A DNA stretch of 64,000 nt from a virus (IMGVR_UViG_3300033153_007754:1-64000); one strand, 5' to 3'; shown: positions 1-64,000, counted from the stretch's first letter. Notes: a model not told the origin generated them from the letters alone. A program made the numbers and translations.

Positions 1-94
1 AGACGGAAAGGTTTATATTTCACCTAAAAAATTCAATTCTAATATAGATTCCACTGCTACAAGTGGAATTAAATCATTTTGGTTCAATGAGCCA

Positions 95-502
95 ATGTTA
101 TTATCACCTTTTAGTAAAATTTTAGTCTATGCTGATGTAGATAACCAAAAAATGGAAGAATCAAAAATGAGATTTACCTTCCAATTTTCATATGGTATTA
201 ATTCATTTCATGAATTACCTGAATATACAATAAATGAAATGGTAGAAATTAAAAAGATTTTTATTAATTATGAATTATATTCAGATTCATATGAAGTTGA
301 TTGTTTAACTGGTCAGGTTGTAATTGAAGATAAAATACAAGATTGGTGTGAAGAAATTGATGAATATTCTAAGTTTACTATTGCCGGAATTCAATATTTA
401 GAATCTTTGGGTGTTGAATTTGTTATTTGTGATTTAGAAGATATATTTGAAATAATAACAAACAAAGGATATCTTAAAACAGAATATGATTGTAATTATT
501 GA
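95..502 (+). CDS. hypothetical protein (probably 5'-truncated by window edge)
   Basis: Acidic ORF with no recognisable motif; its stop overlaps the -35 box of the next promoter. Confidence 0.55.
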   Translation: MLLSPFSKILVYADVDNQKMEESKMRFTFQFSYGINSFHELPEYTINEMVEIKKIFINYELYSDSYEVDCLTGQVVIEDKIQDWCEEIDEYSKFTIAGIQYLESLGVEFVICDLEDIFEIITNKGYLKTEYDCNY

Positions 503-650
503 CAAATCCAAAAAAAACTGTATACTATAAATAGATGGGAAGTTGTAACCGAATCAGGGTACAGCCTATGAAGGTTATATGACAGTATTAAGCCCACCTG
601 AAAAGGAAGGTTTTAAGAAATAATTACAAAAATATTTATAGGAGAATGAA
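499..650 (+). promoter_or_regulatory. early promoter cassette with extended structured leader
   Basis: TTGACA(499-504)AATCC..16 nt..TATACT(521-526), AAATAGATGG, ...ATTAAGCCC; SD AGGAG before ATG 651. Confidence 0.75.
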
Positions 651-1256
651 ATGAAACGTAAAATAGTAGAAGAAAGGTTGAATAAATTTGGTTTTACAAT
701 CAACCAACTAGGAAAAAAATTTTACACTAATGAAAAAATATCGGTTAAATGTAAAAATAACCATGAAATAAGCATGTTTTTAGGTAACATTGTTACGGGG
801 AATGGATGTAGTATTTGTTCATATGAAAAAAGAAAGCTAAAACAAATTACTAAAAAACAAGCTGAAAAAAAATATAATATCACTATTATCAATATCAACC
901 CATCAATCGGTGATAACTACCTTTTAAACACGATGACAACATATAAAATTACATGTAATAAGTGTGACAATGAAAGGGGTTTATTGATGTATACAGCAAT
1001 GAATGGTAAATATGTATGTAATGGGTGCGCAATAAAGAAAAAAGTTGTTGAAATGAAAGAAAACATAAAAAAAAGGGGTTACACAATTGTTGGTGGTGAA
1101 GCTAAAAACTTAACATCAAAAAACACCCTGATTATTAAATGTTCAAATGGTCATGAAATGCCTTACAATCATGGTAATTTTAGTCGTGGTCGTGATTGTG
1201 GTGTTTGTTACAAAGAAGGTTTAATATCCCATGCTAAAAAGGATAGAAATGCATAA
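651..1256 (+). CDS. multi zinc-ribbon protein (homing-endonuclease-type DNA-binding repeats, no clear nuclease domain)
   Basis: Three Zn motifs: CKNNH..CSIC, CNKC..CNGC, CSNGH..CGVC. Confidence 0.6.
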   Translation: MKRKIVEERLNKFGFTINQLGKKFYTNEKISVKCKNNHEISMFLGNIVTGNGCSICSYEKRKLKQITKKQAEKKYNITIININPSIGDNYLLNTMTTYKITCNKCDNERGLLMYTAMNGKYVCNGCAIKKKVVEMKENIKKRGYTIVGGEAKNLTSKNTLIIKCSNGHEMPYNHGNFSRGRDCGVCYKEGLISHAKKDRNA

Positions 1257-1824
1257 GAAGTCAGTTCAAGAAGTAATAGATGGTTGTAAGAATAGTAGCT
1301 TTAATAAATCAAATTATTCTGTTAATTTAGAATTAAAACGTTTCGTTCAGGGAATGTTGTTATATGTGGAATATGATTTATTTGAAGAACACATTGAAAT
1401 AAGTAGCAATGAATTTTTAAAATTAGCAGTTCCAGCATTTCAAAGAAAAAATGACAAATGGAATGAAAGTATGAAGCAAAAGTTTATTGAAAATTTATTA
1501 TCTGGTGTTTCAACTACTATTATGATGTTTAGAATGTTTGGTTCTGAAAATAATTCTCAAATTATTGATGGGTTACAAAGAACTACTGCAATCTTAGAAT
1601 TTTTAGATGGTAAAATCAAACCATTTGGTTATTCAATACATGAAATTGGAATTAAAAATATAAGGAAATTCAGGTTACACTTAATGGTTCAAATATATGA
1701 TTTTGAAAGTTGGGCTGAAGTTGGGAAATTTTATGTAGATATGAATGAAAACATAACACATTCTAAAACAGATATACAAAAAGCTAAAGATTGGTTTTTA
1801 GAAAATCATGGAGTTAAATTATGA
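1249..1824 (+). CDS. DUF262 (ParB/Srx-like, GmrSD N-terminal type) protein
   Basis: PAFQR..W..FIENLL and IIDGLQR motifs; ATG 1249 follows AGGA. Confidence 0.75.
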   Translation: MHKKSVQEVIDGCKNSSFNKSNYSVNLELKRFVQGMLLYVEYDLFEEHIEISSNEFLKLAVPAFQRKNDKWNESMKQKFIENLLSGVSTTIMMFRMFGSENNSQIIDGLQRTTAILEFLDGKIKPFGYSIHEIGIKNIRKFRLHLMVQIYDFESWAEVGKFYVDMNENITHSKTDIQKAKDWFLENHGVKL

Positions 1825-2507
1825 TTGACATAAGTTCAACACAGGATATTAAATTATCAAACTTTGAGGAATACAATTTTACAATAGATGGTGTGATATG
1901 TAGCAGCATGGAAGGGTTCTTACAATCCTTAAAACTTCCTGATATAGCCAAGCAAAGGGAAATATGTGATTTGGTAGGCATAAAGGCAAAAAGCAAAGGC
2001 AGCAAGCGAAATAAGGCTTGGAAATCAAATCAAATTTTATATTGGAAAGGTAAGGAATATAAAAGGGATGGTTTAGAATATCAATATTTATTATACAGGG
2101 CATTTAATTCTTTATATAAATCAAATCCTGAATATTTAGAAACATTGGTTAAAACTGGTTATCAGGAATTAAAACATAGCATTGGGAAAAATGATATAAA
2201 AGATACTGTTTTAACAACACAAGAATTTTTACACCATTTAAATCGAATCCGTGCAATTGGTATCGAAATTGATTTCATGAAAAAAATGATTGATGGTGTT
2301 ATTGTTGGTGAAACTAAAAAATTTTATAGTGAAACAATTAGTTTAACCCTTTTGCATCATTATTTAATGGAATTGGGTTTTGAAGAAAATGATATAGAAG
2401 TTGATTGGATAGATTATACGACAACTTACCATCATGAAGATAAATTTAAAAATGATTTATATATAAGGGGAAATGCTTTTGATGGTTGGAAAATAATGAA
2501 ATATTAA
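1821..2507 (+). CDS. NADAR-family protein (T4 gp30.3-like) with C-terminal extension
   Basis: LSNF..FTIDG..SMEGFLQSLK, LYWKG, L.HSIGK.D..TVLT pattern typical of phage gp30.3/NADAR. Confidence 0.7.
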   Translation: MIDISSTQDIKLSNFEEYNFTIDGVICSSMEGFLQSLKLPDIAKQREICDLVGIKAKSKGSKRNKAWKSNQILYWKGKEYKRDGLEYQYLLYRAFNSLYKSNPEYLETLVKTGYQELKHSIGKNDIKDTVLTTQEFLHHLNRIRAIGIEIDFMKKMIDGVIVGETKKFYSETISLTLLHHYLMELGFEENDIEVDWIDYTTTYHHEDKFKNDLYIRGNAFDGWKIMKY

Positions 2508-2524
2508 AAAAAATGGAGGATAAA

Positions 2525-2767
2525 ATGAGTAAAATCACATTGATAGATGGTAAAAAATTCACTGGTGTTCTTGAAATAATTAGTGAATATAAAACCAGAA
2601 CTGAATGCAAAAATGGGTTAATACACGGTAAATATATAGAATGGTGGTATAATGGAAATGTGCGTTTAGAAAGACATTACAAAGATGGGGAAAAGCATGG
2701 TGATGAAACAAAATGGGATGAAGATGGTAACAAAATAAGTGAAACCTTTTATGTTGATGGTTGGTAA
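2525..2767 (+). CDS. MORN-variant repeat protein (YwqK-like) #1
   Basis: DGKKFTG cap, HGKYIEWWYNG, HGDETKWDEDG; SD GGAGG before ATG 2525. Confidence 0.8.
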   Translation: MSKITLIDGKKFTGVLEIISEYKTRTECKNGLIHGKYIEWWYNGNVRLERHYKDGEKHGDETKWDEDGNKISETFYVDGW

Positions 2768-2852
2768 CATAATAAAATAGCACACAAATCAATTCCTTAA
2801 ATAATCAATAAAACCTATAATAACCTATTAAATTTTTTAATAGGAAAATACT

Positions 2853-3698
2853 ATGGATAAAAAGAGTTATATTGTCCTGATAGATTTTAACAATTTTATG
2901 TTTAAATCTTTACATGGGGTTGCTAAGTACACACCACTAAAAAGTAAACAATTCAAAATTGAATTTGCTAAAAAAATGATAAGAGAAATGATGTATGTGA
3001 AAACGAGGTTTAATTACAAAATTAAAGATATTATAGTTTTATATGACTATAAGAATTGGCGTTTGGATGAACAAATTGACTATAAAGGTGACAGAAAGAA
3101 AAATAGAAATGATAGTAAAATAGATTTTGATTATTTTTTTAAATTTGTTGATACTTTTAGAAAAGAAATGGAAGAAGCTTTACCTTTTAATTTCTTAAAA
3201 AACTATAAATGTGAGGCTGATGATTTAATTGGTCACATTACAATCACAAATCCTGATGAAAACTTTATAATATACTCAAATGACAAGGATTTTAAGCAGC
3301 TACACACTCATAATAAGAATTTAATACAAATATCCCCAAGAAACTTTAAAGTCGTTCAGGATGACGATTATGACATCAGGATACACGCAATTGTTGGTGA
3401 TGCTGCTGATAGTGTACATAAATTAAAAAAGGGTGTTGGTGTACAAACAGCATTAAAAATATTAAAATCAAATAAATTAGAAAGTTGGCTTAAAAGTCAT
3501 AAATTAGAAGAACTTTTTGAACATAACTTAAGGATGGTTGATTTAACACGAATACCCGAACATTTAAAGAAGGAAATTGAAGTTTTATATGAAAATAGGG
3601 AACGAACTAAATTAAAAGCTTTGGTTTATTATAAATTTATTAATAAATATCTTATAGAAAACATGGAATATTCTTTTATAAGGAGTTTATATAAATGA
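2853..3698 (+). CDS. rnh: T4-like RNase H / 5'-3' exonuclease
   Basis: LIDFNN, WR..YKGDRKK, EADDLI, SNDKDF.QL, GDAAD, N..MVDL..IP motifs. Confidence 0.9.
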   Translation: MDKKSYIVLIDFNNFMFKSLHGVAKYTPLKSKQFKIEFAKKMIREMMYVKTRFNYKIKDIIVLYDYKNWRLDEQIDYKGDRKKNRNDSKIDFDYFFKFVDTFRKEMEEALPFNFLKNYKCEADDLIGHITITNPDENFIIYSNDKDFKQLHTHNKNLIQISPRNFKVVQDDDYDIRIHAIVGDAADSVHKLKKGVGVQTALKILKSNKLESWLKSHKLEELFEHNLRMVDLTRIPEHLKKEIEVLYENRERTKLKALVYYKFINKYLIENMEYSFIRSLYK

Positions 3699-3703
3699 AA
3701 GGT

Positions 3704-4183
3704 TTAAATAGTGGAAGAATATATTTGTTTCCCATTTTTATAATTTAATTCAGATTTTTTATTACCATTTTTATGCCACCAAATTTCTTTACCGTGTCTT
3801 TTACCATCTTTATAATTTATTTCAAATTCTTTATTTCCATTTTCATACCACTTAATACCAAGTGTGATTTTCCATTCGTTATATGAATGTATAGATTTTT
3901 TATTCCCATTTCTATACCATTCTGTATATTTACCATGTAATGCACCATTTTTATAATTCTTTTCTTCAAATTTAATACCATTTTCATACCATTCAATTTG
4001 TTTCCCATGTTGTTTTCCATTTTTATAATTTTCTTCAATTTTTTTATTTCCATTATCATAAAAGATAATAGATTTCCCATGTTTTTCACCATCTAAATAT
4101 TCACAATTATTATAAATTCCTGTGAATATTTCTTCTTTTAGCTCATGAACTAAGCCTGTTTCATTATTTCTTGCTACTACCAT
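3704..4183 (-). CDS. MORN-variant repeat protein #2
   Basis: GLVHELKEEIFTG cap and HGK..W..NG repeats; has its own promoter cassette. Confidence 0.85.
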   Translation of the reverse strand: MVVARNNETGLVHELKEEIFTGIYNNCEYLDGEKHGKSIIFYDNGNKKIEENYKNGKQHGKQIEWYENGIKFEEKNYKNGALHGKYTEWYRNGNKKSIHSYNEWKITLGIKWYENGNKEFEINYKDGKRHGKEIWWHKNGNKKSELNYKNGKQIYSSTI

Positions 4184-4253
4184 ATCATTCTCCTATGAAT
4201 TAGGGCTTAATTGCCATCTATTTAGAGTATACTGATTTACTTGGATTTCTCAA
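4184..4253 (-). promoter_or_regulatory. repeated early promoter/hairpin/RBS cassette
   Basis: Reverse complement: TTGAGAAATCC..TATACTCTAAATAGATGGCAATTAAGCC..AGGAG..ATG. Confidence 0.8.
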
Positions 4254-4384
4254 GTGTTTTCTTGTTTTTTTGATATTTACCATGTTTTTTACAATTTTCA
4301 TATAAAACACATAGAGTATTACAAATTTATTAATAAATATATTATACAAAACATGGGATATTCTTTTATAAGGGGTTTGTATAA

Positions 4385-4723
4385 ATGAAAGGTTCAATTT
4401 TAAATAGTTTATTGTTAGATTTCTATAAGTTTTTATTTTCAAAATCTGATTTTTCAGAATTTAATGATATTGTAACTGGTCAATTTAGTTTTGAAAAGTT
4501 AATAAGTATATTTGGTAAAACGGTTAATTCTAAAATTGGTAAAAGAAATTTTTTAAAAATTCTGAAGCAATTATTAACAATTAAAGAAGATGTTGAAATA
4601 AATCAAAATATTTTAGTGGAAATGATGCAAGAAAACGATGGTTTTGATGATAATAAAGAATACAAAATAAGTGAAGTTAGGGCTTTTATGGAACATATAA
4701 CCAAAGAAATTTTTATTAAATAA
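4385..4723 (+). CDS. hypothetical protein
   Basis: ORF with AGGGG upstream. Confidence 0.55.
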   Translation: MKGSILNSLLLDFYKFLFSKSDFSEFNDIVTGQFSFEKLISIFGKTVNSKIGKRNFLKILKQLLTIKEDVEINQNILVEMMQENDGFDDNKEYKISEVRAFMEHITKEIFIK

Positions 4724-4771
4724 TTGGGATATATTATAATCCATTAAACATATTATCACTAAGAGGTTATT

Positions 4772-5110
4772 TTGCTTGAATTAAAACCGCAAAGTATATA
4801 TTCTTATTTAGCATCAATTACGAATAAGAATAATAAGTTTATAGTAGAAAAAAAACTATACAGTCAATACAGGATTAATAGATATTTATCTTTACATAAA
4901 AAGGGTATTGCTTTAATCCAGGACTTAAACAAAACATTTTATAAATTAACAGATTTAGAACATTATAATTTACTTTTTGATTTTTATCCAAAAGTTGGTT
5001 TTATACAAACTAAAGGGGCTTTAATATCCAATAAAGAGTTTATTGATGCTAAAATTTATAATAAGTTACAACGTTCTGCAACAGACATTAAAAGGGTATT
5101 ACATGGATGA
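4772..5110 (+). CDS. clamp loader small subunit (T4 gp62-like)
   Basis: YL.SI..K, YSQYRINRYLS, L.D.EHY..L; adjacent to gp55. Confidence 0.65.
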   Translation: MLELKPQSIYSYLASITNKNNKFIVEKKLYSQYRINRYLSLHKKGIALIQDLNKTFYKLTDLEHYNLLFDFYPKVGFIQTKGALISNKEFIDAKIYNKLQRSATDIKRVLHG

Positions 5111-5639
5111 TTTAAAGATATTAAAACAAGAAGAACTTGAAGCAATCAATGTTCTTAAAAAGGGTAAAAAAGGTAAGTATCTTAGCAATAAAGAATTAAG
5201 AGAAGAATTAACAAAAAGCAATGAACTTGGTCGTGCTACCAAAAAACTACATTCATTATTTTTTCTGATGGCAATTAAAATAAGTAACAGAAGAAATTTT
5301 TATTCTTATAAATTCAAATATGGAATGATTAAAGATGCTTATATGCATTGCATTAATAAATACCACATGTTTGATTTAACTAAAACATCTGCGGATGGGA
5401 CATTGAAATCCCCATTTAGTTATTATACATCTGCAATAATTAATAAGTTTATAGAAATTATTAAAATCAGGAAGGAAGAAGCTATTTTACGTTATAGATT
5501 AAGACGTGATGATACTGGTGTTTATTACAGGATTAATGATTTAGATTTAAGAATGGAACAAAAAAATAAAGAAAATAATGCATTAAAGAAATTTAATAGT
5601 GACAATAAAAGTGTTAGTATTTCTTACATGATTGATTAA
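5103..5639 (+). CDS. late-transcription sigma factor (T4 gp55-like)
   Basis: YLSNKEL, NFYSYKF..MI.DA, FD..SPFSYYT..I.N.F motifs. Confidence 0.8.
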   Translation: MDDLKILKQEELEAINVLKKGKKGKYLSNKELREELTKSNELGRATKKLHSLFFLMAIKISNRRNFYSYKFKYGMIKDAYMHCINKYHMFDLTKTSADGTLKSPFSYYTSAIINKFIEIIKIRKEEAILRYRLRRDDTGVYYRINDLDLRMEQKNKENNALKKFNSDNKSVSISYMID

Positions 5640-5687
5640 TTTACCAAAAAAATGTTATAATTAATTTTTAAGTGGGGTTGTTATAAC

Positions 5688-6041
5688 ATGAGTACAAAGA
5701 AAATACCAAAAATCGTTCATCAAAAAGCAAAATATTTAATTGTTAAACTACAAAAACAAATAGGTGTGTTAAATAATAAATTATCATTTAAGATTGATAA
5801 AATATCTATTTTAGAAAAACATATTAAAAGTTTGGAGTTTGCTTTAAAATGTGCTGAAGATATAATACATCAAAACCCAGAATATACTAAAGAATATTAT
5901 AATTCATGGGGTGCTAAAGCTATGTATAGTGTACGACATATACATATACATAAACAAAGGCACAAAAGCATAAGTAAAGAAGACCAAATGAAGGCACTAA
6001 TAAAAGTATTGCCAGATTTTTTGAAGAAACTACCAAAATAA
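5688..6041 (+). CDS. hypothetical coiled-coil protein
   Basis: ORF with GGGG upstream. Confidence 0.55.
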   Translation: MSTKKIPKIVHQKAKYLIVKLQKQIGVLNNKLSFKIDKISILEKHIKSLEFALKCAEDIIHQNPEYTKEYYNSWGAKAMYSVRHIHIHKQRHKSISKEDQMKALIKVLPDFLKKLPK

Positions 6042-6044
6042 TAC

Positions 6045-6115
6045 TTGACAAATCCAAATAAATCAGTATACTCTAAACAGATGGTAATTAAGCCATGATT
6101 TCGTAGGAGAATCAT
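6045..6115 (+). promoter_or_regulatory. repeated early promoter/hairpin/RBS cassette
   Basis: TTGACAAATCC..TATACTCTAAACAGATGGTAATTAAGCCATGATTTCGTAGGAGAATCAT. Confidence 0.85.
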
Positions 6116-6286
6116 ATGAGTACTCTAATTAAAATATTGATAACATCTTGGAACGTATGGAAAATAAGAATCAATTTAAATAAAAAACGAATTAGGAAAA
6201 TTCTTTTAATATTATTGATGTTGTGGTTTCTATTTGTTCTATTTGGGTGGACAGTCTTACTATTAGATAAAATGGTAAGACTGTGA
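6116..6286 (+). CDS. small single-TM membrane protein (56 aa; not in ORF track)
   Basis: MSTLIKIL...KKRIRKILLILLMLWFLFVLFGWTVLLLDKMVRL; directly after cassette SD. Confidence 0.7.
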   Translation: MSTLIKILITSWNVWKIRINLNKKRIRKILLILLMLWFLFVLFGWTVLLLDKMVRL

Positions 6287-6406
6287 ACTAAAAAAATCCC
6301 ATGAAATCTTAAAATCAAAAAAATTCTTGCATAAATAAATCAAATAATATATAATTAAATTGTCTTAATGGTGGTTACACCAATTACACTATTTTAGGAG
6401 GTTTAA

Positions 6407-7267
6407 ATGAAAACGGTTGTTGAAGATAATGGATTAACTTATGAAATCAATAAAGATGGTTTTAGTGGTTATGGTAAAAACATTAATGGAATGGAAGGTA
6501 ATTATATTAATGGAAAAAAAGAAGGAACACATAAAAGTTTTTACGAAGATGGTAAAAAACAAAGTGAAGAAAATTATAAAGATGGTAAAAGAGATGGCGA
6601 ATCTAAAACATGGTATGAAACAGGTGAGTTATATACAGAATGTTTTTCTGAAAATGGTGAAGTCAAAGAAATTTACTGGTACAGGAATGGCAATAAAGAA
6701 TGTGAATTTTATGGTAAAAATGGTTTTTTAGATGGTGAATATATTGATTGGTATATGAATGGTGATATATCTTCAGAAACACATTATATACAAGGAAAAA
6801 AACATGGACATAAAATATCATGGTTTAGAAATGGTAAAATTCGTAAAATAGAAGGCTTAAAAAATGGCGAAAAACATGGTGAATGTAAAGTGTGGTATAG
6901 GGATGGAACAAAGAAACTTAGTTGTACATATAAAAATGGAAAAAAACATGGTAAGTTTATTGAATGGAATGTGAATGGCATAAAAGAAAATGATATAGAT
7001 TTTATAGATGGTAAATGGCATGGGAAATATATTGTTTATTATTATAGTGGTGAAATAAAAGAAGAACTTCATTACAAAGATGGTTTAAAACATGGTAAAG
7101 AAAGTTGGTATTATAAAAACGGACAAATTGAATTGACATGTGAATATAAAGATAACATGAAAAGCGGTGAAGTTATATGTTATGACGAAGATGGTGAAAT
7201 TGAGACAAGAGCGGTATATATTATAGGTGTTCAAGAAAGTAGAAAAGTTTTAATTGAAAGACAATAA
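6407..7267 (+). CDS. MORN-variant repeat protein #3
   Basis: About 10 24-aa repeats; promoter TTGCAT 6327/TATAAT 6350; SD AGGAGG. Confidence 0.9.
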   Translation: MKTVVEDNGLTYEINKDGFSGYGKNINGMEGNYINGKKEGTHKSFYEDGKKQSEENYKDGKRDGESKTWYETGELYTECFSENGEVKEIYWYRNGNKECEFYGKNGFLDGEYIDWYMNGDISSETHYIQGKKHGHKISWFRNGKIRKIEGLKNGEKHGECKVWYRDGTKKLSCTYKNGKKHGKFIEWNVNGIKENDIDFIDGKWHGKYIVYYYSGEIKEELHYKDGLKHGKESWYYKNGQIELTCEYKDNMKSGEVICYDEDGEIETRAVYIIGVQESRKVLIERQ

Positions 7268-7276
7268 AGGGGTGGA

Positions 7277-8251
7277 ATGAATAAAATTAAAGTACCAACA
7301 GGTGTGATTTACACAATGGAAACAGCAGACAATAAACCTTTAGAGTTTACGTCTATTGGTGATTATGGAAGTAATGCCAATGTTAAGGCTGATTTTCTGG
7401 GTTTAACAAGGGAAATAGAAGAAGTTCCAGACGGTAATGTTTTACCATTGGGTGAAAAATGGGTTGTGACTATTTCAACCCAACACGGATGTCCGCATCA
7501 CTGCCAATTTTGTGATGTGCCTTTATTAAAATTTCAGGGTAACATTTCGCTTGATAACTTAAATAAACAGGTTGTGACAGCCATAAATGAGAGGAAGGAT
7601 GTTAAATATACTAAACGGTTAAACCTACATTTGACAAGAATGGGTGAACCAAGTTGGAATCCTGATGTGATTTGGTTTGCACATGGGTTAAAAAAATTAG
7701 TTGAAACAACTGGTTTAAAATGTGATACTATACACCCAGTTTTTACAACAATGCTTCCAAACACAAATAAATTACTTGAAAATGAAATACAAATGTGGTG
7801 TAACATGAAAAATAAACATTACGAAGGTGAAGCAGGGTTACAATTTTCTATAAATTCAACATCAGATTCACAAAGAAATACAATGTTTAACAATGAATCA
7901 TTACAACTCAAAGAGATATCAGAAATTGGTGAAAGATTAATGAAACCTGTTGGTAGAAAATATGCTTTAAATTTTGCATTGGCGGATGGATATGAAGTGG
8001 ATGCAAAGAAGTTAAGAAAACTTTTTAATCCAGAAAAATTCATGGTTAAAATCACACCTATACACCAAACACAGCAGTGTATTCTTAATGGTATTAAATC
8101 ATCAAAAAAGTATTTTACACCTTATACTAAAATTGAAAAAGATTTAATTAAAGAAGGGTTTGATGTTCTAATTTTTATCCCATCAAATGAAGAAGATGTT
8201 AGCAGAATTACATGTGGGAATGCTGTTTTAGCTGAAGACCTAAAGAAATAA
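7277..8251 (+). CDS. RlmN/Cfr-like radical SAM enzyme
   Basis: ISTQHGCPHHCQFC (CxxxCxxC), MGEP, FSINS, C-terminal TCG. Confidence 0.75.
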   Translation: MNKIKVPTGVIYTMETADNKPLEFTSIGDYGSNANVKADFLGLTREIEEVPDGNVLPLGEKWVVTISTQHGCPHHCQFCDVPLLKFQGNISLDNLNKQVVTAINERKDVKYTKRLNLHLTRMGEPSWNPDVIWFAHGLKKLVETTGLKCDTIHPVFTTMLPNTNKLLENEIQMWCNMKNKHYEGEAGLQFSINSTSDSQRNTMFNNESLQLKEISEIGERLMKPVGRKYALNFALADGYEVDAKKLRKLFNPEKFMVKITPIHQTQQCILNGIKSSKKYFTPYTKIEKDLIKEGFDVLIFIPSNEEDVSRITCGNAVLAEDLKK

Positions 8252-8276
8252 AATCATTAAAATTAGTGGGGCAAAC

Positions 8277-9071
8277 ATGATTGAAGAAAACATTTTTTTC
8301 GATGAATTATATCATGAAGATGGTGGTATAAGGATTATTAGGAATTTCAAAAATGGTGAAAGAAATTTAATTCAAAATTTTAAAAATAATAAATTACATG
8401 GACGGCAAGAGAAATATTGTAAAAATGGGCTATTAAAAACAGAGAAAATGTTCAAATATGGGAAATTACATGGTAAACAAATTGAATGGGATGACAATAA
8501 TGTAATGATTTCAAATATTGAATATAAAAACAATAAAAAAGATGGGGTGTCAATATTACGTTATGAAAATGATAAGTTAAAATCCATTCAGGAATTTAAA
8601 AATAATAAACCACATGGAAAATCTTTCTTTTGGTATGTGAGTGGACAAAAGAAATCAGATGTCAGATATGAAAATGGGAAAAGACATGGTGAATATAAAT
8701 CTTGGCATGAAAACGGAAGAATAGATGTTAAGACAACATATAAACAGGGGCTATTACATGGTGAATACAAAAAGCATGATAGATATAAGGAACTTGATAT
8801 TGAATGTTTTTATAATAATGGATTAATAGAGGGTCTCTATACCAAATGGGTTACTGGTGTTCACAGATTTAAGGTAGAAATTTACGATTTTATACCCGAT
8901 GATGGTATGTCATTATTTGAAAAATTGAAAACCACCTGTAATTACAAAAATGGAAAAAAACATGGTCTTCAAATTGCAAAATATACACATGAGCGTAAGG
9001 TTATAATAAATAAACATTTAAAAAAAGTTAATGTGGGAAGTGCTGAAATTGCTATGGAAATGGATATTTAA
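8277..9071 (+). CDS. MORN-variant repeat protein #4
   Basis: Repeated HG...W..NG..K...Y.NG. Confidence 0.85.
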   Translation: MIEENIFFDELYHEDGGIRIIRNFKNGERNLIQNFKNNKLHGRQEKYCKNGLLKTEKMFKYGKLHGKQIEWDDNNVMISNIEYKNNKKDGVSILRYENDKLKSIQEFKNNKPHGKSFFWYVSGQKKSDVRYENGKRHGEYKSWHENGRIDVKTTYKQGLLHGEYKKHDRYKELDIECFYNNGLIEGLYTKWVTGVHRFKVEIYDFIPDDGMSLFEKLKTTCNYKNGKKHGLQIAKYTHERKVIINKHLKKVNVGSAEIAMEMDI

Positions 9072-9186
9072 TATTTCTTTTCTCTTAATAAATGAAATCA
9101 TAAAAGTAATTGACAAAATATGAAATAAAATATATAATAAATTGTGGTTGTAATTATGCAATTATTTATTTTCAAAGGAGAAATCT

Positions 9187-9963
9187 ATGTGTAAAAACAA
9201 TTTAATACCAGAAGGTGGTTATTTAGCCGAAAAAAAAAATGGTAAAGAGGTTTATTACAATAAGAATGGGAGAAAAGAATGGGAAATAAACTATAAAGAT
9301 GGAAAAAAAGATGGTAAAGAGTTTTTTTGGCATAAAAATGGTGATAAAGCATCAGAAGAAACTTATAAAGATGGGTTACTACATGGGGTTGAAATTGAAT
9401 GGAACGAATATGGTAGTAAACTATATGAATTAAATAACGAGAATGGGGAAAGCCATGGTATACAAACTTGGTGGTATCATAATGGCAATAAACAAACTGA
9501 AATATTTTATAAGCATGGTAAAAGACATGGTAAACACTCTGAATGGCATGAAAATGGTAAGAAAAGTTTTGAATCAATTTACGAAAACGCCAAGCCGATT
9601 GGGAAATCTTTTCTTTGGTATGAGAATGGAAATAAAGAAAATGAAATAAACTATGAAGCTGGTAAAAAAAATGGTAAAGAAATAAGATGGTATTATGATG
9701 GCAAGATAAAATGTGAATTGCAGTATGAAAATGGTAATAGGTATGGTGTTCATACTTATTGGTATAAGAATGGAAATAAACAATCTGAAACAAATTATGT
9801 GAATGATGTAGAAGATGGTATTCAAATTGCTTGGTATGAGAATGGAAATAAAAGATTTGAACGGAATTTTAAGAAGTGTATACTTCATGGTAAATATACA
9901 GAATGGCATGAAAATGGTGAAATAAAAAATATTAGTGAATATATTAAGGGTGAAAAAATATGA
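9187..9963 (+). CDS. MORN-variant repeat protein #5
   Basis: About 10 regular repeats; promoter TTGACA 9110/TATAAT 9133. Confidence 0.9.
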   Translation: MCKNNLIPEGGYLAEKKNGKEVYYNKNGRKEWEINYKDGKKDGKEFFWHKNGDKASEETYKDGLLHGVEIEWNEYGSKLYELNNENGESHGIQTWWYHNGNKQTEIFYKHGKRHGKHSEWHENGKKSFESIYENAKPIGKSFLWYENGNKENEINYEAGKKNGKEIRWYYDGKIKCELQYENGNRYGVHTYWYKNGNKQSETNYVNDVEDGIQIAWYENGNKRFERNFKKCILHGKYTEWHENGEIKNISEYIKGEKI

Positions 9964-10412
9964 CTCAATCTCAATTGGAAAGCCTTGTGGTTTGGGGTTT
10001 ATTATCATTACCATTAGCAGTTGTTTTTTATTCTATTCATAAATTAATTTTAGCAATGGAAGCGAATTTAAATTCTAGGGGTTGTCTTGCCAAACCACAA
10101 GAAACAATATTATATATAGACTCAATTTCTAATATAAAATTAAAAAATAAATTAGAACTTAAAATATCAGGGTATGAAACTGGTGAATTGTTTGGTGAGA
10201 TTGATGGTTATGATTTAGTAGTTTTTGGTCACAATGAGGTAGGGATTTTGGATGATTTTAAAACGTATTTGAATGATGCATATAACAATTATTTAGCTAA
10301 TAAAGAATTACTTAATGAAATGCGTTATAGAAATGGTATTTATAATTTGAGTGAATATTCTGAATTCCTAAAAGAAAATAATTTTTTTATATTAATATTA
10401 AAACAGGGGTAA
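9960..10412 (+). CDS. hypothetical membrane-anchored protein
   Basis: N-terminal hydrophobic helix; ATGA overlap with upstream gene. Confidence 0.6.
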   Translation: MTQSQLESLVVWGLLSLPLAVVFYSIHKLILAMEANLNSRGCLAKPQETILYIDSISNIKLKNKLELKISGYETGELFGEIDGYDLVVFGHNEVGILDDFKTYLNDAYNNYLANKELLNEMRYRNGIYNLSEYSEFLKENNFFILILKQG

Positions 10413-10415
10413 AAT

Positions 10416-11285
10416 ATGGATGAAATGAAAGTGTGTTTTGTTGGTGGGGTTTATCGTCAAGTTATGATTAAACCCTATACAGGTGAAATTAAAAATAATA
10501 AAATTAAAGGTTTTATTAAGGATGGAAAGCTACATGGGAAAATTACCAATTATAATGATGAAGGTGAGATATACAATGTAGTTGATTACAAAGATGGGAA
10601 AGAACATGGTAAAGAAACATGGTGGAATGAAAATGGAAAGAAATGGATAGAAGTAAGTTATGAGAATGGTAAAAAAAATGGGTTATATACAATATGGTAT
10701 AGTAATGGTAAAAAAAGAAAGGAAACAAATTATCTAAATGATGTTATGGATGGATTAGAAACAATCTGGTATGAAAATGGCAATATCCAAAGTGAATATA
10801 ATTATAAAAAATGTCACATTCTGCATGGAAAACAAATTAAATATCATGAAAATGGAAATAAAGAAAGGGAATTAACTTATATAGATAATAAAATAAATGG
10901 TAAAGAAACTATCTGGTATGAAAATGGTATTAAATCAATGGAAATAAATGTTAAGGATGGTGTACAAGATGGTGTTTCTATGTCTTGGTATCAGGGTGGT
11001 GAGAAAAAAAGCTATAAGATGTATAAAAACGGTCAATTACATGGTACATTTACTAGGTTTTATCCTAATGGTAATAAGCAATTAGAATCAGAATATGAAG
11101 ATGGTGATATGCAGGGTTTCGGTTTTACTTGGCATCCTAATGGTAAAATCGAATCAAATACAAATCATAAAGATGGTAAAAAAAATGGTAAAGAAATTTG
11201 GTGGCATGATAGTGGAAAAAAAGCTTGTGAAGAAAATTATAAAGATGGTAAAAGAGATGGCGATATAAAGTGGTGGGTAAAATAA
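10416..11285 (+). CDS. MORN-variant repeat protein #6
   Basis: KPYTG cap plus repeats. Confidence 0.9.
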   Translation: MDEMKVCFVGGVYRQVMIKPYTGEIKNNKIKGFIKDGKLHGKITNYNDEGEIYNVVDYKDGKEHGKETWWNENGKKWIEVSYENGKKNGLYTIWYSNGKKRKETNYLNDVMDGLETIWYENGNIQSEYNYKKCHILHGKQIKYHENGNKERELTYIDNKINGKETIWYENGIKSMEINVKDGVQDGVSMSWYQGGEKKSYKMYKNGQLHGTFTRFYPNGNKQLESEYEDGDMQGFGFTWHPNGKIESNTNHKDGKKNGKEIWWHDSGKKACEENYKDGKRDGDIKWWVK

Positions 11286-12190
11286 TGATTAAATTAAATG
11301 GTGTTCCAGTAAATGGTGAATTAATAGAAACATATAAAAAAAATGGTAATGTAAAAAAACGAAGTAATTATAAAGATGGTGTGTTAGATGGGGTTGAAAT
11401 TGAATACCGTAAAGATGGTTCTATGAAATATAATACTAATTATAAAGATGGTGTTTTAAATGGCAAACACACAGAATGGCATAAAAATGGACAAAAGAAA
11501 ATTGAATTAAATTATACAAATGGTAAAGAAAATGGTAAACAAACTAAATGGTATGAAAATGGTAATAAACAATCTGAAAGTGATTTTGATAATGGTGTAT
11601 TAAATGGTAAACATATTTTATGGTGGAAAAATGGAAGTAAAAGCCATGATATAGATTATGTAGATGGGAAAGAACATGGTAAGAGCATTTCTTATTACCC
11701 AAGTGGTGGCGAAAGTACTGTAATAAACTATGAAAATGGTCAAATACATGGTATTATGATTGATGTTTCACCTGATGGTACACAACATATAACAACTAAT
11801 TATAAAAATGGTCAGAGACACGGGAAAAAGATTGTTTGGTTTTCGTATTCGCTTAAAAAGAAAATGAGTGAAGAGGTTTACGAAAATGGTAAATTAAACG
11901 GTAAAGAAAAGAGGTGGCATGAAAATGGTGTAAAACATTGGGAAAGAAATTTTGTTGATGGCAAATCAAATGGTTTAGAGAGTATTTGGGATGAAAACGG
12001 AAATAAAAAAAGTGAAGTAGATTATGTAGATGGAAATAAACATGGTAAACAAACAAAATGGTATGAAAATGGTGATAAAAAAAATGAACGATATTATGAA
12101 AAAGGTTTAGAAAACGGAGAATATACAATTTATAATCAAGATGGTTCTATTTGTGAGAAAGGAACATATGAATATGGCTATATAAAATAG
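11285..12190 (+). CDS. MORN-variant repeat protein #7
   Basis: Repeats; TAATG coupling with upstream gene. Confidence 0.9.
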   Translation: MIKLNGVPVNGELIETYKKNGNVKKRSNYKDGVLDGVEIEYRKDGSMKYNTNYKDGVLNGKHTEWHKNGQKKIELNYTNGKENGKQTKWYENGNKQSESDFDNGVLNGKHILWWKNGSKSHDIDYVDGKEHGKSISYYPSGGESTVINYENGQIHGIMIDVSPDGTQHITTNYKNGQRHGKKIVWFSYSLKKKMSEEVYENGKLNGKEKRWHENGVKHWERNFVDGKSNGLESIWDENGNKKSEVDYVDGNKHGKQTKWYENGDKKNERYYEKGLENGEYTIYNQDGSICEKGTYEYGYIK

Positions 12191-12200
12191 GGTAGAGACT

Positions 12201-13328
12201 ATGAAAATTACAAATAAAATTATAGAAATTAATGGTTTAACACATGCAATAACACCAACAAATGAATATAAAAAAAATGGATGCAATAATATTATACACA
12301 TTAACGAATATAAAACTAAAAAAAAACCAATTCAAATTGATGATATAATGTATAGTTTAGAACCCAAACCATTTACTGGTGTACTTATTGAATATCATGA
12401 ATATCCTGGTGATGTAATAAAAATGGAGGTATATTACAAGGATGGTTTGAAACATGGTAAATATACACAATATTATGGTCGTGGTCAAAAAATGGTTGAA
12501 CTTAATTTTAAGAATGGAATGAAACACGGTAAAGAAATTTATTGGTATGAAAATGGTAAAAAAAACGTAGAAAAAAATTATATTGATGGTGAATTAAATG
12601 GTAAAGAAACATGGTGGTATGAGAGTGGACACATAAAAAATGAACTTTACCATAAAGATGGTTTAATACATGGCTTAGAAATAAAATGGTATGATAGTGG
12701 TCGTAAAGAATATGAAATACATTATAAAAATGGTAAAGAAAATGGGAAATATATTGAATGGTGGGGAAATGGAAATAAAAGACGTGATGGGAATTATGTG
12801 AATGGAAAAGAACATGGTACAACAATAATTTGGTATAGTAATGGTAAAAAAGAGTTAGAATATAATTATAAAGATGGTGATAAGGATGGTAAACAAACAA
12901 AGTGGTATGATAATGGTGAAAAAGAATCTGAAGTAAATTATAATTTTGGTAAAAGATTTGGTTCTTTAAGTTGGTATTATTTAAATGGTAAAATTGAGTG
13001 TAAGGGTTTTCGTGGTCACGATGGATACGAAGGTAAATATACTGTGTGGCATAGAAATGGTAATAAAAAATATGAACGAAACTATGTGAAAGGTTGTTTG
13101 GATGGTAAATATACAGAATGGTATGAAAATGGTAATAAAGAATGTGAATTAAATTATAAAAATGGTGATAAACATGGTAAATTTGAAACTTGGTATGAAG
13201 ATGGTAAAAAAGAATCCGAAGTAGATTATGTGAATGATAGAAAAGATGGTATTCAAAGTACTTGGAGATATGGGGAAGTAGAATATAAAAAAGAATATAA
13301 AAATGGGGAAATAATTGGTGATGATTGA
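12201..13328 (+). CDS. MORN-variant repeat protein #8
   Basis: KPFTG cap plus about 13 repeats. Confidence 0.9.
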   Translation: MKITNKIIEINGLTHAITPTNEYKKNGCNNIIHINEYKTKKKPIQIDDIMYSLEPKPFTGVLIEYHEYPGDVIKMEVYYKDGLKHGKYTQYYGRGQKMVELNFKNGMKHGKEIYWYENGKKNVEKNYIDGELNGKETWWYESGHIKNELYHKDGLIHGLEIKWYDSGRKEYEIHYKNGKENGKYIEWWGNGNKRRDGNYVNGKEHGTTIIWYSNGKKELEYNYKDGDKDGKQTKWYDNGEKESEVNYNFGKRFGSLSWYYLNGKIECKGFRGHDGYEGKYTVWHRNGNKKYERNYVKGCLDGKYTEWYENGNKECELNYKNGDKHGKFETWYEDGKKESEVDYVNDRKDGIQSTWRYGEVEYKKEYKNGEIIGDD

Positions 13329-13686
13329 TTTTAATGAAATATTATTAAAAAAAATTGATGATTTAGAAAATTGGTTATCTGGTGGTAATTACCCACATGA
13401 AGAAATGGGTGAAAAACCATCTAAAGAAATTTTAGATGGTTTAAGAAAAATGATACCTGAATTTGTTTCTAATAAATTAATACCGTTTCGTGTTACTACT
13501 TCTGCTGATGAAGGGGTTTGTTTAGTCTTTCGCAATACATATAAAATTGTTTATTTAGAATATTATAATGATGGTAGCATTGGTCTTATTTCTGAAAACC
13601 CAAAGACAAAAACTATGGTTGATAACATTGATATAGTTAAAGAGTCTGTCATTAAAACATTAAAAAATGTTTTGTGTAAAAAATGA
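13321..13686 (+). CDS. hypothetical protein
   Basis: ORF overlapping the upstream stop. Confidence 0.6.
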   Translation: MIDFNEILLKKIDDLENWLSGGNYPHEEMGEKPSKEILDGLRKMIPEFVSNKLIPFRVTTSADEGVCLVFRNTYKIVYLEYYNDGSIGLISENPKTKTMVDNIDIVKESVIKTLKNVLCKK

Positions 13687-13791
13687 ATATAAAAAGACAT
13701 CTTCAGTAAAATAATCTTTCAAATTGACAAAATAATAAACAAATGATATAGTATTATAACAATGATTTTGTTGTTTTTATAGGAGCATATT

Positions 13792-14157
13792 ATGACAACA
13801 ACTGATAAAATAGGCGAACACAACGGTTTAGCATATGAATTAAAACAAGAACCTTTTACTGGTAAATTCATTGATTTATATGATAAGGGTAATAAACATC
13901 ATGAAATAGAATACGAAAGTGGCATAAAACATGGTATTTGTATATTATGGGGTTATACTGGGAATAAACAAAAAAGTGTGGATTATAAAAATGGTGAAAA
14001 ACATGGGAAAGAAATATTGTATTATGATAATGGGTGTAAAGTATTTGAGAGATTTTATTTAAATGGTGAATTAAATGGTAAGGAAACTAAATGGTATAAA
14101 AATGGCAATAAAAAAAGTGAAATAGATTATAAAAATGGTTTTAAATGTGGTGGTTAG
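13792..14157 (+). CDS. MORN-variant repeat protein #9
   Basis: GLAYELKQEPFTG cap; promoter TTGACA 13724. Confidence 0.9.
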   Translation: MTTTDKIGEHNGLAYELKQEPFTGKFIDLYDKGNKHHEIEYESGIKHGICILWGYTGNKQKSVDYKNGEKHGKEILYYDNGCKVFERFYLNGELNGKETKWYKNGNKKSEIDYKNGFKCGG

Positions 14158-14227
14158 ATAACGGTAAAATAAACACAAAAACCCAATGAATTAAAATAGT
14201 TGATTTCAATGTCATGAGGTAAAAAAA

Positions 14228-14875
14228 ATGAAAAATAAAAGTGTTAATATAGGTGATTTAATGAATGCTGATATTGGATATAGTGACTCAAAGACACCAA
14301 TTGATACAATCATAGACAGAATGTCTTCAGGTACATATTTTATACCAAAACATCAAAAAAAATATGTATGGGAAGAGAAAATTGTAATCTATTTGGTTGT
14401 ATCATTACTAAAAAATATACCAATCCCAAGCATTTATATGTATTATAATATAAATGATTATAGATATAATATTATTAATGGACAACAAAGGATTGTATAT
14501 TTATTCTTTTTTATGAAAGGTGTATTTCCTATATCAATACACAGAACATTTTATTATAAATTTGATGTAATTAGTGAATTAATTGATAAACATGGAAGCA
14601 GTAAATCACAAAAAGAAAAGAAAGAAATAGAGGTGAAATTAGAAAATTCTTTTGGTTTAGAGTTTAAAGAATTCTCTTATTTAGATTTAAATAATGATAA
14701 AAATGTAGTTATTAGCTACCAGGCTTTTGGTGATGACATAAAGAGATTATTTAATAATAGAACATTAAATCTTGTAGCAGTAGATGTTAAAAAAGATTCT
14801 AATGACATTCTTTCTATATATGATGATATATCTATATTATTAAATAGATTTTTGATTGATGATATAACTTTATGA
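14228..14875 (+). CDS. degenerate DUF262-domain protein
   Basis: IPKHQKKYVW, SLLKNIPIPSIY, IINGQQR (canonical DGQQR with D>N). Confidence 0.7.
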   Translation: MKNKSVNIGDLMNADIGYSDSKTPIDTIIDRMSSGTYFIPKHQKKYVWEEKIVIYLVVSLLKNIPIPSIYMYYNINDYRYNIINGQQRIVYLFFFMKGVFPISIHRTFYYKFDVISELIDKHGSSKSQKEKKEIEVKLENSFGLEFKEFSYLDLNNDKNVVISYQAFGDDIKRLFNNRTLNLVAVDVKKDSNDILSIYDDISILLNRFLIDDITL

Positions 14876-15411
14876 TGAAATATCAAGTAGAATTTAGTAA
14901 CGGAAAATTAATAATTCGTGATTTTCTTAAATCTTTATTTGTTACCGATTATCGTACAGGTTTTTTAACAAAAAAAGTACAACGATATCAAAACAAAGGT
15001 GACACATTGGGTATTAATAATATTTTCAAGAAATACCCTAACATAAACATCAGTGATTGGGATGTATCAAAACTTCACAACATGAGTCATATGTTTATGG
15101 ATGCAAATACTTTTGATTGTGATATAAGTAATTGGGATGTAAGTGGTGCTACCAATATGAATAGTATGTTTTATGGTGCTACTTCTTTTAATGGTGATTT
15201 AAGTAAATGGGATGTGAGTAATGTTTATGATATGACTGCTATGTTTAAGGATACTGATTCTTTTAATAGTGATATTGGTGGTTGGAATGTTAGCAATGTA
15301 ATTTATATGGAATGGATGTTTTTAAATGCAAAATCCTTTAAACAAGATTTAAGTAACTGGGATGTAAAGAAACACATTAGGGTAAAAAAAATGTTAGGTA
15401 ATATATTATGA
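14872..15411 (+). CDS. BspA-type/DUF285 LRR-like repeat protein
   Basis: Repeated I/L-S-x-W-D-V-S-x-x-x-x-M-x-x-M-F. Confidence 0.85.
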   Translation: MMKYQVEFSNGKLIIRDFLKSLFVTDYRTGFLTKKVQRYQNKGDTLGINNIFKKYPNINISDWDVSKLHNMSHMFMDANTFDCDISNWDVSGATNMNSMFYGATSFNGDLSKWDVSNVYDMTAMFKDTDSFNSDIGGWNVSNVIYMEWMFLNAKSFKQDLSNWDVKKHIRVKKMLGNIL

Positions 15412-15421
15412 GGTAAAAAAA

Positions 15422-15883
15422 ATGGAAAATGTTGTCAATTATGAGAACACTGGGTTGAAGGGTGGTTTAATGTATGAATTAAAAGAAAACCCATTTACTG
15501 GTAAGTTTGTCGATTTATATGATGATGGTAATAAATTTTGTGAGATAGATTATGTAGATGGTAAAAAACATGGTAAAGAAATTCATTGGTATGAAAATGG
15601 TAAAAGATATAAAGAATGTAATTACGAAAATGGTAAACGAAATGGTGAACAAACTTATTGGCATAAAAATGGGGATATTCATATAAAAAGAAATTATCTT
15701 AATTATTTTAAAAATGGTTATGAATTTATTTGGTATGAAAATGGTGGTAAACATATAGAACGAAATTATGTATTTGGTTTAAAAGATGGGGAAGAAATAC
15801 ATTGGGATAAAAGTGGTAAGGAAGTAGTAAAATATTATTATAAAGATGGTGGTTTACTTAAAAAGGGGTGTGAAAATGGATAG
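15422..15883 (+). CDS. MORN-variant repeat protein #10
   Basis: GLMYELKENPFTG cap plus repeats. Confidence 0.9.
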   Translation: MENVVNYENTGLKGGLMYELKENPFTGKFVDLYDDGNKFCEIDYVDGKKHGKEIHWYENGKRYKECNYENGKRNGEQTYWHKNGDIHIKRNYLNYFKNGYEFIWYENGGKHIERNYVFGLKDGEEIHWDKSGKEVVKYYYKDGGLLKKGCENG

Positions 15884-16625
15884 AAAGATAGACAACACAA
15901 ATACACGTGAAATTATAAATTATTATGATGATTTTAACAAGAAATCGGAATGCACACTTGTTAATTATAAACGTGAAGGCAAATATACAAAATGGAAATA
16001 CAACAATGTTTTGTATTATGAAGAATATTATCAATATGGTAAATTAAATGGTAAACAAACCTATTGGTATAAAAATGGTAATAAAAGAAGTGTTTATAAT
16101 TTTGTGAATGGTAAAAAACGTGGTGAGTTTTGTGAATGGTGGGATAATGGTAACAAAAAAAGAATTGGTATTTCATGTGCTCTTTTAGATTTAAAAAGTT
16201 GGTATAGAAGTGGTAAAAGGAAATCTGAAGTTTTCTATAAAAATAAAAACAATAAGAGTGATTTTGAGTTAATAACATGGTATGAAAATGGTAACACTGA
16301 ATTTATAGAGTTTTATAAAAGGGGTTTAGCTGATGGTATTCAAAAAATGTTTTATAAAAATGGGAATAAAAAACACGAAGTAAACACAAAAAATGGTATA
16401 GTATATGGTATCACTTTAAGATGGCATAAAAATGGTGAGTTGGAATACAAAGGTTTTTTAAATGACGACAAACAAGAGGGTGTTATATTAGGGTGGTATG
16501 ATAATGGTAACAAACAATACGAATTAAATTATAAAGATGATAAAAAACATGGTGCATGTGTTTGGTTCTACAAAGATGGAAGTAAACAATATGAATATGA
16601 ATATTTAGATGATATCATAGTATAA
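15876..16625 (+). CDS. MORN-variant repeat protein #11
   Basis: Repeats; SD AGGGG. Confidence 0.9.
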   Translation: MDRKIDNTNTREIINYYDDFNKKSECTLVNYKREGKYTKWKYNNVLYYEEYYQYGKLNGKQTYWYKNGNKRSVYNFVNGKKRGEFCEWWDNGNKKRIGISCALLDLKSWYRSGKRKSEVFYKNKNNKSDFELITWYENGNTEFIEFYKRGLADGIQKMFYKNGNKKHEVNTKNGIVYGITLRWHKNGELEYKGFLNDDKQEGVILGWYDNGNKQYELNYKDDKKHGACVWFYKDGSKQYEYEYLDDIIV

Positions 16626-16701
16626 TTCCTTGACAAATTAATTTTTAAATATACAATGTATTATATAGGTGGTATTATACCACCATTCACAGGAGGATAT
16701 T

Positions 16702-17286
16702 ATGTGTAGAATAGCAGTTGATGATGGAAAATTTTATGAATTAAAAGAAAAACCATTTACAGGTGAAGTTAATGAGAAATATACAACTGGTTACATTAAA
16801 AATGGTTTAAAACATGGCTTATGGATTGAATATTATTTTTCAATGGAAACCCAAAAAGAAAGTGAAGAAAATTATAAAGATGGTCTTAAACATGGGAAAG
16901 AAATTGTTTGGTTTAGTAATGGGGTAAAGAAACTGGAAAGGGATTATTTAAATGATGTTTTGGTAGGTAAACAAGCTGAATGGTTTAAAAATGGTAATAA
17001 CAAATCTGAAGAAAATTATAAAGATGGGAAACAAGATGGTTTACAAATTGATTGGTACAAAAATGGAAATAAATATATAGAAACAAATTACAAAGATGGG
17101 AAAGAACATGGTAAGAAAACATGGTGGTATGAGAATGGTAATAAAAAACTGGAAATAAATTATAAAGATGGTGAAGAAGATGGTTTACAAATTTGGTGGG
17201 ATGAAGATGGTAATAAAAAATTAGAAAAATACTACAAAGATGGTAAAGAAATTATATCATTTAATTTGGGGCTTAATTATGCGTAA
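16702..17286 (+). CDS. MORN-variant repeat protein #12
   Basis: GKFYELKEKPFTG cap; promoter TTGACA 16630/TACAAT 16652; leader hairpin GGTGGTA-TTA-TACCACC; SD AGGAGG. Confidence 0.9.
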   Translation: MCRIAVDDGKFYELKEKPFTGEVNEKYTTGYIKNGLKHGLWIEYYFSMETQKESEENYKDGLKHGKEIVWFSNGVKKLERDYLNDVLVGKQAEWFKNGNNKSEENYKDGKQDGLQIDWYKNGNKYIETNYKDGKEHGKKTWWYENGNKKLEINYKDGEEDGLQIWWDEDGNKKLEKYYKDGKEIISFNLGLNYA

Positions 17287-17761
17287 AGATAATCTTAACA
17301 AAGTTCACATCACTACTTTTTTTGATGAAGAACATGAGAATAAAAAAACTGATTACACACTTCTTAACTGGAAGTTGGATGGCAAATATACCACATGGTT
17401 AAATAACAATCTTTTGTTTTCAATACAGCAGTACAAGGATGGAAAATTAGAAGGGAAATATATTGAATATCACCTAAATGGTGCAATAAAAAGAATCGCT
17501 TATTACAAAGACGATTTATTAAATGGTCAATTAAAATCTTTTTATGAAAATGGTAATAAAAAAGTTGAGTGTACTCTTGTAAATGATGGTATAAATGGTA
17601 AGTATATAAGATGGCATGAAAATGGGAATAAAGAAACAGAATGTAATTACAAAGATGGTTTAAAAGATGGTGAATATATTAGATACCATGAAGATGGTAG
17701 TATCGAATTTAAAGAATTTTGGGAAAATGATGAAATATTAAAAGATAATAATAAAAAGTAA
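17279..17761 (+). CDS. MORN-variant repeat protein #13
   Basis: Repeats; N-terminus resembles #11 (K...TL.N.K..GKYT.W..NN.L). Confidence 0.85.
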   Translation: MRKDNLNKVHITTFFDEEHENKKTDYTLLNWKLDGKYTTWLNNNLLFSIQQYKDGKLEGKYIEYHLNGAIKRIAYYKDDLLNGQLKSFYENGNKKVECTLVNDGINGKYIRWHENGNKETECNYKDGLKDGEYIRYHEDGSIEFKEFWENDEILKDNNKK

Positions 17762-17769
17762 AATAACCC

Positions 17770-17840
17770 TTGATAAATCCGAAAAAAATCCGTATATTAT
17801 AAGCAGATGGTAATTAAGCCATAATCCAAGGGAGGATAAT
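17770..17840 (+). promoter_or_regulatory. repeated early promoter/hairpin/RBS cassette
   Basis: TTGATAAATCC..TATATTATAAGCAGATGGTAATTAAGCCAT..GGGAGGATAAT. Confidence 0.85.
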
Positions 17841-18404
17841 ATGAGTAATGAAAACAGTAAATCAAGCGAATTTAGCGACTTTGTTGTAAAAGGTGGTGTT
17901 ATATACGAAAGACAACAAAAAGGTTATACAGGGTCAATAATAAGGCGTTGGGATGATGAAGATGCTGCTGATGATGGTGAAATTAGAAGTATATATAACT
18001 TCAAGAATGGGTTGAAAGATGGTAAATGCATAAAATACCATTGTTATGAAAAAGGTGTGGTTTCAGAAGAAACTAATTATAAAGATGGTGAATATCATGG
18101 TAAATATACTGAATGGGAATGGGACGGAAGCTTAATAAGAGAATATAATTTTAAGAATGGAAAATCAGATGGTATTATGGTTAAATATTATAAAGATGGG
18201 GATAAAGGAAAAAAACATATTCTTACACATAAAAACGATTTACCTCATGGTTTAAGTCAAATGTTTTATGAAGATGGCACTAAAGCTTGTGAAACAACGT
18301 ATGTAAATGGAAAAAAGCATGGTAAAGAAATTTGGTGGGATGAAGATGGCAATAAAGAATCAGAAACACTATACGAAAATGGTGTTAAAATTAAAGAATC
18401 TTAA
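17841..18404 (+). CDS. MORN-variant repeat protein #14
   Basis: GVIYE..GYTG cap plus repeats. Confidence 0.9.
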   Translation: MSNENSKSSEFSDFVVKGGVIYERQQKGYTGSIIRRWDDEDAADDGEIRSIYNFKNGLKDGKCIKYHCYEKGVVSEETNYKDGEYHGKYTEWEWDGSLIREYNFKNGKSDGIMVKYYKDGDKGKKHILTHKNDLPHGLSQMFYEDGTKACETTYVNGKKHGKEIWWDEDGNKESETLYENGVKIKES

Positions 18405-18491
18405 ATAAATCTAAAAAAAAACTTAACAATCCCAAAAAAATCTGTATAATATCAATAAGTGATAATCAAGTCACTATTTATAGGGGATATT

Positions 18492-19280
18492 ATGAATAAA
18501 ACTGATTTCGACAATTGTGTGATAAAAAACGGTGTATTATACGAAATAAAAAACAGTGGTTACACTGGGGTTGTCATTAGACAATATGATGATAAAATAA
18601 TTAGTGAAGGGGTTTATAAAAATGGTTTAATACATGGTAAAAACATTCATTATGATGAAAATGGTAAAAAAGAATATGAAATTAATTATAAGAATGGAAA
18701 ACAACATGGTGAATACACTAAATGGTTTGATAATGGTGGGAAACAAACGCAAATGTTTTATGCTGATGGTAAATTAGATGGCATACTTATTGAGTGGGAT
18801 GAAAATGGAAATAAAAGACGTGAAATAAATTATAATAATAAACACACACATTGGTATGAAAATGGTAATAAAAAATGTGAGTGTAACTTAAAAAACAATA
18901 ATAAATATGGTAAAGAAATTCGTTGGTATGAAGATGGAAACATCAAAAGTGAAAATAACCATGAAAATGGTTTATTGCATGGTGTTCAAAAAGAATGGTA
19001 TAAAGATGGTAAGAAAAAAAGTAAGGCGAATTATAGAAATGATAGATTAAATGGTAAAGAAATTATTTGGTTTAGTAATGGTAACAAAAAAAGTGAAACT
19101 AATTATAGAAATGATATGCCAATTGGGAAGGTTAATTTATATCATGAAAATGGGAATAGGAAAAAAGAAATGAATTACAAAAAGGGTGTATTAAATGGTG
19201 ATTATATGTCTTGGTATGAAGATGGGAAAACAAAAAGTCTTTTTTATTATGAAAATGGCAAGAAAAATTATAGTTTATAG
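18492..19280 (+). CDS. MORN-variant repeat protein #15
   Basis: GVLYEI..GYTG cap; variant cassette at 18423-18491. Confidence 0.9.
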   Translation: MNKTDFDNCVIKNGVLYEIKNSGYTGVVIRQYDDKIISEGVYKNGLIHGKNIHYDENGKKEYEINYKNGKQHGEYTKWFDNGGKQTQMFYADGKLDGILIEWDENGNKRREINYNNKHTHWYENGNKKCECNLKNNNKYGKEIRWYEDGNIKSENNHENGLLHGVQKEWYKDGKKKSKANYRNDRLNGKEIIWFSNGNKKSETNYRNDMPIGKVNLYHENGNRKKEMNYKKGVLNGDYMSWYEDGKTKSLFYYENGKKNYSL

Positions 19281-19289
19281 GAGATTAAA

Positions 19290-19736
19290 ATGAATAAAAT
19301 TGATATTAATGATTGTATGGTAATTGATGGTGTATTATATCAAATTGTTGATAATGAATATACTGGTGTTGTTACTGAATAATGGGGTAATGGTGCAAAA
19401 TGTAGTGAGACAAACTATAACAATGGTTTAAAAGATGGTAAAGAAATTTATTGGTATGAAAATGGTAATAAAAAAACTGAATTAAATTATAAAAATGGTA
19501 AACGAAATGGTGAACACACAGAATGGCATGGAAATGGTAATGTATTCATAAAATGTTTTTTTAAAAATGATAAAATAGAGGGTGTTGTTAACGTATATTA
19601 TAATAATGGAAATAAAAAAAATGAATCTAATTATAAAGATGGTGTAAAACATGGAATATATACCGAATGGGATAACAAAGGTAATGAAGTAACTAAAGAA
19701 AAATATGAAAATGGTTTGTTGGTGGTTATACGATAA
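19290..19736 (+). pseudogene. MORN-variant repeat gene #16 with in-frame TAA at 19380-19382
   Basis: SD AGGAG; MNKIDINDCMVIDGVLYQIVDNEYTGVVTE*WGNG..., frame stays open with perfect repeats to TAA 19734-19736. Confidence 0.85.
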
Positions 19737-19862
19737 TGATTCAACAAGGGAAGATGGTGCAACTGGTTTCTGGTACGACTAAAGAATCAAAATAATTAAA
19801 AACAATACACATTTCATTAAATAATCAAAACACATTATAATATTCCTTTTGGGGGTATCACT

Positions 19863-20687
19863 TTGAGTGTCAAAAACAATCTTAAAACAGATAATATTTT
19901 ATATAAAAAAGATGTATTTAAATTAGGTGGTATTTTATATACATTAAAAAAACGTGAAATATTTACAGGAAGTATTATTGAAAAATTCCCTTCTGGTGGG
20001 ATGAAATTTAATATAAAATATGAAAATGGTAAAAGACACGGTAAAGAAATTTGGTGGCATGAAAATGGCAACAGAAGTTATGAATGTGATTATGTAAATG
20101 GTAAAAGGGATGGTTATATTAATACATATCACAAAAGTGGTGCAATTCATGAAAAAATCCCATATTTAGATGATGATAAAAATGGAACACATGAAACTTG
20201 GTATGAAAATGGGAATAAATATATAGAACGAAATTATAAATCTGGCATACAAGAGGGTAAAGAAATTTGGTGGCATGAAAACGGTGAAATCAAGATGGTA
20301 TCATGTTATGTGAATGATAAACATATCGGTGAAAAAATAGTCTTTTATATGGATGGTAATAAAAAAGACTTATACTATACTGATGGTAATGGGGATTTCA
20401 GACACACAGAATGGTATAGAAATGGTGAGAAAGAATGTGAAACAAATTATGTAAATGATGAAAAACATGGTCTTCAAATTCAGTGGTATAATAATGGCTG
20501 CAAATACATAGAAACAAATTATAAAAATGGTTTAAAACATGGTAAAGAAACATGGTGGTATAGAAATGGTAAAATAGATGTAGAAGAAAACTATGTAAAT
20601 GGAAAAAAACATGGTATACAAACTTGGTGGTATAGAAATGGTAAGAAAGAATGTGAATATGAATATAAAAATGGTGAGGTGTTATAA
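19863..20687 (+). CDS. MORN-variant repeat protein #17
   Basis: GILY..IFTG cap plus repeats; TTG start. Confidence 0.9.
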   Translation: MSVKNNLKTDNILYKKDVFKLGGILYTLKKREIFTGSIIEKFPSGGMKFNIKYENGKRHGKEIWWHENGNRSYECDYVNGKRDGYINTYHKSGAIHEKIPYLDDDKNGTHETWYENGNKYIERNYKSGIQEGKEIWWHENGEIKMVSCYVNDKHIGEKIVFYMDGNKKDLYYTDGNGDFRHTEWYRNGEKECETNYVNDEKHGLQIQWYNNGCKYIETNYKNGLKHGKETWWYRNGKIDVEENYVNGKKHGIQTWWYRNGKKECEYEYKNGEVL

Positions 20688-21454
20688 TGAAAATAGTTGC
20701 AGAATATAACGGTAAATTTTATGAACTAAAAGAAATTACATATACAGGTCAAGCAATTAATGTTGTGGGTGAAGATGGTAGTTATAAAAATGGTTTGAGA
20801 AATGGAAAATTTAAAAGTTTTTATGAGAATGGTAAAGTGAAATATGAGGTTATATTTAAAGATGGCGAATTTGATGGTAAATATACGAAATGGTATGATA
20901 ATGGAAATAAAGAATCTGAAACTAATTTTGATAATGGTGTAGTAAATGGTAAACATATTGTATGGTGGGAAAATGGAAATATAAAAATTGATTCATCATA
21001 TGTTAATGGTAAATTGGATGGTGTAGAACTTTGGTTTTATAAAAATGGTGGTAGCCACTGCAAATTTAATTATAAGGGTTGTTTGTCGCATGGGCTTCAA
21101 ACAAGATGGCATGAGAATGGAAACAAGGAATTAGAACGAAATTATAATGAGGGTAAACGACACGGTAAAGAAATAAAATGGTATTATTACGGGAATATAA
21201 AATGTGTTGCAAATTATAAGGATGATAAATTTCATGGTAACGATAGTGAATGGTATGAAAATGGTAAGAAAAGATATGAATGTAATTATAAAGATGGGGA
21301 TAAACACGGTAAAGAATTAGAATTTTTTGAGAATGGTAATATACGATATGAACGTAATCATAAAGATGGTTATTTCCATGGTGATAGCATTGAATATTAT
21401 AAAGATGGAAGAAAAAAAAATATGTGTGTTTATGTTGATGGATATATTAAATAA
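20687..21454 (+). CDS. MORN-variant repeat protein #18
   Basis: GKFYELKEITYTG cap plus repeats. Confidence 0.9.
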   Translation: MKIVAEYNGKFYELKEITYTGQAINVVGEDGSYKNGLRNGKFKSFYENGKVKYEVIFKDGEFDGKYTKWYDNGNKESETNFDNGVVNGKHIVWWENGNIKIDSSYVNGKLDGVELWFYKNGGSHCKFNYKGCLSHGLQTRWHENGNKELERNYNEGKRHGKEIKWYYYGNIKCVANYKDDKFHGNDSEWYENGKKRYECNYKDGDKHGKELEFFENGNIRYERNHKDGYFHGDSIEYYKDGRKKNMCVYVDGYIK

Positions 21455-21477
21455 TAAAATATGATAAGGTGTAAAAC

Positions 21478-21936
21478 ATGTTTAAAATAAATGGTGAAAA
21501 CTTCACAGGTGTGGTTGAAAAAAGTGGTGAATATAAGATTGAATATAAAGATGGTTTAAAAGATGGTACAGAAATAATATTGTATAGTAATGGAAATATG
21601 AAGAATTTAATAAATTATAAAAATGGTTTATTGGATGGTAAATTTTGTGAATGGGTTTGGTTTGGAGAAAAAGATGTTGTTAAATTTTTTAAGGATGGTA
21701 AAAGGCATGGATTAGAAACTTCTTGGTATTACAATGGCAATAAGGAATCAGAAGTAAATTATAAAGATGGTAAAAAACATGGTAAGGCTACTTGGTGGTT
21801 CTATAATGGTAAAATAGAATATGAAGGTAATTATATCGATGGTGAAAAAGAAGGTAGGTTTACTAGTTGGCTTGAAGATGGTGAAATTGAATATTTTATT
21901 AATTTTGTTAATGGTGTTAAACAAGATAATGTATAG
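21478..21936 (+). CDS. MORN-variant repeat protein #19
   Basis: NGENFTG cap plus repeats. Confidence 0.9.
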   Translation: MFKINGENFTGVVEKSGEYKIEYKDGLKDGTEIILYSNGNMKNLINYKNGLLDGKFCEWVWFGEKDVVKFFKDGKRHGLETSWYYNGNKESEVNYKDGKKHGKATWWFYNGKIEYEGNYIDGEKEGRFTSWLEDGEIEYFINFVNGVKQDNV

Positions 21937-21944
21937 GGGATATA

Positions 21945-22895
21945 ATGACTGAAAAGATTGTAAATAATGGTAAAAATGTGGTTATTAAAGATGGCTTATT
22001 ACATATATTAACGACAAAACCATATACAGGTGTAATTGTGTATAATTCTGTTAGTGGTGAAAAACGTGTTGAGACAAGTTACAAAGATGGGAAAGAACAT
22101 GGTAAAGAAATTTGGTATTATGACACTGGTGAAATAATATCCGAAAGGAATTACAAGTATAATAAAAAACATGGTAAATTTATCGATAGATATAGAAATG
22201 GAAATAAAAAATATGAACTCTTTTTTGTGGATGGGTTACAAGAAGGTAAGGAATTTTGGTGGTATGAAGATGGAACATGTATTACATATCGTGTTGGTGG
22301 TAAAAAAGAAGTTGAAATTAATTATAAGAATGGAAAAAAACATGGTAAAGAAATATGGTATTATAGAAAGATGAATAAAGAAATTGAGGTTGATTATAAA
22401 GATGGCTTGAAACATGGGAAATATATTGTTTGTGATGAATTTGGAAGTGTATTGAGATTAATAGACTATAAAAATGGTAAAAAAGATGGTAAAGAATTAG
22501 GATGGTATTGGAATGGTAATAAAGAATTTGATATAGACTATAAAAATGGTGAAAATCATGGTCAATATAAACAATGGTACCGTGATGGCAATAAACACAT
22601 TCTTTCAAATTACTTGGATGGGGAAAGACATGGCGAATGTTTTTGTTGGTATGAAAATGGAATAATATCTAGCAAAGAAAACTATAAATATGGTAAATTG
22701 GATGGTCTTTATTTAAGTTACTATCGAAATGGTAACCCTTGGCTTGAAATTAATTATAAAGATAATTTACAACATGGTAAAACAATGGTGTATTATGAAA
22801 ATGGTAATAAAGAATATGAAGATTATTATGAATTTGATGTAGAAAAAAAACGCAGGAAAAAATGGTTTTCTTTTGGTTTAAGAAAATTTTGGTAA
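21945..22895 (+). CDS. MORN-variant repeat protein #20
   Basis: DGLLH..KPYTG cap; basic/aromatic C-terminal tail. Confidence 0.9.
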   Translation: MTEKIVNNGKNVVIKDGLLHILTTKPYTGVIVYNSVSGEKRVETSYKDGKEHGKEIWYYDTGEIISERNYKYNKKHGKFIDRYRNGNKKYELFFVDGLQEGKEFWWYEDGTCITYRVGGKKEVEINYKNGKKHGKEIWYYRKMNKEIEVDYKDGLKHGKYIVCDEFGSVLRLIDYKNGKKDGKELGWYWNGNKEFDIDYKNGENHGQYKQWYRDGNKHILSNYLDGERHGECFCWYENGIISSKENYKYGKLDGLYLSYYRNGNPWLEINYKDNLQHGKTMVYYENGNKEYEDYYEFDVEKKRRKKWFSFGLRKFW

Positions 22896-22940
22896 ATATA
22901 AAAAATATAATATAATTAGATTTTACTTATAAGGAATAAA

Positions 22941-23618
22941 ATGAAAGAAGGAAATCCAAAATATTTAACAGAAATGAGTGACGGCTTATTACATGAAATA
23001 AACCAAAAGCCATACACAGGTGTTTTAAGAACTAGATTCGCTGATGGCAACATTAAATCTGAAGAATACTATAAAGATGGTTTGAAGGATGGAAAATATT
23101 CACAGTGGAATGATGGCGGGGTTTTATTATCAGAGAAAAATTACAGAAATGGGTTAAAACATGGTCGACAACATCGAATGTATGGGGAAGGTCTTGTCGA
23201 ATATATATATAATTATAAAGATGGCAAACCAATTAATGAGTTCACTGATTATTATGAAGATGGTAATATTGAACGAAAAATATTATTTAATGATGATGGA
23301 AAAAAACATGGGAAATGTTTTAATAATTTTGAGAATAATAAAAGACACATCGAAGAAGAATATGAAAATGGTAAATCAATCGGGCAATATAAACAATGGT
23401 ATGAAAATGGGAATGTGAATCTAATTGTAAACTATGAAAATGGTGTACAGGAAGGTGAAACAAGAAGGTATCATGAAAATGGTGAACTTCATATTAAATT
23501 GTTTTATAAAAATGGTCTTGAAGATGGTCTACAAAGTAATTATGATACTGATGGGAAATTAATCAAAACTTATCTGTATAGTCAAGGTGAATTAATTGAT
23601 GCTTCAGATGGTGAATAA
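22941..23618 (+). CDS. MORN-variant repeat protein #21
   Basis: DGLLHEINQKPYTG cap plus repeats. Confidence 0.9.
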   Translation: MKEGNPKYLTEMSDGLLHEINQKPYTGVLRTRFADGNIKSEEYYKDGLKDGKYSQWNDGGVLLSEKNYRNGLKHGRQHRMYGEGLVEYIYNYKDGKPINEFTDYYEDGNIERKILFNDDGKKHGKCFNNFENNKRHIEEEYENGKSIGQYKQWYENGNVNLIVNYENGVQEGETRRYHENGELHIKLFYKNGLEDGLQSNYDTDGKLIKTYLYSQGELIDASDGE

Positions 23619-24303
23619 CATATATAATAATTTTATTTAAGGGGTAAAAAAATGGAAATAGTAGTAGATGATAAGAATCTTGTGGTTGAAAATGGTGTGG
23701 TATATGAGTTGACACCACTTGTGTTTACTGGGAAGGGTATTTATACGGCTCAAAATGGACGAACACGTGAAACAATTTATGTGGATGGAAAGAGGCATGG
23801 CAAAGAAATTACTAGGTATGAAGATGGTGTTATACTATCTGAATGTAATTACGAAAATGGTGAATTGAATGGTAAAAAATATATATGGGATGAAGATGGA
23901 ACTAAAAGACTTGAATATAATTATAAAGATGGAAAAGAACATGGGTGTAGTTTAGAGTGGAATAAAAAAGGTGTTTTGAATATGGAAGAAAACTATGTAA
24001 ATGGAAAAAAACATGGTAAACATATTTTATGTTGGGAAAATGGTGATAAAATGTGTGAAGAAAATTATATTGATGGAAAAAAGGATGGAATTCAGAGCCA
24101 TTGGTACGAAAATGATAGTAAACATTTTTTGGAAACATATCAAAATGGTGAACTCAATGGAAAATATATTATTTGGGGTGAAGATGGCAATAAAGAAAGT
24201 GAAATGATTTACAAAGATGGTGTTAAGATGGTTTATTACACGGAAGTCAAAGATGGTACTAAGGGCGAATAACATATATAATAATTTTATTTAAGGGGTA
24301 AAA
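23613..24303 (+). repeat. 37-bp exact direct repeat (23613-23649 and 24267-24303) flanking MORN gene #22
   Basis: GAATAACATATATAATAATTTTATTTAAGGGGTAAAA occurs twice. Confidence 0.9.
23652..24272 (+). CDS. MORN-variant repeat protein #22
   Basis: GVVYEL..FTG cap plus repeats. Confidence 0.9.
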   Translation: MEIVVDDKNLVVENGVVYELTPLVFTGKGIYTAQNGRTRETIYVDGKRHGKEITRYEDGVILSECNYENGELNGKKYIWDEDGTKRLEYNYKDGKEHGCSLEWNKKGVLNMEENYVNGKKHGKHILCWENGDKMCEENYIDGKKDGIQSHWYENDSKHFLETYQNGELNGKYIIWGEDGNKESEMIYKDGVKMVYYTEVKDGTKGE

Positions 24304-25637
24304 TGAAAAGAGTTGGTTTTAAGGATGTTGTTACAAAAAAAGATGGTCTGATATATGAAGTAAGACAAAATCCATTCACTGGTATAATTGAAAGTGATGA
24401 TGAGAGTGGTGTTTTTTTTAAAGATGTTATTAAAGATGGTTCACCACATGGTGTTTGTAAAGAATGGTATGAAGATGGAAATAAAAAAATGACCACAAGG
24501 TTTAAAAATGGGTTACTGGAAGGTGAAAGAATTAAATACCATCAGGGTGGTGGAGTATCTGAACGTGCTACATACAAAAATGATATTTTAGATGGTAAAA
24601 AACTAGTATTTAATGAACATGGTGTAAAACAAATGGATATTGATTACAAAGATGGTTTTTTCCATGGTAAAGAAATTTTATATTATTCAGATGGTTCAAA
24701 ACATACTGAAATAGACTACAAGAAAGGTTTAGTAGATGGTGAATTCAAATTCTGGTATAAAAATGGTTTATTAGGGTTTTGTAGGAAATTTGAAAATAAC
24801 ATTGAAGTTAATGGACAGGTTGATTATTTTTGGAGTGATGGAACTAAAAAAAAGACATATTATATTGTAAATGGTGTTAAAGATGGTGATGAAGTAATTT
24901 GGAATGAAGAAGGTAAAAAGGTATTTGAAACTACATGGAAGGAAGGAAAACAAGATGGTGAATCTACTACATGGCATTATATTAAAACAATAGCTAGAAT
25001 ATATGAAAAAGGTCTTTTAATATCAGAAAAGAATTATGAAAATGATATATTACATGGTGTTGTTCGTACATGGTGGAACACTGGCAACAAAAGAAGTTTC
25101 GTTGAATATATTGTTGGAAAAAAATATGGTAAAAGACTTCTTTGGTATAAAGATGGAAGTAAAGAAACAGAAGAAAATTATATGAATGATGTGTTAAATG
25201 GTAAATCTATTCACTATTATTATAGCATTGAAGATGATATTGCTGATGGCACTAAAATGTCTGAATATGAATTTAAGGATGGGAAATTAGATGGTAGACA
25301 ATTAAAGTATCATGAAAATGGTAAGAAGTCTTCACAAATAAATTATAATGATGGTAAAGAACATGGTGTGTTAACCACTTGGTATGAAGATGGCAATAAG
25401 AGAAGTGAAGTGAGTTATAAAGATGGTAAAAGACACGGTAAACACATTGAATGGCATGAAAATGGTAATAAAAAAACGGAATTAAATTATAAAAATGGCC
25501 TGTTACATGGAATGGGTTTTCATTGGGATGAAGAGGGTTCACTAATTTATGAAATAGATTATGACAATGAAACAGACGGTTGTTTAATATTCCCACCATT
25601 TCCGGTGGTTACTAAAGAATCCGAAGGGAATGAATAA
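24303..25637 (+). CDS. MORN-variant repeat protein #23 (longest)
   Basis: DGLIYEVRQNPFTG cap plus about 16 repeats. Confidence 0.9.
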   Translation: MKRVGFKDVVTKKDGLIYEVRQNPFTGIIESDDESGVFFKDVIKDGSPHGVCKEWYEDGNKKMTTRFKNGLLEGERIKYHQGGGVSERATYKNDILDGKKLVFNEHGVKQMDIDYKDGFFHGKEILYYSDGSKHTEIDYKKGLVDGEFKFWYKNGLLGFCRKFENNIEVNGQVDYFWSDGTKKKTYYIVNGVKDGDEVIWNEEGKKVFETTWKEGKQDGESTTWHYIKTIARIYEKGLLISEKNYENDILHGVVRTWWNTGNKRSFVEYIVGKKYGKRLLWYKDGSKETEENYMNDVLNGKSIHYYYSIEDDIADGTKMSEYEFKDGKLDGRQLKYHENGKKSSQINYNDGKEHGVLTTWYEDGNKRSEVSYKDGKRHGKHIEWHENGNKKTELNYKNGLLHGMGFHWDEEGSLIYEIDYDNETDGCLIFPPFPVVTKESEGNE

Positions 25638-25653
25638 TAAATAAGGAGTTGAT

Positions 25654-26265
25654 ATGAGTAAAATGTTATTAAGTGGTTTAAATATTGGGATATCTGATAA
25701 TATTCCTGAAATAAATTCTAATAATAACTTAGGTTACGAAATTTTAGAGTTTTTACAGGTATTTAGTGGATTAGTCTTTAAATATGGTGCAAGAATAACA
25801 CATGATTCACACCCATATTTAACACCTATGTTAATAAAACAATCACAACGATTTAAAACAAATAACGTACAACCATTAACACTTATTATGTCTGAATTAG
25901 AATATAACAACCATCTTAATAAAAAATATTATAATGAGGGTTCTAATTTAATTATTGCTAAGGAAATTGATGTTAAAAAAGAATTCACATCTAAAATAAA
26001 TGTTTTAATAATAATTGATTATAGAAATGATGGTATTAATGGTTTAACACCAGGTACACAAGAGAGTTTTAATATTGCTTTAAAAAATGACATTCCAGTT
26101 ATATTTTTACCACTTTATAAATATAAATATGAGGAACTTAATAAAATTGAATTGGTGTTTAATATAGACAACATCAAAAAAGAAGAATTAAATTCAGCTA
26201 ATGAAACATATTCTTATAGTGGTTTTTTATTTAATAAATTAATTGAGTTTAATAAAAATAGGTAA
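25654..26265 (+). CDS. SLOG-like domain protein (degenerate)
   Basis: IGISD..., GARITHDSHPYLTP (cf. GGHP.ITP), PG..E...AL....PV..L. Confidence 0.5.
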   Translation: MSKMLLSGLNIGISDNIPEINSNNNLGYEILEFLQVFSGLVFKYGARITHDSHPYLTPMLIKQSQRFKTNNVQPLTLIMSELEYNNHLNKKYYNEGSNLIIAKEIDVKKEFTSKINVLIIIDYRNDGINGLTPGTQESFNIALKNDIPVIFLPLYKYKYEELNKIELVFNIDNIKKEELNSANETYSYSGFLFNKLIEFNKNR

Positions 26266-26267
26266 CG

Positions 26268-26840
26268 ATGAAAATATTTTGTATAATAGGTAAATCAGCA
26301 TCAGGAAAAGATAGTATATTAAAAGAAATTCTTAGTGATAAAAGAATTAAATTGACACATTTGTTAGAGTACACAACACGGGCTAAGCGACCAAGTGAAA
26401 TTGAAGGTGTGAATTATCGTTTTATATCAAAAAAGGATGTAGATAGTCTTACAAGCATAACAAAGCTATATTATAACGATAACTATTATATAATCCCATA
26501 TGACGAAATATTAAAAAATAAAGAAGACGATTATATATTAATAACTTCTATTCGTGGTGTCTTGGATTTAAAAACTTTTTTTGAAAAAGAGATTGATACA
26601 CAAATTATACCAATATATATAGATGTACCTGAAGATGATTTAATTGAACGTGCTATTAAACGTGAAAAATTAAAAGGTGAAGAGGGTAATTATAGTGAAG
26701 TTTGCAGACGTTTTTTAGCCGATAAAAAAGATTTTGATTGGGGGCTTAAAGCATTGGGTTCTTATGTTTCATTTTTGAATGATGATGTTGAAAAATGTGT
26801 CAATAAAGTTAAATGGCATTTAATTAGGATGATTTTATAA
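26268..26840 (+). CDS. gmk: guanylate kinase-like NMP kinase
   Basis: GKSASGKDS P-loop, TTRAKRPSEIEGVNYRF. Confidence 0.8.
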   Translation: MKIFCIIGKSASGKDSILKEILSDKRIKLTHLLEYTTRAKRPSEIEGVNYRFISKKDVDSLTSITKLYYNDNYYIIPYDEILKNKEDDYILITSIRGVLDLKTFFEKEIDTQIIPIYIDVPEDDLIERAIKREKLKGEEGNYSEVCRRFLADKKDFDWGLKALGSYVSFLNDDVEKCVNKVKWHLIRMIL

Positions 26841-27173
26841 CCCTAATAATTCTAGCAACCTTTTCAGTAAACTTTTTTTACTTTTAACAATAACTCTTTT
26901 AATTACTTTACCATCTTTTACAACTCTAAGAATTTCAGCACCTTTAATAAAATGAATTGCTTCAGCAACGTTTTTATCTTGTTGTGTTGTTGCTTGTACT
27001 AAAACACCTAATCCCTTTATTTCCATAGCTTTGGTTGATTTCATCCACTTTTCATTTTTTGAAGAAGCTTTTGATATTAATTCCATTAAATCTCCATCAC
27101 CCCAAAATACTACATCTTTTACATTTTTTTTAGTTCCATTTGCATCTGTGTTTCCTAATGTTTTTTCACCCAT
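26835..27173 (-). CDS. conserved phage hypothetical protein
   Basis: KASS..WMKSTKAMEI..VQ.TTQQ; SD GAGG; late-type ATAAATA upstream. Confidence 0.65.
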   Translation of the reverse strand: MGEKTLGNTDANGTKKNVKDVVFWGDGDLMELISKASSKNEKWMKSTKAMEIKGLGVLVQATTQQDKNVAEAIHFIKGAEILRVVKDGKVIKRVIVKSKKSLLKRLLELLGL

Positions 27174-27226
27174 CCTTTTACCTCACTTAAAAGAATATAT
27201 TTATGTGTTTTTATATTTCATGTTTT

Positions 27227-27589
27227 TTATACCTCTTCTTTATCCGTTACAAAAAAACCATCCCACTTAAAATTATCAGGAATAATGACATTATTGTTAG
27301 TTCCATAACCCCTATCAGTGGTTGATATCATAATTAAAGCAATACCCTGATTAAAACCACCAACATCTTTTACTATTGTTTTAATGCTTTCATATTTGAA
27401 TGTGCATTCATTTTTTACTAATATTGGTCTGATTATTTTTTTAAATTTCTTTTTATCATAAGCTATTCCATATATATAATTAATATCACCATCTTTTTTG
27501 AATTGAGTGATTATTATAGGTTCGCTTTCGTCAATCATACTTGCATCTATTTCTGTGTTTGTTTGTATTTTCATTCTATACATTTTCAT
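27227..27589 (-). CDS. hypothetical protein
   Basis: ORF with GGAGG upstream. Confidence 0.6.
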   Translation of the reverse strand: MKMYRMKIQTNTEIDASMIDESEPIIITQFKKDGDINYIYGIAYDKKKFKKIIRPILVKNECTFKYESIKTIVKDVGGFNQGIALIMISTTDRGYGTNNNVIIPDNFKWDGFFVTDKEEV

Positions 27590-27591
27590 AA

Positions 27592-28227
27592 TTAAACCTC
27601 CATTGTTTTATTTTCTTTATTTATATATTCTTTTCCAATTTCTTCATGCATTTGTTCTTCACCAAAATAAATTGTTTCGGTGTGTGATGTTATCAGAATA
27701 GAATTAAATGGGTATTTTTGATGGAAATCAGTGATGAAATATAGGTTTTCAACTAAATACTCTCTGATTTCAGTATAATGTTCATCAGAATCAATAACAA
27801 CAGTAAATTCCAATTCATGGAAGTCTGAGTTCTGGTTCAATATTATTCGACTGGTTGGGTATTCTATAACCAATCTATCAATATACATTTTAATAAATCT
27901 TACTGCCTTATATCCATCAATAGCAGTTTTAGGAATTTTTATAATCTGATTGTTTTTGGTTATTTTATTCTGATATTTTTTATTGAAATTTGTGATATAT
28001 TCCATTATCATTAATTCATTCTTAATGATTTTAATAATTACCCACCAATCAGCGTCTATTACAAATAATGTGTTGTATTTTTGGTTAAATATTGTTTCGT
28101 TATTATTCATTGGGGTATTTATTAGAAAACTATCTTTATGTTTTCTAATAAATGATATAAAAACGCTTTGGTTCTTAATATCTTTAGGTTCAAGTTTTAA
28201 AATTTCTTCAAATTCAATTTCATTCAT
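27592..28227 (-). CDS. hypothetical protein
   Basis: ORF with GAGG upstream. Confidence 0.6.
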   Translation of the reverse strand: MNEIEFEEILKLEPKDIKNQSVFISFIRKHKDSFLINTPMNNNETIFNQKYNTLFVIDADWWVIIKIIKNELMIMEYITNFNKKYQNKITKNNQIIKIPKTAIDGYKAVRFIKMYIDRLVIEYPTSRIILNQNSDFHELEFTVVIDSDEHYTEIREYLVENLYFITDFHQKYPFNSILITSHTETIYFGEEQMHEEIGKEYINKENKTMEV

Positions 28228-28256
28228 TATTTTACCTCTTTTTTAAGAATTTCATT

Positions 28257-28715
28257 TTATAGTTTCCCATCTAAAAACCTACCAGCTCGATATAAAATAT
28301 TAGGTGTGATTCCTGTGTATGTATCACACCGAAAAAAATGTTTTGCTTGATATAATAGCATATCAGAATCATCATCAAAAATCACATAGTTTTTAATTAT
28401 ATCTATGTTTTCACTAATCCAGTTTTTAATTTCATATCCCCTAATTCTACATTTAGAACCACCTGTTATACCAAATATATCATGTTTAAAACCATATGAA
28501 TTTAATTTTTTTTGTAATTTATCAATACCATCAGCTCGGTGAGTTGAAGATATTACAACTTTACAATTATATTCGTCTATAAATTCATTTATTAGTTCAA
28601 AAGCATCTTTATCAAATTCAAGTTCTCTTTGATTTAATTCGTGTCTCTTTTTATAAAATAATTGACTGTTAACAACACCATCCAAATCTAAAAATATTAT
28701 ATTATGTTTTTCCAT
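28257..28715 (-). CDS. HAD-superfamily protein (Swiss-army-knife RNA-repair-type HAD)
   Basis: FLDLDGV, VISST.R, RG.EI..W, YVIFDD. Confidence 0.8.
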   Translation of the reverse strand: MEKHNIIFLDLDGVVNSQLFYKKRHELNQRELEFDKDAFELINEFIDEYNCKVVISSTHRADGIDKLQKKLNSYGFKHDIFGITGGSKCRIRGYEIKNWISENIDIIKNYVIFDDDSDMLLYQAKHFFRCDTYTGITPNILYRAGRFLDGKL

Positions 28716-28783
28716 ATCCCTCCAAGTGAACCCAAAAAAATATTATAACATTTTAAAAATATTTAAAAAAAACCATAAAACAC

Positions 28784-28852
28784 TTGACAAACTCGAAAAA
28801 AATCCGTATATTATAAGCAGATGGAAATTAAACCATAATCTGGGAGGATAAT
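28784..28852 (+). promoter_or_regulatory. repeated early promoter/hairpin/RBS cassette
   Basis: TTGACA..TATATTATAAGCAGATGGAAATTAAACCATAATCTGGGAGGATAAT. Confidence 0.85.
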
Positions 28853-29104
28853 ATGAATACTGTATTGAGAAAACTTAAAGAACTTGGTGAATATATATTA
28901 TTTACATCACCATTTTTAATATTAGATGTTTATAGCTCTATTAAGCTATATAACACACAACCTGATATGGTAATAAAGATGCATGTTATTGCAATTATTA
29001 TAATTTTACTGTTAGGTTTTTTCATAAAATTTAGTATTGAAAAAATGTTTGTTGATATAAAGGCAGACGTTAAAAAGATGTATCAAAAAAAGAATTTAAA
29101 TTAA
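28853..29104 (+). CDS. small two-TM membrane protein
   Basis: Two hydrophobic stretches; follows cassette. Confidence 0.65.
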   Translation: MNTVLRKLKELGEYILFTSPFLILDVYSSIKLYNTQPDMVIKMHVIAIIIILLLGFFIKFSIEKMFVDIKADVKKMYQKKNLN

Positions 29105-29157
29105 ATCTCCAAAATTATTTTGTGATGTAAATATATTATATTTATATAGGTGGTAAA

Positions 29158-29547
29158 ATGAGTGATTATGAAAATGTTATGAAAGAACTTAGCGAACTTA
29201 AAAAAGGAAAAACTGCTACATGGGGTAAAATCAATATCCCGCAATTACCTGAATTAGTGGGGACTTTAAAACAAATAAAGTGGGCTGACGATATACGGTC
29301 AAGTTTTACTAGTGGTTTTTTAAAAAAGAGTGAAAAAATTTTCACTACAATTAACGCACAAGGGGATTACGGAAGAGTGATTACCCAAAAAACAAAAGAT
29401 GACATCATGGTTTATTTATTGACTGACCTAAATGATGTTATCCAAAATGACAGTGCACAATATTTCATTAATAAAAGAGGCGAAATAAAAGACAGGAATA
29501 ATTTCAGTTCATTTTGGACTAAAATGAGAAAGACACTGAAATTCTAA
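29158..29547 (+). CDS. hypothetical protein
   Basis: LPELVGT.KQI.WA..IR motif. Confidence 0.6.
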   Translation: MSDYENVMKELSELKKGKTATWGKINIPQLPELVGTLKQIKWADDIRSSFTSGFLKKSEKIFTTINAQGDYGRVITQKTKDDIMVYLLTDLNDVIQNDSAQYFINKRGEIKDRNNFSSFWTKMRKTLKF

Positions 29548-29565
29548 AAAAAACTAAAATAATCC

Positions 29566-29636
29566 TTGACGAATCCAAAAAAAACCGTATATTATAAGCA
29601 GATGGCAATTAAGCCTTGATTTCGTAGGAGAATCAT
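29566..29636 (+). promoter_or_regulatory. repeated early promoter/hairpin/RBS cassette
   Basis: TTGACGAATCC..TATATT..AGATGGCAATTAAGCCTTGATTTCGTAGGAGAATCAT (near-identical to 6079-6115). Confidence 0.85.
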
Positions 29637-31262
29637 ATGAGTAATTCAACAAATAGTTTCATCAATAATCTAAAAAATGCTGGTCAAGATTTCGAGTGGT
29701 ATCCAACCACACAGGAAATAATTGATGTTATAAGTGAAGACATTGGTACTTTATATATAGACAATTACTTACATAAAACCGATATCACGATTGATAGAAG
29801 GTATTACGAAATAAATATTGGTAGTTTTCTTGATATTGGCGCTGGTGATGGAAGGATGTTTGAACTTCCAAATGTAGGAAGAAAAATAAAAATAGATGAG
29901 AAATTTGGTATTGAATTATCAACTATTCATGGCAATAATTTAATTAAAGATGGTGTTAAACTATTAGGTCGTGATTATTTTGAAACAACTTTAATAGAAC
30001 ATAAGTTTGATATTACTTTTTCAAACCCACCTTACAGTGTTTATAAGGAATGGACTAAAAAGATTTTACAAGAAATAAATTCATACATTATATATCTAGT
30101 GATACCAATCAGGTGGAAAAATGATAATATTTTAAAAACAATGATTGATGAAAAGGGTGATGTTGAAATTTTAGGAACATTTAATTTTTCTGGTGGTGAT
30201 AGACCAGCAAGGGCAAAAGTTGATGTTATTAAAATAACACGAAATAATAGTGAATCTGATACTTTTAATGAATGGATTGAAGATAATATTGGTTCTTTTG
30301 AAGTAAATGAAGAACCTGAATTTTTAAATGATGGAGAAAAAGAGAAAGAAAACAAATTAGAAAGTAGAAATAGTGATGATAATATTAAAATATTATTAGA
30401 AAATTATAAAGAAGAAATGAGTGAACTAATGAATACATATACTTCTTTAGCTAAAATAGATATGAAACTTTTGGAACACTTAGGTATGAATAAAAAAAGT
30501 GTAATTAAAACTATCAAGAAAGATATAAAAGAATTAAAGAATAAGTATTGGAAAAAAACGTTTAATACATTAAAGGCAATAAATAGGCGTTTAACATTCA
30601 AAAAAAGAAAAGAAATATTGGAAGAAATAACTTGGTTTCAAAAGTTAGATTTCAATGCAAACAACATTTATACTATTATAATATGGGTTGTTGAAAACTT
30701 TAATAAAATGAGAAAAGAACAGATGGTTCAAGTATTCAAAGATTTAACAAACCTAGAAAATGTTAAAGCATATAAATCTAACGAAAAATGGTTAGATGCT
30801 AATTGGAGATATACAAAACCAGTCCCAACTAAATACAGTTTAGATTATAGAATTATACAAAACTTAGGACATCAAATCCTTGATTTATGGAATGAAAAAA
30901 TTGATGAAAGTAAAATTGACAATAACACTATAATGGATTTAACTATAGTAGCGGAATCTTTGGGTTTTCTGAATAACGGAATTGATTCAATTGATTACGG
31001 CAAACATAATTGTTATGATGTTGACGGCAAGGTTTTATTTGAATATAAAATACATAAAAATAAAAATGTTCATTTCAAATTAAACCAAAGATTTTTAAAA
31101 ATATTGAATATTGAAGTTGGTAAACTGAATGGATGGTTAAAAAAACCAACCGATATTATGAGTGAATTTGATGTATCTGAAAAACAAGCTAAAAAGCTTT
31201 TTAACAATACATCACTTAATCTGATGACTGAAAATGATGAAATTTTGATGTTAACTGAATAG
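29637..31262 (+). CDS. DNA amino-methyltransferase with DUF4942-like C-terminal region
   Basis: FEWYPT, LDIGAGDG (SAM binding), NPPY; KAYKSN..W and K.HKN.NVH.K. Confidence 0.75.
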   Translation: MSNSTNSFINNLKNAGQDFEWYPTTQEIIDVISEDIGTLYIDNYLHKTDITIDRRYYEINIGSFLDIGAGDGRMFELPNVGRKIKIDEKFGIELSTIHGNNLIKDGVKLLGRDYFETTLIEHKFDITFSNPPYSVYKEWTKKILQEINSYIIYLVIPIRWKNDNILKTMIDEKGDVEILGTFNFSGGDRPARAKVDVIKITRNNSESDTFNEWIEDNIGSFEVNEEPEFLNDGEKEKENKLESRNSDDNIKILLENYKEEMSELMNTYTSLAKIDMKLLEHLGMNKKSVIKTIKKDIKELKNKYWKKTFNTLKAINRRLTFKKRKEILEEITWFQKLDFNANNIYTIIIWVVENFNKMRKEQMVQVFKDLTNLENVKAYKSNEKWLDANWRYTKPVPTKYSLDYRIIQNLGHQILDLWNEKIDESKIDNNTIMDLTIVAESLGFLNNGIDSIDYGKHNCYDVDGKVLFEYKIHKNKNVHFKLNQRFLKILNIEVGKLNGWLKKPTDIMSEFDVSEKQAKKLFNNTSLNLMTENDEILMLTE

Positions 31263-31847
31263 TTTCATGTTTACTTTAGCATCCACATCAACATAATTTA
31301 AGAAAAATAAAGCATTCTTTTTAATCTCAACAAAATCAAAATCTTTAATTAAATTAGGGTTGAAACCTTGTGTTATTATGTGTTTGCCGTTTGGTGTTGA
31401 TTTAAAGTGTAATATATTAATATCATGTTCCTTGATTTTATCCCAAAGGAATTGAATTTTATTTTTATCTGTTGTGTCTACATCTAATAAAAAATTCCTA
31501 GTTAATCTATTCCCTTGTTGCATTAAAATAGATTTCCAAATAGCACTAATATTAAATTTTTCATTGTCTTCATGTATTTCATCAATCATTTTTTTAACCA
31601 AAGTTATTTTAGCTTTTTTAACATCTCTTGCATCAACAGATATGTATAACCTCCATTTAATTTTTTCATTTAGATATTTATAACTGATATGTAAAGCTTT
31701 TGATTTTAATATACTAACATCCATGTTATTATTATCTTCGTATGTTATATAATTGTGTCCTGTTATTTGTCTTAATACAATATCATTTTTTAAAAATGGG
31801 TTTTCTTTTTTCCTTGCCATTAAAAATAAAACATTAACTATTTCCAT
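31251..31847 (-). CDS. conserved phage protein, possible AEP/primase-like fold
   Basis: LLDVD and TPNGKHII motifs. Confidence 0.45.
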   Translation of the reverse strand: MEIVNVLFLMARKKENPFLKNDIVLRQITGHNYITYEDNNNMDVSILKSKALHISYKYLNEKIKWRLYISVDARDVKKAKITLVKKMIDEIHEDNEKFNISAIWKSILMQQGNRLTRNFLLDVDTTDKNKIQFLWDKIKEHDINILHFKSTPNGKHIITQGFNPNLIKDFDFVEIKKNALFFLNYVDVDAKVNMKLFS

Positions 31848-31851
31848 CTTC

Positions 31852-32223
31852 CTACCTCTTAAATAATTTTTTTAATTGTTTTTTGAGAACTTCACTTGTA
31901 AAAAAGAAACCTTTATCTTTTAATTTAAAAATGAAATAATTTTTATCATATTTATTTTTTATTGGGATTCTAATATCTATAAGAGTCTTAATATCTCTAT
32001 GTTTAAATAAATGTTTTAATAAACTATGTTTTTCTAAAATAAAACCTGTCTTATATGTATACATTTCAATACTAAATCCCTTAGGTATTACATCAATTGT
32101 AAAGCTAAATTGTGCCGATTCTTTTAAGTAAATTAGCGTTAAATAATTATTCTTTTTCGTGTCTGTTATTTGCACTTCTAATACATCATTATAACCACAT
32201 AAATCTATATCGTATCTTTTCAT
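31852..32223 (-). CDS. hypothetical protein
   Basis: Likely start MKRYD after AGGGG. Confidence 0.55.
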   Translation of the reverse strand: MKRYDIDLCGYNDVLEVQITDTKKNNYLTLIYLKESAQFSFTIDVIPKGFSIEMYTYKTGFILEKHSLLKHLFKHRDIKTLIDIRIPIKNKYDKNYFIFKLKDKGFFFTSEVLKKQLKKLFKR

Positions 32224-32236
32224 ATATCCCCTTTTT

Positions 32237-32611
32237 TTAAACCCACATATCATGAAAATAAACTTGTAATAATCTAAAAGCTTCTTTAATGTCTTTATCC
32301 ACTTGTTCAATTGCTTTATTTTCTTTTTTTGTATCATTGTAATATTTATCATGTAAATCACTAATTATATCATCCCAATGAGCTAATTTATAGAAACCAC
32401 GCTCCATTTTTCTTAATTTCCTATTCCAACCTTTAGGTGTTAAATTAAAAGGGTATGAATGGGTTCTTTTTCTAAATTGTTTTATTCTTGTATAAAGGAA
32501 TTTAGCCATATATGTTCTTAAATCCCACATTTCTTCAGGCATTGTTCCAGTCGTAAATATATGTGTTACAGTATATTTAAATCTTTTAATTGTTCTTATT
32601 AATTTAAACAT
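32237..32611 (-). CDS. hypothetical protein
   Basis: SD AGGAG; W...L.KM..GF and C-terminal F..MW pattern. Confidence 0.65.
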   Translation of the reverse strand: MFKLIRTIKRFKYTVTHIFTTGTMPEEMWDLRTYMAKFLYTRIKQFRKRTHSYPFNLTPKGWNRKLRKMERGFYKLAHWDDIISDLHDKYYNDTKKENKAIEQVDKDIKEAFRLLQVYFHDMWV

Positions 32612-32751
32612 TTTAACTCCTATTAAAACATCACATCTATTTAATATAATATATTTTTTTATGAATTTAATAAATTTATTAAAATATTTTATTAAATGAT
32701 ATGAATGTGATATATTTGTTACAACATAATAAATGTAAATTTTGGTTTATT

Positions 32752-32790
32752 ATTAAGGAGTGAAACAGGTCGAATTATTCACTCCTTAAT
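32752..32790. terminator. 13-bp perfect inverted repeat (terminator-like hairpin)
   Basis: ATTAAGGAGTGAA-13 nt-TTCACTCCTTAAT just downstream of the radical SAM gene. Confidence 0.6.
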
Positions 32791-32800
32791 GTAAATCATA

Positions 32801-33820
32801 TCAAAAATCAAACTCTGTTATTAGATTTATTATGACATTTGTATAATTACGTTTTTTTAATATATATTTTAATTCTTTATTTTTATATCTCTTTTTTAAG
32901 AATGTAAAAAAATCTACATTACAAAAAAAACTTGGTTGATTAATCCATGCTGCAAAATCAATAAAAAAATATTTTAATTCAACATCCCAACAAACTTTAT
33001 CTCTCATAAAATAGGGTAATATTTTTTTATTCTTAAGATATTCTATCCTTAAAAAAAGTTTCTTGATATCCATATTAATAGGGTTATAATAAACAAAAAA
33101 CTTCAACATCCAATTAGTTTTTACATGTTTTTGTATAATCACCAATTTTGAATCAATTATTTTTTTAAAACTCCAATTATCAAACGCAAAAGTTAATTTC
33201 CCATTATAGCGAATATTATTTAAGAGTTTCATGTTTTTATTGTTTATTAGTCTTATATCCAGTCCTTGATTGAAATCACATTTTATTTTTTTATCTATTA
33301 TTTCCTGTAATATTTTTAGGTGTTCTGGGTATGATAATATATTATTATCCATAAATGATATTTTTTTAAAACCATATTTTGTGATGTCATCAATTTCCTG
33401 ATAAAAATGTAATTTACCTTCTGTTTTTGGAACAAAACAAAAAGAACATTTTCTGATACAACCTTTTGTTATAAATCCATATCCTGTTTTATTTTGTGGA
33501 TATAAACTATAATCTAAATCACAAGAATCAATTTCTTCAGGAAGTTGGTTTAATTGGTTAATACTACCTACACCACCAATAATAATATTATCAGAATTTA
33601 TTATTTTAAATTTATTTTGATTGATTGTGAAAATATTAGAAACATAAACGGCATTATAATTTTTAGCATCTATTTTTATAACACGTTTATTTGATGGGTA
33701 GCCGTTTAATTTCAATTGTAAGAAATCTACGTCATCACCATTTTTCTTGTAATATGTCGATAGTTTCATTATTGCGATATTTGGGGTTTTACTATCCACA
33801 TCAATTAATAATATTTTCAT
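32801..33820 (-). CDS. phage radical SAM protein
   Basis: LIDVDSK.PN.A.MKLS.Y; TKGCIRKCSFC; DNN; FNQGLD.R. Confidence 0.8.
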   Translation of the reverse strand: MKILLIDVDSKTPNIAIMKLSTYYKKNGDDVDFLQLKLNGYPSNKRVIKIDAKNYNAVYVSNIFTINQNKFKIINSDNIIIGGVGSINQLNQLPEEIDSCDLDYSLYPQNKTGYGFITKGCIRKCSFCFVPKTEGKLHFYQEIDDITKYGFKKISFMDNNILSYPEHLKILQEIIDKKIKCDFNQGLDIRLINNKNMKLLNNIRYNGKLTFAFDNWSFKKIIDSKLVIIQKHVKTNWMLKFFVYYNPINMDIKKLFLRIEYLKNKKILPYFMRDKVCWDVELKYFFIDFAAWINQPSFFCNVDFFTFLKKRYKNKELKYILKKRNYTNVIINLITEFDF

Positions 33821-34568
33821 TTTTAACCATATCAAATAATTCATTCATCATTTTTATATTTCCATCTATTTCAACTTTTGTTTTATAATATTTTTTAATG
33901 AATTTAATACTTTCTTCTTGTGTACCGGCAAAACCACCGATGTGTATTATTTTGGGGTTGATGTGATTTAAATATATTTTTATTTTATATTTACTAAATT
34001 TATTAATTTCATATTTATGTTCACATAAATCAAAGATTCCATATATTTCTTCAACTCTGTTTATATTCCACTTAGTTAAATCCTGCTTGAATGAATTAGC
34101 ATTATAAAACATATATTTCATATCAGTAACACTTGATATATCCCAGTTGCTTATATCAGCATTAAAAGAAGTAGCATCACTAAACATACTACTCATATTA
34201 GTAACATTTGAAACGTTCCAGTTACTTATATCTTGATTAAAGGATTTTGCATTATAAAACATCCAACTCATATTATGAAGATTTGAGACATCCCAATCAT
34301 TCATTTTTATTTTTGGATATTTCTTTAATATTTCTTCCCATGTAAAACCTATTTCTGGTGCATGTGACAATATGATTTCATTATTAACTTTTTTATCAAT
34401 ATATAGGTTGCTGGCATATGCTTTATATTTAGGTTTCTTTGGAAGTACAAAATTATTATTATCTTTATACTTATCAAATAATTCATAGATGGTTAAACCA
34501 TTCTTATCTATGTTAAAAAGAGTTACTTCTTTTTTAAGTTTTTTTACATTGAATTTTCTACTTGTCAT
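33801..34568 (-). CDS. BspA-type/DUF285 repeat protein
   Basis: WDVSNLHNMSWMF, WNVSNVTNMSSMF repeats. Confidence 0.85.
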   Translation of the reverse strand: MTSRKFNVKKLKKEVTLFNIDKNGLTIYELFDKYKDNNNFVLPKKPKYKAYASNLYIDKKVNNEIILSHAPEIGFTWEEILKKYPKIKMNDWDVSNLHNMSWMFYNAKSFNQDISNWNVSNVTNMSSMFSDATSFNADISNWDISSVTDMKYMFYNANSFKQDLTKWNINRVEEIYGIFDLCEHKYEINKFSKYKIKIYLNHINPKIIHIGGFAGTQEESIKFIKKYYKTKVEIDGNIKMMNELFDMVKNENIIN

Positions 34569-34664
34569 TTTAATAACCTCAAAAATATATTATACATTTT
34601 TTTCTTTATTAATTAAAATATAAATATAACATATATATTTTAAATTTTTAAATAGGAAGTAAAT

Positions 34665-35135
34665 ATGCAAACAAAAATAATAACATTAATTCTATTACTG
34701 ATGTCAGTGACGTCGTTTCTAAGAGCCGAAAATAAAAAAGCCGACAAAGTCGTCGATGCTATAATAAAAGTAGAGTCAGGTGGGCTTTCTAGTGCTATAG
34801 GTGACAGTTTTAGTAAAGATAATTATTCTGTTGGGCTTGGTCAGATAAGACTTAAAACAGGTGAGTGGGTTATTTTTAATAAAAGAATAGTACAATCTAA
34901 ATATCAAAGATTTTTTTTACAGGCTTATTATAACTTTTTTGGGATAGAAAAATTATTGCTTAATCCAAATATTAACAAGTTTTTAGTAAAAAAATATATA
35001 TTATGGTTAAGAAAACAACATAAAGGTAATTGGAAGAATGCAATAATTAGTTATAACACTGGATTAAATGCAAAAAAACAAGTTAGATTGAAATGGGGAA
35101 TTATTTATTATAATAAAGTGAGTAAATATTTGTAA
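34665..35135 (+). CDS. lytic transglycosylase (SLT) with signal peptide
   Basis: AIIKVES, GLGQI, AIISYNTG; hydrophobic N-terminus. Confidence 0.8.
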   Translation: MQTKIITLILLLMSVTSFLRAENKKADKVVDAIIKVESGGLSSAIGDSFSKDNYSVGLGQIRLKTGEWVIFNKRIVQSKYQRFFLQAYYNFFGIEKLLLNPNINKFLVKKYILWLRKQHKGNWKNAIISYNTGLNAKKQVRLKWGIIYYNKVSKYL

Positions 35136-35165
35136 ATACTTTTATATTTTTTTTTGGAGGTAAAG

Positions 35166-35741
35166 ATGTTTAATGGCATTACAGAACACTTAAATAATAT
35201 TATTAAAATATTAAATGAGGGTGTAGGTAAAACATAACAAGTTTGTGTTTTACATGTAAGAGAAGGTGGAAAAGAGATTTATAGAAATGTATTTGATTCA
35301 CATAAAGAAATTAAATACTTTTTAGATTATAATGGTGCAAATAAAAAAGGGAATAATCGTTTCCCTAAAAGTAATATTTTTAACCCAGTTGAAGGATTTA
35401 CCACTAAAGAGTTAAATCAATTAAAAAAAGGTAAAGAAATCAAACACCTCACATATTCTTTGTGGCTTGAACAAGTTGGTGTTAAAATTGATGAAAAATT
35501 AAGACCAAACGAAGATATATTTGTTTTTACTTCTAGTGCATATGAAGGTTATTTTGGTGGATGGATAAAGTTAATGGAATTCTTAAATATATCACCAACT
35601 GAAGAAGACAAACAAAGCAAAATGGTTGATGGTGTGTTAAAAGCTGAACGTAATCGTAATAATTATTATTATGGGGATAAAACAGTAATAATGAGGATTA
35701 AACTTAATACAACTATACCTCGTGAAGTATACCCTGTATAA
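35166..35741 (+). pseudogene. hypothetical gene interrupted by in-frame TAA at 35235-35237
   Basis: SD GGAGG, ATG 35166; same frame continues into ORF 35460-35741. Confidence 0.65.
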
Positions 35742-35815
35742 ATTACTTAATTCGATATTGTATATTTGGCACTGTTATTGTAGTACCAGTTCACCCCCTA
35801 TCAGTGCTTTTTGGA

Positions 35816-38260
35816 TTATATTTCCATTTTAGCGGTTAATACAATATTATTTGCATCACCTGTTAAACTAGTATTCACCAGCATTAATTCGATATAATCA
35901 CCTGCATTAACAGTTTCATAAATCACTCCAATACTAAGGCTTTGGTCTTCACCACCATAATTACCAGGTGGTAGCTCGGTACCTGATATAATAGTAGTTC
36001 CATTTTTTCTTAAATATCCAGTGACATTATAGGTACTGCCACCAGTACTATTAATACCTAACCAATACGATAATGCAACTAACCCACCAGCTTTGAAATC
36101 TAACCTAGATATAGTTGTATCATTATGTTCAATTACGTTTGGGTCCCATTCTTTATCGGTTGTATTAAATGGTACGGGTGTAGCACTAGTGAACGAAGCA
36201 GAAGACCAAGCACCATTATATCTTAATTGTGCAATTACGGCTCTTGTTGCTGTTGTTGCTAAACCATCACCAACATTTGGGTATGCAGCACCAAAATTGA
36301 ATAATTCATTTTTATTCAACCTTATTGAACTTAAACCATTTTGAATAAATGATTGACCATCAGATGTTGTCATATTAACTTTACTATCATTACTTGATAA
36401 GTTAAAAATAAAAAATTCTCTAAAAATACCATCATTAGTAATTGTATCAGTGTTTGGTATTGTTATTGTTATATCTATTGTATTATTACACATTATAACA
36501 TTATCATTTTCAAAATCAAGAATGTGATTTGCGGTAATACCAATGGTGTTATATCGACTGGATAACATGTGTTTAATCGCACCACCAGAATTTTTAACCC
36601 AAGGTACCAAATTATCATCTATACCCATTTTAGATTCACCCGCTGGTGCAGTAACATCACCTGGTATTGAATCTTTTATTGCAATTGGTTTATCAAATGT
36701 TTTTTCACCTTCAATTGTTTGCGTTTGGTCATTAATATGACCCCAAGTTATACCAGGACCAGCTAATTGTAAATTGGACAAATTCAAATGTGAACTAGGA
36801 TTCGCTCCTTGCGCTATCTCTGAGGTTCGCCAATCAGTATAATCTTCACCTGCTGAATTTGTCCTTGTTTTTGCTTTAACGGTATTTGTATAACTATCGC
36901 TTGTTTGGTATATCACAGTACCAACTGGTACAACTTCGGCCGTAATTAATACATTTAACAAATTCGATATTTCAGTACCAGCCCCATCCCTTGCACTACT
37001 TAACGTATTGTACTGAGTTTGACCCATTGCAGCAACTATTTTAAAATTGTCTTCTGCTGAATTAACGGCAAAAATATGGTACAATACGAAATAATTATTA
37101 ATAACTTCTGTTAGTTGCCAATTACCACCAACATTTTCATTGAATGCTAATCTTCCAGTACCGGCGTTTAAAACTGGAAACCCACCGTTAAATTGATATC
37201 TTTTTAGTTCAGCGCCTTCAAGGTAATAAATTGGTATACCCGTTGTTGAACCGATTGAATTTACAGTTGTTACCAAATCTTCATCTATAATTGCACCAGC
37301 ACTAATACTAAATTGTGCATGTGAATCTACATCGCCGGATGCATCAATGACGAAATTATCTAATCCTAATCCATATAGAAATTGCGCCCCCCTGGTAGTA
37401 TGTAAATACGAATGAATTACTGGTGACATGCTGATACCATGCCGTTCGTCAGGGAAATATATTTTCTTTTTATTAGTGGCATCCCAATATATATTAGTAA
37501 CCAAACATTTACTTAGAATTATAATTCTGATTTGTTCACCAGTTGTAATAAATTCAGATGTAAGTACACCTTCGTGAAAGTAAATTGAATATAAACCTTC
37601 AACATCAGGCAGAATAATATCTTGTTGAGTTGTTTTTATATATTTAATCCCATTTTGATAAAAATGAAATATAGCACCTGTTGGTGCTATTGCAAACGTC
37701 CTTGTTGCATTCACAAACGCTATTGTTGTTGCTACTACTTGGTTTGCTGGAAACCCGTTTGTATCTGTTATTTCTGCTGTTAATTCGGATATTGTTTTAT
37801 CCATAATTATAACACCATTTGTATCATCAACAACATCTACGAAACCACATACAATGTTAAATTTATCACCAATTGGTCTGACTGATGTTAAATCACCATC
37901 AGTATCCAGATAAGCAGGTCCAACAGCCAATGTTGATGTATCTATGCCAGTTACTGGACCAAATAAAATAGCATCCCCTGTTTCACCATTTAGGATAGTA
38001 CTATTAATCATACCAATAAATCTGGACTTTATATAAGATGTTGCATCCGCGTATTCTATTTCAGCCAGACCACCAACACCACCAATTGGGTGGACTATTT
38101 TCCCTTTTAACAGGGTGTCACCTGTGTTATTTATTACCGCAACAACATTTTTTTTCCAAAAATTATCATCAGCATATTTTTTAACTATCACCTCATTATC
38201 AGAAGTTGGTGCAATATAATCATGCCCTATAAAAATGGGTTTATGGAATGTTTTTTTCAT
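35816..38260 (-). CDS. virion fibre/decoration protein with C-terminal C1q-like domain
   Basis: Gly/Thr-rich beta protein; N-terminal NNTG.TL.KG domain; C-terminal VPFNT..YLRKNG..AGDYIEL. Confidence 0.6.
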   Translation of the reverse strand: MKKTFHKPIFIGHDYIAPTSDNEVIVKKYADDNFWKKNVVAVINNTGDTLLKGKIVHPIGGVGGLAEIEYADATSYIKSRFIGMINSTILNGETGDAILFGPVTGIDTSTLAVGPAYLDTDGDLTSVRPIGDKFNIVCGFVDVVDDTNGVIIMDKTISELTAEITDTNGFPANQVVATTIAFVNATRTFAIAPTGAIFHFYQNGIKYIKTTQQDIILPDVEGLYSIYFHEGVLTSEFITTGEQIRIIILSKCLVTNIYWDATNKKKIYFPDERHGISMSPVIHSYLHTTRGAQFLYGLGLDNFVIDASGDVDSHAQFSISAGAIIDEDLVTTVNSIGSTTGIPIYYLEGAELKRYQFNGGFPVLNAGTGRLAFNENVGGNWQLTEVINNYFVLYHIFAVNSAEDNFKIVAAMGQTQYNTLSSARDGAGTEISNLLNVLITAEVVPVGTVIYQTSDSYTNTVKAKTRTNSAGEDYTDWRTSEIAQGANPSSHLNLSNLQLAGPGITWGHINDQTQTIEGEKTFDKPIAIKDSIPGDVTAPAGESKMGIDDNLVPWVKNSGGAIKHMLSSRYNTIGITANHILDFENDNVIMCNNTIDITITIPNTDTITNDGIFREFFIFNLSSNDSKVNMTTSDGQSFIQNGLSSIRLNKNELFNFGAAYPNVGDGLATTATRAVIAQLRYNGAWSSASFTSATPVPFNTTDKEWDPNVIEHNDTTISRLDFKAGGLVALSYWLGINSTGGSTYNVTGYLRKNGTTIISGTELPPGNYGGEDQSLSIGVIYETVNAGDYIELMLVNTSLTGDANNIVLTAKMEI

Positions 38261-38270
38261 TTTTTATCTC

Positions 38271-40676
38271 CTATTTGAAGGTTCTGTTAATTATATATTT
38301 AATATCAATATCTAATCCAGTATCATTATTAATGTTTAATATCAAGTTGTTCCCACTAACAGATGTTGTAAATATTATACCACCAGAACCGGATAATTGA
38401 GGTGTTAAATTTGAATCAGTTTCAACGGTTGTTAAATCAGTGTTATTTTGAAGTGATATCGTTGTATCATCAATGTTTATAATAATAAAATCACACACAC
38501 ATGCTTCAGTATTTCCAGTGTTTTCAGCGTTTAACCTAATAAATATACTTCTATTGTCCAAATTACCAATGACAACATCTGAATTATTACCATTTGTAAT
38601 AGATAAAATTTCTTCAGGTGAATTTTCTGGGTAAACATTTGGAACGATAAATGATATATGTCTTGGTAAGCTAGTGTATTTTGAATTTATACCACTTATT
38701 TTCGGCATTGGTATATTATGACTAACATTCCCATCCCCAGCATCATAATCAAAATCCCATGTTGCACTACCATCTGGTGTTACCCATTCTTTTGTTGGTA
38801 ATGTGCCATTTAGGTTAATTAAATCTGCTTTTATATGCATATTTGATGTTCCATATTTATGCCAAATAAAATAAGGTGTATTAACTAATATCATATCAGT
38901 TGCACCTTTAAATTCAATAGAGCATTGACCTCTTGTTTCGATAACACACCCACAATTTTCAACATGAAAATGTCTATTTACTTCAAACAGATTTTCAAGA
39001 TTATCAAAGTAACCGGCAGCTAGAACACTTTGGAAATATTGGAATGAATTTTGGTACCCAAACGTCATTTCATTCCTAACATCAAAAAATGAACCATCAA
39101 ACCATATCGGAATATTTTCTCCTAAATTCCTTGGCATTAACATGTGAAATGCATTACCATCTATAAATATATTCCTAACAAATTCATTTGCGTTGTATAT
39201 CCTACCTCTTAGTTCAAGATAATTGTTAGTTAAATCTATCCTACCATTTATTGTTATTGATTGGGTATCATCTGCATTAAGAATATAATTATTTGAAATT
39301 GAAATTTTACCTAAATCATCATTTGATTGAAGTAATAACGTGTCATTACCACTATCCAAATTCATGTAGTTAAAATATATTGATGTTTTAAATAAATCGC
39401 TTGAATTTGGTGCTTGAAACTCTAATTTATTGCCATCTGGTAATGTTAAAATAGTAGTTAATTCAACTATTTGGTTTGGTGTATATGCACCACCAACCGC
39501 ACCGTAACCAGATTTTAGTACGGTTGCGTTATTCCCAAAAATAGGTTTTAAAGTAGGAAATGAAGATGCATCATCAGATGTGGATAAAAAACGACCTTTA
39601 TGTTCATCATCAGTCCAAGTTTTTGTTGCATCTGTTTTATACCAGTTTGTAGTGTTTGTTAAACTAGTCGTTTCGATTTGGTTTAAACTACCAGCAATCC
39701 AAAAATATTGGGTGAAAGTGGTGTCAATTGTGAATCTACTAAAATCAAAATCATCCTTGCCAATGGTATGGTTGCCAGCTACATATATAAAATTAATATC
39801 AGTTTTAATTATAGGTTTTAAACTATTTTTAGCTGGATTTATTGTAAGATATGGGTTACCAATACTACCATCCCCAGTACTATCATTTCCAGTTGGTGAA
39901 ATATAAAATGTTTTACTTGATGTTTCAGTCATATTTTCAAACTCGGTTGAATCATTAGTACTGAAATCAAAAAATATAACCCCATTAGCGCTTAAACTAG
40001 CAACACGACCAATAGAAAGATTTCCTGAAGATAAAGTTAAATCACCATTATCGTCAACATACACTTTATCACCAATATTGGCACTAGCTGTATTAAAACC
40101 ATTTACCTGTAAAAGCCCATATGTTACAATTTTAGATGTTGTATCCGTTAAAACATCTGTTGCTAATATACCAATCGGTTTATCATTTGCAATGTTTTCC
40201 AAATAAACAATATTAGGTATTTCGGTATTATATATAGTATCGGTTTTAACAATTTTGTATTGGTTTAATGTACCCACTGTTGAATTTCTAACCACACTTT
40301 TCATTTGTGTTGTTTCAAGAATGTTTGAAAATTCAATCGCATTTTCAGCACTATTAACCTTTAGTAGCTTTCCGGACATATTTGACATATTTGCTGGTGT
40401 ATCTATTAAATCAACAAAAGTAGTACTACCGCCTGGTAAATCTAAACCACCTGAAAAATAAGCATATATTTCTTCTATTAAATCTAAATAATAAATTAAT
40501 TCTACATCATAATCAGAACCATCATAAAAATTAGGATATTCATCAAGTTTATTGCTTATTTTACCAATATGATAACTAACTTTTTCTAAAGTTCTTAATT
40601 TAACATGTATATTTGCTTCTGCGTCTAAAGTTGCTTTAAATATGTTAAACCGTGTTGTTACGCTTGCTTTACTCAT
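38271..40676 (-). CDS. virion fibre/spike-like structural protein
   Basis: TTFVDLIDTP, YISPTGNDSTGDGS..NPY.TI beta-helix lead-in. Confidence 0.6.
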   Translation of the reverse strand: MSKASVTTRFNIFKATLDAEANIHVKLRTLEKVSYHIGKISNKLDEYPNFYDGSDYDVELIYYLDLIEEIYAYFSGGLDLPGGSTTFVDLIDTPANMSNMSGKLLKVNSAENAIEFSNILETTQMKSVVRNSTVGTLNQYKIVKTDTIYNTEIPNIVYLENIANDKPIGILATDVLTDTTSKIVTYGLLQVNGFNTASANIGDKVYVDDNGDLTLSSGNLSIGRVASLSANGVIFFDFSTNDSTEFENMTETSSKTFYISPTGNDSTGDGSIGNPYLTINPAKNSLKPIIKTDINFIYVAGNHTIGKDDFDFSRFTIDTTFTQYFWIAGSLNQIETTSLTNTTNWYKTDATKTWTDDEHKGRFLSTSDDASSFPTLKPIFGNNATVLKSGYGAVGGAYTPNQIVELTTILTLPDGNKLEFQAPNSSDLFKTSIYFNYMNLDSGNDTLLLQSNDDLGKISISNNYILNADDTQSITINGRIDLTNNYLELRGRIYNANEFVRNIFIDGNAFHMLMPRNLGENIPIWFDGSFFDVRNEMTFGYQNSFQYFQSVLAAGYFDNLENLFEVNRHFHVENCGCVIETRGQCSIEFKGATDMILVNTPYFIWHKYGTSNMHIKADLINLNGTLPTKEWVTPDGSATWDFDYDAGDGNVSHNIPMPKISGINSKYTSLPRHISFIVPNVYPENSPEEILSITNGNNSDVVIGNLDNRSIFIRLNAENTGNTEACVCDFIIINIDDTTISLQNNTDLTTVETDSNLTPQLSGSGGIIFTTSVSGNNLILNINNDTGLDIDIKYIINRTFK

Positions 40677-40688
40677 GTTTTTTAACTC

Positions 40689-40946
40689 CTATTTCCAGTA
40701 TTCCAAATGGTTTATTGTAAGACCTGTAAAAGTTGTTAAAATGCTTTCACAATAATCTAAATATGTAGAATATTTTACATCTAAATCACTACCAGTTTTA
40801 TAATTTTCTTCTTCAGCTTTTATGATATTAATATATTCACTTGTTTTTTCTACAACACGCACATATTTAATTTTACTTGTCGCCTTTAATGTACCCAAGT
40901 CCGTCAAAAAAGTGTTTAATCTTGTATTTATACTTGTTTTACTCAT
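40689..40946 (-). CDS. small protein paralogous to the N-terminus of the downstream fibre gene
   Basis: MSKTSINTRLN..EKTS..GSDLDV..YLD vs MSKASVTTRFN..EKVS..GSDYDV..YLD. Confidence 0.7.
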   Translation of the reverse strand: MSKTSINTRLNTFLTDLGTLKATSKIKYVRVVEKTSEYINIIKAEEENYKTGSDLDVKYSTYLDYCESILTTFTGLTINHLEYWK

Positions 40947-40961
40947 ATTCACCCCAGAGTT

Positions 40962-40977
40962 TATAAATATATTTATA
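40962..40977. promoter_or_regulatory. back-to-back T4-type late promoters (palindrome TATAAATATATTTATA)
   Basis: TATAAATA on both strands between divergent structural genes. Confidence 0.7.
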
Positions 40978-40993
40978 TTATTTTTTAAAAGAG

Positions 40994-41692
40994 GTGAGAA
41001 TGAATCATAGTTTAATAATGGATGTAACAGACGACATAAAAATGAAACCATTGTATGAAAACACTAAAAATAAAATAACGGAACAAACAGAAAAAAGGTT
41101 ATACATTGAAGGTGTTATGTTGAAGCAAAATCTAATCAACGGAAACCATCGAATATATCCTGACACTGTTTTAGAACCAGCCGTTCAAACTTATCAAAAA
41201 CTAATAAAAGATGATAGGGCTACAGGTGAAATTATGCACCCAGATTATTTATCCTTGGACTTAAAAAATGCTGCTATCAAAATAGTTGAATTACGAAAAG
41301 AATCTCCAGGTTCAAATTTTTATTTTGGAAAAGCTTTGGTTTTAGAATCAAAACAAGGTTTATTATTAAAATCTTTACTGAAAGATGTTAACATGGGTGT
41401 TTCAAGTCGAGGTGAAGGCTCTGTAACTGAATCCAGTAACGCTTATATGGTTGATGAATATGTTTTAAGAGCTATAGACGTAGTATCCGACCCAAGTGTT
41501 GTTGAAGCAATGATGACAAGCATAAATGAGAGCTTATATAGTAAGTGTGGAATACTATCTTTACATGAAGAAAAGAAATTGCAGTTACAACAAAATGAAA
41601 TTATTAAAAGTACATTTGATGTTCAGCTTAGAGAGAGTGAATTTATAGAACTAATCAATAAAGTAATCGAATTCACAAAAAAACATTCTTAA
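40994..41692 (+). CDS. prohead core protease (T4 gp21-like)
   Basis: LYIEG, N.N.RIYP, GEIMHP, GVSSRG.GS, IDVVSDPS. Confidence 0.9.
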   Translation: MRMNHSLIMDVTDDIKMKPLYENTKNKITEQTEKRLYIEGVMLKQNLINGNHRIYPDTVLEPAVQTYQKLIKDDRATGEIMHPDYLSLDLKNAAIKIVELRKESPGSNFYFGKALVLESKQGLLLKSLLKDVNMGVSSRGEGSVTESSNAYMVDEYVLRAIDVVSDPSVVEAMMTSINESLYSKCGILSLHEEKKLQLQQNEIIKSTFDVQLRESEFIELINKVIEFTKKHS

Positions 41693-41745
41693 TATTCCTT
41701 AAATATCAATTTCATGTTACACTTTATTTTTTAATAGAGGTTAAC

Positions 41746-41943
41746 ATGAGAGAAAGTAAAAGTAGAACAAAAAAGAAGTCACAAAAAAACTTAAAATTGT
41801 ATGCTGGGTTTAAAAAAGCAAGAGACAAAAAAATACTTGATAAAAAGATTAAAAAATATGTATTAGCATTAGCAAGAAATAAAAAGATACAAAATAGCAT
41901 TAAGGTTAAAAATGAAGAATCAAAACAAGAAAATACGAAATAA
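41746..41943 (+). CDS. small basic hypothetical protein
   Basis: Lys-rich ORF with GAGG. Confidence 0.5.
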   Translation: MRESKSRTKKKSQKNLKLYAGFKKARDKKILDKKIKKYVLALARNKKIQNSIKVKNEESKQENTK

Positions 41944-42208
41944 AAATAATGGTATTATGGATGCTATTAAAGCATCACTTGAAGGTGTACAAGGTATTGA
42001 TAGTGTTAATGGTATAATTGATGCTGAAAAAGAAGATGACGATAATTTTATGTCTATCATTGATTTTCTTGAAATTAAAAGGGGATATACACATGCTGAA
42101 GAAATGATTGAGGTTCGTTGTATAAAAATGAATGGTAAAATTTTAACAGAAGAAGATATGGAATTTTTGATTGACATTAGAGATAAAAATGAAGTGGAGG
42201 TTTATTAA
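41912..42208 (+). CDS. hypothetical protein
   Basis: ORF in operon. Confidence 0.55.
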   Translation: MKNQNKKIRNKNNGIMDAIKASLEGVQGIDSVNGIIDAEKEDDDNFMSIIDFLEIKRGYTHAEEMIEVRCIKMNGKILTEEDMEFLIDIRDKNEVEVY

Positions 42209-42212
42209 TAAT

Positions 42213-43007
42213 ATGGATAAATATTGTACCAAAGACAATATAAATGTATTTAATGGTGAAGCGTTAAATGTTATGGATTATTTGATAGAAGAAGGTGTTA
42301 AAGTTGATGCAATAATAACAGACCCTCCGTATGGAGCAACTGCTGCTCATTGGGATAAAGTATTACCATTTAATAAATTATGGGTTCGCTTAAATAAATT
42401 AATTAAAAAAAATGGTGCAATAATTTTATTTGGTATTGAACCTTTTAGTAGTTATTTAAGAATGAGTAATATAAAAAATTATAAATATGATTGGATATGG
42501 CAAAAAGGTCGAGCAACAGGTTTTTTAAATGCTAATAAACAACCATTAAGAAGTTTTGAATTGATTAGTGTGTTTTATGGTAGTCAATCAATCTATAATC
42601 CTCAAATGCGAACTGGTTTTAAAGCATATAAAACAACATCAAAAAATTCAACATCTTTATATGGTGATTATAAACCCCATTCAACACAATCTAAAAATGG
42701 TGAAAGATTTCCATTAAATATTATTAAGTTTAAATATGATAAAGAAAGATATCACCCAACACAAAAACCGGTTAAGTTGATGGAATATTTAATTAAAACA
42801 TATACAAATAAAGGCGAAATAATATTAGACTTTACCGCTGGAAGTTTTTCTACTGGTGTAGCTGCTGTTAATATTGAAAGAAAATTTATAGGTATTGAAA
42901 TAGATAAAGAATATTTTGATATAGGTGTAAAAAGAATGAGTGAAGCCAGTAAAACATTAATTAAAGTAAATAAAGTAAGAAGTAATAATATCAGCAGTTT
43001 TTTATAA
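42213..43007 (+). CDS. DNA N4/N6 methyltransferase (beta class)
   Basis: TDPPY, HPTQKP, LDFTAGSFSTG. Confidence 0.9.
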   Translation: MDKYCTKDNINVFNGEALNVMDYLIEEGVKVDAIITDPPYGATAAHWDKVLPFNKLWVRLNKLIKKNGAIILFGIEPFSSYLRMSNIKNYKYDWIWQKGRATGFLNANKQPLRSFELISVFYGSQSIYNPQMRTGFKAYKTTSKNSTSLYGDYKPHSTQSKNGERFPLNIIKFKYDKERYHPTQKPVKLMEYLIKTYTNKGEIILDFTAGSFSTGVAAVNIERKFIGIEIDKEYFDIGVKRMSEASKTLIKVNKVRSNNISSFL

Positions 43008-43025
43008 AAAAAACATAGGAGGTTT

Positions 43026-43502
43026 ATGTTTATCATAACACAATTTTACCCACTATTTTTAATAGCTATTGCATTAGTTGTTTTAGGGATTGTTTTAATA
43101 AAAATATTAAGAAATCAAAATATTATTAAAATGAAATTAGAAAATAATATTTTAATAGGTAACAAAAGTGTTTCGCTAAAAAATGTGGGAAATGAGAATA
43201 AAAGAAGTTATTCAGATGTAAATTTTAATTCAAAATCTAAAATGAGTGACGAAATAAGTGCTATTATAGATGAGAGTTTAGATGCTGCTTTTGATAAAGT
43301 TTTTGAGTCAAAAGAACCTTACAGCTATAACACTGATGATTTAAGCGAGCTTTTAAAAAAAGCCAACGTTGATTTAAAAACAAATTTCACAAAGGAAGAA
43401 ATAAATGATGCTTGGAAAAAAGCCGTTGTAAAAAGTGATGATGATATTGATGATAAAATAGCTAAAATGCAAGCAAAATTATCAAAAAAAGGGATTGAAT
43501 AA
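43026..43502 (+). CDS. membrane-anchored hypothetical protein
   Basis: N-terminal TM helix; SD AGGAGG. Confidence 0.65.
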   Translation: MFIITQFYPLFLIAIALVVLGIVLIKILRNQNIIKMKLENNILIGNKSVSLKNVGNENKRSYSDVNFNSKSKMSDEISAIIDESLDAAFDKVFESKEPYSYNTDDLSELLKKANVDLKTNFTKEEINDAWKKAVVKSDDDIDDKIAKMQAKLSKKGIE

Positions 43503-43737
43503 TATGAAAAAAAGAGTTGCAAAAAAAATAATAAAAAGAGAAATTGAGATATTAAATAATACTGAAAATAAAAAAGAATCTGATATTGTATATATTAATA
43601 ATCTTGCATCACAAAAGAATTTTTTAATTATTAATAATTGGAATGTTATTAAAACAAAAACATTTAGGGATGAAACTTTATATAATATTAGGTATACTAT
43701 TCTTGAAAAAATTGGAAGTGAAACTTTACATGTGTGA
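43495..43737 (+). CDS. hypothetical protein
   Basis: ORF in operon. Confidence 0.5.
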   Translation: MNNMKKRVAKKIIKREIEILNNTENKKESDIVYINNLASQKNFLIINNWNVIKTKTFRDETLYNIRYTILEKIGSETLHV

Positions 43738-43741
43738 TGAC

Positions 43742-44059
43742 TTATCTTAATTTATAATATGTTTTGGGGAATAACCCCGACATATCTACATGAGGTGAAT
43801 ACCCACCACGGTGTAGTGAATACCCTGACGGAATATTTTCATTTCCACTTCTTTCAAAAATGAAATTAATAACATCTTTGAAATAAATCTCTGATTTAAC
43901 CAATTCAGTATCTTTATCAATTTTTTTTATGTCTTTATTTTTGACATTTTTATATTTCCCATTAACAATTTTTATTAATGTTCTGGTTCCCCTATTCTCT
44001 ATGAAAATAGCAAGTTTATTTTTGTATGATATTTTATCATTTTTTTTGAATTTTGACAT
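43742..44059 (-). CDS. hypothetical protein (SH3/KOW-like N-terminus)
   Basis: KFKKNDKI.Y N-terminus; GGGG SD. Confidence 0.5.
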   Translation of the reverse strand: MSKFKKNDKISYKNKLAIFIENRGTRTLIKIVNGKYKNVKNKDIKKIDKDTELVKSEIYFKDVINFIFERSGNENIPSGYSLHRGGYSPHVDMSGLFPKTYYKLR

Positions 44060-44101
44060 TTTAACCCCCCTTGGGTAAATTAAGATAAGTATAATTGTAT
44101 T

Positions 44102-44956
44102 TCATGTTCTTTTAAGTGTTTCACCACATTGTATCTTTTCAGCTATTTCAGTAAGTCTTTTAGCAGATTTCATTGACCACCTATTTTCTATTAAAAATGT
44201 TTTAATTAAATTAGTGTTTAAATAAAATTCTTTATTTTTTAATTCCTTTAAAACATCCACTGCTTTGTTATAATCCAATGGGTGTGATAATGGTGCTGAA
44301 AGATTTATAGTACGACTTAATCTTAATAATTCTTTTTTTATATCATTACTTAATACCCCATATTTTTCAATAATTCCAGGTAAATTATTAAGAAATAAAC
44401 CAATAGCTTTACCCCTATGCGATACTAACGATTTTTCTTCATTTGTTAATTGTGCTGCTGATTTCTGTAATTCAACATCAAAAAATATTGAGTCATAACC
44501 AAAGCCATTTCCGCCAATTGCACTTTTTAAAATTTCTCCATTCCATTCACCATTAAAATCACATAAAAATCCATCTTTCCCATATAACACAAGGCATGTT
44601 TTAAAACGAGCGGTTCTTTGATTTGCATTTGTGGCATCTTCCATATTCTTCAATAAAAAATCAATCCTGTCTTTATCTGATTTCCCAGTTCCCCCATATC
44701 TTGCAGAATAAACACCAGGTTCACCATTTAAGAAATCAACTTCTAAACCAGAATCATCAGCCAATGTTAATAAAGAGGTAGTTTCAAAACCAGCCTTTGC
44801 CTTTATTAATGCATTTTCATAAATAGTTACACCAGTTTCTTCTATGTCATCAAGATTTGTATCATATAGCGTTTTTATTTTAATACCAAAAGGTTTAAGC
44901 ATTCTTTCAAATTCACGTATTTTTCCTTTATTTTTTGTTGCAATAAATAATTCCAT
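44102..44956 (-). CDS. rdgB: non-canonical purine NTP pyrophosphatase (RdgB/HAM1) with extra C-terminal domain
   Basis: ATKNKGK, ENALIKA, ADDSGL, PGVYSARY, GFGYD, SHRGKA. Confidence 0.9.
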   Translation of the reverse strand: MELFIATKNKGKIREFERMLKPFGIKIKTLYDTNLDDIEETGVTIYENALIKAKAGFETTSLLTLADDSGLEVDFLNGEPGVYSARYGGTGKSDKDRIDFLLKNMEDATNANQRTARFKTCLVLYGKDGFLCDFNGEWNGEILKSAIGGNGFGYDSIFFDVELQKSAAQLTNEEKSLVSHRGKAIGLFLNNLPGIIEKYGVLSNDIKKELLRLSRTINLSAPLSHPLDYNKAVDVLKELKNKEFYLNTNLIKTFLIENRWSMKSAKRLTEIAEKIQCGETLKRT

Positions 44957-44973
44957 TTTATTTCCCTCTATTA

Positions 44974-45348
44974 TTAATATGCGTTAGTATTTAATTTTTT
45001 AAGAATTTCACTATTAATGGTTTCCTTTTGTTTTTTATTTATTTTTTCCGTCCAATACTCTTCCCCAAAACAAAAAGACCAGTCAAAATCATATTCATCA
45101 TCATCATTTTCTAGTGATTTTAAAATAACTTCTGCTACATTAGAAGTTATTTCCACCTCAACAGCACTACCTCTATAATCTTGAAAATTAGCAGGTCCAC
45201 CAATATATGATTCCTCCATGTAATATTTCCCATCATTAAGCACAATGGTTCTATATATAGAACCATTTAAGGCCATGTGTGAAAATGTTATTTTCTTGCA
45301 ATTATCTTTTATTGCAAATAATTCTTTAATCTTCATTTTACCCTCCAT
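44974..45348 (-). CDS. hypothetical protein
   Basis: ORF; probable start at second Met after GGAGG. Confidence 0.55.
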   Translation of the reverse strand: MEGKMKIKELFAIKDNCKKITFSHMALNGSIYRTIVLNDGKYYMEESYIGGPANFQDYRGSAVEVEITSNVAEVILKSLENDDDEYDFDWSFCFGEEYWTEKINKKQKETINSEILKKLNTNAY

Positions 45349-45364
45349 TTATTTTTTTTTAGAA

Positions 45365-45384
45365 AAGCCCCATTTAAGGGGCTT
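45365..45384 (-). terminator. intrinsic terminator
   Basis: Reverse complement AAGCCCC-TTAAAT-GGGGCTT followed by TT. Confidence 0.65.
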
Positions 45385-45393
45385 GAATTTGAT

Positions 45394-45915
45394 TTAGTAA
45401 TTAATAACAGTTTTTAGTAAACCATGTTTTTTCATATTTAATAATTTTGAGTAGTGTGATTTTAAATCAGTTTTTTTAGTATCAATATACAATTTTTTCT
45501 CATTATCCCATACACAAAGAGTTGTATTTGTATAAAAACCTAAGTTTTCATGTTGTTTTTTTGTAAGAACTGATTCAATCTTCAACCCTATTTTTGCCAT
45601 TTCTACAATTTCTTTCATGTTTTCATGTTCTAAGTCCATTTTGTCACTTTCATAGTACTTTTTGATTTGATTCTTTGTTTCAACCAATGTTATTTCCATT
45701 TCATATTGATAATGGTTGCTCCACTGATTTTCAATTTTATAATTTTTAATCCCATCTGTTACTATTTCATCACCTTTGTAATTAAAACCAACTGTTTTAA
45801 AGCCTGTTAGGTGTAAAGCCATAACAGCATTATTTGATGTGTCACCATTAAAGTAACCTTTTACAGTAATGGTGATTTCTTTCTTTTCTTGTGTGATTGT
45901 TAATGTAGTACTCAT
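45394..45915 (-). CDS. hypothetical early protein
   Basis: Own TTGACA/TATATT promoter (46015-45987), SD GGGAGG. Confidence 0.7.
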   Translation of the reverse strand: MSTTLTITQEKKEITITVKGYFNGDTSNNAVMALHLTGFKTVGFNYKGDEIVTDGIKNYKIENQWSNHYQYEMEITLVETKNQIKKYYESDKMDLEHENMKEIVEMAKIGLKIESVLTKKQHENLGFYTNTTLCVWDNEKKLYIDTKKTDLKSHYSKLLNMKKHGLLKTVINY

Positions 45916-46128
45916 AAGACCTCCCAGTCATATACCCTTAAGTGAAAGCTGGCAGCGGTCAGGGTATCCCGTGCTTGCTATGTTTTAATATACATTACTT
46001 TTCTTGATTTGTCAAGACTTATTTTAAAAAATATCCACTTTTCACAATTATTTCACATTTGGGGGTAATATTTATATAATTAAATTATATAAATATTATT
46101 ATATATATTTTTTAATTGGAGTGATAAA

Positions 46129-46248
46129 ATGAATGAGAAAAAAAGTAAATGTAATAAATGTGGTAAAACAATGTTTTTAAACGAAAACAAAACTGTTTAT
46201 GAATGTGGGTGTGGAAACAAAGAAAATGTTAAAATACTTTTAGGTTAA
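46129..46248 (+). CDS. 39-aa zinc-finger peptide (not in ORF track)
   Basis: MNEKKSKCNKCGKTMFLNENKTVYECGCGNKENVKILLG; SD GGAG; TATAAATA at 46088. Confidence 0.6.
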   Translation: MNEKKSKCNKCGKTMFLNENKTVYECGCGNKENVKILLG

Positions 46249-46262
46249 ACTTCAGAGTCATA

Positions 46263-47882
46263 CTAAACTTGTAAGAACCTGGAAGGTTCCCAAGTCTTCC
46301 TTATTATATGACCCTCTTTTCCACTTTCAAAAAAATCTGTTATAATTTTCTTTACTGCAGAATGTTTTAAATTCTTTTTACAATTCCATTCATATCCATT
46401 AAATTCAAGAAGTTTTTTATTTAGAACATCTAAAGTTATTCTTTCTTTAATATTAATGGATGAATTATAATCAGCATTTAAAGTTTTATTACATTTTGTA
46501 CATTTGAAAACTTCTTGCTCTTTTCTATTATTAGAATCTATATTTCCACAAGAATTACATCCCTGAGATGTATATTCCGGATGAATATAAGAAACATTTA
46601 CATTATGTTTGTGAGCTATTTTTCTTATTTTTGTTTTTAAAGAACTTAAATTTAGTAATCTTATCAGTCTGCCATTATTAATATTAAATTCTTTATTATT
46701 ACTTCTTAATTTTGATATTAAATCTAAATCTTCAAGAACTAAATGATTAAAGCCTTTGGACTTAGCTTTTTTGATTAATTCTACTGATTTTTCAATAATC
46801 ATATTTTGAATAACAAGTAACCATCTATCATATTTCTTTCTTCGTTTTACTGACAATGCCTTAGATTTTCTATTATCTATTTTTTTTAAGAATTCAGTAT
46901 ATCTACTCATCAAGTCTCTATCATAATCTATTGTGAAACCACCTGATGTAGAAAATAAATTATGTTTAATATTAACATCTATTCCTAGAAAATTAAAATT
47001 ATTAGTAGGAATTTCTTCAATTCCTTTCTTTGAAAGGATAATTCTTTCTATTTTTTTACCATTAAAATGAATAGTATAAATTTTAGAAAATTCTTTTTTA
47101 TTTCCATGATATTTATTAGATATTTTTACTGGAACATGTAAACCTTTTTTATAATTATCATATCCACCAACAGATATAAATCCATTTACTTTAGATTTAT
47201 TATTTTTATTATCATTGATAATATTTATTTTTATCCTACTTTGAGATTTAAAAGATAATGATTTGAAATTGTGTACTATTATTGTTTTCAATAATCTATT
47301 TCTTTTAGATAAAGCTAGTTTTAATAATCTATTTAAGCTAAACTTATTAATAGTATCAAGTACTTGAATGTAAAATATTTTTATACTTTCATTCTTGAAA
47401 TCATCTTCTTTTATTTTATTATTTAAATATCTTTCTATCTCTTCATATCCATATTTAGATAGAAAAGACAAGGTTTTTGTTAATCTTGTTGTTTTATATT
47501 TCAGTTCAAAAGATTTTAAATCATTTTTCTTATGAAATGAAGTATTTTTTTTATAATATTTAATATTTATTGACTTTTGTATTTTAAAGCTTAAGTTAGT
47601 TTTTACGCTTTTAAAACTATTTTGATAAGTTGTCATAACTTCAGTAACTGCCCACTCTTTGTCTTTTCCTGTAAGATTATTGATTTTTCCTTTTGTGTAT
47701 TTTTTAATAAAATCGAATTTACTCATATTACTATGTATAATAATATCTTCTTGAATTAATTTAGAAATTTTATTTTTAAACAAGTTTATATCTTTTGCTT
47801 TTTGATAAATCTCTTGATATTTTTTATCATTTAGATTATCAATATATAAAAATTTAGATAATACCTGTTTATTTTTAATCAT
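46263..47882 (-). CDS. tnpB: TnpB RNA-guided endonuclease
   Basis: LGIDVN (RuvC-I), LVLEDL (RuvC-II), YTSQGCNSCG..FKCTKC..NADYNSSINI (Zn finger + RuvC-III). Confidence 0.9.
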   Translation of the reverse strand: MIKNKQVLSKFLYIDNLNDKKYQEIYQKAKDINLFKNKISKLIQEDIIIHSNMSKFDFIKKYTKGKINNLTGKDKEWAVTEVMTTYQNSFKSVKTNLSFKIQKSINIKYYKKNTSFHKKNDLKSFELKYKTTRLTKTLSFLSKYGYEEIERYLNNKIKEDDFKNESIKIFYIQVLDTINKFSLNRLLKLALSKRNRLLKTIIVHNFKSLSFKSQSRIKINIINDNKNNKSKVNGFISVGGYDNYKKGLHVPVKISNKYHGNKKEFSKIYTIHFNGKKIERIILSKKGIEEIPTNNFNFLGIDVNIKHNLFSTSGGFTIDYDRDLMSRYTEFLKKIDNRKSKALSVKRRKKYDRWLLVIQNMIIEKSVELIKKAKSKGFNHLVLEDLDLISKLRSNNKEFNINNGRLIRLLNLSSLKTKIRKIAHKHNVNVSYIHPEYTSQGCNSCGNIDSNNRKEQEVFKCTKCNKTLNADYNSSINIKERITLDVLNKKLLEFNGYEWNCKKNLKHSAVKKIITDFFESGKEGHIIRKTWEPSRFLQV

Positions 47883-48006
47883 TTTTCGGATAACACCTTA
47901 ATTAATTCTTCTGTTTTTCGATTTTTCCTTCTCTCTTCCAAACCCAAAGAGTTTGCTTAGTTATTCCTAAGTCTTTAGCTAATTTTGATATTCTTATTTG
48001 CTGCAT
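47879..48006 (-). pseudogene. tnpA: internally deleted IS607 serine transposase (tnpA)
   Basis: MQQIRISKLAKDLGITKQTLWVWKREGKI (MerR-like HTH) then, in another frame, RKNRKTEELIKVLSEK* overlapping the tnpB ATG. Confidence 0.75.
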
Positions 48007-48091
48007 AAAACCTCCAATATTATAATTATAATATGTTTTCAGGATTTGTCAAGTTAATATTGTAGTAATCATATGAATACTTACAGGTAAG

Positions 48092-48832
48092 CTAAGTATT
48101 TATAATAGACCAATAAACTAAAAACATCATATAAAACTTAATATAATCAACATCATTTTCAAGGTTAATGTCTGATTGTAGGCTGAAACTGGGTGTTACC
48201 TGTATGTTTGCATTACTTTCGTGGTTAAGTGTGCCTGAATCGAATAATACAAGGTTTTGTGGTATATTATATGTGTTTAATATATAATAAATTAACTTTC
48301 TATAATTATCTAATCCATTTACACCATCTTCAATATCAGTATCTATATCAACTTCAGACTTATATGGTAAATTAGATATTAAAAAATCATTTAAATGTTC
48401 CACTGCTGTAAAAGCTGTTTTAATATAATCCTCTGTATAAGCATCTGTAAAAGATACTTCAGAATCATTTTGTAACTGATATAAGTAATTAAGTAATAAT
48501 CTATTTTTTTTAACTACAAAATCTCTAATAAATCTAACAGGATTATATATAAGAGTTTTAACTAAAGATTTATATTTATCAGAGTTGGAAAGATTTAAAA
48601 TTAAAGGGTTATCTATAGTATCATTATTCAACAATAAAACTAACCAGTATAATAATTCATCATCAAAATTTTGGCTGGATATATTGTCTATCCTTTCCCT
48701 TGAATTAATATTTATAAATTTCTCAATTATTTGGTTATTTTCTATATATAGTCTTTTGTTTTTAAAAACATCAGGTAGATTATAACCATCTATAGTAACA
48801 ACATCTAAAAAATCATAATAATTTAAACTCAT
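48092..48832 (-). CDS. baseplate wedge protein (T4 gp53-like)
   Basis: ERIDNIS...DELLYWLVLLLN LysM-like motif. Confidence 0.7.
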   Translation of the reverse strand: MSLNYYDFLDVVTIDGYNLPDVFKNKRLYIENNQIIEKFININSRERIDNISSQNFDDELLYWLVLLLNNDTIDNPLILNLSNSDKYKSLVKTLIYNPVRFIRDFVVKKNRLLLNYLYQLQNDSEVSFTDAYTEDYIKTAFTAVEHLNDFLISNLPYKSEVDIDTDIEDGVNGLDNYRKLIYYILNTYNIPQNLVLFDSGTLNHESNANIQVTPSFSLQSDINLENDVDYIKFYMMFLVYWSIINT

Positions 48833-48833
48833 T

Positions 48834-49844
48834 TTATCCCCTTAAATCTTTTGTTATATTGTCAAGATTACTTAATATAATTGTTTGCATCCAATTACCT
48901 TTATTATCTAATAAATGCTCAATTTTAAATATTAGATATTTACCATCATACAGGGATTCATTATTATTTACTACTTTAACTATTTCCCCAACTTTATAAT
49001 CTACATTTGCTGGTAAATTTATTTTAATTGCATTAGTATTTAAAAAAGCAAATCTTTGTATTTTTTGTTTATATAAAGGCGGTGTTTTTACTTCAATTTC
49101 ATCAATTGTTTCAATTAAATCATATGTAGTTTCAGAATTTTTAATATTATAGTTTGTAGTAATATAACCAAAAGTTCCATTTTGATATAATTCATAAAAA
49201 TCATAATTGGCAATATTAACAACATTATATTTATCTTTCTGTATATTTATAATTTCAATTTCTTTTTTTGTGAATAAATTTGATAAATCATCAATAAGAA
49301 TTTTATTTCCTGAAAGTGTTTGATATACTAATAGTGAAACTTCTTTATTAATTAAAAAATTGATGGTTAAAGAATGTGGTTTTAATGGTGTTAAAAATTC
49401 ATATGGTGTTACTTTATTTTTAATATTTCCTGTTGTGAACTTCTTAATCCTATTTTCTATTAATAAATTAGTTATGTGATTATGAGTGTAATTTGATGGC
49501 AAAAAAACACACTTGGAACGATAAGTTAAACTAAATACATCAGCATCAATTAAATGTATAATATATACTTGTCGATATATATCATTTTGCTGTGTTGCTT
49601 CTCTTATCTCTGTTTTAGTAACAACAAAATTTCTTACAACAATTGTATCATCATCAGCCTTAAAATTTATTGTTAAAATATCTCTTATATCAAGTTGCAT
49701 TTTGTGGAATTCTTTCTGTTTTGATATAATTAAATTACCACTTAACAAGTAAGAACTTAAAGATTCATGAAAGTTTCCTGAAATTAGATAAGGTGTTAAG
49801 TTAAACTTATCGTAATATATTGTTGTTATCTTTTTAGTTTTCAT
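48834..49844 (-). CDS. baseplate hub-like protein (gp27/GpD-like)
   Basis: ESL..LLSGNL.I N-terminus; GKYLIFKIEH C-terminus; tail context. Confidence 0.5.
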   Translation of the reverse strand: MKTKKITTIYYDKFNLTPYLISGNFHESLSSYLLSGNLIISKQKEFHKMQLDIRDILTINFKADDDTIVVRNFVVTKTEIREATQQNDIYRQVYIIHLIDADVFSLTYRSKCVFLPSNYTHNHITNLLIENRIKKFTTGNIKNKVTPYEFLTPLKPHSLTINFLINKEVSLLVYQTLSGNKILIDDLSNLFTKKEIEIINIQKDKYNVVNIANYDFYELYQNGTFGYITTNYNIKNSETTYDLIETIDEIEVKTPPLYKQKIQRFAFLNTNAIKINLPANVDYKVGEIVKVVNNNESLYDGKYLIFKIEHLLDNKGNWMQTIILSNLDNITKDLRG

Positions 49845-49894
49845 TAAAAACCTTATTTATTAATAAATATATTTATAATTATTTTGGTATTGAA

Positions 49895-50434
49895 ATGAAA
49901 CATAGCTACACAGTAAATGATTTTTATATAAATTTTAACTGGGAATTCTACCTTGAAGCACCATCTTTTATAACAGATAAATATTCTAATATTTTACCAC
50001 AATTAAATGACAACAGTATATATTTTAAAAATACATCATTGCCTTCTGTTTCTTCAGAATTTGTGGATTTTACATATACAGGTGATGCACAATATATTGT
50101 TAAATCTGGAATGGATGTTGATAACTTTACAATCAATGTTTTGTGTGATAGTGAGTTATTAATATTTAAAATGTTTAAAGATTGGCACAAGTTAAGATAT
50201 GCTGTTAAACCCTCAAAAACTGTTGTTGGTCTACTAAATCTACCAAGCACATATCAGGGTGTCATTATTAATTATTTAAAGGCAAATAATGAAGATAGGG
50301 ATGTTTTATTTGAGACTGAATTTATAGGAATATATCCTAGTAGTATTGGTGATTTGGTTCTTGGTACTGAAGAAGGTGAAATAGGTTCTTTTGATGTTAC
50401 TTTTAAATTTACAGATGTGAATGAATATTACTAA
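49895..50434 (+). CDS. tail tube-fold protein (gp19/gp54-like)
   Basis: SLPS, F.DW, G.YPSSIGDL.L, FDVTF.F. Confidence 0.65.
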   Translation: MKHSYTVNDFYINFNWEFYLEAPSFITDKYSNILPQLNDNSIYFKNTSLPSVSSEFVDFTYTGDAQYIVKSGMDVDNFTINVLCDSELLIFKMFKDWHKLRYAVKPSKTVVGLLNLPSTYQGVIINYLKANNEDRDVLFETEFIGIYPSSIGDLVLGTEEGEIGSFDVTFKFTDVNEYY

Positions 50435-51027
50435 TTTAAATATCTAACTGTGATATCGATTTGTTTATAATCTGCTTTGTGTTTATATACAAAGATTGGT
50501 GATATAGTTAATTCAAATTCAATTTTGTGATATACAATATCATCTTCACTCATTTCTTCCTTAAGTTGCAAAGTTTTTGTTGGCATTCCTATATGTGTTT
50601 GTACTGTTTCATTTTCATAATTAACATTAACATTATAATCAATATCGAAAGTTGTAATTAATTGCTGATATATATTCAATATAGTTCTAAAGCTTTCCGA
50701 CCAATAAGTTCCATTAAACCTTAATTTTGTTATAATAGGTGTATATTGTCTATTAACTTTCAAGTTTTTTTGGAATTTAAACTCTGGTATTGGTGATATT
50801 TCAGTTAATTTCAAACTACAAATAGGTAATATGCTGGATAATTCAAAGTTACCTTTTTTAGTTCTATTAAGGTTATATAAAATATCATTAACTGTTTTAC
50901 TTTGATTATCTAAAACAACTTCAACATTTTTATAAATACCATCTGTTTCATATTCAACTAAATTTTTCAAAATAGATTTCACAACATGCATTGCTATTTC
51001 AAAATCAGAGCTATAAGGTATCTTCAT
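50431..51027 (-). CDS. tail sheath stabiliser/terminator (T4 gp15-like)
   Basis: LP.CS.KLT.I, QL...F...YNV, F.L pattern; tail context. Confidence 0.5.
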   Translation of the reverse strand: MKIPYSSDFEIAMHVVKSILKNLVEYETDGIYKNVEVVLDNQSKTVNDILYNLNRTKKGNFELSSILPICSLKLTEISPIPEFKFQKNLKVNRQYTPIITKLRFNGTYWSESFRTILNIYQQLITTFDIDYNVNVNYENETVQTHIGMPTKTLQLKEEMSEDDIVYHKIEFELTISPIFVYKHKADYKQIDITVRYLN

Positions 51028-51641
51028 TATTTAGTTCCAACACTATTATATTCATATTCATAATATTCACCATCAGCAGGGTTTCCGGTTAAAAATTCAC
51101 CTGTCATAAATTTTCTAACAGAGAAAGTAGGACACGTTTTTTTCATCTTTTCTTTACCCAACATTTTATAAGAATCATGGTGCGCTCTTACATCATTTAT
51201 TGATAACCCGTGTTCTGCTATTAACTTTTTAATTAACTGTTTTAATGCTGTAACTTGTTGTGTAGTTGCAACATCATGTACACCATTTGGTGCATCCCAA
51301 AAATCTTTACGGTTATTTTTTAATTTCCCTTTGCCATTTCCAGAAATAGCAATACCCAATGAATATTGATTAAATCCAGATGTTTGTTGACCAGCATCCG
51401 TATCAGGTCGACCTTTTTCGATTGTACCATCTTTATGAATTAAATAATGATATCCAAAATACATCTTTTTACCATCTACACAAACGGGTCTAAATTTAAA
51501 GTCTTCACTTCTATGTAATTTATCCCAATGTGATACATCAGCATCAAAATTACTTGCATTTGGATTCATACTTTCAGCAGTACAATGAATGAAAAGATAT
51601 TTTATTTTTTTTATTAAAAATGGTGCTACATCATTAGCCAT
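51027..51641 (-). CDS. N-acetylmuramoyl-L-alanine amidase (T7-lysozyme/Amidase_2 type)
   Basis: FIHCTA, GYHYLI..DG.IE.GR, HHD..KTCP. Confidence 0.85.
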   Translation of the reverse strand: MANDVAPFLIKKIKYLFIHCTAESMNPNASNFDADVSHWDKLHRSEDFKFRPVCVDGKKMYFGYHYLIHKDGTIEKGRPDTDAGQQTSGFNQYSLGIAISGNGKGKLKNNRKDFWDAPNGVHDVATTQQVTALKQLIKKLIAEHGLSINDVRAHHDSYKMLGKEKMKKTCPTFSVRKFMTGEFLTGNPADGEYYEYEYNSVGTK

Positions 51642-51661
51642 ATTATTACCTCATTTAAAAA

Positions 51662-52048
51662 TTATTTGAAATAAACTGAATAATCATATTCTAAGTTTTT
51701 ATACTTATAAAACACTGTTATAAAATATAAATAATCTGATTTATGATATTCTACTTTTACATTTATTACTTCAACTCTATTTTCATTATTTTTAATTTGT
51801 TCTATTATATTATCTTTTAAAAATTTTACCATCCCTTTACTGTGATTATCACCAATTAGGTTACCTAAATCACTACCAAAATTTGGGTTAAATGGTGTTT
51901 CATCCCAGTTTGAAAATATAATATTATTAAGGGAATTATTTATTGAATCTATACCAGTTATTAATGAAATATCTTTTTTATCGTTGATAGTAAAATCAAT
52001 ATCAAAATCCACATATAAATTGTTAACTGCTTCATTTACTGTTGTCAT
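51662..52048 (-). CDS. baseplate wedge subunit (gp25/GPW-like)
   Basis: Y.D.D, SI.NSL.NII, E.PFNPNFGSDL, E.RV.V. Confidence 0.85.
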   Translation of the reverse strand: MTTVNEAVNNLYVDFDIDFTINDKKDISLITGIDSINNSLNNIIFSNWDETPFNPNFGSDLGNLIGDNHSKGMVKFLKDNIIEQIKNNENRVEVINVKVEYHKSDYLYFITVFYKYKNLEYDYSVYFK

Positions 52049-52078
52049 TTAAAACCCCTAGTATCTATAAACTATTTA

Positions 52079-53659
52079 TTAAAATGATTCACCCTTTGAA
52101 CCAGTTATATTATCTTGTGATGCAACAATAAAAGTTGGGTTTGATTTATTAACAACAGTTTGGTTACTTGATACTACATTATTTTGCTGTATTTCTTCAA
52201 CTTTTTTTGTTCCCTTTGATGTATCATTTTGTTTTTCAATTACTTTCTTATTATTATTCATTTTATTCATTAATGAATTTTCTTGTGTTTTAGTTTTAAA
52301 TACATCACCAAAATCTGTTTTCCCACGAACTGATATTTGTTCATCAACTTGTGTTCTATCTCTATATACATCTATAGCTTCTTCTCTTGTGTAACCTTCT
52401 TCTTCTAACTCTCTTATACCCTTTCTTTCTTTCGATTGTTCTTGTGTTATTTTAGTTAATTCTTTTAACTTTTCTTCTTCTTGTTCTGATAATTTTTTCT
52501 CAAAACCTTTTGAATAAAATGCACGCCTCATTGTTTCTTCTTTTGTTTGTTGTTTTTGTTCTGTTTTTATTTCTTTTAATTCGTTCAGATATTCATTAAA
52601 AAGTTGTTCAGTCTTTTTTCTATCATCAATATCATATATCTTTTCAGCTCTTTTATATGCTTTATCTATAAATTCTTGATATGCATAATCATTATCTTTA
52701 AACTGTTCAAAGTTTTGTGCTATATTTTTAAATTCTTTTTGGAAAACACTACCAAGTTGGATGTCTTGTTTTATCATATTTTCATCAGTAAATCTCTTAC
52801 TTATTCCAAGTTTTCCAGCAACACCAGAAGCTTCTAATTCAAATTGTGATTTCTTAGCTTTTTCTAATAATTCTTTTTGTTGTGAATCATCAAGTTCACT
52901 TTCCATTGTTAAAAACTTTTTAGCATATCTATCTTGTGTATCAATAAAATTATCATAGTTTTGGTTAATAACTTTACTTGCATTATCATAAATTTCTTTT
53001 TGTTGTGTTAAACCTAACATATTTTTTATCGATTCTGAAAGACCTGTTGTAAACATTTTTAAATACTTAATACCTTCTTTAATTTGTGGTAAAAACATCA
53101 ATGTCATTCCAACCAAAGCATCAAAAAAACCAGAATCATCAACATCTTTTTTTTCAGTTTTTTCAGGTTTACTTTCGTCCATCCGTGCATTTAAATTATC
53201 AATAAACTCTTCAGGATTAAAACTTCCCTGTTTTGCTATCATATCAGTAAAATCATCTTTCATGAAACGAGTGAAATCTTCAAACTTATCATTAGTTGTT
53301 TCTTGTTGTGCAATTAGTTTTTCTTGTGTTTCAATATCAAGCTGCCTGAAATCTGATGTATCACTTTGTAATTTAGCTCTTTCAATCAATTGTTCCTGTA
53401 ATAGTTTACCTTTTTTTAATTCTTCAAATTCTTTGTCCAACATAGTTAAACGGTTATCAATTCCCTTGCTTGTTTCCCTACCTTTTTTTGTTGCATATTT
53501 TTTAAAAAAACCTATTGCATCAGAATCTTTTTCTAGCTGTGATTTCATTTCTGTTATCACATCTAATTTTGCACCAATTTTTAAACCACCCTGTGTGTAT
53601 TCTAGTACCATGTTATTTAATTGTTTTTGTATTTCAAATAAAATATTATCTTCATTCAT
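52079..53659 (-). CDS. helical coiled-coil structural protein (possible tape-measure/gp29-like)
   Basis: E/K/Q-rich; C-terminal NNVVSSNQTVVN pattern; baseplate context. Confidence 0.4.
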   Translation of the reverse strand: MNEDNILFEIQKQLNNMVLEYTQGGLKIGAKLDVITEMKSQLEKDSDAIGFFKKYATKKGRETSKGIDNRLTMLDKEFEELKKGKLLQEQLIERAKLQSDTSDFRQLDIETQEKLIAQQETTNDKFEDFTRFMKDDFTDMIAKQGSFNPEEFIDNLNARMDESKPEKTEKKDVDDSGFFDALVGMTLMFLPQIKEGIKYLKMFTTGLSESIKNMLGLTQQKEIYDNASKVINQNYDNFIDTQDRYAKKFLTMESELDDSQQKELLEKAKKSQFELEASGVAGKLGISKRFTDENMIKQDIQLGSVFQKEFKNIAQNFEQFKDNDYAYQEFIDKAYKRAEKIYDIDDRKKTEQLFNEYLNELKEIKTEQKQQTKEETMRRAFYSKGFEKKLSEQEEEKLKELTKITQEQSKERKGIRELEEEGYTREEAIDVYRDRTQVDEQISVRGKTDFGDVFKTKTQENSLMNKMNNNKKVIEKQNDTSKGTKKVEEIQQNNVVSSNQTVVNKSNPTFIVASQDNITGSKGESF

Positions 53660-53707
53660 ATTTTTAAAATCCTAAAGTTCTATAATATATTTATTTGAGG
53701 TTTTTTA

Positions 53708-54643
53708 TTAAAATAATGGCTTAAGAGTGTTTTTTGTTCTTTTTTTTATTAGTTCTACATATTCTGAATTTAATTCAATTAATATGGCATTTTTATTTTG
53801 TTGTAATGCAGCAACACCAGTTGTACCACTTCCAGCGAATGGGTCAAGAACTACACCATTTGGTGGACAACTAGCTTGTATTATAGGGTTAATTAACTCT
53901 AATGGATAAACAGCAAAATGAGCATCTTTATATCCTTTAGTGTTTATTTTCCATACATCTCTTTTATTTCTACCTTTAGGGTTTGGTCTAAGATTTCTTT
54001 TTCTACCAAGTGATTGTCCAACACCATCATCCCATTTAGATTCAACGCCATCCATATCATTACCACCCCACCTATTTAATGGTGCGGTATATTGTTCAAG
54101 TTGTTGTTTGAAAAAATATTTTTGTTGTTTTGTAAAAAAGAATATCTTCTCAAAACTACTTGTGTATCTATCTTTCACAGGGGAAGGCATGGCGTTCGGT
54201 TTTTCCCATATAATAGTATTTCTACAAATCCAGCCAGAATCAATCATTGCTATCATAAAACGTTCAGGTATCCCAATAAGAGACTTTCTTTGAACACCCT
54301 TTACTTTGTTGTTTTTAGCAATTTCTTGACCGGTCCGCCCCTTCTTGTTTTTAGGGTCTTTATGGTTTTTTTTATTCCCAGTTCCAGCATATGTATCACC
54401 CAAATTAACATACAAAGAACCTTCAGATTTTAAAACTCTTTTTGTTTCATCAAATATTATAATCAAATTCTTTAGGTAATCTCTAAAATCAGATTCTTGA
54501 CCTATTTGTCCATTAACACCATAATCTCTTAATCCCCAATATGGTGGTGAAGTAACACAAATGTCAACCGAGTTTGTTTTCAATTCCTTCAGTTTTTGTA
54601 GTGCATCCCCATTCATTATTTCACATTTCACTTTCATAATCAA
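53708..54643 (-). CDS. DNA N4-cytosine/N6-adenine methyltransferase (beta class)
   Basis: TSPPYWGLRDY, HFAVYP, LDPFAGSGTT. Confidence 0.9.
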   Translation of the reverse strand: MIMKVKCEIMNGDALQKLKELKTNSVDICVTSPPYWGLRDYGVNGQIGQESDFRDYLKNLIIIFDETKRVLKSEGSLYVNLGDTYAGTGNKKNHKDPKNKKGRTGQEIAKNNKVKGVQRKSLIGIPERFMIAMIDSGWICRNTIIWEKPNAMPSPVKDRYTSSFEKIFFFTKQQKYFFKQQLEQYTAPLNRWGGNDMDGVESKWDDGVGQSLGRKRNLRPNPKGRNKRDVWKINTKGYKDAHFAVYPLELINPIIQASCPPNGVVLDPFAGSGTTGVAALQQNKNAILIELNSEYVELIKKRTKNTLKPLF

Positions 54644-54700
54644 TCCTTCAACGATTACCCAATAATAACATACTTTTAGAGATATGCCAACAATAAATAA

Positions 54701-55066
54701 TTATATGTTTTTTAAACGTGTGATAACATCTTGTGGTGTATGACCATCGAACGGATATTTAGCAGTTTCAAAAACAGGTATATTAAATAAATCCCAATCT
54801 TTTAATTCGTAATGATTGGTAATTTGTCCACTTGGTAATATAGCAACAACAATAAACCACCCACCATCAAAACAATCATTTCCATCAAAGTGTTTTTTAC
54901 TTTTGTGAACATCATATTTTCCTAATTTTCCCCATTCATTAAACAATGCTGCATTATATACTTTTCTAAATTCATATAGTTCATTAAAAGTATGATACCC
55001 ATCAGATAGGTTTCCAGCTTCAATTCTTTTATCATTTATTGCTTCTTGCACACATTTTATATTCAT
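54701..55066 (-). CDS. conserved phage protein (SDGYHTF..ELY / DGH motif)
   Basis: SDGYHTFNELY, KS..H.DG, GWFIV, QITNHY, FDGHT. Confidence 0.7.
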   Translation of the reverse strand: MNIKCVQEAINDKRIEAGNLSDGYHTFNELYEFRKVYNAALFNEWGKLGKYDVHKSKKHFDGNDCFDGGWFIVVAILPSGQITNHYELKDWDLFNIPVFETAKYPFDGHTPQDVITRLKNI

Positions 55067-55794
55067 TTTGCTTGTCTCTCCATATTTAAGATTTCACTTG
55101 TTTTAATTATATCAACTTCAAACAAATACATATCATTTATTTCTAACATAGAATAATTAAATTTCTTTAGAATCTGTATGTTTTGATAGTACCATTTTAA
55201 GGAAAAGTAGTGATTTATTAACAGATACAAATCCTTAAATGTCATTAATTCTAAATCTAGTTTTATTTCTTTTTTGCAATAATTACAATTTATTTTTTTA
55301 TCAAATTTCACAAACACATGGTTTTTGATTTCATTTATTTTATTGTCTATTTTATTTTGTATTTTTTTAGCATCCCCTAAACGCATATTGCTTAACACCA
55401 ACCCTTGAATATCACCATTTATATTTTTTATCTTATAATCATCAAAACCAATATCTGTATTTATTTCTGTTACATCTACATCCAAATCAAAATTATTAAT
55501 AGTCTTACATCTTTGGTTGTGACACTCTAAATTAAACTCAATATAATTTTCCATTGCATAAAAAATCAAACTATACATATAATATAATTTATCAATATCA
55601 TTTATTGCATTATTTAATAAGTCTACATCACAAAAATTGTTCGCTACAACCTGAAAATCATTAAAGGTGTTGTTTGTGTCAGGTATATACAAGAAAGCCT
55701 TGAAATCCTTAAAATTAAGCCTTTTAAAGGTGATATCCTTTTGTGATAATGGTAATTTAATTCTTTTAGTGTAAATCATATCTCCAAATAACAA
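55063..55794 (-). CDS. baseplate hub assembly protein (gp26-like)
   Basis: KLPLSQK.I.F..L..KD.K, CxxxxC; tandem with paralog. Confidence 0.55.
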   Translation of the reverse strand: MLFGDMIYTKRIKLPLSQKDITFKRLNFKDFKAFLYIPDTNNTFNDFQVVANNFCDVDLLNNAINDIDKLYYMYSLIFYAMENYIEFNLECHNQRCKTINNFDLDVDVTEINTDIGFDDYKIKNINGDIQGLVLSNMRLGDAKKIQNKIDNKINEIKNHVFVKFDKKINCNYCKKEIKLDLELMTFKDLYLLINHYFSLKWYYQNIQILKKFNYSMLEINDMYLFEVDIIKTSEILNMERQAK

Positions 55795-56462
55795 TTAAAA
55801 ATTAAACGATAACTAACTTTTGTGTTTTTTATTTCTTTTTTACAATTCATACAAGATTTATTTTTACTAAAATTAAAACCACCTATATCCATACATTTTT
55901 TTAATTTATCTCTAAGAATGTTTACAATCTGATTTCCATTACTTAATTTAATTCCTGTATTAATATATTCTTTAATGGTTTCTAATTCTTCAATTTTAGT
56001 ATTAGTATTTAAATTTTCGATGCTTGAAATCCAATTATATATATTACCAATTTTATCACCTTCAGGGGTTCTTATTTTAATAATGTCATCACCAACAACA
56101 AATGTATAAAAACTATTTTTCTTAAGCTCTGATGGTATATCATAATTAGTTAAAAAATGTGTAGAATAAACCTTATCACCACAATGTGGACATCTTTCAA
56201 AACCAAATAAATTAACACCATCATTACTGAATTTATATAAGTGAAATAATAAGTAATTCCTATCAATAAAATTCCAGTCAAATTCTTCAGGAATATTTAT
56301 TACATGTTTTTTTAAAAAATCATTTATTATTTCACTTTGTTCAATTTCATTTTTTTTAACATCATACATTTTTCTTAATTTTTTATGGTTTTCTAAAGTA
56401 ATATATTTAAGTGTTATTTCAATATTTGTAATTGGTAGTTTTATTTTTTTTAAGTTATTCAT
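55776..56462 (-). CDS. baseplate hub assembly protein (gp26-like)
   Basis: KLPIT, DRNYLL..L..S, CPHC, CMNC. Confidence 0.55.
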   Translation of the reverse strand: MNNLKKIKLPITNIEITLKYITLENHKKLRKMYDVKKNEIEQSEIINDFLKKHVINIPEEFDWNFIDRNYLLFHLYKFSNDGVNLFGFERCPHCGDKVYSTHFLTNYDIPSELKKNSFYTFVVGDDIIKIRTPEGDKIGNIYNWISSIENLNTNTKIEELETIKEYINTGIKLSNGNQIVNILRDKLKKCMDIGGFNFSKNKSCMNCKKEIKNTKVSYRLIFNCYLEI

Positions 56463-56561
56463 AATTTCCTTTATGTAATAAATATATTTATATTTATTTT
56501 TGAGGGTTTATGAGTGAAATTACAGATACCTTAAACAGGATTCAAGGAATAGTATGAAAAA

Positions 56562-57002
56562 TTAAGGGCTTATTATTCTGAATTTACCTTTAATTATTGA
56601 AACAAACTTATAACTAATATCTATCCCTTGAATCCTTAAAGCTTTACAATAATTCATTGCTGCAACCTTTTTTTCCATTATATTAATATGTTCAATTAAT
56701 TGGTTTGTTTTATTATTTGGTGGTTTTATTAGTTTATTTGCTGGTTTTATTTCCCATAGATATTTTTTACCATTTGTAAATTCCACATAAACATCAACCA
56801 AATATTTACGATTCTTTACTTTAGTACTATCAAAATATGGCAAAATAACACATTCAGAATTCCATTCAACAACAGAATCACTATTATCTAAAAATATAAA
56901 AACATCCCTTTCCCATCCTGAACGATACACAACTTTATGAGGATTTCCTTTATATTTTTTAGGATTTTGTACCTCATACCTACCTTGTTTAAATCTTCCC
57001 AT
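56562..57002 (-). CDS. head completion nuclease (T4 gp4-like)
   Basis: GRY...NP.KY.G, YRSGWE, W.SE..PY, Y.VD, EIKP. Confidence 0.9.
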   Translation of the reverse strand: MGRFKQGRYEVQNPKKYKGNPHKVVYRSGWERDVFIFLDNSDSVVEWNSECVILPYFDSTKVKNRKYLVDVYVEFTNGKKYLWEIKPANKLIKPPNNKTNQLIEHINIMEKKVAAMNYCKALRIQGIDISYKFVSIIKGKFRIISP

Positions 57003-57111
57003 TTTATATCCCTAATTTTAATATATTTATGTTTTTTTACTATTATCCTTGACAAATTCAATTTATTTTATCATTATATATATAACTTGGTTATTTTTTT
57101 TAGGGGGCTAC

Positions 57112-57195
57112 ATGGATATATTAAAATCTTTAATGTTTGTTGGTACGATGTTCATATTAAAATTTTTAATAATCTATATAGTTGTTTTCGGATAA
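57112..57195 (+). CDS. 27-aa hydrophobic peptide (not in ORF track)
   Basis: MDILKSLMFVGTMFILKFLIIYIVVFG; AGGGGG SD; TTGACA about 60 nt upstream. Confidence 0.45.
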   Translation: MDILKSLMFVGTMFILKFLIIYIVVFG

Positions 57196-57284
57196 CATCT
57201 AAAAAAATAAACCCTTTACAAAATAAAAATATATATATATAATTAATCACGTAATAATGTTGTTGCGTAATTTAAAAAAGGATT

Positions 57285-57929
57285 ATGATGAAAGTAGAAT
57301 TATTAGAATACACACCGCTTTTATTGATAGCCAATGCTATAAGGTATTCAAGAAAAACACATTCCAGAAGTGACACAAAAAATAAAACCTATATCGGAAA
57401 AAAAGACTTAGAATTAATTAGAAAAGTTGCTTTTGGTAGAAACCATAGTAGTGTTCTTGAACACTCTTTATTGACATTTGATGTAGAATGTTCCGCAAAA
57501 TGTTTATTAGAGCTGTCAAGGCATAGAATAGGTGTTTCAATGACGGTTCAATCAAGTAGGTATACACTTAGAAAAGATTTAATTGAGTTTGAAAAGACTG
57601 GTGTCCATGAAATTGATGAAACAATGAGTAATTATATTAATAAAATACTTGAATTATTAGAAGATAAAAAAAATACAATGGATGACATATCTATGATGTT
57701 ACCAGCTTCTTATATTTATAAAATGCAACTTACTTTTAACCTTAGGAGTTTAGTTAATTTTTTAATATTAAGATTGGATAAATCAGCACATAAAAACATT
57801 AGGGATTTAAGTTTTGAGCTGATGGAACAATTGCCAGAAGATTATAAGAATTTATTAAAGAATCATAAAAAAATAAATGAACTTTATGGTTTTAACGAGG
57901 TTTATGGAGTTAAACATGAAAAAAATTAA
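57285..57929 (+). CDS. thyX: flavin-dependent thymidylate synthase
   Basis: HSSVLEH, ELSRHR, QSSRY, N.RSL.NF..LR. Confidence 0.9.
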   Translation: MMKVELLEYTPLLLIANAIRYSRKTHSRSDTKNKTYIGKKDLELIRKVAFGRNHSSVLEHSLLTFDVECSAKCLLELSRHRIGVSMTVQSSRYTLRKDLIEFEKTGVHEIDETMSNYINKILELLEDKKNTMDDISMMLPASYIYKMQLTFNLRSLVNFLILRLDKSAHKNIRDLSFELMEQLPEDYKNLLKNHKKINELYGFNEVYGVKHEKN

Positions 57930-58305
57930 AAAAAGTATGATAATCATACTAATCACTTCTCTTGTTGTGGCTTTTAGTATAAGCTTGCATAATAGCATCA
58001 ATCTTCTTTCAAAGAATGTGGTGATGGTTGAGTATAAAAAATGTAAAAGTACATTAAAACTCACAAGTGATAGTATAATACATAAAAATGGTTACTATAT
58101 TGATACACCTTTGATTGGTGGTGACCCATTTAAGAAAAAAACTTGTCAATATAAGGTGGTAGACATAAAGGATGCTTATTTAAAATACACCAAAAATTGT
58201 TATAGTGGCAAAAAGAATTTGAATGAAGACTTTATTACTAAGATTGGTAGTGAAAAAATCAATAATTTTAAATCAAAAAAACTTAGATGTTTTACATGGG
58301 AATAG
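57916..58305 (+). CDS. membrane-anchored/secreted hypothetical protein
   Basis: MKKIKK followed by hydrophobic helix. Confidence 0.6.
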   Translation: MKKIKKSMIIILITSLVVAFSISLHNSINLLSKNVVMVEYKKCKSTLKLTSDSIIHKNGYYIDTPLIGGDPFKKKTCQYKVVDIKDAYLKYTKNCYSGKKNLNEDFITKIGSEKINNFKSKKLRCFTWE

Positions 58306-58314
58306 GAGTAAATA

Positions 58315-58695
58315 ATGAAATATAATTTACAAAACAATACATTTATAATAATAATAATGCAGGTTATTCTTTACTTTGGTTTTATAAAAGGTGTTTTATT
58401 ATTCCAAACAGTTTTTGTCGGGTTTTATTTAATTGGTGCAATCTCATTTATTTTATTGAAAATATTGAAAGGTGAGGGTTACAAGAATCTTGAAGATGAT
58501 ATTAGTCATTATCTTAAGTTGCCAAAATATCAACAATACATTATTAATATTTCAGAAACATTATCACGATTATTGGTGATTTATGTTTTAATAACACAAC
58601 AACAATACCTAGTTCTTGCATTATATATTGTTAGTGATTTTGGTTCTATATTACTTAAACATAAAATATTATCAAAAATAAGGAGTGAAAAATGA
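58315..58695 (+). CDS. multi-TM membrane protein
   Basis: Hydrophobic; paralogous to next gene (Y.GF..G..LF..VF.G...LP.Y...IINI). Confidence 0.65.
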   Translation: MKYNLQNNTFIIIIMQVILYFGFIKGVLLFQTVFVGFYLIGAISFILLKILKGEGYKNLEDDISHYLKLPKYQQYIINISETLSRLLVIYVLITQQQYLVLALYIVSDFGSILLKHKILSKIRSEK

Positions 58696-59087
58696 CATAT
58701 AATGTATTATATAATTTAACAATGCTTTTAGTCTTTTATATTGGGTTTGTGGCTGGTAGTGTATTATTTGAAATAGTATTCACAGGTTATTTTATTTTTT
58801 TATTTATTACAATACTAGCTGCAATGTTATTTGGAACTGATAAGGATTATAAAAGTATTTACCGTGATGTTAAGAAAAGAACTCAATTACCATTATATAA
58901 GAAATTGATTATAAATATTGTGTTTATTAGTGTAAATATTTACATGTTTGGTGTTCTATTTTTTAATGGGTATTACTTTCCACTTTTGATTATGATTCTA
59001 ACTTACTTATTGGTTCTTAAGTTACATGAGATAGGTAAAAGGCTTTGTCTTTGTGGTGGTGATGGTGGTGATGATTGTGGTGATTGA
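58692..59087 (+). CDS. multi-TM membrane protein (tandem paralog)
   Basis: Same pattern as previous gene. Confidence 0.65.
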   Translation: MTYNVLYNLTMLLVFYIGFVAGSVLFEIVFTGYFIFLFITILAAMLFGTDKDYKSIYRDVKKRTQLPLYKKLIINIVFISVNIYMFGVLFFNGYYFPLLIMILTYLLVLKLHEIGKRLCLCGGDGGDDCGD

Positions 59088-59089
59088 TT

Positions 59090-59392
59090 TTATTTTTTTA
59101 GCAAGGTTTTCATGAAAAGTTTCACCTCCTCCCCATCTGTTGGGTATTTATCTAGTGATTTTTCTACAATAATACGTACAGCATTATAAAATTTTTCATT
59201 ATCAATTCCTTCAATTCCGTATATCTCTTTTCCAGAAAAAGTAAGAATCCTAACACTGCCTTCTGTTATTTGTAAAAAGCAATCTTTACCACTTGGAAGC
59301 GGCAAAGGTTTATAAACAAAGACACTCGATTTAGTGTCTAATCTTTCATTCAACCTTTCAATTATATCTTTTTTTAATAGTGGTTTACTCAT
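59090..59392 (-). CDS. hypothetical early protein
   Basis: Preceded by the repeated cassette. Confidence 0.7.
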   Translation of the reverse strand: MSKPLLKKDIIERLNERLDTKSSVFVYKPLPLPSGKDCFLQITEGSVRILTFSGKEIYGIEGIDNEKFYNAVRIIVEKSLDKYPTDGEEVKLFMKTLLKK

Positions 59393-59460
59393 CTTATCCT
59401 CCCAGACTATGGCTTAATTACCATCTATTTAGAGTATACTTATTTTTCTGGATTTGTCAA
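59393..59460 (-). promoter_or_regulatory. repeated early promoter/hairpin/RBS cassette
   Basis: Reverse complement: TTGACAAATCC..TATACTCTAAATAGATGGTAATTAAGCCATAGTCTGGGAGGATAAG. Confidence 0.85.
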
Positions 59461-59510
59461 GTGTTTCATTGTTTTTTTTTTAATATTATTTTGATATGTT
59501 TTTATGGGGA

Positions 59511-61817
59511 TTAAGTAATTAATTCCAAGTTCATTGTAATGTTTTTACTAGAATTGTTTTTTATCTTAACGTTTGTGTCATTAACATATATATCAATATT
59601 ATCATTTTTATCTATTAATTTATCATAAGCAATTTCACTAACTATTAATTTTAGTTCTTTGAATACTGGTGTTATATCGACATCAGATGTTTGTAATTGG
59701 ATTTGATAACTAAATCCTTTAATACCTGCTTGTGATTTAACCACATTTAACAAAGATTCTTTTGCTCCTGAAAATGGTGTCTGTGTTCCGGTACCAGTTC
59801 CACCATTAACGATGTTTGTAGTATTTAAATCAGCTGCTATCCCCGCATAATTTGGTACTGTTATTGTTATTTCTGAAACCCCGTTTGTTATTTCAGCATA
59901 GACTTGATTGTTATAGTCTGATGTTTTAGAATTTGCATTAATATTGGCAACTATTTTTTGGGCTGTTAGATTTAAATCTGTATCAAATGTTATATCACCA
60001 CTCATAATTGAATCGCCATCAATTTCTAAATTCCATGTACCTGAACCACCTGTTAATTCATACTTTCCAACAGCATCAATTCCTTTTATATTATCATATA
60101 AAGTTGAATCACAAGCTAATATACCGTCATACGGGGATGGTAAATCAGAAGCCCCATCATTTGCTAAAAATTTAATATCCAATGTTTCACCTGAATCACT
60201 TGCGACCGTTTGTACATCAGTGATTTCATCCCAAGAATCAACTTTTACTAATATGTTTTTTGTTCCAGTACCAGCAGATGTAGAAAATGTTGGTGACAAA
60301 CTTGCTATAATACAGGGAATATCTACTTCTAAAGCAGTACCTGAATCGGCTGTGAAAATATTCTTTACGCCAACACCACTTGCACTTATTCCAGTTGCAT
60401 CAATAACTACTCTCTGTGTCTTATCCACTGTTGCACCATTTGTGCCACCAAAATAAAATAATTCAATATATAATTCACCTGTATTTTCACCCCATGTTTG
60501 TAAAACTGATATATAATGTTGCCGAACTTGTAATTGTTCAGAGTGTAATAAATTATATGTGCTATCATTAACAATATGGTATAAATAATACCAACCATCC
60601 TGGAAGGTTATACTCATATACTTCCGACCATTCCAATCAATTGCAATAGCTTTTGCGCCCATTGTTCCAACTCCACTTGAAACTAAATGCACATCACCGG
60701 CAACATCCATATATCTTATATTTTGGTCTATACTTATTAAATATGAACCATCATCAAATCCGTAAATCCTAGTTAACATATTATAAGTACCAGCCCCCAT
60801 AAAACCGGTAATGAATACCAATTCTTTATTTGGTTTATATTCATAAATAGAATAGTCGGCGTCCTTTAATGTTATAAATATTCTATCATTTATATAGTTT
60901 ATGCTTGTAATTATTCGATTACTCACAAGGGGATTATTGATATATTCAATTAATTTCCCAGTATAAAAATTAAATTCAGCAAATACTGTTCCAAGCGAAT
61001 CATTTCTAGCAATTAGACCAATTCCGGTGTCTTCGTCATAGTCACCGATAATGGTTAGTCGACCCCTAACACTTGCGCTGGTTGCACCTTGTATATAGTA
61101 GCAAATAACACCTCTATCCCCAAATATTTCACCCAAATTATATTGATATAATACACTCCTATTTGTTATGTCGAATAACATTAATTCAGGGAAAGCATTT
61201 GTGATATTTTGTCCTGATACTATCGCAAAACTCGATATCATCATTATTTGTTTTTCGGGTAATTCATAAGCTCCACGATATTGTGCATCGGCCGGCATAT
61301 TATAAGTATTTAGTGGGTTTGTGACTTTAGTCGAATCACTTTCACTCAAAACAGGGTTACTAAAATAAGTTGTGCTACTTGAATTGGGTGTAGCCATAAA
61401 AACTGGTTTGACATTTACAGTATTACACAAGTCATATGTTAAATTCTTTATTGCATTACTTTCAGTTTTTTCTGATGTGAGTTTTTTATTTGCATATGTG
61501 GAATTTGAGAGTGACATATTTGATGCATCTAAAGATATTTCACTCAATGCACTGGTTTTATATGCACTAACTTGTTTTGGTTTTACACCAAGAACATGAG
61601 GGAATTCAATAGCTTGATTTGGTTGAATTGTTAAGTTAGTTAATGTTTCTTGTGTTACCCCTGAAACCCCTGAGACCAAAGAAGTTGGGTTTCCACCTAA
61701 TGTAATTCCATCCCCAATAAAAAGCCTCTTGGTGTCTGTTGTCCAGAATGGACGACCATCTTCTAATAATAGTGTCTGTCTCACTACATCAGTTCCTTTT
61801 TTTAAAATTAAACTCAT
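59511..61817 (-). CDS. tail fibre / receptor-binding protein
   Basis: N-terminal DG.P.WTTDTKRLFIGDG.T.GG fibre-attachment motif; beta-rich body. Confidence 0.7.
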   Translation of the reverse strand: MSLILKKGTDVVRQTLLLEDGRPFWTTDTKRLFIGDGITLGGNPTSLVSGVSGVTQETLTNLTIQPNQAIEFPHVLGVKPKQVSAYKTSALSEISLDASNMSLSNSTYANKKLTSEKTESNAIKNLTYDLCNTVNVKPVFMATPNSSSTTYFSNPVLSESDSTKVTNPLNTYNMPADAQYRGAYELPEKQIMMISSFAIVSGQNITNAFPELMLFDITNRSVLYQYNLGEIFGDRGVICYYIQGATSASVRGRLTIIGDYDEDTGIGLIARNDSLGTVFAEFNFYTGKLIEYINNPLVSNRIITSINYINDRIFITLKDADYSIYEYKPNKELVFITGFMGAGTYNMLTRIYGFDDGSYLISIDQNIRYMDVAGDVHLVSSGVGTMGAKAIAIDWNGRKYMSITFQDGWYYLYHIVNDSTYNLLHSEQLQVRQHYISVLQTWGENTGELYIELFYFGGTNGATVDKTQRVVIDATGISASGVGVKNIFTADSGTALEVDIPCIIASLSPTFSTSAGTGTKNILVKVDSWDEITDVQTVASDSGETLDIKFLANDGASDLPSPYDGILACDSTLYDNIKGIDAVGKYELTGGSGTWNLEIDGDSIMSGDITFDTDLNLTAQKIVANINANSKTSDYNNQVYAEITNGVSEITITVPNYAGIAADLNTTNIVNGGTGTGTQTPFSGAKESLLNVVKSQAGIKGFSYQIQLQTSDVDITPVFKELKLIVSEIAYDKLIDKNDNIDIYVNDTNVKIKNNSSKNITMNLELIT

Positions 61818-61828
61818 TTTTATTACCC

Positions 61829-62071
61829 CTATTTGTTTTTTAATCTATCAACTAATTCAAAAAAACTTGCATTATTAATATCATTTTCTTCTTTAGTTGT
61901 TAACACTGTTTTATATGTTTTCGTTTTTCTAATAATAGTTTTTGTCTTTTTTAATTTTGTTTTAAGTATATCACCTTTTTTTATAGTACTTTGTTTTACA
62001 AATAATTTCAAAATAAATTCCAAAATGAATAATAGACTAACAACACTTAAAATCTTATATAGTTTTTTCAT
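61829..62071 (-). CDS. small membrane protein
   Basis: N-terminal TM helix, basic tail. Confidence 0.55.
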   Translation of the reverse strand: MKKLYKILSVVSLLFILEFILKLFVKQSTIKKGDILKTKLKKTKTIIRKTKTYKTVLTTKEENDINNASFFELVDRLKNK

Positions 62072-62080
62072 TTTAACCCC

Positions 62081-63073
62081 TTAAAAATCATTAAAATCAA
62101 TATTCTCACCACCATCAATATTATCATCAATTTGGTTAGATTCAGATTCGTATTCGATAACATTAAAATCGAAAATAACCATATTATCATTAAACGCAAA
62201 TGGTGTTGATGGTGGTGATGCAATATATTGTAATACCCCATCATACCCATATTCTAAATATGCGATATATAAATCTTCATCTTCAATCTTACTTAATTGA
62301 ACATGTTTTAATTCATCCAAATAATAATCCATTAATGTATAATGATTCTCTTCTAGTGTTACATTTTCATAATCTGGGTATATTTGTAGATTACTATCCA
62401 GTTGTGTATGTATCACACTTTGTGGTGTTATGTTAATAGAAAGACTATCAATTAATATGAATTTTAACATTAAAAAAATTACACCTAATGGTTTCAAATA
62501 ATTTAATAAACTAATTAAATCTTTTAATGTGTAATCACTATTAATATCTAGGTTTTCTATTAGAAAGATATTAGGTATTTTATTGTAAATAGCCTTGTCA
62601 TAGACTAAAAAACCATCTTGTGAATAAACACTCGACTCAAAACCCAAAGTAGTTAATAAGGCGACATCTTCGATGTTATCATAATACAATTCTTTAATGT
62701 TTATATTACTTACAAGAGTTGTCCAAAAATTAATTCCATATGTACTCCCTTTTGTGTTGAAAATTCTTTTACTAAACAGTACAAATTTCTGCCAAGTCAT
62801 ATTTTTATCTACTATACTTTTTAGTTCAACAGGTATTAAATTTTCATATAAGTTTTTATCTGGATTTTTATCAATATCTATAAATTTTTTAATGTTTTCT
62901 ATGAAATAAATTGGGTTTATTTTATCATTCAGATAATTTTCATCCTGCATACTATCAAGATAAAATGTAAAAAAATCTAATAAGTTTTTTCCATTATTAT
63001 TTATATTATTATTAAAGAAATTTTCTATCTGAGTGGATACCCACTTCTTGTTTTCACCACTATCATATAACAT
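62081..63073 (-). CDS. putative baseplate wedge protein
   Basis: F..FY, KRIFNTKGS..GI, LKPLG pattern; follows gp6-like gene. Confidence 0.5.
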   Translation of the reverse strand: MLYDSGENKKWVSTQIENFFNNNINNNGKNLLDFFTFYLDSMQDENYLNDKINPIYFIENIKKFIDIDKNPDKNLYENLIPVELKSIVDKNMTWQKFVLFSKRIFNTKGSTYGINFWTTLVSNINIKELYYDNIEDVALLTTLGFESSVYSQDGFLVYDKAIYNKIPNIFLIENLDINSDYTLKDLISLLNYLKPLGVIFLMLKFILIDSLSINITPQSVIHTQLDSNLQIYPDYENVTLEENHYTLMDYYLDELKHVQLSKIEDEDLYIAYLEYGYDGVLQYIASPPSTPFAFNDNMVIFDFNVIEYESESNQIDDNIDGGENIDFNDF

Positions 63074-63119
63074 ACACTTCCTTTAATTATCCATTATCAT
63101 AACACATATAAGATATTTA

Positions 63120-64000
63120 TCAAATTTCAATTAAAGTGATGTTAGAATCGATATTATTTACATTCAATATGGGTTTTGGTTCAAAACCTTGGAAAGTTGG
63201 ATTACTATCAGTTACATCTATAGATATATTAAAACTATCTCTTGTAACTACACTGATATCATTAAAGTTTATGTGATATGTTGTTTTACCATATGTACTA
63301 CCAACAACTTCAGTAAAAGTTATTAAATTGGTGTATTGTGGGATTAACCCATCTATTATAACAGTATTTCTAATATAAAAAGATGAACCAAAAGTCGTTA
63401 CTTCTAAATTGCTATTATTAATGGTTGTTGTTATACCATTGTATGTAATATTTACATCATAATTATCTAATAAATTTAATGCATCACTACCAATATAGTT
63501 AACAAAACTTTTTGTGTCATCATAATCACTATCTATTGTTAAACCAAAACCAACAGAATCAATTTTGAAATCAACCATTCCATTTATGTTTTCTTGCACA
63601 ATATACATTTGTAAAATACTTTTATTAATATACGAAATATTATTATTATTTATGTTGCTTAGTAAAATATTATTGATGTTATTTTTTAATGGTGTAGGGT
63701 AATTACCAACAACATTTTTATTCAGGTAAGAGCTATATTTAATTAATAAATTATTATATTGTATATCATTAAAAACTATGTTAATACCAAATCTTGCTTT
63801 TTTATTAATTATATCAATTTCATTTACATAATTATCATAATTCATTCGTTCTACTACACCCGAATCAGATACTTTATACAAAGATACATAAACCATCCCT
63901 GCATTAGCGTTTGCAATGGGTAAATCATTAGAATCTAATACATTATATTGCCAATTTGGAAATAAATATTCAATAAAAGTATTTAAATCCGATTTTGTTA
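63120..64000 (-). CDS. baseplate wedge subunit (gp6-like), 5'-truncated by window edge
   Basis: Frame is open to the window end: TKSDLNTFIEYLF..P..G.VYVSL resembles gp6 VT..DY..GKV.I. Confidence 0.5.
   Translation of the reverse strand, partial: TKSDLNTFIEYLFPNWQYNVLDSNDLPIANANAGMVYVSLYKVSDSGVVERMNYDNYVNEIDIINKKARFGINIVFNDIQYNNLLIKYSSYLNKNVVGNYPTPLKNNINNILLSNINNNNISYINKSILQMYIVQENINGMVDFKIDSVGFGLTIDSDYDDTKSFVNYIGSDALNLLDNYDVNITYNGITTTINNSNLEVTTFGSSFYIRNTVIIDGLIPQYTNLITFTEVVGSTYGKTTYHINFNDISVVTRDSFNISIDVTDSNPTFQGFEPKPILNVNNIDSNITLIEI

Follow-up and report, generated by a model that had tools for sequence, protein, structure and literature searches.

An uncultured T4-like myovirus with a 153.5-kb, 27% GC genome carries 27 genes of the MORN_2 (PF07661, YwqK-like) repeat family, 26 of them intact and one broken, which together take up 11.9% of the genome (~18 kb). 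The family is old, each of its copies is individually maintained, and its turnover is slow, not that of a rapid gene accordion. Our preferred reading, to which we assign a probability of roughly 0.42, is that this lineage-specific family of stand-alone MORN_2 proteins constitutes a premade panel of early cytoplasmic inhibitors or adaptors directed against host proteins.

The window, that is, the whole 64-kb stretch analysed, is the opening part of this genome. The record is complete (terminal repeats, CheckV 100%) and contains the T4-like core genes for portal, gp23 capsid, sheath, TerL terminase, DNA polymerase, RNR and DnaB; the MORN_2 genes are phage-borne, as an earlier note on this DNA had claimed. 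Translations, Pfam searches and an HMM of the repeat, trained on the window, place 22 intact genes and one broken gene between 2486 and 25637, and both this tally of 23 and the run of 14 consecutive copies from 15422 to 25637 agree with that note. The proteins in the window are 93–444 aa long, and the copies, with the promoter-like sites assigned to them, are as follows.

2486..2767, plus strand: MORN_2, 93 aa, 3 repeats; TTG start (alternative ATG at 2513); PF07661 33 bits, repeat HMM
3704..4183, minus strand: MORN_2, 159 aa, 6 repeats; PF07661 matches, repeat HMM E 1.7e-48
6407..7267, plus strand: MORN_2, 286 aa, 11 repeats; PF07661 89 bits
8277..9071, plus strand: divergent MORN_2, 264 aa, 8 repeats, 35-aa non-repeat tail; PF07661 45.7 bits
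9187..9963, plus strand: MORN_2, 258 aa, 10 repeats; Pfam and repeat HMM; 12/12 sigma70-like promoter at 9110-9138
10416..11285, plus strand: MORN_2, 289 aa, 11 repeats; PF07661 98.6 bits
11270..12190, plus strand: MORN_2, 306 aa, GTG start, 11 repeats; PF07661 64.8 bits
12201..13328, plus strand: MORN_2, 375 aa, 13 repeats; PF07661 94.9 bits
13792..14157, plus strand: MORN_2, 121 aa, 4 repeats; PF07661 23.1 bits (below the cut-off), repeat HMM E 1.6e-23; promoter-like site (11/12) at 13724-13752
15422..15883, plus strand: MORN_2, 153 aa, type-A N-terminal cap; opens a coupled A-B pair
15876..16625, plus strand: MORN_2, 249 aa, type-B N-terminus; ATG at 15876 (longest ORF from 15846), its start overlapping the stop of the preceding gene by 8 nt
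16669..17286, plus strand: MORN_2, 205 aa, type-A cap; GTG start uncertain; promoter-like site (11/12) at 16630-16657
17279..17761, plus strand: MORN_2, 160 aa, type-B N-terminus; ATG at 17279 (longest ORF from 17240); second A-B pair
17841..18404, plus strand: MORN_2, 187 aa; repeat HMM; promoter-hairpin-RBS cassette upstream
18459..19280, plus strand: MORN_2, 273 aa, 10 repeats; GTG start uncertain (ATG at 18492); promoter-like site (11/12) at 18423-18450
19290..19739, plus strand: disrupted MORN_2; in-frame TAA at 19380-19382, PF07661 matches at 19431-19568
19863..20687, plus strand: MORN_2, 274 aa, TTG start, 9 repeats; repeat HMM
20687..21454, plus strand: MORN_2, 255 aa, 10 repeats; the protein modelled with AF2
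21478..21936, plus strand: MORN_2, 152 aa, 6 repeats; repeat HMM
21945..22895, plus strand: MORN_2, 316 aa, 12 repeats, basic C-terminal tail; repeat HMM
22941..23618, plus strand: MORN_2, 225 aa, 7 repeats; repeat HMM
23652..24272, plus strand: MORN_2, 206 aa; exact 37-bp direct repeats on both sides, at 23613-23649 and 24267-24303
24303..25637, plus strand: MORN_2, 444 aa, 15 repeats; PF07661 78.5 bits; largest copy and end of the array

Run over the whole genome, the repeat HMM found four further copies beyond the window, all on the minus strand:

87490-87852, minus strand: MORN_2 copy
137276-137575, minus strand: MORN_2 copy
137553-138614, minus strand: MORN_2 copy
138623-139282, minus strand: MORN_2 copy

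Within the window, 3704..4183 is the only copy on the minus strand. According to its frame translation and a codon check, the disrupted copy at 19290 retains its ATG, cap and repeats intact and is broken by one TAA alone. Neighbouring or interleaved with the array are genes for gp30.3, an RNase H-like exonuclease, a phage radical-SAM protein, DUF262 N-domains, DUF285, a guanylate-kinase-like protein and unknowns.

The proteins share a simple plan, 3–15 hairpins of 24 residues behind a short N-terminal cap, with no enzymatic or export domain. The ~208 repeat units keep a strict 24-aa (72-nt) period with the module G-x4-[WYF]-[YHW]-x-[ND]-G-x-[KI]-x2-E-x-N-[YF]-x-[ND]-G-x2-[HDN]; the 24-aa period described earlier stands, but the G-x3 spacing given with it yields 23 residues and has to be corrected to G-x4. 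The assignment to MORN_2 was borne out by the HMM scan, in which nine of the ten genes tested passed the PF07661 gathering cut-off (29.6 bits, whole-protein score) with 33–98.6 bits; the exception, the 121-aa gene at 13792, stays below it yet has its four repeats by the custom HMM. A YwqK-type cap, G-x-x-Y-E-x(3-4)-P-F-T-G, can be recognized by eye in the printed N-termini of about two-thirds of the 27 copies and is also part of the consensus derived jointly with bacterial homologues, and the best outside matches (30–41% identity) are named YwqK-family antitoxin (COG2849) by NCBI or JGI. The paralogues vary in pI (5.1–9.7), length and tails.

The AF2 model of the 20687..21454 protein (pLDDT 91.7) is all beta, with 21 strands paired in hairpins, and its top PDB matches in Foldseek are MORN1 and junctophilin, including a junctophilin–peptide complex (E 3e-10 to 1e-5). 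By this model, the proteins have the MORN fold, with the hairpins joined into one elongated beta-sheet. The same elongated antiparallel hairpin sheet, with a partner-binding role, occurs in eukaryotic MORN1, MORN4, junctophilins and radial-spoke proteins (6t69, 6t4d, 7rxq), although these contain canonical PF02493 instead of MORN_2, are 16–26% identical and are usually fused to other domains. The pattern of fixed scaffold and variable strand positions highlighted in the earlier note is indeed present, but 713 repeats of unrelated bacterial homologues give the same per-column entropy profile; the pattern is thus a property of the family and does not speak for diversifying selection in the phage. 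Since the variable columns match those of the family at large, they do not demonstrate target-driven diversification. Mapping these columns onto the structure would discriminate poorly, because both faces of the single-layer sheet are solvent-exposed.

Several genes appear to possess their own sigma70-type promoters, as had been proposed, with consensus matches of 11–12/12 in the intergenic gaps that precede 9187, 13792, 16669 and 18459 and of 10/12 before 17841; overall, the 118 promoter matches are barely above the 97–99 found in shuffles of this AT-rich DNA. The promoter-hairpin-RBS cassette at 17770-17840 recurs at 6045-6100, at other accessory gene(s). The T4 late-promoter motif TATAAATA does not occur in the array but precedes the portal and capsid genes, and the array neighbours gp30.3 and the RNase H-like exonuclease are early-type genes. 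Because of the sigma70-like promoters, the shared cassette and the lack of the late motif in the array, the MORN_2 genes are probably expressed early from host-type sigma70-like promoters, in keeping with the timing suggested earlier. The hydropathy heuristic (Kyte-Doolittle, 19-residue stretch, threshold 1.6) revealed no TM helix or signal peptide in these proteins; as the maximum is 0.86 and no N-terminus is hydrophobic, they are predicted to be cytoplasmic, again as claimed.

No MORN_2 array this large was found among 50,697 GenBank phage records or in the literature searched, which agrees with the earlier statement that no phage system of this size had been described. MORN_2 matches are absent from 50,694 of the 50,697 records, related T4-like phages lack the family, and no relative of this phage that would allow a comparison of copy number was found, the best capsid match being 43% identical and located on an 11.7-kb contig. 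The same repeat family occurs in three tandem copies in a Helicobacter equorum prophage, in one 'MORN variant protein' of the Vibrio jumbo phage 2.275.O and in a few IMG/VR contigs (1–3 copies each); however, these other phage records hold 1–3 copies compared to 27 here, and none is related to this phage.

Larger sets are known from bacteria and giant viruses, and the background given on them and on YwqK in the earlier note checks out. Fusobacterium and Helicobacter bilis show an expansion of MORN2-domain proteins, with tens of often clustered paralogues per genome, and those of Fusobacterium mostly have signal sequences, are surface- or vesicle-located and are grouped with type V autotransporters and with FadA (PMC4222103; bioRxiv 10.1101/534297). 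The Pfam family and the many clustered paralogues are shared, whereas the phage copies are devoid of an export signal and set among early phage genes; there are no adhesin genes in the window, and no link between this phage and Fusobacterium was found. The same fold and variant repeat, in at least 20 copies per genome, are found in the giant viruses Orpheovirus, Hyperionvirus, Marseillevirus and Pithovirus. Orpheovirus provides at least 20 of the best 50 BFVD matches, and a 1.06-Mb giant-virus bin in IMG/VR contains at least 25 matches to one window protein. With 26 intact copies and one broken copy in 153.5 kb, the phage likewise has at least 20 paralogues of a repeat family in one viral genome; giant viruses, however, have eukaryotic hosts and megabase genomes in which the family share is small, compared to 12% in this 153-kb bacteriophage.

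The idea of a panel of inhibitors or adaptors draws primarily on YwqK of Bacillus subtilis, which co-purifies with and neutralises YwqJ, a T7SS-delivered ssDNA cytidine deaminase toxin (bioRxiv 10.64898/2026.09.29.755374). Because YwqK binds its toxin, and MORN4 and junctophilin bind peptides, we propose by analogy a putative role for the phage proteins as binders, decoy antitoxins or anti-defence factors. Transcribed early from host-type sigma70-like promoters and remaining in the cytoplasm, as the sequence signals suggest, each protein would bind its own distinct partner stoichiometrically through the surface of its sheet, the likeliest targets being toxin-type effectors of defence, abortive-infection or toxin–antitoxin systems. 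YwqK resembles the phage proteins in its MORN_2 repeat and its small cytoplasmic cap-plus-repeats build, and their best outside matches bear its name, but it is a single gene that shares a T7SS operon with its toxin, whereas the lytic phage has 26 copies and no toxin partner. We count in favour of the panel that all but one of the 27 ORFs are intact in so AT-rich a genome, that they occupy so much of it and that the paralogues are so diverse. Against it stands the fact that the sole characterised family member is an immunity protein with its own toxin, a pairing absent here: no toxin domain was found among the interleaved and flanking genes, and none of the copies has a defence gene as its partner. 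A broader version, in which repertoires of 20–50 MORN-type hairpin-repeat proteins exist independently in several unrelated lineages of large phages as a germline-encoded panel of inhibitors of host toxin-type immune effectors, is doubtful; if true, such panels would be the phages' equivalent of bacterial poly-immunity loci and of giant-virus repeat-protein families, with this phage among the clearest complete examples.

Adaptors without any defence role are rather unlikely. The proteins would then be host-takeover scaffolds organizing host or phage machinery, such as membrane, envelope, replication or assembly sites, which fits their best structural matches (the scaffold proteins MORN1, junctophilins and radial-spoke proteins), the large and presumably host-manipulating MORN families of giant viruses, and the basic amphipathic tail of one copy. 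However, the need for 26 divergent scaffolds is hard to see, and related T4-like phages manage without them.

Orphan immunity arrays, such as the acquired interbacterial defence loci of Bacteroidales, resemble the tandem divergent copies seen here. The phage genes could, as a phage-borne version of such orphan poly-immunity loci, confer true immunity, neutralising the polymorphic toxins that neighbouring bacteria inject by T6SS, T7SS or CDI and thereby keeping the infected cell alive until lysis. YwqK is exactly such a protein, acting against a T7SS-delivered deaminase, and the closest homologues are annotated accordingly; nevertheless, we consider this improbable, because protection lasting one latent period is a small gain for a lytic phage, nothing suggests that the host lives under such attack, and the array contains no toxin remnants.

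The paralogues share 28–50% protein identity and are at least as distant from one another as from bacterial proteins. At the DNA level their repeat units are 60–75% identical, and exact matches from one gene to another reach 37 nt at most. A recent gene accordion, as in poxvirus K3L, is recognized by near-identical tandem copies and copy-number differences among close relatives, and the accordion postulated earlier finds no support in recent duplicates. Turnover has left traces: one fresh pseudogene, the exact 37-bp repeat around one gene and the duplicated two-gene (A-B) unit. The pseudogene and the 37-bp repeat, together with an excess of short exact patches between copies (79 of at least 21 nt, compared to 31 ± 6.5 under a synonymous-resampling null), would also fit a largely neutral proliferation of paralogues spread by unequal recombination and with little individual function. 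This has poor odds, given that all but one of the 27 copies have stayed intact in spite of their deep divergence in a genome where stop codons arise easily, and that the packaging constraint on phage genomes makes 18 kb of useless DNA unlikely.

Small soluble proteins could also be packaged. T4-like phages inject internal proteins, among them T4 IPI*, which counters host defences. That the MORN_2 proteins are injected with the DNA or decorate the virion is, however, very improbable, considering the distribution of the late-promoter motif, the position of the array on the opposite strand and far from the structural modules, and the lack of a visible common capsid-targeting N-terminus. Finally, repeat families are prone to mis-assembly, but an assembly artefact or bacterial contamination of the viral bin is hardly credible, as the single contig has terminal repeats, the array is flanked on either side by phage core genes, the gp30.3, exonuclease and phage radical-SAM genes are interleaved with it, and its repeat units are as divergent as described, with no exact match between genes exceeding 37 nt.

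The 22 intact genes of MORN_2 repeats (PF07661, the YwqK-like beta-hairpin repeat) that lie between positions 2486 and 25637, hereafter the array, were called from six-frame ORFs and their translations, Pfam and a repeat HMM built on the window's own units. These agree with the tally of an earlier note, made from the sequence by itself, of 22 intact genes and one disrupted gene with 14 copies in succession, the unbroken run covering 15422-25637. The disrupted copy (19290-19739) retains its start, its repeats and its cap, the short N-terminal segment ahead of the repeats, and is interrupted by one in-frame TAA at 19380-19382; one intact copy in the window (3704-4183) lies on the minus strand. 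Two ORFs that seem to overlap the preceding gene, at 15846 and 17240, are assigned ATG starts at 15876 and 17279, with 8 nt of overlap with the preceding stop in both cases; these genes are probably translationally coupled. Beyond the window there are four further copies, one at 87.5 kb and three adjoining at 137.3-139.3 kb, one of the latter being a very divergent copy of 353 aa. Altogether, the 26 intact MORN_2 genes amount to 18.3 kb, or 11.9% of the phage genome, and they fill 69% of the stretch 2486-25637.

Features of the phage genome (window coordinates unless marked as genome coordinates)
1231-1824: stand-alone DUF262/GmrSD_N (ParB-like) protein, N-terminal domain only
1821-2507: homologue of T4 gp30.3 (PF08010, E 3.5e-40), extended C-terminally by ~80 aa, directly upstream of the first MORN gene
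2853-3698: RNase H-like exonuclease
7277-8251: radical-SAM-like gene (phrog_24834, E 2e-113), between MORN genes
9960-10412: non-MORN gene without known family
13315-13686: non-MORN gene without known family
14228-14875: second stand-alone DUF262/GmrSD_N (ParB-like) protein, N-terminal domain only
14872-15411: DUF285 repeat protein (PF03382, E 1.6e-50), immediately ahead of the run of 14 consecutive copies
25654-26840: 203-aa gene of no known family and, coupled with it, a guanylate-kinase-like gene (PF00625, E 7e-12)
46263-47882, minus strand: IS605 OrfB/TnpB (Cas12f1-like_TNB) gene
genome 87490-87852: lone MORN_2 copy, 120 aa
genome 137276-139282, minus strand: mini-array of three adjacent MORN_2 genes

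The array is encoded by a phage, as had been proposed, and this part of the finding is solid because the record, a single contig of 153,500 bp of which the window is the first 64 kb, ends in direct terminal repeats (114 bp, exact), has a CheckV completeness of 100%, and contains T4-type core genes. PHROG scans identified the portal, gp23-type major head protein, tail sheath and large terminase, and likewise DNA polymerase, ribonucleotide reductase and DnaB helicase. The capsid protein is ~25% identical to capsids of T4-like cyanophages, vibriophages and campylophages; the GC content is ~27%, and a search of the phage for tRNA genes returned none. An assembly artefact, which the earlier note had allowed for, is not the explanation of the array. 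The repeat units are mutually 60-75% identical in DNA and no exact match between different genes exceeds 37 nt, therefore the assembler faced no ambiguity; moreover, T4-type genes (gp30.3 and the RNase H-like exonuclease) and a gene of a phage radical-SAM family are interspersed with the MORN_2 genes, which likewise speaks against an artefact.

All MORN_2 proteins of the phage consist of a short cap, repeats and variable short tails, with no other parts; roughly two thirds of them have G-x-x-Y-E-x(3-4)-P-F-T-G as their cap, as judged by eye from printed N-termini. The ~208 repeat units keep a strict period of 24 residues (155 of 182 spacings) and have the consensus G-K-E-I-x-W-Y-E-N-G-N-K-K-S-E-x-N-Y-K-[ND]-G-K-K-[HDN]; the previously described 24-aa module thus stands, but its motif as written was one residue short of this consensus. 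The fold is documented by an AlphaFold2 model of the 255-aa protein encoded at 20687-21454 (mean pLDDT 91.7), for which paralogues and outside homologues were aligned: after the first 30 residues, which score with low confidence, it is made up entirely of beta-hairpins. Its Foldseek neighbours include MORN1 of Toxoplasma, Plasmodium and Trypanosoma, and junctophilins, among them a junctophilin-peptide complex, and the matches among viral proteins come mostly from giant viruses (Orpheovirus, Hyperionvirus, Marseillevirus, Pithovirus), with few phage singletons. At the sequence level, no homologue was found in the PDB, PADLOC gave no match to the MORN proteins, and in NCBIfam only the LIC20035 adhesin model of Leptospira showed similarity, below threshold.

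Two properties of the array had been put forward as arguments for a binder library, namely its column variability and its expansion and contraction like an accordion, and neither provides evidence for one. Fixed scaffold positions (G1, W6, G10, Y18, G21) and free positions (3, 5, 13, 14, 16) do alternate as described; however, when the per-column entropy of 184 phage units was compared with that of 713 units from ~120 unrelated bacterial and metagenomic homologues, the same columns were fixed or free in both sets, the two profiles were nearly equal, and the period was 24 in either case. Variability is therefore a trait of the MORN_2 family rather than a signature of diversification in this phage. 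Assigning the variable columns to a face of the sheet by hairpin register gave conflicting results that depend on the turn assumed.

The paralogues are 28-50% identical and resemble one another no more closely than they do the YwqK-family proteins of bacteria, their synonymous sites are saturated (too divergent for dN/dS), and no recent duplicates were found among them, which argues against an accordion still in active motion. Slow turnover has left some traces: the pseudogene at 19290-19739 with its single stop codon; an exact 37-bp direct repeat at 23613 and 24267, comprising a last codon, stop, spacer and Shine-Dalgarno and bracketing the gene 23652-24272; and two coupled pairs of adjacent genes (15422 and 15876; 16669 and 17279), in which the first member has one type of cap and the second members have a distinctive N-terminus in common. 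Exact inter-gene DNA patches of at least 21 nt are also in excess, with 79 observed, after two overlap artefacts were taken out, against 31 ± 6.5 under a synonymous-codon resampling null; because this null ignores codon-context bias, the excess argues only weakly for residual homology or micro-conversion.

As to where and when these proteins act, the absence of signal peptides and transmembrane helices that had been reported holds, as none of the MORN_2 proteins begins with a hydrophobic segment or exceeds 0.86 on the Kyte-Doolittle scale over any 19 residues. The sigma70-type promoters attributed to several genes were also recovered, with consensus matches of 11-12/12 in the intergenic gaps preceding 9187, 13792, 16669 and 18459 and of 10/12 in the gap preceding 17841. 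The last of these gaps (17770-17840) shares with 6045-6100 a cassette of a sigma70-like promoter, the hairpin-forming string CAGATGGTAATTAAGCCAT and an RBS, which precedes a MORN gene in the former and a small unrelated ORF in the latter. Minus-strand matches to 'TTTACC-N17-TATAAT' were rejected as promoters, being the reverse complement of a repeated coding motif. The T4 late-promoter motif TATAAATA precedes the portal gene, the capsid gene and nine others at a distance of at most 80 nt, but precedes no array gene. Judging from hydropathy, the sigma70-like matches and the lack of the late motif in the array, expression early and in the cytoplasm is thus the best reading.

Our full-text literature searches found no description of phage MORN or YwqK gene arrays, and only 3 of 50,697 GenBank phage records match either of two query paralogues (a prophage of Helicobacter equorum, where three copies stand in tandem, a fragment of 1.5 kb, and a jumbo phage of Vibrio whose single copy is annotated "MORN variant protein"), in keeping with the earlier statement that no phage system of such size is known. 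That so few records match, and that a marine study found MORN repeats in long-read viral data at 37 times their frequency in assemblies (PMC9238414), illustrates how reference collections under-represent phage repeat-gene arrays. Scanning 2.9 million IMG/VR contigs for the motif gave ten stretches, and other phage-size contigs carry 1-3 MORN_2 copies each. Giant viruses resemble this phage both in the MORN_2 variant and in its dense tandem arrangement, as seen in a 1.47-Mb IMG/VR record, which has two loci of 13 kb with seven genes apiece, and in a 1.06-Mb bin that gave 25 matches or more. The array is real, striking and, at this scale, undescribed in phages; the protein family and its precedent in giant viruses are already known.

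A role has been established for one member of the family only, YwqK, which confers immunity to its cognate toxin YwqJ, an ssDNA cytidine deaminase delivered by the T7SS; the two proteins co-purify (bioRxiv 10.64898/2026.09.29.755374). For the array, the genes, their integrity, the fold and the phage setting are established, whereas early and cytosolic expression is read from sequence signals; solely by analogy with YwqK, the proteins may be stoichiometric protein binders, most likely directed at host toxin-type effectors, a chain of reasoning to which, as a whole, we tentatively assign a probability of about 0.4. Other candidate explanations are that the proteins confer immunity to incoming interbacterial toxins, have scaffolding or takeover roles, or associate with the particle, or that the copies have proliferated near-neutrally. 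In Campylobacter jejuni exposed to a T4-like phage, the most strongly induced operon holds a YwqK-like host gene (PMC6024767), and in Fusobacterium, where MORN_2 is hugely expanded as it is in giant viruses, most of the proteins have signal sequences and no function has been assigned to them (bioRxiv 10.1101/534297). Should the array be a true panel of binders, it would represent a new and compact class of factors for counter-defence or host takeover in phages, and would offer a natural library of binding scaffolds that are small and stable and consist of a single sheet; functional work here would give MORN_2 proteins a first functional handle.

Relatives of the phage were sought in IMG/VR, INPHARED and a set of 5.8 billion proteins with the capsid protein and a three-sequence capsid alignment, and the nearest match was a capsid of 43% identity, encoded on a contig of 11.7 kb that lacks MORN genes; a search of JGI metagenomes for orthologues of the 444-aa copy found none. 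Synteny through the embedded radical-SAM gene led to unrelated phages, six of ~40 kb in IMG/VR without MORN genes (53% identity), and this gene is 54% identical to one of Bacteroides phage Versailles. MORN_2 genes sharing the motif are spread over many phyla (26-38% identity over full-length matches), and no evidence points to Fusobacterium as the host. TnpB has no close relative among 185,579 species genomes. NCBI assembly GCA_029940435.1 contains, on a contig of 2.3 kb, a DNA copy of the gene with 94% identity whose flank matches in part, pointing to either a close relative of the phage or an IS that is shared; at the protein level, a match of 63% identity is encoded on a bacterial contig of 26% GC.

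Among the neighbouring genes, the guanylate-kinase-like pair comes directly after the last MORN gene, and the DUF285 protein constitutes a second repeat family, of leucine-rich type, in the same putatively early region. The two DUF262/GmrSD_N proteins have their best PADLOC similarity to the defence proteins NsnA and PD-T4-2_A; shortened in this way, phage-borne domains that resemble defence proteins could act as decoys or as nucleases. The genes 9960-10412 and 13315-13686 overlap the preceding MORN stop by 4 and 14 nt, respectively, and the former encodes an N-terminal hydrophobic stretch resembling a membrane helix.
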